DNA from: Candidatus Vampirococcus lugosii
Lineage (GTDB): Bacteria; Patescibacteriota; Gracilibacteria; Absconditabacterales; Absconditicoccaceae
Reading direction: 5' to 3'
Length of the DNA stretch: 18,515 bases
NCBI RefSeq assembly: GCF_018420025.1
Contig: NZ_JAEDAM010000101.1
Location: 1 to 18,515 of the forward strand
A model generated the notes under the pieces. It saw only the letters and a program-made list of their open reading frames with translations. It did not search any database and was not told where the DNA came from. The position numbers and the translations under genes were made by a program. Shown here piece by piece: positions 1 to 18,515 of this stretch (the first letter of the stretch is position 1; the number at the start of each line of letters is the position of its first letter).

Positions 1-21
1 TAGGTTGTTTAAAACTAAAAT

Positions 22-396
22 TTAATTTTTTTTTAAGATATTTCTTACATTACTAATACAATATTTTATTCAAAATTTTTTTTCTATATATTTCTGTGCA
101 TCTTCTGCGGTATTAAATCATTTCTTTTCATTTTCTTCTTTTATTATAGCTATTTCTTTTTCTGATAACTTTGAAGGTTTTCAATTATTTTTAGTTGATA
201 ATAATCACTCTATTCATCAATTATTATATTTTTTTACCCATCTTGCAATTGTATCTTCTGAAATATTTAAAAGTTTTTGAATCTGTTTATATTTTATTCA
301 CTCTAATCTAAATCTTAAACATTGTAATCTTTTTAATGATTTTCAGCTTTTTTCAGTTTTTTCTCTTAACTCTATTTCTTTTATTTTTTCTATCAT
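22..396 (-). CDS. IS630-family transposase, N-terminal helix-turn-helix part; apparently continues beyond the left edge after a -1 shift in an A9 run
   Basis: ATG 396..394, TAA 24..22, 124 aa with TGA=Gly: MIEKIKEIELREK...LLNISEDTIARWVKKYNNGGIEGLLSTKNNGKPSKLSEKE...FGIKYCISNVRNILKKN*. The order HTH / GxPSKL / second HTH matches IS630/Tc1-type transposase N-termini. The -1 frame after the A9 run (26..34) reads KLNFSFKQP up to the window edge. Confidence 0.7.
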
Positions 397-416
397 AATA
401 TTTTCATTATTTATAA

Positions 417-432
417 ATATATATATATATAT
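417..432. repeat. (AT)8 dinucleotide microsatellite, 21 nt upstream of the transposase ATG
   Basis: Direct reading: atatatatatatatat at 417..432. Confidence 0.9.
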
Positions 433-671
433 TATAACTATTCTTACTAAAAAAGCAAAATATTTTTAGTATATAAATTAAAAGTTATTATCATTATAAA
501 GATTTCCTTTATAAATTAAATAGTTTTCGGAACGAAGTGGAGAAAACACATTATTCTCCCCCTCCTTTTTTAGAAAAAATCAAATTTATTCCCCTTTGAA
601 AGCCTATCATTCCTTATTCTCCGTTAAAAAAATATTTTTTGAATTGCATATAACTAATTTTTAAATATTTA

Positions 672-1871
672 TTATTTAATAGTAAATGATCTAATAGTAT
701 TATAAATATTTTCTTGTACTACAGATTTAAAATCTATTGTTGATAATTCTCATTTTTTAAAAAGTTTGGATAATAAACTAGAACTAACTTCCAAAACTCA
801 ATTTAATTTTCATTTTTTTTCTAATAAAATTTTTAATTGATTTTGATCAAGTATTTTATATGTTTTATTTTTAATAACACTAATATAAAAATTATTTCAA
901 TAAATTCTAGATAAATTTTTATTTTGCGAGTAATTTATAAATATTTGCTTCATATTATTTTTTTGTTTTTCCAAATTATTAATATCTTTAGATATTTTTC
1001 AATACTCATCTATCATTGATTTCAAAGTTTTATTTCATATTTCAGAAATAGTTTCATCATTCATAAAACTATGAGCAAATAATGGACAAATAGATTTATA
1101 TTCACAAAATTTACATCAATAATTTTCTACTTCTTTAAATTCTGATTTATTTCACATATTAAAATTAAATCTTTTGGATTCTATTTCATTTATAATAAAA
1201 ATATATTTATCTTTTATTTTTTCCAAAGATAAATCATCAATTTGCCAAATATCTTTTATATCAAAATGTAAAAAATGTAATTGTGCATAAATATTTTTTA
1301 AATATTTTCAATATTTTTGTTTTATTCATAATGCATAAAGTGTAAGTTGTTCTTTATATTCCTCATTTTCTTGTGTTGGTAAATTTTTATTAGTTTTGTA
1401 ATCATTTATTATAAAATCGTCTCATTTTTTATCTAATCTATCAATTATTCATCTAAATTTTATATTCTCATTTAAACTAAAATTTATATTTTGTTCAGTA
1501 GATATAATTTTTATTGAATCAAAAGGATAATTTTCATTAAAATAATTTGTTATATATATTTCACCTCTTTTTATATAATCCGATAAATTTCAACTTCACT
1601 TTATAATTATTTCTTTTCATTCTTGTGAAATATCATCTATTTTTTGCTTCCAAATAGAATTATATTGTTTCATATAAAAATCTAAATCATTTTTTTGAAA
1701 AACATTTATATCATTATACAAATTTTCCAATACTTTATGAACAATTTCTCATAAAATCAAATCAGAAGTATATTCTTTCTCTTGCAATTTAATTTTATCA
1801 ATATATTTATATCTAAAAGCTAAAGGACATTTATTATATAATTGAATTTGAGAAAAAGAATATACTGACAT
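672..1871 (-). CDS. PD-(D/E)XK nuclease, RecB/AddB/Cas4-like, with Fe-S type cysteine pattern
   Basis: ATG 1871..1869, TAA 674..672, 399 aa with TGA=Gly. Motifs in order: SFSQIQLYNKCPLAFRYKYI, GEIVHKVLE, GIIDRLD, INDYKT, QLTLYALG, CKFCEYKSIC (1+3 Cys as in Cas4/AddB nuclease domains). A ~140-aa C-terminal extension is unassigned. Confidence 0.75.
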
Positions 1872-1918
1872 TCTAATATTATTTAATTATTTAAATCTTT
1901 ATTTTTTTATAAAAAAAT

Positions 1919-2953
1919 CTAAAAATCCCAAGTTCATTTCATACTACTAGATTGAGAATAATTAGTTACCGTAGTTTCAAAAAAGTTTGCTTTTTCGCTA
2001 TTTTGATCTTGTATTCTTTCCAAATGTTTATAAGGATTTTTTGTTGCATCTGGATATAGTGGTTTAATTCATAGACTTTCTAATCTCTGATTTGCAAGAT
2101 ATTTTGTATATCATATTATATTCTCGTCTGCCATTCATATTATTTTATTGTTTAGTATATGTTTGGACCATTCTATTTCTTGATTTACCGCTGTATCCAT
2201 CATTTTCAACAATAACTGTTCATCATAAATATCAGGGAATTCATTTTTTATTTCTTTTATAATATTAGCAAATATTACTACATGTGTTTCTTCATCTCTA
2301 CGAATATAATTAATCATTCTATCGCTTGCCAACATTTTATTATGATCTGCGAGAGTATCAAAAAAAGCAAATCAATTATAAAAATATATACTTTCCAAAA
2401 GCCAATTTGCTACTATACTTCTAAATAAATTTTGGTCATTAGGTTCATTAACAAAATCTTGATATATTTGTCATATAAATTTATTTCTTTCCAACAAATG
2501 TTTGTCTTCTCTTCGGAAATAAAGAATTTTTTCTCTTTTATTAGCTGATACTACAGTTTCCAATATTGTTTGATATGATTGAGAATGTATTGCTTCTTGA
2601 AAAGCCTGTATACTCAAAATTAAATTAACTTCAGGAGAGGTAATATAATCATTAATATTTGGTAAATTCATAGTTTGTATACTATCAAGAAAAGTCAAAA
2701 AAGAAATAATTCAATCATAAGCTTTTCTTTCATCATCATTTAATACTTCATCATATTCAACAGCATCTTTATTTAATCAAGAAACTTTTTCAGGTATCCA
2801 AAAATTTCCAAGCATTACTTTATACATTCATTTAGCCCAAGAATATTTTACATTATTTAAGTTAAATAATCAGGTTGTATTTCAATGTATTATTGTTCTA
2901 TCATCTATATCATCTCTTCAATCTGGATTAAATATTAAGTTTTTTTCTATCAT
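1919..2953 (-). CDS. nrdB: class I ribonucleotide reductase small (beta, R2) subunit
   Basis: ATG 2953..2951, TAG 1921..1919, 344 aa. Motifs: HGNTTGLFNLNNVKYSWAKGMY, NFWIPEKV, LDSIQT, AFQEAIHSQSY, ESIYFYNGFAFF, IRRDEETHV; ends WDF. Track ORFs 2135..2335 and 2471..2698 are in-frame fragments of this gene, split by TGA codons. Confidence 0.9.
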
Positions 2954-3453
2954 AATTTATTTACTATATTATAAAACTTTTCTGTTCTTTCTTCAACAGT
3001 TCAAGTAAGAGTATAATAATCTGGATAAAATATTTCTAATAAATCAACTATTCTATTGTCAATCTCTTTTTGAAATTCAATTCATTCAAATCTAACTCAA
3101 TCATTTTCTAACTCAAATTCAATAGGAATATAAAAAATTGCATCATATCTTTTTTTCAAATTTGCCACTTTTTCAAGAAAATCATAACAATATAATCATT
3201 CAGAATAAGCAAGTATATCATATATACTTCTATCTGATATAAAGTTTTTTGCTTTTTTCTCTTGTATTAGTTGTTGTATAAAAACATTATGTTGAAAATT
3301 TGATTTGTCTATCGGTTCCATATTTTTAGGATTACCCATAATTTCAATTAATTCTCTTGCTATTTCATTTATTTTTGTATAATTTTCTAATTCTAATTTT
3401 TCCAAAAGATTAGTTTTACCCACTCAATGAGCACCTGATATAGCTATTTTCAT
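2947..3453 (-). CDS. P-loop ATPase/kinase-like protein (AAA_28 / NadR C-terminal-like family)
   Basis: ATG 3453..3451, TAG 2949..2947, 168 aa. Walker A is ISGAHGVGKT, with the middle Gly encoded by TGA (3424..3426). Later motifs: FISDRSIYDILAY and YDAIFYIP. The 3' end overlaps the nrdB ATG (TTATGATAG). Confidence 0.7.
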
Positions 3454-3490
3454 ATTTAAATATACATTAAATAAATAAATTTAAATTATT

Positions 3491-4492
3491 TTATTTACTA
3501 TTTTTAACACCAAAAATATAAGTTAAAGAAGTTGCAAAAAATATAGAAGAGAAAGTACCAGCAATAACTCATATCATTAATGTAAATGAAAACAACTGTA
3601 TAACTCAACCTCAAAATATAAACATACTTATCAAAACTAATAAAGTGGAAAAGGATGTTGCCAAAGATCTTCTCATAGTTTGCCATATACTTTTATCAAA
3701 AATTTCTACATAATCAATATTATTATCTTTAATTTCTGATTTATTAATTTTAACTGTTTGTCAATTATCTTTTTCCAATTTTTTTTCTTTAGTATATGAT
3801 ATATTTTCTCTTATTCTATCAAATATTATAATAGTATCATTTATACTATATCACATAATAGTAAGTATAGAAACTATAAATATTAAATCAACTTGTATAG
3901 CACTATTTAGAAACATAAATATTCAATATGCTCATGCAGGAATCAATACATCAAAAAGCAATGTAAACATAGTAACTAATGCCAATAATCAAGGTGAAAG
4001 ATATTCTCTTATTCAAGAAAATGCAAATAACATATAAATTCAAATAAACAACAAACCAAACAGTATAGCAGTAATAGCTGCTTTTTTCATCCAATCTCAT
4101 ATACTAGGACCTATTATAGCATTTTCTAAAATATCATCTCAACTTGAAATATGTCAATTATCAATCAAATAATCTTTAGTTAAACTCGAGAGTAAATCAA
4201 CACTTTTATCATCAGATATATCTAATTCCAATATCAACGATGGATATCATTTTTTTTCTCAAATATAAACTCAAGGAGAATCAAATCAATTATCTACAAG
4301 CAATTTAGAAATTCATTCATCAACTCACTCCAAATTTTGAGATTCTACATCCAATATTAATTCCATTCATCATGTAAACTGTATTGAAAGTCTAAGATTA
4401 GAAAAAAACAATATTAATGAAATTAACATTAAAACAACACCAGACACTATCCAAAACATAGCATTTTTAATAACTGAAAACTTAATATCCAT
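3491..4492 (-). CDS. secF: protein-export membrane protein SecF
   Basis: ATG 4492..4490, TAA 3493..3491, 333 aa. Motifs: IQFTGGMEL, IIGPSIGDW, MGYSINDTIIIFDRIREN, RRSLATSFSTLL. Several conserved Gly are TGA. About 40 aa are inserted after the IREN motif. Confidence 0.85.
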
Positions 4493-4510
4493 AGTAAAAT
4501 TAAATTAGTA

Positions 4511-5251
4511 TTAAATTAAATCATTTAAAATTTGTATTTTTTTGTAAGCATTTTTTGCAGCTTCTTCATTAGACATCTTTTTTTTAGTTCAATATCACTC
4601 ACCAAATATTTCTCAATTTATATAAACAATACACTTATAATTTATAATATTTCATTTTTCATCAAATTCATGTTCATAATTTTCATAATAAGGAACATCT
4701 TTATATAACTTTTGAGAATATTCTTGAACCATAGTTTTATAACTTTTAACATTAGCAGATTTAATATTTTCTATTTTTGAAAAAATTTTATCTTTAACAA
4801 AAGATTCTGCCATATCAGCTCATATATCCAAATAAATATATCAAATCAATGCTTCCAAAGTATCAGACAAAATTGAATCTTTATTCCTTCATCAAGTTTT
4901 TTCTTCACCATAACCGAGGAAAACCATTTTATCCAAGAATATATCTCTTGCAACTTCTGCCAACATTTCTTCTCTTACTAAAGCAATTTTATATAATGTT
5001 AGTTTTGATTCAGGAACATTTTCAAAATATAAATAAAGCATTTTTGCTATCAAACAACCCAAAATAGAATCTCATAAAAATTCTAATCTTTCATTATCAG
5101 GTATAGTATAAGGCAAATCAGAAACATAAGATTTATGAAAAAATGAAATCATCATAAGCTCCTCATTTACAATTAATGACTTATCAATTCAATTCTTTGA
5201 AAGATAATCTTTATATGATGAAATTAATCATTTTGCTTTCTCCGACAACAT
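4511..5251 (-). CDS. rnc: ribonuclease III
   Basis: ATG 5251..5249, TAA 4513..4511, 246 aa. The signature is NERLEFLGDSIL (Gly = TGA at 5072..5074), followed by GGRNKDSILSDTLEALIGYIYLD and a C-terminal dsRBD-like segment. Confidence 0.9.
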
Positions 5252-5277
5252 ATTCAATAAAAAATTAAATATTAAAA

Positions 5278-5811
5278 TTAACTTATTATTTTATGTCAAA
5301 TTCAATTTATCAATTTATAACTATTATTATCACCATAAATTTTTGCCAACATAATCATTTCATTTAAAATAACATTTTTTGGTGTATTAATTAAATTTTT
5401 TTCAGTAAATCATAAAATAAATATTATTTTATCCACCATATCCATACTTGAAAATTCAAAAGTTTCAATATTTTCATTTATTAATTTTTCCAATTGTTCC
5501 AAACAAGTAGAAAAATTTAAAATCATAATAGATATATAATCAAAATCTAAATTTATTTCATAATTTCAAAAAAACTGATTATGTAAATATGAAATATCCA
5601 TATCCAAATTTGAAAAAGAACAAATTTCAGCAATATCTCTTCTTAATTCAATCAAATCTTTATCTGACATATTTTCATAATTAACTATTTTATCAACTTT
5701 TAATATATCATTAAAAAGAATATCTTCATTTGAAAGATATTCTGTAAAAAATTTTTGATAAAAATACAAAAAAACAATTTTCCTAGAAAGAATTCTTGAC
5801 TTTATATTCAT
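5278..5811 (-). CDS. nusB: transcription antitermination factor NusB-like
   Basis: ATG 5811..5809, TAA 5280..5278, 177 aa. The C-terminal part, MVDKIIFILGFTEKNLINTPKNVILNEMIMLAKIYGDNNSYKLINGIGHKI, matches the NusB core pattern (..tP..V.inE.i.lAk.y......k..NgvL.ki). The N-terminal half is divergent. Confidence 0.65.
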
Positions 5812-5841
5812 TAATTTAATTAATTATATTAATATACAAAA

Positions 5842-6069
5842 CTACTCTTCTATTATAGTCTCTTTACTTTTAGTTTTAATAGTAAGGATTTGTTTTCATG
5901 CATAAAATCAACAATGAGGACAAACTCTATGAGAAAGTTTTAAAGTATCACAATTATCACATTTAACTGTTGTAGCTTTATTCAACAACTTCTTTATAGA
6001 ATTAGTCTGCCAAACACTATGTCTATTTTTTTTCTTTGATATAGAAACTTTTTTCTTTGGTACTGCCAT
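5842..6069 (-). CDS. rpmF: 50S ribosomal protein L32
   Basis: ATG 6069..6067, TAG 5844..5842, 75 aa: MAVPKKKVSISKKKNRHSVWQ...CDNC...HRVCPHCGFYAGKQI. Both Gly in CPHCGFYAG are TGA codons. Confidence 0.9.
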
Positions 6070-6099
6070 TTAATAAATAATATTAATCTTATAAAAATA

Positions 6100-6378
6100 C
6101 TAATTTTCTACAATATCTACAAAAGTCTTTAGATATTTTTTTCAATCAAACCTCTCAACTTTTTTCTTTCTAAAAGAAACTTTACCATCAATTTTTGCAT
6201 GAACAGTAAAATCGTTAGTAATATAAACATTTTTTCAAGCTTTATATTTATCTCATTTTTGTCTTATAATTACATTTCCTGCTTTTGCAACTTGTCATCA
6301 AAACAATTTGACTCACCTATATTTAGGATTAGAATCTCTAAGATTTTTTGCACTTCATGCCGCTTTTTTGGTAGCCAT
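6100..6378 (-). CDS. rpmA: 50S ribosomal protein L27
   Basis: ATG 6378..6376, TAG 6102..6100, 92 aa: [51 protein letters not shown].... It aligns residue for residue with the bacterial L27 N-terminus. Six TGA codons all fall on conserved Gly, including the tandem TGA TGA at 6295..6300 (the FGG motif). Confidence 0.95.
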
Positions 6379-6563
6379 TTAAATTTTAATTTTTATAATA
6401 TAAAATATGTTATATATCGATTATGTATAATTATTTTTTTAAATTTTTCAAGACAAATTTTCTTTTTTATGATCACAAGATTAAATTATTATGAATAAAG
6501 TTTGTATTATTCAAAAACTTATTGATAAAAAAATCAATTCATTACCAATAATTGTTTATTTCC

Positions 6564-6598
6564 AAAAAAAACTGTAAACAACTCTACTATTTCTTACA
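6564..6598 (-). repeat. 35-bp element, copy B (inverted relative to copy A at 17959..17993)
   Basis: The minus strand reads TGTAAGAAATAGTAGAGTTGTTTACAGTTTTTTTT. This matches 33 of 35 positions of 17959..17993 on the plus strand. It lies 55 nt 3' of the stop of the 6653..6829 gene, in the same orientation. Confidence 0.85.
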
Positions 6599-6652
6599 TA
6601 TTAAATTATTGAAATAACAAAACACAAATACAATATAATTTATAAAAAATAT

Positions 6653-6829
6653 TTATTTATCTTTTTTATCTTTCATAACATATAAAGGTATTTGTGATAA
6701 TATTATTCAAATTGTCAGTCATATAAAACCAGCTTTAAGTATATTATCTTCAACAAAAATAATATAAGAAACAATTGAACCAAAAAATCATACACTTCAT
6801 AATATTTTAGATAATAATTCTTTACTCAT
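6653..6829 (-). CDS. small hypothetical membrane protein (58 aa, two hydrophobic segments)
   Basis: ATG 6829..6827, TAA 6655..6653: MSKELLSKILGSVGFFGSIVSYIIFVEDNILKAGFIGLTIGIILSQIPLYVMKDKKDK. It is open only if TGA=Gly. No family was recognised. Confidence 0.5.
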
Positions 6830-6869
6830 AATAATAATTAATTAATTTTATAAAATATAATATTATTTT

Positions 6870-8354
6870 TTAATAATCAAGTTTATGATAAACTATATAT
6901 GTATCTTTATAATCTTTTACAAAGTATCATTGTTCACTTAATTTATTTCTAAATTCATCTGCTTTTTTGTAATCTCTTTCTAATTTAGCTTTTCGTCTTT
7001 CTTGAGCAATTTGAGTTATAAAGTAAGGAATAGGCATTTTATCTAAATTTTCTTTTTTGTTTATCAAATCTTTAAACAAACCAAATTTAAAAATATTTAA
7101 ATCAAACCAAGCAAATAAATTTAATGATTCAACATTTAATTTATCAACATCTTTATTAAGAATACTTAATAATCTAGGAGTATTTAGATCATCCAATAAA
7201 CAATTCAAAATGTTTTTTAAAAATATTTTTGCTTCTTTAGTTTGTAAATTTTTCTCTATTTCTTTAATATCTCAAGTAGACATTTGTACTGAAGTTGAAC
7301 GAGGATTTGCCCATAATTTATTTACCAAATTTCTTTTAGTAATATATGCTTTATGAATTGCATCCCAATTAAATTTTAAAGAATTTCTATATTGAGCAGT
7401 AAAATAAAAATATCTTAAATCATATACTGTATATCATTTTTTTTCCAAATCTGGTATTGATAATGTGTCTCAAGAAGATTTAGAAAGTTTTTTCCCATCA
7501 AAATTTAAAAATTGTGAATGCATCCAATATTTTACCCATGGTTTATCACTAACAAAAGAACATTCACTTTGAGCTATTTCATTAGTATGATGAGTTGTTA
7601 TATGATCTATTCATCAAGTATGTATATCAAAATTTTTTCATAAAATAGCTTTTGACATTGCAGAACATTCTATATGCCATCAAGGAAATCACAATCACCA
7701 AGGACTATTTCGTTCCATATGTCTTTTTTCTCATCTTTTGGAAAATTTCCAAAGAGCAAAATCTGTAATATTTTTTTTATTATCATTAGAAATTCTAGCT
7801 CAAGATTCTATTCATAAAATATGTTTTTCATAATTTTCTCACATAAGTTTACCATAATCATCAATTTTGGAAGTGTCCATATACATTCAATCATTATTAA
7901 TTTTGTATACAAAACCTTTTTCTTCCAAAGATTTTATAAGATCAATTTGTTCTTGAATATAATCTGTTGCTTTTGGAAAAAAATCAAAATTTAATTCTAA
8001 CTTATTAATATAATTTATAAAATTTTTTTCATATTTTTTGGCAATATCCCAAGCAGTAAGTCATTCTCTAATAGCTCATTTTTCCATTTTATCTTGTCAA
8101 GAGTCAGCATCATCAGTAAGATGTCAAACATCTGTAATATTAACAACATGTTTCAAAGGGTAATTTAATATATTTCTTATTATATCTCATAATAATCATG
8201 CAAAAACAAAAGCTCTTAAATTTCAAAAATGAGGATCAGAATATACTGTAGGACCACAAGTATATATTCATACAAAATCTTTTTTTCATTCATCAAAAAA
8301 CGGAATAAATTTTTCTTTTTCTCTAGTTAATGTATTGTATATGTACAAATTCAT
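6870..8354 (-). CDS. cysS: cysteine--tRNA ligase
   Basis: ATG 8354..8352, TAA 6872..6870, 494 aa. Motifs: [19 protein letters not shown] (HIGH-type motif, Gly = TGA), [24 protein letters not shown]-terminal [17 protein letters not shown]. Track ORF 6927..7208 is an in-frame fragment of this gene. Confidence 0.9.
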
Positions 8355-8599
8355 ATTATAAAAAATACTTAGATAAGTAAATTACTTGTATTATATTAAA
8401 ATATATAAAATATTCAAGTTTTTTATTATTTATTTTACAATAAAAAAGTAAATAATCTAGTTTATTATTCTAATAAGTTTTTCAGTATATAATTTAAAGA
8501 TATAACATTGTTCATTAAAAATTAAAAACAATATTGTTATACTAACAATTTTATTTTTTATGACATTTTAAAATTGCTATCACAAAAAACAAAAAAAAC

Positions 8600-8627
8600 T
8601 TGACTTATATATTATTTTGTTTATAAT
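8600..8627 (+). promoter_or_regulatory. near-consensus sigma70-type promoter
   Basis: TTGACT at 8600..8605, a 16-nt spacer, then TATAAT at 8622..8627. This is the best -35/-10 pair I could find in the window. Confidence 0.6.
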
Positions 8628-8662
8628 AACATTTCCTTGTCTATCCTAGTTAGGAGGTCAAA

Positions 8663-8806
8663 ATGACTGAAGAAGTAGTGTTAAAATGCCCTGATGGTAT
8701 TACAAGGCGATTTTTTGTCCAAAAAGAGGGTGTTATATCTCCCAAATTTGCTATCTATGAAAGAGCATTTTTTTGGAAACAAAAAAATCGGAGAAACAAG
8801 AAATAG
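8663..8806 (+). CDS. candidate 47-aa basic small protein
   Basis: AGGAGG at 8652..8657 lies 5 nt before ATG 8663; TAG at 8804..8806. Sequence: MTEEVVLKCPDGITRRFFVQKEGVISPKFAIYERAFFWKQKNRRNKK. There are no TGA codons and no family was recognised. Coding status is uncertain. Confidence 0.4.
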   Translation: MTEEVVLKCPDGITRRFFVQKEGVISPKFAIYERAFFWKQKNRRNKK

Positions 8807-8865
8807 AAAGTCGGTCCCAGATGTTATCTCTATGAGATACAATAATTGACTTCTATTTCTATTTA

Positions 8866-8893
8866 CCAAGGATTATATATCCTTGGTTTTTTT
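8866..8893 (+). terminator. rho-independent terminator
   Basis: CCAAGGAT (8866..8873), loop TATAT, ATCCTTGG (8879..8886), followed by T7 (8887..8893). Confidence 0.8.
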
Positions 8894-8930
8894 GTATTTT
8901 AATATATAATATATATTTAATAAACTTATA

Positions 8931-9218
8931 TTAAAAAACAGCTTGTAAAACAACTTTTCAATCAAGATTAGCTTTAACAAATGTATTACAAGTTGTAAAT
9001 GATTCTCAATTTGAAACAAAATTATTTCAATTAGTATCAATTAAAAACTCTGATCATTTTATCACAAAACAACTACAAATTCAACAAGTTCAATTCATAC
9101 ATGAAAAAGGCATATCAAATCATGAATTAATTATTTGTTTTAATATATTTTCTTTATCATTTGCTTCAAATGTTTTCATATAATCTCCAAAATTATCTAA
9201 TATATATATCTGAATCAT
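8931..9218 (-). CDS. 2Fe-2S ferredoxin (plant-type fold)
   Basis: ATG 9218..9216, TAA 8933..8931, 95 aa. The motif MPFSCMNGTCGICSCFVIKG fits C-x4-C-x2-C, with the conserved Gly residues encoded by TGA. A later FTTC supplies the fourth Cys. Confidence 0.75.
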
Positions 9219-9251
9219 TTTAATTATTAAATATTTAAATAAAAAATATAA

Positions 9252-9707
9252 TTATATTAATAAATTCATAAGATCTTTATTTTTAGGACTTATTAATATT
9301 TTTTTTCAATCAAACATATTTATTCTATAAATATTATTTAATGAAGTAGTAAACATAACATCTCAAGTAATAAAATTTACTCTAATTCATAATCAATAAT
9401 AAAAAGGAACTTTTCCTATATAATCAATTTTTTCTATATCTTTTTTTTCCAATAAATATTTTCTTTTTCAAGGAGTAATTATTGTAATTCAATTATTATC
9501 TATTTCATATTTTAGATTATTTACAAGTCTTATAATAAAAAAAACACTAACTCAAGATATAATTAATACTATAAAATATAAAATATCATAATTTCACATA
9601 AAATATGCAAATACAGAAAAGTTTAATAAAAAAATAAAAATAATTCAATTAAAAATAATCAAAAATTTAATTCAAAAATCTTTATATCAATAAGTAATAT
9701 TTGACAT
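9252..9707 (-). CDS. hypothetical membrane protein (two N-terminal TM segments plus a bacterial PH-like C-terminal part)
   Basis: ATG 9707..9705, TAA 9254..9252, 151 aa: MSNITYGYKDFGIKFLIIFNGIIFIFLLNFSVFAYFMGNYDILYFIVLIISGVSVFFII..YEIDNNGITIITPGKRKYLLEKKDIEKIDY... The PH-like assignment rests only on the pattern. Confidence 0.5.
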
Positions 9708-9724
9708 ATTATATCATTAATTTA

Positions 9725-10780
9725 TTAAAAATTAAATTGATAAAAAATCATAACTAAAGCAATCAATGAAAGAACTCATTGAATAAGCCATAATTTCATA
9801 ACTATAGTATATTCAGCATTTCATTTATATTCTAATAAATGATGAAATGGTGCTATAGCAAATAGTTTTTTCTTAAAAATTTTTTTCCAAAATATCTGTA
9901 AAAAAGAAGTAGACAATTCTACCCAAAATATCAAAAACAAAAACATAAAAGGGATTATTATACCAACTCTAATATCTAATAAATAAATTAAAGAAGAGAT
10001 TAATCATCATAGTGCAAGTGCACCACTATCTCACATAAATATTTTTGCTGGATTGATATTAAACCACAAAAAAGCTAATAAACTACCCAAAACTATAGCA
10101 ATAACAGTAGTTGCCAAATACCAACCATAAAAAAAAGTAATAATTCAAAGAACAGCTAAAATCATAATACAAAGTCAACCTACTAATCAATCCAAACCAT
10201 CAGTAATATTTATTGCATTAACTACAGCTATTGTAAAAATAAAAGTAAAAATTGAATAAAAAAATCAAATATCTACACTTCAAGTAAAAGGCCATAAATT
10301 TATTGAAGTAATTCATAATCTAATATAAAACCAATAACTGATAAATGCAGAAAATAAAAACATCCAAACAAGTTTCATTTTAGCAGTAAGTCATTTTATC
10401 TTACCTATTCATTTGATATTTAAATAATCATCTATAAGTCATAGTATTCACATACTAAAAAAAGCAAAAAGTATTATATATGTTTCTTGTCTTGTAACTA
10501 AAGAAAAATTTATAAAATCAAGATATTGTAATATATAAGAAAACAAAACTAATAATAAAACTATAAAAAGCACCAATCATCATCCCATAGTTGGTGTACC
10601 TATTTTATGTGAATGTAATTTATTAAAAATAATTGCCTTACCTCATCAAGTTCAATCTTCACGAAGATTTTTACCAGCCTTTATATAAGATAATAAATAA
10701 ATATAAAAAGGGTACAAAATTAAACTTATAAAAAAAGCAAACATTAAATAAAGCAATATACTATCAAGTTTCAATAACAT
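9725..10780 (-). CDS. mraY: phospho-N-acetylmuramoyl-pentapeptide transferase
   Basis: ATG 10780..10778, TAA 9727..9725, 351 aa. Motifs: GTPTMGGGL, LIDDYLNIKG, NAINITDGLDGLVGG, MGDSGALALGG, APFHHLLEYKG. Many of the conserved Gly are TGA. Confidence 0.9.
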
Positions 10781-10892
10781 TTAAAAAAATAATTTAATTA
10801 AAAAACATTTTCATATATTTAATGATTTTAAAAATAAAATCAATTCATATTATTTGATAAAATTTAATAAATATAAAAAAGTTCAAAAAATA

Positions 10893-11888
10893 CTATATAT
10901 CAAAAAATCAATTATTAGTTTCTTCTTTTTTAGTATTATTTGATAAATTTATAAGATCATTTATATCATAATTAAATTCTTTATTATCAATAAATATTTT
11001 ATTATGTTTCAAAAAATATAATAAAACTCATAAAGTCATTTTTACATCATTTTTACAATATAATTTTACTTTATTGTATGCATTTTGGTCTCAAGATTTT
11101 ATATATTCTTTTAAGTATTGTTCTCATTCCAATCAAGATTCCAAAGTTTTTCATATAGACAATAAACTTTTACTTACTGCATTAAGTCATATTCTTTTTC
11201 ATGTAAGTCTTCGTATAAATAAAAATAAATCTATACTTTTTTCATTTAAATCATTTATTTTTTCATCTCAATAATCTGTATTATAAATACTAACAGGATT
11301 ATCAAAATAAATACTATTATATCACACTATCCATCAATCAAAACTTAACATAAAATCAACAAATTTTGTAATACTTTTTCTATCTACTAATCTATATTTT
11401 ACAGATTTTAAATGATCTTGATTTGAAATTACAGTATAAGCTATCATAAATTTCATATTTTTTAAATCATTTATATTTCATATAGTTTCAATATCATATA
11501 CCAAATAAGGTTTATCTTTTATAGTTTTATATTTTCATTGTTTAAATTCTTCAAATAGAGTTTGAGAAATAGTTTTATTTTCTTTTATTAGTTTATTTAC
11601 TTTTTTTTGACTTTTTAATTGAGAATGAAAATTATTTATTTCATCTTTATCCATACTTATTTGTATTTTTTCTTTTTCATCACACAAAATATATCATTCT
11701 CAATTTTTTTCTATTTTGAACACTGGTCAATTTCATTCAAAAAAATAAACACAATCACCATATTTAGTACTATCTTTCAAAAACTCTTTCAAATAATTAT
11801 ATTTATTTTTTAAATATAAATTTTGTAAATTTTTTATAAATCAAGTTTTAACTTCAAATAATTGTTCATAAGTAAATTTTTTATACAT
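10893..11888 (-). CDS. RNase H-like / DEDD-type 3'-5' exonuclease domain protein (PolB-exonuclease-like, YprB-type)
   Basis: ATG 11888..11886, TAG 10895..10893, 331 aa. Motifs: LVYDIETIG (Exo I), VGYNSIYFDNPV (Exo II), LYCKNDVKMT (Exo III). The first ~125 aa are unassigned. Confidence 0.65.
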
Positions 11889-11948
11889 TATTTTTTTAAC
11901 TAAAATAAAAAACTTTTAATTAAAACTAAAATATTTAAAAAATATTTT

Positions 11949-12926
11949 CTAAAAAACAAATCCTACTTTTTTATAAATATCTTTTATTTTATCATTAGCT
12001 ATATTTTCTACTTTACTATTTCAATTTTTAAGAATTTTTTGTACTTCTTCATCAGATATATTTTCTTTTTTTTCTTTGATTGGATTTGTAAAATTTATTA
12101 TTTTCTCATACAAAAACTCTTTAATTTCTTTGAAAGATAATCAACCTTGTATATATCAATCACGAATTTTTTTGTCTTCTTCAAAATTTAAAAATAATTT
12201 CAAAATATTGTAAACATTACACTCATCAGGATTTTTTGGTTCATTAACTCATAAGGACATAGTAGGAATTGATTTAACTTTTTTTAACAAAAGATTATTT
12301 TCATCAAAAAGTCAAATATAATTATTATAAGATTTTGACATTTTTCTTCAGTCAATACCAGTAATTGTTGCCAAATTTTCAACTATTTTTGCTTGTGGAA
12401 GTTTGAAAGTATCACCAAATAAATTATTAAATTTACCAGCAATATCTCTTGCATATTCTACATGTTGTTTTTGATCTTTACCAACTGGAACATAATCAAC
12501 ATCATAAAGCAAAATATCGGAAGCCATAAGTATAGGATAACAAAAAGTTCCAACTGTTGTTTTTTCTTCTTTATCTTTTGCCAAAGCATCTTTGTAAGCA
12601 TGCATTCTTTTCATAAATCCAACATTAGTAATACAAGACAAAACCCAATTTAATTCAGCATGTGCAGAAATTAGTGCAGGATTATAAATATATGTCTTAT
12701 CTGGATTTATTCAACAAGCTAAATAAGTTTTGATAGCACTTAATGAATTTTCTTTTATAAAATTTCAATCATGAATAGCAGTTAAACTATGCATATTTGC
12801 CAAAAACATAAATGTTTCATATTCTCAAATTTCTTGAAAATCAATAATTTGTTTGATAGATGCAAAATAATTTCATATATGTAAATTATCAGAAGTAGGT
12901 TTAATTCAAGTAAGAACTCTTTTCAT
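11949..12926 (-). CDS. trpS: tryptophan--tRNA ligase
   Basis: ATG 12926..12924, TAG 11951..11949, 325 aa. Motifs: LTGIKPTSDNLHIGNY (Gly = TGA at 12873..12875), VPVGKDQKQHVE, GRKMSKS. Track ORF 12348..12641 is an in-frame fragment of this gene. Confidence 0.9.
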
Positions 12927-12954
12927 ATCAAAAATATATTATAAATTAAAATAA

Positions 12955-14736
12955 TTATTTAATTAATTTTTCCAATTCATCAATCATATCTTGTATAACT
13001 TTTAATCAATCTTTATAAAATTTATCTTGAGAAATATCAATATCTATAGTTTGTAAAAGTTCATAAGGTGTAAGACTTCCTCATGCTCTCAAAATATTTT
13101 TATATTTGGGAATGAAAGATTTTCCTTCATTTTGATATTGTTTGTACAATGCAAATGATAATATATTACCAAAAGAATATGAATAACAATAAAAAGGACT
13201 AGCAAAAATATGTGGGATAGCAGACCAAGTAGTTTCTTGTTCAGCAGGAACATCGTATTCTACAGTTTCTCATGAAAGTTCAATTTGACATTCTCTCCAT
13301 ATTTTATTAAAATCTTTATAAGTTAAATTATTACCCTCATAAAAACTTTCATGGACTTTTTTTTCAAAATTAACATATTGAATTTGTCTGAAAATAGTTG
13401 CAAAAGAATTTTCTATTTGTTTTGCCAAAAACGAAACTTTTTCATTATCATTTAAAGTTAATTTAATATAATCAGCGAATATAAGTTCATTAAAAATAGA
13501 AGCTGTTTCTGCCAAACAAAGTCAAGTATCATAAACTTTTCTTGGTTGAGATTGAGAAAAATATCAATGAATAGCATGCCCAAATTCATGAGCAATAGTA
13601 CTTACATTATCTAATGTATCAGAATAATTTAAGAAAACAAAACTTTTATGATCTTTATCATAACTTGCAAAAGCTCATCACCTTTTTCATTTTTGAGGAA
13701 AAACATCTACTTGACCATTAACAAAAAGATCTTTTGTAAATTGAGCAAATTCTTGATCAAAATTTTTCATACAATCCAAAAGAAGTCAAATTCATTCTTC
13801 AAACTCAATTTTTTTATCTTCATCAGATACAGGAGCAAAAACATCGTAATACATAAGTTTTTGTTGCCCTAATAATTTAGCTTTTATTTTATTATATCTT
13901 TGATAAAGAAGGAATGAATTTGTAATTTGTTCCAAAAGTTTTTGAACAATTTCATTAGAAATTTCTTCTGAATTATTTCTAGGTCACATTACTCAATCAA
14001 ATCATCTAATTTTAACATCAACAATCCAATCTTTTACAACACTTGCATAAACATTTCATAAAGAAATTTGTATTTTATTATCCAAATATTTCTCTCTAAT
14101 TGCATCAAATGCTTTTTTTCTTGTCTCAGGATTAGCAGAAAGTCTTAAATTTCTAACTTGATCTTCAGTAAGTTCTTTTTCTTCGCCATCTATATTTAAT
14201 ATAAAAGAAAAACTTCAAGTAAGTTCTTCATGTAAATTTGATAAAACATTAGAATTCGCATTTGATTTTAAATTTAAAGCAAATTCTGTTTTTTCATCCA
14301 ACAAATATTTTACAGAATTTGCTTTTTGTAAAAACCAATTTTTATAATTTTGTAATTCTTCTTTTTTTGAAAATTCTATCATTTTTTCATATCAAATTTC
14401 TTTTATTTCTTGATCAACAAATATTAAATCATTACTAAGATTAGTAACAAAATCATCAAATTCTTGATTTTTTTTCAATACATCTTGATTTTGAGTATCT
14501 AATGCTGATAAAAAATGTAAATATCTTCAAATATTTACAGCAAGATAAGAAATCTTATCATCTAAATCAAACATTTCCAAAAATCATTGAAAATCTAATT
14601 TTGATATATTTCATTTAAATTTTGAAATAAAATTTCTAACCATATTTTCTACTTCTTGCATATCATTATTTATTTTTGGATCATTAATATCTTTATAATA
14701 CTGTTCCAAATCCCATTTAGTTTGTATTTTTTGCAT
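12955..14736 (-). CDS. pepF: oligoendopeptidase F (M3B metallopeptidase)
   Basis: ATG 14736..14734, TAA 12957..12955, 593 aa. Motifs: KRGGAFASY (GG = TGA TGA), zinc motif IAHEFGHAIH, LAETASIFNE. Track ORF 13270..13515 is an in-frame fragment of this gene. Confidence 0.85.
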
Positions 14737-14840
14737 ATATTTTATATATTTATATTAAATAAATTATATCTTATATATACATAATTTATCAATAAATTCA
14801 AACCCAAATTATTAAAATAACAAAAAAATACTTTATAAAC

Positions 14841-14968
14841 TAATATTTTTTATAAAGTATTTTCTTATATTAAGGAATTTATTTAAATAATTTTTTATTA
14901 TCTATAGCTCAAATAATAATTTCAAGAATCTTCCAATATTTCTCTAAATTTACTTGAATCTGAATCTA
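14841..14968. repeat. direct repeat, copy 1 (3' end of the 14898..15446 gene plus its downstream region)
   Basis: By eye it aligns with 15531..15650 at roughly 90% identity with one 8-nt indel. The first 34 nt are identical, and a 45-nt block is identical (14911..14955 = 15593..15637). Confidence 0.9.
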
Positions 14969-15446
14969 TACCTTTTATCATATTATGTACTTCATCAATA
15001 TTATTAGCATTAATATATCAATTATCTCAAGTATTTTCAAGTTCTGCTATCAAAGCATATCATCAATTTTCTGTTCAACGATTATTAAGTGAAATATAAT
15101 AATAATTTTTTCAATCCAAAGGATCACTAGGTAAACTATCCATATATCTAGGAACAAGATAATCTTGTATTTCACTAAGTTCAACCATTCAATCACTTTC
15201 TGGATAACTTCATCTTCATCTACCAGAATAATAAATTGATAAAGCCATTGAAGTTTGTCATAAATGTGATAATCTCGCACTATCTCTTTCTTCTGAAAGA
15301 GCTTGTTCATTTTGTTCATTATCAAGATCTGAATTAGATTGTTCATTATCAAGATTTTGATTATCTTCATTTTCATCAACTTCTCATAAACAACCTCCAA
15401 AAACTGGAACAAATCAGATTAATAATAACAATAATAATTTTTTCAT
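14898..15446 (-). CDS. putative lipoprotein with type IV pilin / pseudopilin-like globular domain
   Basis: ATG 15446..15444, TAA 14900..14898, 182 aa with TGA=Gly. The N-terminus MKKLLLLLLIGFVPVFGGC has a signal peptide and a lipobox-like Cys. An acidic D/E/N/Q linker follows. Then come RDSARLSHLGQTSMALSIYYSGRGRGSYPES...YLVPRYMDSLPSDP...YYYISL...GGYALIAELE, the pattern of the pilin head domain that normally follows the hydrophobic N-terminal helix. Confidence 0.6.
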
Positions 15447-15530
15447 ACAGTTCCTTTAAAATATAAATGTATATACTATATAAATAATATTATTATTTTT
15501 TCAAGTTTAATTATAATAAAATTATTTCAA

Positions 15531-15650
15531 TAATATTTTTTATAAAGTATTTTCTTATATTAAGAAATTCATTTAGTTATTATCTAACTATTAAATAATA
15601 ATTTCAAGAATCTTCCAATATTTCTCTAAATTTACTTAAATCTGAACCTA
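15531..15650. repeat. direct repeat, copy 2 (orphan copy of the pilin-like gene's 3' end)
   Basis: See copy 1. On the minus strand it still reads ...GSDLSKFREILEDSGNYYLIVR*, compared with ...DSDSSKFREILEDSGNYYLSYR* in the intact gene. Confidence 0.9.
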
Positions 15651-16345
15651 ATTTTTTTGATGAAAATTCATGATTTGAATGAGAAGAAAATAAACAACCT
15701 AATTGGTGAAAAGAATGTAAAAGTAGTGATAATCAAAAACCTATTTGTTCATCTATATATAAACCAGTATGTGGGCAAACTTCTATATCATGTCCATCTT
15801 GAACTTTATGTCAAAAACCATTACCTAAAACATATTCTAATTCTTGTTTAGCAGAAAATGATAATGCTGAAATTTTGTATGAATGAGCTTGTAAAGATGA
15901 TAAAGAAATGTTTAATTGGAAATATTGAACAGAAGAAATATATAATGATATAAAAAAATATTTTCCAAATGCAACAAAGGAAAAGGTAGAAAGTATATCA
16001 TATCAAGTATATAATAAATACTTTTCAAAATCTAATTTAAGAGATATTCATAATAAATCAGTTGTATGACTTTATAAAGATTTTGTATGAAGTATTTTGA
16101 GTGTATTAAAAAAATGAGAAATAAAAGAAGAATCGTTAGTATATGCTAGAAATGAGTTGTATACTGCATTAGAGCAATTATGACTAAATTATACAAAACA
16201 AGAAGTAGAAAAAGTTGCAAAAGTAGTATATCATTATTTTAATAAAAATACAAAAATTAATCTTACATTAGATGATATATATAATAAAGATAAAAATTAT
16301 TGGTTAGATTTTGTATGAAGTGTAGCAACTGTATTAAAAAAATAA
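15602..16345 (+). CDS. Kazal-like Cys-rich domain protein with two ~75-aa C-terminal repeats; the open frame lacks a canonical start and signal peptide (probably 5'-truncated)
   Basis: The frame is open for 247 codons (TGA=Gly) from 15602 to TAA 16343..16345. It contains ...CSSIYKPVCGQTSISCPSGTLCQKPLPKTYSNSCLAENDNAEILYEGAC... (about 15746..15892). Two repeats each end in DFVGS..(S/T)VLKK; at the DNA level GATTTTGTATGAAGT occurs at 16079 and 16307. The first in-frame TTG is at 15875 and the first in-frame ATG at 15908, both downstream of the Cys-rich module. Confidence 0.6.
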
Positions 16346-16372
16346 TATAACTAATTAATATTTATTAAAAAA

Positions 16373-16407
16373 GTGAAATAGAACTTAGTTCTTTATTTCG
16401 CTTTTTT
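16373..16407 (+). terminator. rho-independent terminator
   Basis: GTGAAATAGAAC, loop TTA, GTTCTTTATTTCGC (imperfect stem with one bulge), followed by T6 at 16402..16407. It begins 28 nt after the stop at 16345. Confidence 0.7.
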
Positions 16408-16554
16408 ATTGTATATAAATTAGTTTTTATTGTTTGAGTTGTAATAATCTTATGTTAATTTAATATTGTTATATATTATAAATAAAATTTCTTGAAAAAT
16501 GAAATTATTTGTTTATAAGTTAATTCATTTTTGAGAAAAAATAATTTATTTATA

Positions 16555-16568
16555 ATATATATATATAT
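16555..16568. repeat. (AT)7 microsatellite running into the ATG of the 16567 gene
   Basis: Direct reading: atatatatatatat at 16555..16568. The last AT belongs to the start codon at 16567..16569. Confidence 0.9.
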
Positions 16569-16872
16569 GGAAAATAATAATAATTTTGATACATTTTATG
16601 AAATAAGAGAGGATGAAGAAACTGTTGATAGAATAAAAAGTAATATATTAGGTCTATGATTTATGTCAGATGATAATTTTGTTATTTCTTATTTGGACAA
16701 AACAAATGAAGAACAATATTATTATATAGATAATTATAAAGCATATATAGTTGCATATATTCCTGAACTAGATTTATCTATAAAATGAGTTCATTTAGAA
16801 TGAGCTACTTATCATAAATGAAATGTTTTTGATGTTAATACAGATTTAGAAAAAGTAACAAATATACTTTAA
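16567..16872 (+). CDS. hypothetical protein (101 aa)
   Basis: ATG 16567, TAA 16870..16872: MENNNNFDTFYEIREDEETVDRIKSNILGLGFMSDDNFVISYLDKTNEEQYYYIDNYKAYIVAYIPELDLSIKGVHLEGATYHKGNVFDV.... It is open only if TGA=Gly. The stop is 14 nt before the next gene. No family was recognised. Confidence 0.5.
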
Positions 16873-16886
16873 AAATTAAAAGTTAA

Positions 16887-17948
16887 ATGAAAATAGCTTT
16901 TGTACATGATTGGATAATTACCATTTGATGAGCTGAGAAAGTCTTTATAGATTTAATAAAAGAAGAAAAATATTCTCAATGAGAAATATTCTGTGTTTTT
17001 AGTGATAAAAATTTTTTATCAATAAATTGACAAGATATAAAAATAAATTCTGTTATAAAAAATAATTTTTTGATAAATAAAATATGATATCGTAATTTGA
17101 TGCCAATTTTTCCTATATTAAATTATTTTTTATCAAAAAAAATAAAAAAATATAATCCTGATAAATTACTTATATCATCTTTTGCAATAGCAAAAAATAT
17201 AAAATCTAAAGTATACAAAAAAATATATTTACATAGTCCTATGCAATATATACGAGATTCTTATGAAGAATATTTAGAAAAATTATTTTGAATAAAAAAA
17301 CTAATTTTTAAAATTAGTTCAAAATTTTTGAGAAAATGGGATAAAAAATATTTTCAATTTGATGAAGTGTATTTTAATAGTAAATATACAGAAAAATTAG
17401 CACAAAAAATATATTGAATTAAATGAATTGTTAAATACCCAAAAATAAATAATGAAATAGTAAATACTAATATAGTAAATCAAAAAGATAATTATTATAT
17501 TTATATTTGAAGATTAGTAAGGTTTTCCAAAGAATTAGATAAAATAATAGAACTATTTAATAATTTAGATGATAATTTATTAATTGTTTGAGCTTGACCA
17601 GACGAATTATTATTGAAATCAAAAGTTAAAAAATCAAATATAATTTTTTTGTGAGAAATAAATAATCTACAAAAAAAAATAAAATTATTAAAAAAATCAA
17701 AATGATTAATAAATATAACAAAAGAAAGTTTTGGAATAGTTACAGCAGAAAGTTTAAGTTTATGAGTGCCAGTGTTTGCTTACAATTGTTGAGCAAGTCC
17801 TGAATTATTAGATTTAAGATCTGGTGTTTTGATTCATAAAAAAAATCAATATGAACTTAAAAATAAATTTGAAGAATTTAAAAAAATAAAGTTTGATTAT
17901 CAAGAAATTAAAAATAATTTCTTATCAAAATTGGATAAGTATTTATAA
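16887..17948 (+). CDS. glycosyltransferase, GT-B fold, family 4-like
   Basis: ATG 16887, TAA 17946..17948, 353 aa. Motifs: MKIAFVHDWIITIGGAEKV, LLIVGAGPDE, ESFGIVTAESLSLGVPVFAYNCGASPELL. Track ORF 17097..17291 is an in-frame fragment of this gene. Confidence 0.8.
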
Positions 17949-17958
17949 TTTTTTTTAT

Positions 17959-17993
17959 TGTAAGAAATAGTAGCATTGTTTACAGTTTTTTTT
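17959..17993 (+). repeat. 35-bp element, copy A; candidate terminal inverted repeat of the adjacent decayed IS
   Basis: TGTAAGAAATAGTAGCATTGTTTACAGTTTTTTTT. It starts with TG, ends 2 nt before the transposase-relic stop (17996..17998), and begins 10 nt after the glycosyltransferase stop. Confidence 0.8.
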
Positions 17994-17995
17994 AT

Positions 17996-18288
17996 TTATC
18001 AGTGATAAAACTCATCTATAATTTCATATGGTGTTTTATTATCAATTCATTTATGAAGTTTGACACAATTATATCGATTTACAAATCTTTTTAAAGACTT
18101 TTTTCTATTTTCTGTTGAAATAAATGTTTCTTTACTATGTCGTATATCCATTAATGTTTTTATTACTTTTTCAGCTTTACCGTTTGTTTATGGTCTTTTT
18201 ACTTTTGTGTATTTTTTCTTTATTCAGGCTTCAAGACAATATTTCATAAGTTCATGATCTGGTGTTCATGTTTACGATTATTTTCTGT
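17996..18288 (-). pseudogene. rve (DDE integrase-type, IS481/IS3-like) transposase relic, C-terminal part
   Basis: The minus strand reads HELMKYCLEAGIKKKYTKVKRP*TNGKAEKVIKTLMDIRHSKETF...RFVNRYNCVKLHKGIDNKTPYEIIDEFYHG*. An in-frame TAA (18188..18190) sits where the family has Gln in RPQTNGK(A/V)E. A second in-frame TAA lies at 18272..18274. TENNRKHEHQ, resembling the TDNG.EF segment, is in another frame. Weak similarity may extend to about 18365. Confidence 0.7.
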
Positions 18289-18382
18289 TAGTCTCTGATT
18301 TTTATGTTCTTTTTTTTGAGTACATGTTATATGTATATTCATATTTTGTTGTTTTACCTCATCTTTGTAGAACAAAATTTCT

Positions 18383-18407
18383 AAATCCTTGATTTAGACA
18401 AGGATTT
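18383..18407. other. short hairpin (8-bp stem, 9-nt loop)
   Basis: AAATCCTT at 18383..18390 pairs with AAGGATTT at 18400..18407. Confidence 0.6.
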
Positions 18408-18412
18408 GGAAG

Positions 18413-18463
18413 AAAATAAAATTATAAAATTTGTGTACTACACAAATTTTATAATTTTATTTT
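18413..18463. repeat. perfect 25-bp-arm palindrome (51 nt)
   Basis: AAAATAAAATTATAAAATTTGTGTA (18413..18437), c at 18438, TACACAAATTTTATAATTTTATTTT (18439..18463). The arms are exact reverse complements. Confidence 0.9.
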
Positions 18464-18514
18464 AAATAATTTAAATATTTTTTCTTGAAGCTCATTTATT
18501 TGTTCTACTTTATT
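18449..18514 (-). CDS. possible 3' end of a gene entering from the right edge
   Basis: The minus frame reads NKVEQINELQEKIFKLFKIKL* with TAA at 18451..18449, inside the palindrome. Only 21 codons are visible, so this is weak. Confidence 0.2.
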   Translation of the reverse strand, partial: NKVEQINELQEKIFKLFKIKL

Positions 18515-18515
18515 T

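Follow-up and report, generated by a model that had tools for sequence, protein, structure and literature searches.

The window, i.e., the whole 18,515-nt stretch of DNA analyzed here, is a complete contig of Candidatus Vampirococcus lugosii (Absconditabacteria/SR1, Candidate Phyla Radiation), a predatory bacterium. It has a GC content of 21% and represents approximately 1.4% of the 1.3-Mbp genome. Three of the encoded proteins, namely cysteinyl-tRNA synthetase (CysRS), an RNase H-like protein and a glycosyltransferase, are identical to NCBI proteins of V. lugosii, whose phylum (Absconditibacteriota) falls within the lineages that use translation table 25 (Absconditabacteria or Gracilibacteria). 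The original prediction that the window derives from a CPR lineage using this table was thus borne out. Twenty genes span approximately 80% of the window; they are listed below with an integrase remnant.

22..396, minus strand: IS630-like HTH ORF, 124 aa; Pfam HTH_23/HTH_29/HTH_32; 8 TGA; stop TAA
672..1871, minus strand: PD-(D/E)XK nuclease, 399 aa; PF12705, E 4e-24, full length across TGAs; 16 TGA, 1 GGN; stop TAA
1919..2953, minus strand: NrdB, ribonucleotide reductase small subunit, 344 aa; PF00268 and PDB alignments; 12 TGA, 1 CGA; stop TAG
2947..3453, minus strand: AAA_28 P-loop protein, 168 aa; PF13521; 6 TGA, including Walker A (3424..3426); ends TGA-TAG
3491..4492, minus strand: SecF, 333 aa; PF02355; 21 TGA
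4511..5251, minus strand: RNase III, 246 aa; PF14622; 11 TGA, including ERLEFLGD (5072..5074)
5278..5811, minus strand: NusB-family protein, 177 aa; PF01029; 4 TGA
5842..6069, minus strand: ribosomal protein L32, 75 aa; PF01783; 2 TGA in CPHCGFYAG
6100..6378, minus strand: ribosomal protein L27, 92 aa; PF01016; 7 TGA, including a tandem (6295..6300)
6870..8354, minus strand: CysRS, 494 aa; identical to MBS8122514.1 under table 25; 24 TGA, 9 TGG, 2 CGA
8931..9218, minus strand: 2Fe-2S ferredoxin, 95 aa; PF00111; 7 TGA, including C-x-x-G-x-C-G
9252..9707, minus strand: hypothetical membrane protein, 151 aa; no Pfam match; 11 TGA, 1 GGN
9725..10780, minus strand: MraY, 351 aa; PF00953; 20 TGA
10893..11888, minus strand: RNase H-like (YprB-type) protein, 331 aa; PF13482; identical to MBS8122518.1; 18 TGA, 1 CGA
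11949..12926, minus strand: tryptophanyl-tRNA synthetase (TrpRS), 325 aa; PF00579; 11 TGA, including HIGN (12873..12875)
12955..14736, minus strand: oligoendopeptidase F, 593 aa; PF01432, PDB 2qr4 and 3ce2; 19 TGA, including KRGGAF
14898..15446, minus strand: hypothetical secreted protein or lipoprotein, 182 aa; 13 TGA
15602..16345, plus strand: hypothetical Cys-rich ORF, start uncertain; 11 TGA
16567..16872, plus strand: hypothetical protein, 101 aa; 4 TGA
16887..17948, plus strand: group 1 glycosyltransferase, 353 aa; identical to MBS8122524.1 / WP_213349953.1; 15 TGA, 1 CGA
18003..18515, minus strand: degraded remnant of an integrase (rve_3) at the end of the contig; contains in-frame TAA/TAG stops

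Reading frames and in-frame TGA codons

Re-calling ORFs under different codes, a check proposed along with the original prediction, yielded only seven ORFs of 100 aa or more (stop to stop) in the whole window under table 11 (together 2,400 nt, the longest 123 aa) and 27 when TGA was read as sense (longest 600 aa). However, at 21% GC the length of ORFs is not discriminating by itself, as reading TAA as sense opens even more of them, and therefore the homology evidence decides. Every gene contains between 2 and 24 in-frame TGA codons, amounting to 240 in the 20 genes, which bears out the claim that the conserved genes are interrupted in this way; no gene is disrupted by TAA, TAG or a frameshift, and in 14 proteins the Pfam matches extend full-length straight across the TGAs. 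As predicted, all genes terminate with TAA (14 genes) or TAG (6 genes), the two stop codons of table 25. The end of the AAA_28 P-loop protein gene is ambiguous, since it reads TGA-TAG (2947..2952), and the TGA at 2950..2952 may have a leftover stop role. The individual codons singled out previously, at 6295..6300 (TGATGA), 6355..6357, 5072..5074, 3424..3426 and 12873..12875, are all minus-strand TGA, and TGA occupies the expected glycine in each of the motifs FTGG, MGYSINDT, GTPTMGG, DGLDGL, MGDSG, KRGGAF, HFGN, CPHCGFYAG and C-x-x-G-x-C-G.

The meaning of TGA and TGG

All evidence on the meanings of UGA and CGA presented here is comparative. When seven proteins were aligned with their best PDB homologues, TGA faced Gly at 52 of 93 aligned positions (background Gly 6.4%; binomial p = 2.5e-37) and Trp at none of them, while GGN codons faced Gly at a similar rate (22/37) in the same comparisons. 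In L27, each of the six aligned TGAs is matched by Gly in five PDB chains of this protein, as are 7/9 in RNase III (1o0w), 12/18 in MraY (5jnq) and 7/11 in TrpRS (3m5w). Among 75 named standard-code CysRS proteins, Gly is the plurality residue at 18 of 21 TGA columns and Trp accounts for 0%. In a further comparison, Trp likewise made up 0% of 2,219 homologue cells at TGA columns; the log-odds obtained for TGA are +52.6 bits for Gly and -46 for the next best amino acid. Moreover, in all seven proteins tested, including L27, RNase III and MraY, for which an HMM alignment had been suggested, the Pfam score increased with TGA read as Gly and decreased with TGA read as Trp. The bit scores with TGA as X, Gly and Trp, respectively, were 227.5, 239.9 and 215.2 for NrdB (PF00268), 115.1, 133.8 and 108.2 for SecF (PF02355), 97.7, 114.2 and 90.0 for RNase III (PF14622), 75.8, 95.5 and 67.7 for L27 (PF01016), 84.9, 113.4 and 77.7 for MraY (PF00953), and 166.1, 180.3 and 163.1 for TrpRS (PF00579), and the PF13482 domain of the RNase H-like protein was detected only after recoding. 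These results uphold the earlier claim that TGA sits on glycines and not on tryptophans.

At TGG columns, on the other hand, Trp makes up 66% of the pooled residues and Gly 0.3%, in keeping with UGG as Trp in table 25. Codon usage points in the same direction: TGA and GGN together account for 5.7% of codons, which is normal for glycine, with TGA as the main glycine codon (240 vs. 61 GGN, approximately 80%), whereas TGG alone gives a normal Trp content (0.8%). In the DNA of relatives, TGA and GGN swap at the same columns, and in a BD1-5 relative 97 peptides were unique to a UGA = Gly database vs. 3 for a UGA = Trp database (Hanke, 2014). A screen of all codons seen at least seven times revealed no other deviant codon except a Cys/Leu tie at TGT. 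Our collective comparisons show that UGA is a glycine sense codon, that UGG is Trp and that only UAA and UAG are stops. The glycine assignment is correct but already known, because the paper describing the V. lugosii genome (Moreira et al., 2021, Nat Commun; PRJNA678638) states that UGA = Gly and used table 25 for annotation.

Two further readings of TGA have to be weighed against glycine. Tryptophan is its meaning in table 4, the code of Mycoplasma and several low-GC insect endosymbionts, and the very low GC content (21%) would suit such a code, which automated pipelines indeed used (the Logan proteins P0001 and P0390 have W at every TGA); it would, however, raise Trp to 5.3% and leave Gly at only 1.1% of residues, and with Trp at 0/93 aligned TGAs, at 0% of the homologue cells in TGA columns and scoring lower in 7/7 Pfam comparisons, we regard it as highly improbable and as refuted by the alignments. 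The standard code, under which the TGAs would be genuine stops, owing either to decay in a region rich in pseudogenes or to an assembly artefact of whole-genome amplification, is harder still to credit. The genome was obtained by amplifying the DNA of a few cells (Moreira et al., 2021), and the right end does carry a degraded integrase with TAA/TAG stops, but the 240 disruptions within the 20 genes are exclusively TGA, they lie on glycine columns, their pattern is common to relatives, and the same genes, with an identical CysRS, are also called in a separate, independent assembly made from run SRR13241708. The non-random placement of the TGAs refutes their being real stops.

CGA codons and tryptophan columns

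The Arg-box codons of the window's genes comprise AGA (106 of 124), AGG (7), CGT (6) and CGA (5; 9 per 10,000 codons), with no CGC. CGG is likewise absent, and therefore only CGA was assessed here. The five CGA codons are as follows.

7710..7712, minus strand: CysRS (Trp215, W-x-SPWG); Trp in 74/75 named standard-code and 103/110 distant homologues
2513..2515, minus strand: NrdB; Trp in 4/5 PDB homologues, Tyr in the fifth; +3.1 Pfam bits for Trp over Arg
17253..17255, plus strand: glycosyltransferase (HSPMQYI-CGA-D); in 112 relatives 'R' 57, W 51, other 4
6993..6995, minus strand: CysRS C-terminal domain; variable (distant homologues E/K/D/A, relatives K/L/W/'R'), uninformative
11211..11213, minus strand: RNase H-like (YprB-type) protein; variable column

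Two of these codons lie on near-invariant Trp columns, one where relatives have W or 'R' with few exceptions, two on variable columns and none on a conserved Arg. At the first CysRS position, the DNA of close relatives carries either TGG or CGA, and the Pfam score gains 5.9 bits with Trp over Arg. The glycosyltransferase column has no PDB match to give a standard-code comparison; in relatives, its R/W split recurs at both TGG columns of the protein. More generally, wherever Trp makes up 90% or more of a column in distant homologues, 125 relatives have W (66%) or 'R' (33%), and none of them has W where 90% or more of the column is Arg. In the relatives' DNA, conserved Trp columns are occupied only by TGG, CGA or CGG (the last once, at a conserved CysRS Trp position in the relative L002) and never by AGA, even though this is the main codon for Arg. 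AGA columns correspond to Arg, and a CGT codon of MraY (10661..10663) faces a conserved Arg. Given these placements, we consider it likely that CGA encodes tryptophan rather than arginine. The original prediction that Trp positions still use TGG holds for KYSWAK and KWDL but is incomplete, since CGA is also found on conserved Trp columns; for the same reason, a table-25 translation would still be wrong at CGA. Table 25 leaves the other 63 codons standard, and with CGA on near-invariant Trp columns in CysRS and NrdB, it is probably not the whole code here.

Alternatively, UGA could be Gly while CGA remains Arg, exactly as in table 25, so that CGA at Trp columns would represent real Trp-to-Arg substitutions. 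The small sample (five codons, two of them on variable columns), the NCBI translation of CGA as Arg, and the '?' or Arg that Codetta assigns to CGA or CGG in certain related genomes speak for this possibility. Nevertheless, true changes to Arg should mostly have produced AGA (106/124), yet at these columns only CGA or CGG is used, in the window as in its relatives; no W is seen at conserved Arg columns, the CysRS position is Trp in all but one of the standard-code homologues, and Pfam scores are better with Trp at CGA. Hence, we find arginine an unlikely meaning of CGA. Taken as a whole, a V. lugosii contig in which UGA is glycine and CGA most likely tryptophan is, very probably, the best explanation of the data.

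For annotation, table 11 shatters every gene of the window, table 4 puts Trp at 240 glycines, and table 25 errs only at the five CGA codons, whose probable meaning as Trp is missed by both table 25 and the GenBank annotation.

Decoding and comparison with known codes

The 18,515-nt window contains no tRNA genes, and the loci of four relatives hold only tRNA-Leu(CAA) and no tRNA gene of the relevant kind. No release factor domain was detected among the window's 20 genes, which, at approximately 1.4% of the genome, say nothing on the rest. The decoding machinery is therefore taken from the literature. Following the published biology of the clade, UGA would be read by a tRNA-Gly with the anticodon UCA, and the absence of release factor 2 would mean that it is no longer read as a stop; AT mutation pressure (21% GC) may then have turned GGA/GGN into the now synonymous TGA. 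Arg is carried by AGA, AGG and CGU. The published explanation for CGA = Trp is a tRNA with the anticodon UCG carrying Trp identity elements, which in the Absconditabacteria code are G73 and no A20 (Shulgina and Eddy, 2021).

Table 4, as used by Mycoplasma/Spiroplasma and AT-rich endosymbionts, resembles the window in the capture of UGA as sense, in a very AT-rich reduced genome and in the same-looking fragmentation of genes under table 11, but it makes UGA Trp where the window has Gly. Table 25 (SR1/Gracilibacteria) shares with the window UGA as Gly sense codon, UGG as Trp, UAA and UAG as stops, and the Absconditabacteria lineage. It describes UGA, however, as an additional glycine codon, whereas here it is the majority one, and it keeps CGA and CGG as Arg. 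The V. lugosii genome (Moreira et al., 2021) is the same sequence as the window; there and in the GenBank records CGA is unmentioned and translated as Arg, in contrast to our reading of it as probable Trp.

A further counterpart is the code that Codetta predicted in Absconditabacteria, in which UGA is Gly and both CGA and CGG are Trp (Shulgina and Eddy, 2021, eLife). Similarly to this code, the window has CGA on Trp columns, rare CGN codons and AGA as the dominant Arg codon, and both CGA and CGG occur on Trp columns in the DNA of a relative. The searched parts of the Codetta tables do not list V. lugosii by name. In that study, the clades with reassigned CGA/CGG have GC contents of 0.26–0.38, above the 21% of the window, and a CGA usage of <37 per 10,000 codons, a range that includes the value found here. 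Beyond the known UGA = Gly, our comparisons add a refinement: CGA seems to be Trp in V. lugosii, in agreement with the Codetta prediction.

Gene content and reading frames

Under table 11 (the standard code), the 18,515-nt window (GC 21%) holds seven stop-to-stop ORFs of at least 100 aa, which total 2,400 nt and reach at most 123 aa, versus 27, the longest of 600 aa, when TGA is taken as sense; this comparison had been proposed in the original prediction. ORF length is nevertheless insufficient as a test of the code, because taking TAA as sense opens still more ORFs in such an AT-rich window, and we therefore used homology to decide. Translation with TGA as an undetermined residue (X) gave 20 genes that cover approximately 80% of the window; 17 of them occupy 22..15446 on the minus strand, and the remaining three 15602..17948 on the plus strand. 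As predicted, all of them are interrupted by in-frame TGA codons (2-24 per gene, 240 in sum) and terminate with TAA (14/20) or TAG (6/20). Fourteen of the 20 match a Pfam family over its full length, straight across the TGAs: PD-(D/E)XK nuclease, NrdB, AAA_28, SecF, RNase III, NusB, L32, L27, CysRS, 2Fe-2S ferredoxin, MraY, TrpRS, oligoendopeptidase F and group 1 glycosyltransferase. The RNase H-like protein (10893..11888, minus strand) has no Pfam match as the X translation and matches RNase_H_2 once recoded; its product is YprB-like, carries DEDD exonuclease motifs and has homologues that occur widely among Absconditabacteria and Gracilibacteria.

At NCBI, MBS8122524.1 / WP_213349953.1 of Candidatus Vampirococcus lugosii has the same sequence as the glycosyltransferase, and two further products of the window, the CysRS and the RNase H-like protein, are also found there as V. 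lugosii proteins. The NCBI taxonomy places this organism in Candidatus Absconditibacteriota, which bears out the proposed CPR lineage with table 25 (the SR1/Gracilibacteria code); by CysRS, the closest named organism after it is Ca. Absconditicoccus praedator (53% identity).

Several further features of the window were recorded:

22..396, minus strand, left end: IS630-like HTH ORF of 124 aa, lacking the DDE part
2947..2952, minus strand: 3' end of the AAA_28 gene (...KL-TGA-TAG), with a TGA immediately before the stop; this gene and the start of nrdB share 7 nt
8355..8930: gene-free stretch of 576 nt upstream of cysS, with no T-box or other known leader (Rfam, E up to 0.1)
15447..15601: flip of gene orientation, with GC skew turning from negative on the left to positive on the right, and a G-rich coding strand on both sides
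18003..18515, minus strand, right end: degraded rve_3 integrase, interrupted in frame by TAA and TAG stops; one TAA stands where the RPxTNGK motif normally has its Q

The mobile-element pieces at both ends probably explain the assembly break. A replication origin at the strand switch was considered and not called, as DnaA boxes were not enriched in this region (10 matches versus 6.4 expected, with no cluster and none intergenic), and 15447..15601 more closely resembles a promoter region between divergent genes. ARAGORN found no tRNA gene in the window, which amounts to about 1.4% of the 1.3-Mbp genome, and no Rfam family matched it at E up to 0.1.

The meaning of TGA

The original prediction placed the TGA codons on invariant glycines rather than tryptophans, and all of the coordinates and motifs that it listed are correct. 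When seven proteins were compared with their best homologues of solved structure, Gly stood opposite 52 of the 93 aligned TGAs and Trp opposite none (p = 2.5e-37 against a background of 6.4% Gly), while the GGN codons of the window paired with Gly at an equal rate in the same structures (22/37). For CysRS, we used a standard-code panel of 75 out of 79 loci, which belong to named organisms spread over many phyla and each have an uninterrupted table-11 frame; it derives from a genome scan for CysRS whose tblastn confirmation step fails at TGA, so that most of the organisms recovered use the standard code. Among these 75 homologues, Gly was the plurality residue in 18 of the 21 alignable TGA columns, and Trp accounted for 0%. 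Across 110 distant CysRS homologues from protein libraries, TGA as Gly had log-odds of +52.6 bits, against -46 for the next best residue. Pfam scores of seven proteins were highest with TGA as Gly and lowest with TGA as Trp:

Pfam bit scores with TGA translated as X, Gly or Trp
Protein, X, Gly, Trp
L27, 75.8, 95.5, 67.7
RNase III, 97.7, 114.2, 90.0
MraY, 84.9, 113.4, 77.7
TrpRS, 166.1, 180.3, 163.1
SecF, 115.1, 133.8, 108.2
CysRS, 234.6, 269.8, 210.9
NrdB, 227.5, 239.9, 215.2

Codon composition points the same way, since TGA plus GGN make up 5.7% of codons, a normal Gly content, and TGG makes up 0.8%, a normal Trp content. The two examples put forward for unchanged tryptophan, KYSWAK and KWDL, are indeed both encoded with TGG. 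Thus, four independent tests (structures, standard-code panel, Pfam bits and composition) agree that TGA is best interpreted as glycine. At the sequence level, we show here that UGA is to be read as glycine, with UGG kept as Trp and UAA and UAG as the only predicted terminators.

Table 4, in which TGA means Trp and not the Gly found in the window, has a following in automated public protein sets, where the window genes appear as table-4 translations, among them two Logan proteins (P0001, P0390) with W at every TGA. All four tests stand against this code and refute it: its composition would be 5.3% Trp and 1.1% Gly, and the table-4 CysRS in public sets contains 24 wrong Trp among 494 aa. At 90% identity, such proteins fall into the same clusters as the correct NCBI versions and can end up as cluster representatives. 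A second explanation, that the TGAs reflect pseudogene decay or amplification artefacts, is excluded: the 240 interruptions are without exception TGA and lie at Gly columns, frameshifts are absent, and run SRR13241708, assembled independently, yields the same gene calls and an identical CysRS (Logan contig SRR13241708_136, 14,888 nt, lying inside the window at about 650..15540). As the original prediction had warned, annotations are altered under both other tables: table 11 shatters all 20 genes, and table 4 turns 240 glycines into Trp.

That UGA means Gly is correct, but it had been reported before for the same genome; since the V. lugosii genome paper, which used table 25, states it (Moreira et al. 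2021, PMC8080830), the result itself adds nothing new. Proteomics of a BD1-5 relative gave 97 unique peptides for a UGA=Gly database versus 3 for a UGA=Trp database (Hanke et al. 2014).

Glycine codon usage in the window and its relatives

UGA is the majority Gly codon of the window, beyond a mere extra codon: TGA occurs 240 times versus 61 for GGN, with GGA reduced to 12. The window thereby illustrates the extent of the UGA takeover, at ~80% of glycine codons. Together with four loci of relatives, it also reveals that TGA takes a larger share at lower GC:

GC content and TGA share of Gly codons
Sequence, GC, TGA share
Window, 21%, 0.77-0.80
L083, 23%, 0.85
L082, 27%, 0.72
L002, about 36%, 0.31
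L084, about 36%, 0.20

This trend fits simple AT mutation pressure, which would convert GGA into the synonymous TGA. At the 24 CysRS TGA columns of the window, the DNA of the relatives has almost exclusively TGA or GGN, and this comparison shows the two to be synonymous across the relatives. The L083 locus (11.6 kb) has 170 TGA versus 31 GGN, and its CysRS (120..1634, P0005) uses no GGN codon at all, which leaves 0% G in the table-4 call. By analogy with the clade literature, UGA would be read by a tRNA-Gly(UCA), and RF2 would have been lost; the only tRNA gene that ARAGORN found in the loci of the four relatives is tRNA-Leu(CAA).

CGA codons at tryptophan columns

In the CysRS alignment, 23% of what close relatives have at TGG columns of the window is 'R', and we therefore inspected the rare CGN codons. 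The Arg box is strongly skewed in the window genes (CGA 5, CGT 6, CGG 0, CGC 0, AGA 106, AGG 7), and its five CGA codons are located as follows:

7710..7712, minus strand: CysRS, the Trp of W-x-SPWG; Trp in 74/75 standard-code and 103/110 distant homologues
2513..2515, minus strand: NrdB; opposite Trp in four of five solved structures and Tyr in the fifth
17253..17255, plus strand: glycosyltransferase; 'R' 57, W 51 and other 4 among 112 relatives
6993..6995, minus strand: CysRS, variable column
11211..11213, minus strand: RNase H-like protein, variable column

The glycosyltransferase column is judged from relatives only, because a PDB search returned no match for this protein; the two TGG columns of this protein are split between R and W in the same way. 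None of the five CGA codons (0/5) falls on a conserved Arg column, and with Trp in place of Arg at CGA, CysRS gains 5.9 and NrdB 3.1 bits against Pfam. Where distant homologues have at least 90% Trp, 125 close relatives have W in 66% and 'R' in 33%; where distant homologues have at least 90% Arg, close relatives have R in 95%, K in 5% and no W. In these alignments, the W/'R' exchange is in one direction only. Moreover, the DNA of four relatives has only TGG, CGA or CGG at eight conserved CysRS Trp columns, never AGA, which is by far the main Arg codon of their genomes; in the Absconditabacterales MAG L002, CGA takes the place of the window's TGG four times and CGG once.

NCBI translates these CGA codons as Arg, in keeping with table 25, and the CGT codon of MraY, opposite a conserved Arg, indicates that CGT does act as Arg. 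We regard a strict table 25 with CGA as Arg as unlikely. From these few codons, we consider it likely that CGA is read as Trp in V. lugosii. The code of this organism would then probably be not plain table 25 but UGA as Gly plus CGA, and presumably CGG, as Trp. A screen of all codons seen at least seven times revealed no further deviant one, except for a Cys/Leu tie at TGT. Following the clade literature, a tRNA(UCG) with Trp identity may read CGA and CGG, and the TrpRS at 11949..12926 (minus strand) is the enzyme that would charge it if CGA means Trp.

Proteins already published under table 25 probably contain an error at each CGA; if so, the V. lugosii entries in GenBank/RefSeq show Arg at positions where Trp is incorporated in the cell. 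This organism would also be suited to a proteomic test of bacterial sense-codon reassignment, because it is identifiable under the microscope and has been enriched from microbial mats. Among the papers searched, none connects Vampirococcus with CGA recoding, and V. lugosii does not appear in the searched parts of the tables of Shulgina and Eddy (2021). That study predicts, using Codetta, that CGA and CGG mean Trp in Absconditabacteria, besides UGA as Gly, and describes CGN codons as rare and AGA as dominant there. This two-change code is so far only a computational prediction for Absconditabacteria, and the modest contribution of our analysis is to back the predicted change of CGA to Trp independently, at the level of single codons and in a named organism. 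The window differs from table 25, under which CGA is Arg, in having CGA on Trp columns, and its CGA pattern matches that of the Absconditabacteria code of Shulgina and Eddy (2021).

What the first reader, a model, noticed from the sequence alone, without database searches (positions are those of the whole stretch)
8600..8893. Stand-alone, GC-enriched promoter-to-terminator unit with the only strong Shine-Dalgarno in the window: small protein or unclassified structured RNA
This unit is inserted on the plus strand in the middle of a long run of minus-strand genes.

- It has the best promoter in the window (TTGACT-16-TATAAT) and a clean intrinsic terminator (8866..8893).
- It is visibly more G+C-rich than its surroundings, which in AT-rich genomes usually marks RNA genes.
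- It carries a perfect AGGAGG 5 nt before an ATG, although the other genes here lack an AGGAGG-type SD sequence.
- The resulting 47-codon ORF (basic C-terminus WKQKNRRNKK, no TGA codons) matches no family I recognise.

The transcript is also densely structured:
- A 9-bp all-A/U stem capped by a GAAA tetraloop lies inside the ORF (8767..8788).
- A 13-bp helix swallows the stop codon (8799..8812 paired with 8848..8860).
- A nested 6-bp hairpin sits at 8825..8839.
- CCTTGT (8635..8640) is complementary to ACAAGG (8702..8707).

No downstream plus-strand gene exists, so it is not a leader or riboswitch for another gene. It could be a dual-function RNA, a lineage-specific housekeeping RNA, or a highly expressed micro-protein.
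Basis: seen in the sequence. Interest (0 to 1): 0.65.

Follow-up and report, generated by a model that had tools for sequence, protein, structure and literature searches.

The report
Frameshifted small-protein gene cassette, not RNA

Summary
The sequence features are all present at the stated coordinates. The unit is a protein-coding gene, not a structured RNA.

- **Homologues.** An exhaustive HMMER search found three small homologues: two annotated hypothetical proteins of Candidatus Vampirococcus lugosii and one from a related SR1 metagenome.
- **Frameshift.** The homologues match the ORF up to the T-run at 8768-8774. After it they match the +1 frame. An independent assembly of the same organism has T6 where the window has T7. 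The true product is therefore about 61 aa, and the "basic C-terminus" is out of frame.
- **Coding selection.** In-frame pN/pS is 0.36-0.56, against 0.7-1.7 in shifted frames.
- **RNA structure.** Rfam finds nothing.
- **Unusual signature.** All four copies are lone promoter-SD-ORF-terminator cassettes. SD-like cores of 5 nt or more occur in 3 of 4 copies, against 2 of 90 other genes. Their 16 Gly codons include no TGA, although TGA encodes 75-78% of Gly genome-wide. TGA (or TAA-TAA) sits at the natural C-terminus just before the terminator. The mRNAs are unusually stable.

This signature resembles the "code-11-compatible" phage genes reported for these phyla. The protein's function is unknown; the predicted fold is four β-strands plus a helix.

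The parts
8600..8627 (+). Sigma-70-type promoter: -35 TTGACT (8600-8605), 16-nt spacer, -10 TATAAT (8622-8627). The inferred transcription start is near 8634.
   Evidence: 11/12 match. The paralogues carry TTGACT or TTGAAA with a 16-nt spacer at the same distance, 57-66 nt before the ATG. Consensus match only; no transcript data.
8652..8657 (+). Shine-Dalgarno-like AGGAGG, 5 nt upstream of the start codon.
   Evidence: SD-like cores of 5 nt or more occur in 3 of 4 family genes, against 2 of 90 other genes in the SR1 loci held.
8663..8774 (+). Conserved ORF, first part (frame 0): codons 1-37, MTEEVVLKCPDGITRRFFVQKEGVISPKFAIYERAFF, ending in the T-run.
   Evidence: Homologues P0123, P0124 and P0125 align here. 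pN/pS is below 1.
8768..8774 (+). T7 homopolymer, the frameshift site. The independent Logan assembly of the same organism (L148) has T6, which restores the conserved frame.
   Evidence: It is the only difference between the two assemblies across window 652-12966, and the only one of 47 A/T runs of 7 nt or more that differs.
8775..8846 (+). Conserved ORF, second part (+1 frame in the window): codons 38-61, GNKKIGETRNRKSVPDVISMRYNN.
   Evidence: Matches P0125 CNKKIGKVENSESVPEVIRSYYHE, P0124 GNTKIAESPNRKSVADIIRLHFPNN and P0123 RNKRVGQCKDKKNIPKLIAMKYATQ.
8663..8806 (+). The 47-codon ORF as it reads in the window (T7 allele). Its last 10 residues (WKQKNRRNKK) and its TAG stop are out of the family's frame.
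   Evidence: This product has no homologue in that frame.
8847..8849 (+). TGA at the family's natural C-terminus. It is Gly under code 25 and a stop under the standard code. Paralogue L152 has TAA-TAA at this position.
8850..8909 (+). Tail read only if TGA is decoded as Gly (LLFLFTKDYISLVFLYFNI, TAA at 8907-8909). It runs through the terminator, and its stop lies 14 nt beyond the T-run.
   Evidence: The tail is conserved only where the terminator hairpin is.
8865..8893 (+). Intrinsic terminator: stem ACCAAGGAT/ATCCTTGGT (8865-8873 with 8879-8887), loop TATAT, and T7 (8887-8893).
   Evidence: All 7 core pairs are kept in all four family copies, three through compensatory changes.

Best explanation
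SHOWN.
- The unit is a monocistronic protein-coding cassette: a sigma-70-type promoter, a roughly 29-nt 5' UTR with AGGAGG, an ORF, and an intrinsic terminator.
- The ORF encodes a roughly 61-residue basic protein. It belongs to a tiny family seen so far only in Absconditabacteria (SR1) of the Vampirococcus group. The family comprises this copy, two annotated paralogues in Ca. Vampirococcus lugosii (VAMP_22n155 and VAMP_237n65), and one copy in a related metagenomic SR1 genome.
- The window almost certainly comes from V. lugosii.
- In the window the ORF is broken by one extra T in a homopolymer (T7 against T6 in an independent assembly). That produces the 47-codon ORF.
- The family is under purifying selection at the protein level, and its synonymous sites are saturated.
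- The predicted fold is four β-strands followed by a C-terminal helix.
- Every copy has the same autonomous architecture and the same 'standard-code-style' signature inside a code-25, essentially SD-free genome: an SD-like motif, no internal TGA, elevated GC3 and rare codons, TGA (or TAA-TAA) at the end of the conserved domain, and a covarying terminator 8-27 nt later.

INFERRED.
- The cassette is a moron-like expression unit. It either derives from, or is maintained like, the 'code-11-compatible' phage or mobile genes reported for Absconditabacteria and Gracilibacteria.
- Its SD gives it privileged, ASD-dependent initiation.
- The protein is probably a small nucleic-acid-binding or regulatory factor.
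- In the SR1 cell UGA is read as Gly. Translation therefore either adds a roughly 20-residue non-conserved tail or runs to the 3' end of the terminated mRNA.
- The T7 allele is either a whole-genome-amplification or assembly error, or a real null or phase variant.

CONFIDENCE. The figure of 0.7 covers the statement as a whole. The core claim, a real protein-coding gene of this family that is frameshifted in the window, I put at about 0.93. The mobile or phage-pool origin is about 0.4, and the nucleic-acid-binding function about 0.25.
For: Homology and frame:
- Exhaustive phmmer hits P0123, P0124 and P0125 have E-values of 4e-5 to 4e-4, and the profile search gives 1e-27 to 1e-35.
- The alignment continues in the T6 frame.
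- tblastn finds both halves of the protein in the window in different frames.
- T6 against T7 is the sole difference across about 12 kb between the two assemblies.

Organism:
- The paralogues and the window's contig come from the same runs, SRR13241708 and SRR13241709.
- The source names are Ca. V. lugosii.
- The window's code is TGA=Gly. PMC8080830 reports code 25 for V. lugosii.

Coding selection:
- In-frame pN/pS is 0.36-0.56 with pS 0.55-0.84. Shifted frames give 0.7-1.7. Differences concentrate at third codon positions.

Architecture.

SD: cores of 5 nt or more in 3 of 4 family genes, against 2 of 90 other genes.

TGA:
- None of 16 family Gly codons is TGA, against 368 of 490 (75%) and 345 of 440 (78%) genome-wide.
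- The conserved Gly positions vary among GGT, GGG and GGA but are never TGA.

Codon usage: GC3 is 0.16-0.29 against about 0.09, and 11 of the 47 codons are rare in this genome.

Terminator covariation.

Structure:
- Mean pLDDT is 82.
- The model superposes on an uncharacterised 62-aa siphovirus protein at TM 0.75, rmsd 1.8 Å.

Precedents:
- Code-11-compatible phages of these phyla lack in-frame TGA (PMC10746230).
- Loss of the anti-SD motif is reported only for a Parcubacteria subgroup (PMC9297842).
Against: - No function is assigned. Pfam, NCBIfam, PHROGs, PADLOC and PDB sequence searches find nothing significant. PDB Foldseek has no hit with E below 0.6.
- No sequence relative was found in GenBank phages or in IMG/VR. 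The phage or mobile origin therefore rests on the compositional signature and one structural match with E=0.09.
- No phage genes or insertion scars flank the cassette. Its neighbours are housekeeping genes.
- The back-up stop after TGA lies 20-22 codons away and beyond the T-run. That is not the 'close proximity' described for the phages.
- The gene caller behind L148 did not call the intact T6 ORF.
- Promoter and terminator are consensus matches only. There are no transcript or peptide data.
- Only four distinct family members exist, so all comparative statistics are thin.
Confidence: 0.7

Rival explanations
1. It is a native, vertically inherited SR1 small-protein gene. Its odd features are selected within the SR1 cell. 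The SD would confer selective or autoregulated translation, as rpsU does in SD-blind Bacteroidia. Avoidance of internal TGA, the terminal TGA and the stable mRNA would tune expression, for example through slow UGA decoding before the terminator or a long mRNA half-life.
For: - The family is found only in SR1 genomes and has no phage homologue.
- The paralogues are anciently diverged, with saturated synonymous sites, yet all keep the signature. That implies ongoing selection.
- The neighbours are housekeeping genes.
- A precedent exists for a single SD-bearing gene in an SD-poor lineage (PMC13000453 and PMC9976891).
Against: - Highly expressed native genes such as L27 use TGA freely: 8 of its 10 Gly codons. 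Expression level alone therefore does not explain the avoidance.
- No known mechanism would make UGA special at one position in an organism expected to lack RF2.
- A bS21 identity was tested and not found.
Confidence: 0.3
2. The unit is primarily a structured non-coding or dual-function RNA, and the ORF is secondary or incidental.
For: - Fold stability is z -3.2 to -3.6 in the window copy, and -2.75 and -3.2 in two paralogues. All are below every one of the 39 control coding windows.
- GC is elevated relative to the surroundings.
- The unit has its own promoter and terminator and no downstream gene.
Against: - No Rfam family matches, and ARAGORN finds no tRNA or tmRNA.
- None of the internal helices is conserved. 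They are paired in 60-75% of cells including the reference, against 40-52% in the slid controls.
- Protein-level purifying selection is clear, with saturated synonymous sites and differences concentrated at third codon positions.
- The A/U stem is explained by Phe and Lys codons.
- The fourth paralogue has z = -1.6.
Confidence: 0.06
3. The window copy is a decaying pseudogene. On this view the T7 frameshift is real and fixed in at least part of the population, so this paralogue makes only a truncated 47-aa product or nothing.
For: - The window carries T7.
- Two other paralogues could supply the function.
- The source annotation and the Logan gene caller both leave the interval empty.
Against: - An independent assembly of the same organism has the intact T6 ORF.
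- The genome derives from MDA and MALBAC-amplified DNA of about 10 cells (PMC8080830), where homopolymer errors are plausible.
- The promoter, SD, remaining ORF and terminator show no other lesions.
Confidence: 0.3

Closest known systems
Hypothetical proteins VAMP_22n155 (MBS8121737.1) and VAMP_237n65 (MBS8122270.1) of Candidatus Vampirococcus lugosii, and the metagenomic homologue P0124/P0128
   Same: - They are 46-57% identical to the corrected protein over about 60 residues, with invariant positions P10, D11, G12, T14, R15, F17, K21, E22, G23, Y32, E33, F37, N39 and I55.
- They share the promoter-SD-ORF-TGA/TAA-terminator cassette, the TGA-free ORF and the elevated GC3.
   Different: - The window copy carries a +1T frameshift and is not annotated.
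- VAMP_237n65 ends in TAA-TAA instead of TGA and has only a weak GGGGA motif in place of a canonical SD.
- No member has a known function.
Code-11-compatible phages predicted to infect Absconditabacteria and Gracilibacteria (PMC10746230)
   Same: These genes reside in, or target, TGA=Gly hosts yet lack in-frame TGA, so they can be read under either code. TGA can appear at gene ends.
   Different: - Those are whole phage genomes. Here single cassettes sit between housekeeping genes of the bacterial chromosome, with no phage genes nearby.
- The back-up stop lies 20-22 codons downstream and beyond the terminator, not close by.
- No sequence homologue was found in the phage collections.
Phage 'morons': autonomous promoter-gene-terminator units with deviant base composition (from my own knowledge of the lambdoid-phage literature)
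   Same: The unit has its own sigma-70-type promoter and its own factor-independent terminator. It contains a single small ORF, and its composition differs from that of its neighbours.
   Different: - It is not located in a recognisable prophage.
- It is multi-copy as diverged paralogues.
- Promoter and terminator activity are untested.
rpsU (bS21) of Flavobacteriia, the one strongly SD-bearing gene in an SD-blind lineage (PMC13000453, PMC9976891)
   Same: Both are small basic proteins whose genes carry a strong SD in a genome where SD sequences are otherwise nearly absent.
   Different: - There is no detectable bS21 homology.
- The predicted fold of four β-strands plus a helix is not, as far as I know, that of the largely helical bS21; no bS21 structure was compared here.
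- Absconditabacteria often lack bS21 altogether (PMC9297842).
- The resemblance is an analogy of logic, not membership.

Membership tests
Any Rfam RNA family, including SRP RNA, 6S RNA, RNase P RNA, tmRNA and known sRNAs | A covariance-model score at or above the family's gathering threshold | tested here: not met
   No match at gathering thresholds over the whole window. With permissive filters on 8500-9000 the best match is RsaOG at 24.6 bits against a threshold of 50 (E=0.13), driven by the terminator. ARAGORN finds no tRNA or tmRNA.
Conserved structured RNA (unclassified) | Helices maintained, with covariation, in homologous sequences | tested here: not met
Only the terminator core is paired in 100% of cells, with 3 compensatory pairs.
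Vampirococcus small-protein family (VAMP_22n155 / VAMP_237n65) | Significant sequence similarity across the roughly 60-residue domain | tested here: met
   phmmer E-values are 4e-5 to 4e-4 with the truncated query. The corrected sequence is 45-57% identical, with 15 invariant columns. tblastn finds both halves in the window.
Vampirococcus small-protein family (VAMP_22n155 / VAMP_237n65) | An uninterrupted ORF of 61-63 codons up to TGA or TAA | tested here: not met
   The window has T7 at 8768-8774, giving a frameshift and a TAG stop at codon 48. The feature is met in the T6 allele of contig L148 from the same organism.
Vampirococcus small-protein family (VAMP_22n155 / VAMP_237n65) | Lone cassette architecture: -35 and -10 elements with a 16-nt spacer, a purine-rich motif before the ATG, and a terminator hairpin plus T-run soon after the ORF | tested here: met
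Protein-coding gene under selection | An excess of synonymous over non-synonymous change in the proposed frame only | tested here: met
   In-frame pN/pS is 0.36-0.56, against 0.7-1.7 in shifted frames.
Ribosomal protein bS21 | A match to the bS21 profile or to bS21 chains of solved ribosomes | tested here: not met
   No Pfam or NCBIfam hit at E up to 10. phmmer against all PDB chains gives no hit at E up to 10. The bS21-like basic tail was an out-of-frame artefact.
Code-11-compatible phage or mobile genes (PMC10746230) | Absence of in-frame TGA in a TGA=Gly host background | tested here: met
   None of 16 family Gly codons is TGA, against 75-78% genome-wide.
Code-11-compatible phage or mobile genes (PMC10746230) | A TGA stop backed by another stop codon in close proximity | tested here: inconclusive
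   The next TAA lies 20-22 codons downstream, at or beyond the terminator's T-run. One paralogue has TAA-TAA instead.
Code-11-compatible phage or mobile genes (PMC10746230) | Location on a phage or prophage, or sequence relatives on phages | tested here: not met
   The neighbours are cysS, a Fer2 gene, mraY and other housekeeping genes. There are no relatives in GenBank phages or IMG/VR. The only links are a structural match at TM 0.75 to a siphovirus protein and a weak PHROG hit at E=0.007.
Type I toxin or dual-function sRNA | A short hydrophobic membrane peptide and/or a conserved regulatory RNA domain | tested here: not met
   The protein is basic and soluble-looking, with a fold of four β-strands plus a helix. 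There is no conserved RNA domain. An antisense RNA was not tested.
PUR-repeat or dsRBD-like nucleic-acid-binding folds | Significant structural similarity | tested here: inconclusive
   The best PDB hits are the dsRBD of DHX9 (E=0.65, TM 0.55) and Pur-alpha repeat III (E=1.3, TM 0.45). Neither is significant.

The most novel reading that the evidence does not exclude
The cassettes may be kept 'bilingual' on purpose. TGA-free ORFs with an SD, a sigma-70 promoter, a TGA stop and an intrinsic terminator would be expressed correctly in a standard-code, SD-using cell. One such setting would be a shuttle phage or mobile element that also replicates in standard-code bacteria. More speculatively, the setting could be the gammaproteobacterial prey of this epibiotic predator. 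Alternatively, UGA placed just before a terminator could act as a context-dependent stop, or as a programmed non-stop (tmRNA-coupled) signal, in a UGA=Gly organism.
Probability: 0.1. Interest if true: 0.85.

Novelty: new variant of a known kind. Interest (0 to 1): 0.45.

Why it matters
Taken alone, this is an unannotated, frameshifted copy of a hypothetical small-protein gene. That matters mainly as an annotation correction.

The family-wide signature is the more interesting part. The paralogues have diverged to saturation at synonymous sites. Even so, in a genome where 75% of Gly codons are TGA and SD sequences are essentially absent, they all do the following:
- avoid TGA internally;
- place TGA at the C-terminus in three of the four copies (the fourth has TAA-TAA);
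- carry a purine-rich SD-like motif (a core of 5 nt or more in three of the four);
- fold into unusually stable mRNAs (three of the four).

This gives a concrete, testable handle on how code-25 bacteria handle genes written for the standard code, and on whether UGA is always Gly in them. It may also help trace gene flow between SR1 predators, their phages and standard-code bacteria.

Tried and rejected
1. **Known RNA.** Rfam at gathering thresholds, Rfam with permissive filters, and ARAGORN all found nothing.
2. **Word-indexed protein search with the 47-aa ORF.** It found nothing, because the index needs shared 5-mers. Only the exhaustive HMMER search found the family.
3. **Synteny through cysS.** 147 loci from genomes and metagenomes were fetched. 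The nearest are only 50-62% identical, and none carries the unit by nhmmer, blastn or tblastn. In the two nearest relatives the slot holds a YceD/DUF177-like gene, to which the unit shows no similarity, so it is not a remnant of that gene.
4. **Exact-protein look-ups.** The 47-aa ORF, the antisense 62-aa ORF and a CysS fragment are not on record.
5. **bS21 hypothesis.** It was prompted by the SD and the basic tail. It was rejected because there is no profile or PDB match and the tail is out of frame.
6. **Phage or plasmid origin by sequence.** No matches.
7. **Defence-system membership.** No PADLOC match.
8. **SD-sequestering 5' UTR hairpin.** It is suggestive in two copies but not significant against shuffled controls, and it is absent in the other two.
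9. **Insertion scars or flanking repeats.** Only AT-rich low-complexity matches.
10. **Antisense ORF 8681-8869 and the +2-frame ORF.** No support for either.
Full report
**Context.**
- The window has 21% G+C, and long ORFs appear only if TGA is read as sense.
- TGA sits where conserved glycines are expected, for example in the CysS GGxDHxxxHH motif, so the code is table 25.
- The window's CysS has its closest named relative in Ca. Absconditicoccus praedator (57% identity), and its other close relatives are unnamed metagenomic proteins at 54-62%.
- The window overlaps Logan contig SRR13241708_136 (L148) at 99.75% identity.
- Proteins named Ca. Vampirococcus lugosii occur in the same runs. The window is therefore almost certainly V. 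lugosii.
- V. lugosii is an SR1 epibiotic predator of Halochromatium. Its genome was assembled from MDA and MALBAC-amplified DNA of consortia of about 10 cells and annotated with table 25 (PMC8080830).

**Checking the observation.**
- The promoter TTGACT-16-TATAAT at 8600-8627 scores 11/12 and ties with three other sites as best in the window.
- The terminator 8865-8887 plus T7 is the best of four terminator-like sites, against one expected by chance.
- AGGAGG at 8652-8657 lies 5 nt before the ATG at 8663. It is the only AGGAGG on the + strand, and none of the 17 other genes has an AGGAGG-type SD.
- The 47-codon ORF spans 8663-8806.
- GC is 0.31 against a background of 0.21.
- All four helices exist.
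- The transcript folds more stably than shuffles, with z = -3.6, or -3.2 without the terminator.

**Is it a known RNA?** No.
- Rfam gives nothing at gathering thresholds, and only sub-threshold matches driven by the terminator with permissive filters.
- ARAGORN finds no tRNA or tmRNA.

**Is the ORF real?**
- The first tests were negative. There was no Pfam or NCBIfam hit and no word-indexed homologue.
- Codon usage looked foreign. GC3 is 0.255 against 0.094, 11 of the 47 codons are rare, and the codon score is lower than every 47-codon window of the real genes, although higher than 99.5% of off-frame windows.
- Comparing the window with L148 gave the key clue. Across window 652-12966 the only difference is the length of the T-run at 8768-8774, T7 in the window and T6 in L148. 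That run lies inside the ORF.
- The exhaustive HMMER search then found three small homologues of 62, 83 and 85 aa.
- They align with residues 3-41 of the ORF. Beyond the T-run they continue to align with the frame read by the T6 allele: FFGNKKIGETRNRKSVPDVISMRYNN against YFCNKKIGKVENSESVPEVIRSYYHE, GFGNTKIAESPNRKSVADIIRLHFPNN and FFRNKRVGQCKDKKNIPKLIAMKYATQ.
- tblastn recovers both halves in the window in two frames.
- Nei-Gojobori counts show purifying selection in that frame only. pN/pS is 0.36-0.56 with saturated pS of 0.55-0.84, shifted frames give 0.7-1.7, and differences are concentrated at third codon positions.

**The family.**
- The members are VAMP_22n155 and VAMP_237n65 of V. lugosii and one protein from ENA sample ERZ27265998. 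That sample also holds the SR1 relative whose CysS is 62% identical.
- Nothing else appears among 1.84 billion representative proteins.
- V. lugosii therefore has at least three paralogues.
- No curated family, PHROG, defence model or PDB sequence matches significantly.
- AlphaFold2 on the five-sequence alignment gives mean pLDDT 82 and a fold of four β-strands followed by a helix.
- The PDB has no significant structural neighbour. The best hits are a dsRBD and a PUR repeat, with E of 0.65 or more.
- In BFVD an uncharacterised 62-aa siphovirus protein superposes at TM 0.75 and rmsd 1.8 Å, with Foldseek E=0.09.

**RNA structure revisited.** On an alignment of the four complete units, only the terminator core is maintained. 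All 7 pairs are kept in all copies, three through compensatory changes. The other helices fare as follows:

| Helix | Pairs kept in the other three copies |
|---|---|
| 13-bp helix | 8, 3 and 7 of 13 |
| A/U stem with GAAA loop | 5, 2 and 7 of 7 |
| Nested hairpin | 5, 1 and 5 of 6 |
| CCTTGT/ACAAGG | 4, 0 and 5 of 6 |

- Per-helix pairing is 60-75% including the reference, against 40-52% when the partners are slid.
- The A/U stem is just TTT TTT GGA AAC AAA AAA, the codons for Phe-Phe-Gly-Asn-Lys-Lys.
- The mRNAs are nevertheless unusually stable as a class. z is -3.2, -2.75, -3.2 and -1.6. Thirty-nine control coding windows give mean 0.00, sd 0.95 and minimum -2.26.
- This is a thermodynamic property without a conserved architecture.

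**What is unusual.** All four copies are lone cassettes with the same layout:
- a -35 element, TTGACT or TTGAAA, with a 16-nt spacer, 57-66 nt before the ATG;
- a purine-rich motif 5-7 nt before the ATG (AGGAGG, AAGGAG, AGAGG or GGGGA);
- 61-63 codons;
- then TGA in three copies, or TAA-TAA in one, within one residue of the same alignment position;
- then a hairpin plus T-run 8-27 nt later.

Three features set them apart from their genomes.
- **SD use.** SD-like cores of 5 nt or more occur in 3 of 4 family genes but in only 2 of 90 other genes in the SR1 loci held.
- **TGA avoidance.** TGA encodes 75% (368 of 490) and 78% (345 of 440) of glycines in the two genomes, and L27 uses it eight times. 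Yet none of the 16 family glycines is TGA. The invariant glycines do vary among GGT, GGG and GGA, so synonymous change has occurred without ever reaching TGA.
- **Codon composition.** GC3 is 0.16-0.29 against about 0.09.

Under code 25 the terminal TGA would be read as Gly.
- The ORF would then run through the terminator to a TAA that lies at, or 14-20 nt beyond, the T-run.
- The product would either gain a non-conserved tail of about 20 residues or be made from an mRNA that lacks a stop codon.
- The tail is similar between copies only where the hairpin nucleotides are similar.

**Interpretation.**
- The core conclusion is secure. This is a small protein-coding gene cassette belonging to an uncharacterised SR1-specific family, and it is frameshifted in this assembly.
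- The signature matches what was reported for some predicted phages of Absconditabacteria and Gracilibacteria. Those phages are 'code-11-compatible', with no in-frame TGA, and use TGA only at gene ends (PMC10746230).
- The promoter-gene-terminator layout with deviant composition is that of a phage 'moron' (from my own knowledge).
- I therefore favour an origin in, or maintenance like, such a bilingual mobile gene pool. That step is inferred. No sequence relative was found in phage collections, the neighbours are housekeeping genes, and there is no insertion scar.
- The main rival is a native gene whose SD and codon choices are selected in the SR1 cell. This would be analogous to rpsU in SD-blind Bacteroidia (PMC13000453 and PMC9976891). 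Loss of the anti-SD is reported only for a Parcubacteria subgroup, and these clades often lack bS21 (PMC9297842).
- The protein's function is unknown. Being small and basic, with weak resemblance to nucleic-acid-binding folds, it is most plausibly a nucleic-acid-binding or regulatory factor. That is a low-confidence guess.
- Whether T7 is an amplification or assembly error or a real allele cannot be decided here.

**Verdict.** The family's standard-code-style signature in a code-25 genome is the part worth following up.

Noticed in passing
L155:1517-2464 and L155:2490-3551 (V. lugosii contig SRR13241708_29): A C5 DNA methylase (PF00145) and the adjacent 353-aa gene contain 22 and 17 Gly codons, all GGN, and no TGA, in a genome where 75% of Gly codons are TGA. 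This is probably a restriction-modification pair recently acquired from a standard-code donor. It lies about 2.5 kb upstream of the family paralogue at L155:6001.
   Followed up: partly
L149:2966-3481 and L151:7371-7865, compared with window 8382-8930: In the two nearest relatives a YceD/DUF177-like gene lies upstream of cysS and is transcribed divergently from it. In the window that slot holds the cassette, followed by a 2Fe-2S ferredoxin-like gene (8931-9218, minus strand; PF00111, E=3.6e-9). Local gene order is therefore not conserved.
   Followed up: partly
window 12967-15366 and 15531-15650: Apart from the T-run, all differences between the window and contig L148 cluster here: 5 SNPs in the oligoendopeptidase F gene, then dense SNPs and indels at 14987-15366. 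Window 15531-15650 also matches an earlier segment at 87.5% (L148-rc 14189-14316, about window 14840-14967), and two minus-strand ORFs end in the same ...SKFREILEDSWNYYL motif. This looks like a duplicated or variable surface-protein-like region, or an assembly chimera.
   Followed up: no
window 8634-8862; L155:5966-6218; L157:4220-4453: The family mRNAs are thermodynamically far more stable than ordinary coding segments of the same genome, with z of -2.75 to -3.2 against a control minimum of -2.26. No helix is shared between copies. The cause is unknown. Selection for mRNA half-life and a by-product of foreign composition are both possible.
   Followed up: partly
window 8865-8893 compared with L155:6219-6250: The terminators of two paralogues are 27/30 identical at the nucleotide level, although the proteins are only 52-57% identical and synonymous sites are saturated. 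The 3' end of the cassette is far more conserved than its coding part. Possible causes are gene conversion or strong constraint.
   Followed up: no
P0125 (VAMP_22n155), residues 8-39: There is a weak match to phrog_25208, a 63-position phage family of unknown function (E=0.0067). The other family members do not reproduce it.
   Followed up: no
window 22-465 (minus strand): An ORF at the window's edge reads like the helix-turn-helix N-terminus of a transposase (for example ...NISEDTIARGVKKYNNGGIEGL...). This was judged by eye only and was not scanned against any library.
   Followed up: no

What the first reader, a model, noticed from the sequence alone, without database searches (positions are those of the whole stretch)
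14841..15660. A ~120-bp duplicate of the pilin-like gene's 3' end abuts the start-less Kazal-like ORF: rearrangement scar or silent cassette
The segment 14841..14968 comprises the last ~70 nt of the 14898..15446 gene plus ~57 nt downstream of it. It recurs as a direct repeat at 15531..15650, at about 90% identity with one 8-nt indel and a 45-nt identical core.

Copy 2 still encodes ...SKFREILEDSGNYYL(IV)R* on the minus strand, but no credible gene body precedes it. Instead, the convergent plus-strand Kazal-like frame opens inside copy 2 (15602) and continues directly into an acidic linker.

The simplest reading is a deletion between a second, tandem pilin-like paralog and the divergently transcribed Kazal-like gene. 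That deletion would have removed both promoters, most of the paralog, and the signal peptide of the Kazal-like protein.

Alternatively, copy 2 could be a retained homology block that permits recombination with the expressed gene, comparable in principle to silent pilin cassettes.
Basis: partly seen in the sequence, partly recalled or inferred. Interest (0 to 1): 0.65.

Follow-up and report, generated by a model that had tools for sequence, protein, structure and literature searches.

The report
Orphan gene-end copy beside truncated gene
A 120-base leftover copy of the tail of a surface-lipoprotein gene sits against a neighbouring gene that has lost its start; it is most likely an ordinary rearrangement scar in a fast-changing surface-protein locus of an uncultured, recoded (UGA = glycine) bacterium.

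Summary
The repeat is real. Copy 1 (14841-14968) and copy 2 (15531-15650) share exact 34-nt and 45-nt blocks, with none expected by chance, and nothing else in the window is comparable. The genome reads TGA as glycine (code 25).

Copy 1 is the last 71 nt of a lipoprotein gene (14898-15446, minus strand) plus 57 nt of its 3' flank. Its left edge lies in the loop of the gene's terminator hairpin. Copy 2 keeps 25 codons, a stop and one hairpin arm, and nothing else of that gene survives.

Codon usage switches strand at 15650|15651. From there a plus-strand ORF runs to 16345. It has no ATG, GTG or TTG for its first 91 codons and no signal peptide.

An independent k=31 assembly of a sample holding the same strain ends at 14870, as two copies predict. 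A sister strain (99.65% identical) assembles through copy 1, so it lacks this copy 2. Its contigs stop at 15537 and 16208. Of the 25 differences between the two strains, 19 fall inside the lipoprotein gene.

Best reading: a scar of duplication and deletion in a strain-variable locus. A silent cassette, a DGR and an assembly artefact are all unlikely. The labels 'pilin-like' and 'Kazal-like' are unproven.

The parts
14898..15446 (-). Intact gene A: a 182-aa predicted lipoprotein (leader MKKLLLLLLIGFVPVFGGC, an acidic Asp/Glu/Asn-rich linker, then a globular part of unknown family). It is hypervariable between strains.
   Evidence: Code-25 translation. The protein is identical to P0001. NCBIfam gives only weak matches to lipoprotein leaders and Pfam gives none. 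Of 25 differences between the strains, 19 lie in this gene.
14841..14968 (-). Repeat copy 1: the last 71 nt of gene A, stop included, plus 57 nt of its 3' flank.
   Evidence: It is identical in the sister strain.
14820..14868 (-). Intrinsic-terminator-like hairpin downstream of gene A: a 20-bp stem and a 9-nt loop at 14840-14848, followed by a U-rich tract. The left edge of the repeat (14841) lies in the loop.
   Evidence: RNA fold gives -20 kcal/mol, z = -3.7, with 1 of 200 shuffles folding as well. Inverted repeat I20.
15447..15530 (.). The 84-nt 5' flank of gene A (the surrounding intergenic stretch 15447-15601 is about 10% GC). It presumably holds the promoter and has an AAGGA 8 nt before the ATG. 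It is the unique spacer between gene A and copy 2.
   Evidence: The promoter-like match at 15504-15475 is not above chance.
15531..15650 (-). Repeat copy 2: an orphan 3' fragment with one terminator arm, a diverged 3' UTR, a stop at 15580-15582 and the last codons (...LGSDLSKFREILEDSGNYYLIVR*; the BLASTP match to gene A covers 25 residues and starts 3 nt beyond the DNA repeat). It is absent in window-type form from the sister strain.
   Evidence: It does not form a hairpin (z = -0.3). Supported independently by the L013 contig end. Sister contig L001 runs unbroken through copy 1.
15650..15651 (.). Junction where homology to gene A ends and native plus-strand coding sequence begins.
   Evidence: Codon-usage log-odds: for 15602-15649, minus 0.78 against plus 0.36; for 15650-15907, plus 0.58 against minus 0.26. 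BLASTP homology to gene A does not extend upstream of residue 139 of the 163-codon minus-strand ORF, about 3 nt beyond the junction.
15602..16345 (+). Start-less ORF of 247 codons. The first 16 codons are the antisense of copy 2. Then come an acidic linker, a Cys-rich module and two helical domains. The deposited annotation calls only the last 156 aa, from TTG 15875 (P0003).
   Evidence: There is no canonical start before 15875, whereas all 16 genes whose start codon was correctly placed use ATG after a leader that is almost entirely A/T. Only 6 of 1429 off-frame open runs reach 91 codons.
15716..15895 (+). Cys-rich 'Kazal-like' module (ORF residues 39-98; seven Cys; the canonical fifth Kazal Cys is missing and there are two extra Cys in an insert).
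   Evidence: Pfam Kazal_1 E = 0.18. Collinear weak matches to PEC-60 (E = 1) and leech tryptase inhibitor (E = 1.5). This is motif-level evidence only.
15911..16342 (+). Two tandem copies of an all-helical domain that starts FNWKYG (15911-16123 and 16142-16342). ATG 15908 sits exactly at the domain boundary.
   Evidence: Both halves match the single domain of P0126 (E = 2e-11 and 8e-7; P0126 found). Model pLDDT 71, all helical. No PDB fold match.
15538..16207 (.). Segment missing from the sister-strain assembly. The sister's flanking contigs end at 15537 and start at 16208.
   Evidence: L001 = window 15537..4897. L003 = window 16208..17990. The segment's GC content (22.7%) is ordinary, so an AT-driven coverage gap is unlikely.

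Best explanation
Copy 2 is a non-functional remnant. It is the 3' end (about 25 codons, the stop, the 3' UTR and one terminator arm) of a second, already diverged copy of the lipoprotein gene that once lay directly upstream of the present gene. The 690-nt spacing equals 3' flank + gene + 5' flank, and the left edge lies in the terminator loop. Together these are the geometry of a tandem-duplication junction, possibly formed at a 7-nt microhomology (TAATATT).

A later deletion or replacement removed the rest of that copy. It also removed whatever lay between it and the neighbouring plus-strand gene, and that gene's start codon and export signal. This fused the remnant to a 5'-truncated ORF.

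The Cys-rich module of that ORF can no longer be translated from a normal start or exported. At most, a shorter cytoplasmic product of the two helical domains could be made from ATG 15908 or TTG 15875.

The whole arrangement is one allele of a strain-variable surface-protein islet between pepF and a glycosyltransferase gene. The closest strain has a different structure there and a recombinant, 3.4%-diverged lipoprotein gene.

Shown: the repeat, the orphan state of copy 2, the strand switch at the junction, the missing start, the loss of the terminator fold, and the difference between strains. Inferred: the order of events (duplication, then deletion), the lost signal peptide, and the lack of function.
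For: The repeat is exact in two blocks and unique in the window. Homology to the intact protein covers only its last 25 residues (E = 2e-9), and no other remnant of either gene exists in the window.

The copy-1 flank forms a 20-bp terminator hairpin (z = -3.7). Copy 2 keeps one arm and does not fold (z = -0.3). The repeat edge at 14841 lies in the 14840-14848 loop. The copy-to-copy period is 690 nt, which equals 57 + 549 + 84.

Codon-usage log-odds switch strand at 15650|15651. All 16 genes whose start codon was correctly placed begin with ATG after a leader that is almost entirely A/T, and the ORF has no start for 91 codons. That 91-codon open stretch is still coding-like: only 0.4% of off-frame runs are as long, and its codon score of 0.58 equals that of gene A. 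So the truncation is recent, or the frame is still under selection.

The C-terminal part has a real relative, P0126.

An independent assembly supports two copies in the window's own strain, because L013 ends at 14870 with a 30-nt dual match. The sister strain assembles straight through copy 1 and stops at 15537 and 16208. In a k=31 graph where every 31-mer is distinct (PMC12424806), that means it has no window-type copy 2.

The locus is variable. Of 25 differences between the strains, 19 are in gene A (P = 3e-18), with pS 0.034 and pN 0.036 against 0.05% in the flanks. The right flank is 0.45% diverged. More distant relatives have different genes on both sides of pepF and upstream of the glycosyltransferase gene.
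Against: No genome with the proposed ancestral arrangement (two tandem lipoprotein genes, or an intact ORF with a start and signal peptide) was found. The order of events is therefore untested.

The two long exact blocks (34 and 45 nt) sit beside a heavily diverged 36-nt patch. That is odd for a neutrally decaying remnant. It needs either a recent deletion in an old paralog pair, gene conversion between the copies, or some constraint on copy 2.

The ORF has stayed open for 247 codons, so it may still be used.

The right junction (15650|15651) has no assembler-independent confirmation.

The only relative of the ORF (P0126) also begins at a Cys-rich module without its own signal peptide. Lack of a leader may therefore not prove truncation.
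Confidence: 0.65

Rival explanations
1. Copy 2 is a kept homology block that takes part in recombination-driven variation of the lipoprotein. It could act as one arm for cassette-like allele exchange, or as a direct repeat that lets the 690-bp gene-plus-promoter unit be deleted or re-amplified.
For: Gene A is about 60-fold more diverged between near-identical strains than its flanks. Synonymous and nonsynonymous changes are equally raised, which points to imported sequence rather than point mutation. Its 5' end and its 3' end (the repeated part) are invariant between strains. The 34- and 45-nt exact blocks exceed typical minimal lengths for RecA-type recombination (general knowledge) and look homogenised next to a diverged patch. 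The locus differs structurally between strains.
Against: Copy 2 contains none of the variable region (14987-15378), so it cannot donate the observed variation. There is only one partial copy, and no other copy in the window. No paralog was found among 5.8 billion proteins. The window has no recombinase or other dedicated machinery. The sister strain varies without having this copy 2.
Confidence: 0.12
2. The plus-strand ORF is still a working gene. Copy 2 now serves as its 5' leader or promoter region, with translation from a non-canonical or internal start (for example ATG 15908, giving the two helical domains).
For: The frame is open for 247 codons with gene-like codon usage. ATG 15908 lies exactly at the FNWKYG domain boundary. 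The relative P0126 also lacks its own signal peptide. The deposited annotation calls a 156-aa product.
Against: No canonical start precedes the Cys-rich module, and all 16 genes whose start codon was correctly placed use ATG after a leader that is almost entirely A/T, which neither internal candidate has. A disulfide-rich module without an export signal is unlikely to fold (general knowledge). The first 16 codons are antisense of another gene's tail.
Confidence: 0.12
3. The arrangement is an assembly artefact: a chimeric join or a mis-placed strain variant in a metagenome-assembled contig.
For: The window comes from a metagenome-assembled genome (source fields). At least two strains exist in sibling samples. 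No Logan contig spans 14870-16175 in the sample holding the window's strain. The right junction is unconfirmed.
Against: The copies differ by substitutions and indels, so this is not a simple assembler duplication. A different assembler's graph branches exactly where a second copy of the 34-nt block predicts. A mis-join inside the 45-nt core would still leave 13 nt of gene-A homology, with 2 copy-specific changes, abutting the ORF. The abutment therefore does not depend on how the core was traversed.
Confidence: 0.07
4. The pair is the variable repeat and template repeat of a diversity-generating retroelement acting on the 3' end of a surface protein gene.
For: There is a roughly 120-bp imperfect direct repeat, one copy at the 3' end of a variable surface-protein gene and the other non-coding nearby. 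Such elements are common in this bacterial group (general knowledge).
Against: The mismatches are A>G 2, C>T 2, G>A 1 and T>C 1, plus three indels, so they are not adenine-specific. The repeat runs 57 nt past the stop codon. Variation between strains lies outside the repeat. The 18.5-kb window has no reverse transcriptase.
Confidence: 0.01

Closest known systems
Gene relics left by tandem duplication followed by partial deletion (ordinary bacterial pseudogene fragments)
   Same: A partial 3' copy with its stop and part of its terminator, in direct orientation, one gene-unit upstream of the intact gene. The neighbouring gene is truncated at the breakpoint. The arrangement is present in one strain and absent from its closest relative.
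   Different: The two long exact blocks beside a diverged patch are more mosaic than simple decay predicts. The truncated neighbour is still fully open.
Silent pilin cassettes (Neisseria pilE/pilS) and similar surface-antigen cassette systems (Borrelia vls, Mycoplasma MgPa repeats)
   Same: A promoterless partial copy of a variable surface-protein gene lies close to the expressed gene and shares a conserved 3' block.
   Different: Copy 2 holds only the conserved tail and no variable segment. It is a single copy and is absent from a sister strain that still varies. No associated recombination signals were found. The protein is not shown to be a pilin.
Diversity-generating retroelement VR/TR pairs
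   Same: The size, identity level and 3'-terminal position of the repeat.
   Different: No adenine-specific substitutions, no reverse transcriptase, indels present, and the repeat crosses the stop codon.
Kazal-type serine protease inhibitor domains (Pfam PF00050)
   Same: The local motifs C-x7-C with 'PVCG' and 'TYSNSC...G-C' occur in the right order.
   Different: All matches fall below significance. The fifth canonical Cys is missing, there are two extra Cys in an insert, and there is no signal peptide in the present gene.
Type IV pilin / type II secretion pseudopilin globular domains
   Same: A short motif (RDSAR-LS-L-Q---AL-IY----G-YP) recalls the start of pseudopilin globular domains. This is from memory and was not tested against a profile that hits.
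   Different: The protein has a lipoprotein leader in place of a prepilin leader and hydrophobic helix. No profile, PDB or structure support was found.

Membership tests
Silent-cassette antigenic variation (pilE/pilS type) | The silent copy contains the variable region of the expressed gene. | tested here: not met
   Copy 2 matches only the last 25 codons. All differences between strains lie at 14987-15378, outside the repeat.
Silent-cassette antigenic variation (pilE/pilS type) | Multiple partial copies exist in the genome. | tested here: inconclusive
   There are only two copies of the core in the 18.5-kb window, and no paralogous protein among 5.8 billion. The rest of the genome could not be searched.
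Silent-cassette antigenic variation (pilE/pilS type) | The expressed gene varies by import of sequence tracts between conserved ends. | tested here: inconclusive
   Variation is clustered, with pS roughly equal to pN at about 3.4% and both ends invariant. This fits imported tracts, but the donor is unknown and could simply be another strain.
Diversity-generating retroelement | Differences between the repeats occur at template adenines. | tested here: not met
   Mixed transitions in both directions plus indels.
Diversity-generating retroelement | A reverse transcriptase gene lies nearby. | tested here: not met
   None of the window's proteins matches one.
Kazal-type inhibitor domain (PF00050) | A significant match to the family profile. 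| tested here: not met
   E = 0.18, 12.3 bits against a cut-off of 21. PDB Kazal chains match only at E = 1-1.9.
Kazal-type inhibitor domain (PF00050) | Six conserved Cys forming the 1-5, 2-4 and 3-6 disulfides. | tested here: not met
   The Cys expected 3-4 residues after 'NSC' is absent (the sequence reads LAEN). Two extra Cys lie in an insert (sequence).
Kazal-type inhibitor domain (PF00050) | Secreted, that is, it has an export signal. | tested here: not met
   There is no start codon or hydrophobic leader in frame.
Type IV pilin / pseudopilin | A prepilin leader with a hydrophobic N-terminal helix. | tested here: not met
   The N-terminus is a lipoprotein-type leader ending FGGC, followed by an acidic linker. 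NCBIfam gives only weak matches to lipoprotein leaders.
Type IV pilin / pseudopilin | A profile or structural match of the globular domain. | tested here: not met
   No hit in Pfam at E <= 1, NCBIfam or PDB sequences. The structure model is unusable at pLDDT 41.
Bacterial lipoprotein | A basic N-terminus, a hydrophobic stretch and a lipobox ending in Cys. | tested here: met
   MKKLLLLLLIGFVPVFGGC is conserved in both strains. Weak matches to lipoprotein leaders. No dedicated predictor was available.
Tandem-duplication relic | Direct orientation with a spacing of one gene unit, and a junction joining the unit's end to its beginning. | tested here: met
   The period is 690 nt = 57 + 549 + 84. 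Copy 2 starts immediately after gene A's 5' flank.
Tandem-duplication relic | The ancestral intact duplicate can be seen in a relative. | tested here: inconclusive
   The only close strain lacks copy 2 and is unassembled across 15538-16207. More distant relatives share no synteny.

The most novel reading that the evidence does not exclude
The lipoprotein gene, with its invariant signal-peptide end and invariant C-terminal/terminator end, is a recombination-driven surface-variation locus of a UGA=Gly Patescibacterium. Under this reading the orphan 3' block upstream is a maintained homology arm, kept identical by gene conversion, that promotes exchange, loss or re-amplification of the gene unit. 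That would be a minimal cassette-type system in an episymbiotic lineage where none is known.
Probability: 0.1. Interest if true: 0.6.

Novelty: new member of a known kind. Interest (0 to 1): 0.27.

Why it matters
As a scar, it mainly matters for annotation. The deposited 156-aa gene call is the tail of a truncated gene. The 'pilin' and 'Kazal' labels should not be propagated. The locus must be read with genetic code 25.

The more useful by-product is the locus itself. Two nearly identical strains of an uncultured, recoded bacterium differ almost only in one surface-lipoprotein gene and in the structure next to it. That marks this islet as a likely site of interaction with a host or with phage. 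It is also a convenient marker for telling strains apart in the sibling samples SRR13241708 and SRR13241709.

Tried and rejected
Searches that found nothing useful:
- Relatives of the lipoprotein in species-representative genomes. The tool keyed on the low-complexity acidic linker and found none.
- A pepF-anchored synteny search. The one hit (L002, pepF 77% identical) has different genes on both sides.
- A codon-degenerate DNA pattern for the C-terminal peptide. It had 0 hits in viral and JGI metagenome contigs.
- A family search for the ORF in JGI contigs.
- Orthologs of the glycosyltransferase at about 60% identity. They have a giant divergent gene upstream and share no domains with the window proteins.
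- tblastn of both proteins against phage records.

Structure and fold:
- The lipoprotein model had pLDDT 41, so no fold search was run.
- The fold search of the helical domains found no match.

Ideas tested and rejected:
- An inversion model. It was rejected because no flanking inverted repeats exist at 15537/16208 and no displaced remnant of either gene is in the window.
- Similarity between the ORF's first native codons and the post-lipobox DNA of gene A. It is not significant, since 116 of 300 shuffles score as well.
- The 163-codon antisense ORF as a real gene. That antisense frame is naturally open, with a 141-codon run elsewhere in the window, and the ORF has no ATG and a lower codon score.
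- A simple frameshift giving the ORF a start. ATG 15660 in the +1 frame encodes no leader.
- Promoter scans, which are uninformative here (21 sites found against 25.7 expected).

- The small internal ORF is not on record.

One error was corrected along the way. mis-framed two genes and was redone.
Full report
GENETIC CODE AND SETTING

The window is 21% GC. Under the standard bacterial code it has only short ORFs. Reading TGA as sense raises total ORF length about five-fold. TGA falls at conserved glycines: HFGNLR in CysRS, HIGNY and GIDGRKMSKS in TrpRS, and DGLDGLVGG in MraY. This is therefore genetic code 25, as used by Gracilibacteria/Absconditabacteria-type Patescibacteria.

The locus lies between pepF (12955-14736, minus strand) and a family-1 glycosyltransferase gene (16887-17948, plus strand). 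The surrounding genes are housekeeping genes. The window has no tRNA gene and no Rfam match.

THE OBSERVATION

The repeat is confirmed. Copy 1 is 14841-14968 and copy 2 is 15531-15650. They share exact blocks of 34 nt (14841-14874 = 15531-15564) and 45 nt (14911-14955 = 15593-15637). The 34-nt block and a 44-nt part of the core each occur exactly twice, with none expected by chance. The remaining columns hold 6 substitutions, an 8-nt indel and two 2-nt indels, mostly in a 36-nt patch around the stop codon. Nothing else in the window is comparable.

ANATOMY

Copy 1 is the last 71 nt of gene A (14898-15446, minus strand) plus 57 nt downstream. Gene A encodes a 182-aa protein with a lipoprotein-type leader (MKKLLLLLLIGFVPVFGGC), an acidic linker and a globular part.

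Downstream of gene A the RNA folds into a 20-bp hairpin (14820-14839 with 14849-14868, -20 kcal/mol, z = -3.7) followed by a U-rich tract. The left edge of the repeat (14841) lies in the 9-nt loop. Copy 2 therefore carries only one arm and does not fold (z = -0.3).

The start-to-start distance is 690 nt, which is exactly 57 (3' flank) + 549 (gene) + 84 (5' flank). Copy 2 thus begins where a tandem second unit would begin.

On the minus strand copy 2 reads ...KKLGSDLSKFREILEDSGNYYLIVR*. It is homologous to gene A over 25 residues only (E = 2e-9). Nothing further matches at protein or DNA level, and no other remnant exists in the window.

THE ADJOINING ORF

The plus-strand frame opens at 15602 and runs to 16345, a total of 247 codons. 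Codon-usage log-odds, trained on the window's confident genes, favour the minus strand in 15602-15649 (0.78 against 0.36). They favour the plus strand from 15650 on (0.58 against 0.26, then 0.39 against -0.13). The first 16 codons are therefore antisense of the gene-A-like tail, and native coding sequence begins at about 15651.

There is no ATG, GTG or TTG before TTG 15875. All 16 genes whose start codon was correctly placed begin with ATG after a leader that is almost entirely A/T. Only 0.4% of off-frame open runs in this window reach 91 codons. The start-less part is therefore real coding sequence, or was until recently.

The ORF contains three elements:
- An acidic linker.
- A Cys-rich module with weak, collinear matches to Kazal inhibitors. 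Pfam gives E = 0.18, and PEC-60 and leech tryptase inhibitor give E of about 1.
- Two tandem copies of an all-helical domain starting FNWKYG. Its only credible relative among 1.84 billion representatives is P0126.

The helical model (pLDDT 71) has no PDB fold match. The deposited annotation calls only the last 156 aa (P0003). The 163-codon antisense ORF is not exceptional, because that antisense frame is naturally open in this genome.

COMPARATIVE EVIDENCE

The lipoprotein family is extremely rare. Among 5.8 billion proteins it has one relative, P0002 at 83% identity. No relative of the ORF was found by word-based search. None was found in GTDB genomes, JGI metagenomes, viral contigs or phage records.

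The one more distant genome recovered has different genes on both sides of pepF. Orthologs of the glycosyltransferase have a giant divergent gene upstream instead.

Two sibling samples are informative.

SRR13241708 carries a sister strain. Its 14.9-kb contig equals window 15537..652 at 99.65% identity or better. A 1.8-kb contig equals window 16208..17990 at 99.4%.

SRR13241709 carries the window's own strain. Its contigs equal window 6033..444 (100%), 14870..8079 (0 mismatches) and 16175..17938 (99.83%).

[quoted passage not shown] Two conclusions follow:
- In SRR13241709 the pepF-side contig ends exactly at 14870 (= 14840 + 30), and its last 30 nt match both copies. I predicted this signature before fetching the contig. 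It shows that the 34-nt block occurs in two contexts in those reads.
- In SRR13241708 the contig passes unbroken through both exact blocks of copy 1. The sister strain therefore has no window-type copy 2.

The sister's contigs end at 15537 and start at 16208, so the 670 nt between them differ or are heterogeneous there. The GC content of that segment is ordinary at 22.7%, which argues against a simple coverage gap. What the sister carries in that interval could not be retrieved.

A HYPERVARIABLE GENE

Of the 25 differences between the window and the sister strain over 10.6 kb, 19 lie within gene A. These are 17 substitutions and two in-frame indels, all between 14987 and 15378 (binomial P = 3e-18). 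Synonymous and nonsynonymous divergence are both about 3.4%, against 0.05% in the flanks. This points to import of a diverged allele by recombination rather than selection on new point mutations.

The signal-peptide end and the last 30 or so codons, which include the repeated part, are identical between strains. Right of the gap, divergence is 0.45%. The locus is therefore a recombination-prone, strain-variable islet.

INTERPRETATION

The best-supported reading (confidence about 0.65) is that copy 2 is the relic of a second, diverged gene-A-like unit placed by tandem duplication. A later deletion or replacement removed its body and the 5' end of the neighbouring gene.

The roughly 10% divergence of the copies contrasts with 0.05% between strains. 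Copy 2 is therefore not a recent duplicate of the present gene. The intact 247-codon frame suggests that the truncating event is recent, or that part of the ORF is still used.

The first 7 nt of copy 2 (TAATATT) are also present at the end of the sister contig. This fits a microhomology at the junction, but it is only suggestive.

The rivals rank as follows:
- Cassette-like or pop-out recombination role (0.12). The variability of gene A and the mosaic identity of the copies favour it. Against it, copy 2 holds none of the variable region, is a single copy, and is absent from a sister strain that varies anyway.
- The ORF still functions from an internal start (0.12). This is compatible with the scar reading.
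- Assembly artefact (0.07). The copies differ by substitutions and indels. A second assembler's graph branches as predicted. A mis-join inside the 45-nt core would still leave gene-A homology abutting the ORF.
- Diversity-generating retroelement (0.01). It is rejected by the mismatch spectrum, the indels and the lack of a reverse transcriptase.

LABELS

'Pilin-like' has no support from Pfam, NCBIfam, PDB sequences or a usable model. The protein is better described as a predicted surface lipoprotein of unknown family. 'Kazal-like' holds at motif level only, and the canonical fifth Cys is missing.

VERDICT

The feature is real and independently supported. It is of an ordinary kind: a gene relic beside a truncated gene, in a strain-variable surface-protein locus. 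Interest is low to moderate. The most interesting residue is the sharp hypervariability and structural polymorphism of this locus between near-identical strains of a code-25 bacterium.

Noticed in passing
whole window (e.g. 6870-8353, 9725-10780, 11949-12926): TGA is read as glycine (genetic code 25). It falls at conserved Gly positions in CysRS, TrpRS, MraY and PepF. Table-11 tools fragment every gene here.
   Followed up: yes
14987-15378 (inside gene 14898-15446, minus strand): The lipoprotein gene is hypervariable. It holds 19 of the 25 differences from a 99.65%-identical strain, including 9-nt and 6-nt in-frame indels. pS and pN are both about 3.4%, while both gene ends are invariant.
   Followed up: yes
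15538-16207, with L001 and L003: The sister-strain assembly (SRR13241708) has contig ends at window 15537 and 16208. The window-strain assembly (SRR13241709) resumes at 16175. The sequence occupying this interval in the sister strain is unknown.
   Followed up: partly
15911-16123 and 16142-16342: The C-terminal part of the start-less ORF is a tandem duplication of one helical domain (FNWKYG...). Its only relative, P0126, has a single copy of the domain.
   Followed up: partly
L004 1-841 (Logan SRR7083930); L005 (ENA ERZ27301260): The relative P0126 also starts directly at a small Cys-rich module (ICPDGSSVGRDPHNNCEFRPCP) without its own leader. It overlaps by 8 nt an upstream ORF that has a hydrophobic leader. 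This could be translational coupling or a frameshift. The same arrangement appears in two independent assemblies.
   Followed up: no
6564-6598 and 17959-17993: A 35-nt inverted repeat pair (33 of 35 complementary) lies 11.4 kb apart in two intergenic regions, each ending in a T/A run. Sister contig L003 ends inside the right-hand copy (17990). It may be a shared terminator or a small dispersed element.
   Followed up: no
22-465 (minus strand); sister contig end at 652: This ORF has only IS630-type transposase helix-turn-helix domains (HTH_23/28/29/32/33). The sister strain's contig stops 20 nt past the neighbouring PD-(D/E)XK nuclease gene, just before this ORF. The window-strain contig continues to 444.
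   Followed up: partly
18413-18463: A perfect 25-nt-arm palindrome with a 1-nt loop. The 400 nt before it (18009-18419) contain no convincing gene on either strand.
   Followed up: no
16208-17990 versus 4897-14986: Divergence from the sister strain is about nine-fold higher to the right of the locus (8 of 1783 nt) than to the left outside gene A (5 of about 10,090 nt). This suggests a recombination boundary at the locus.
   Followed up: partly
window gene starts: Nearly all genes start with ATG after a leader that is almost entirely A/T, with no Shine-Dalgarno motif. The lipoprotein gene is an exception, with AAGGA 8 nt upstream.
   Followed up: no
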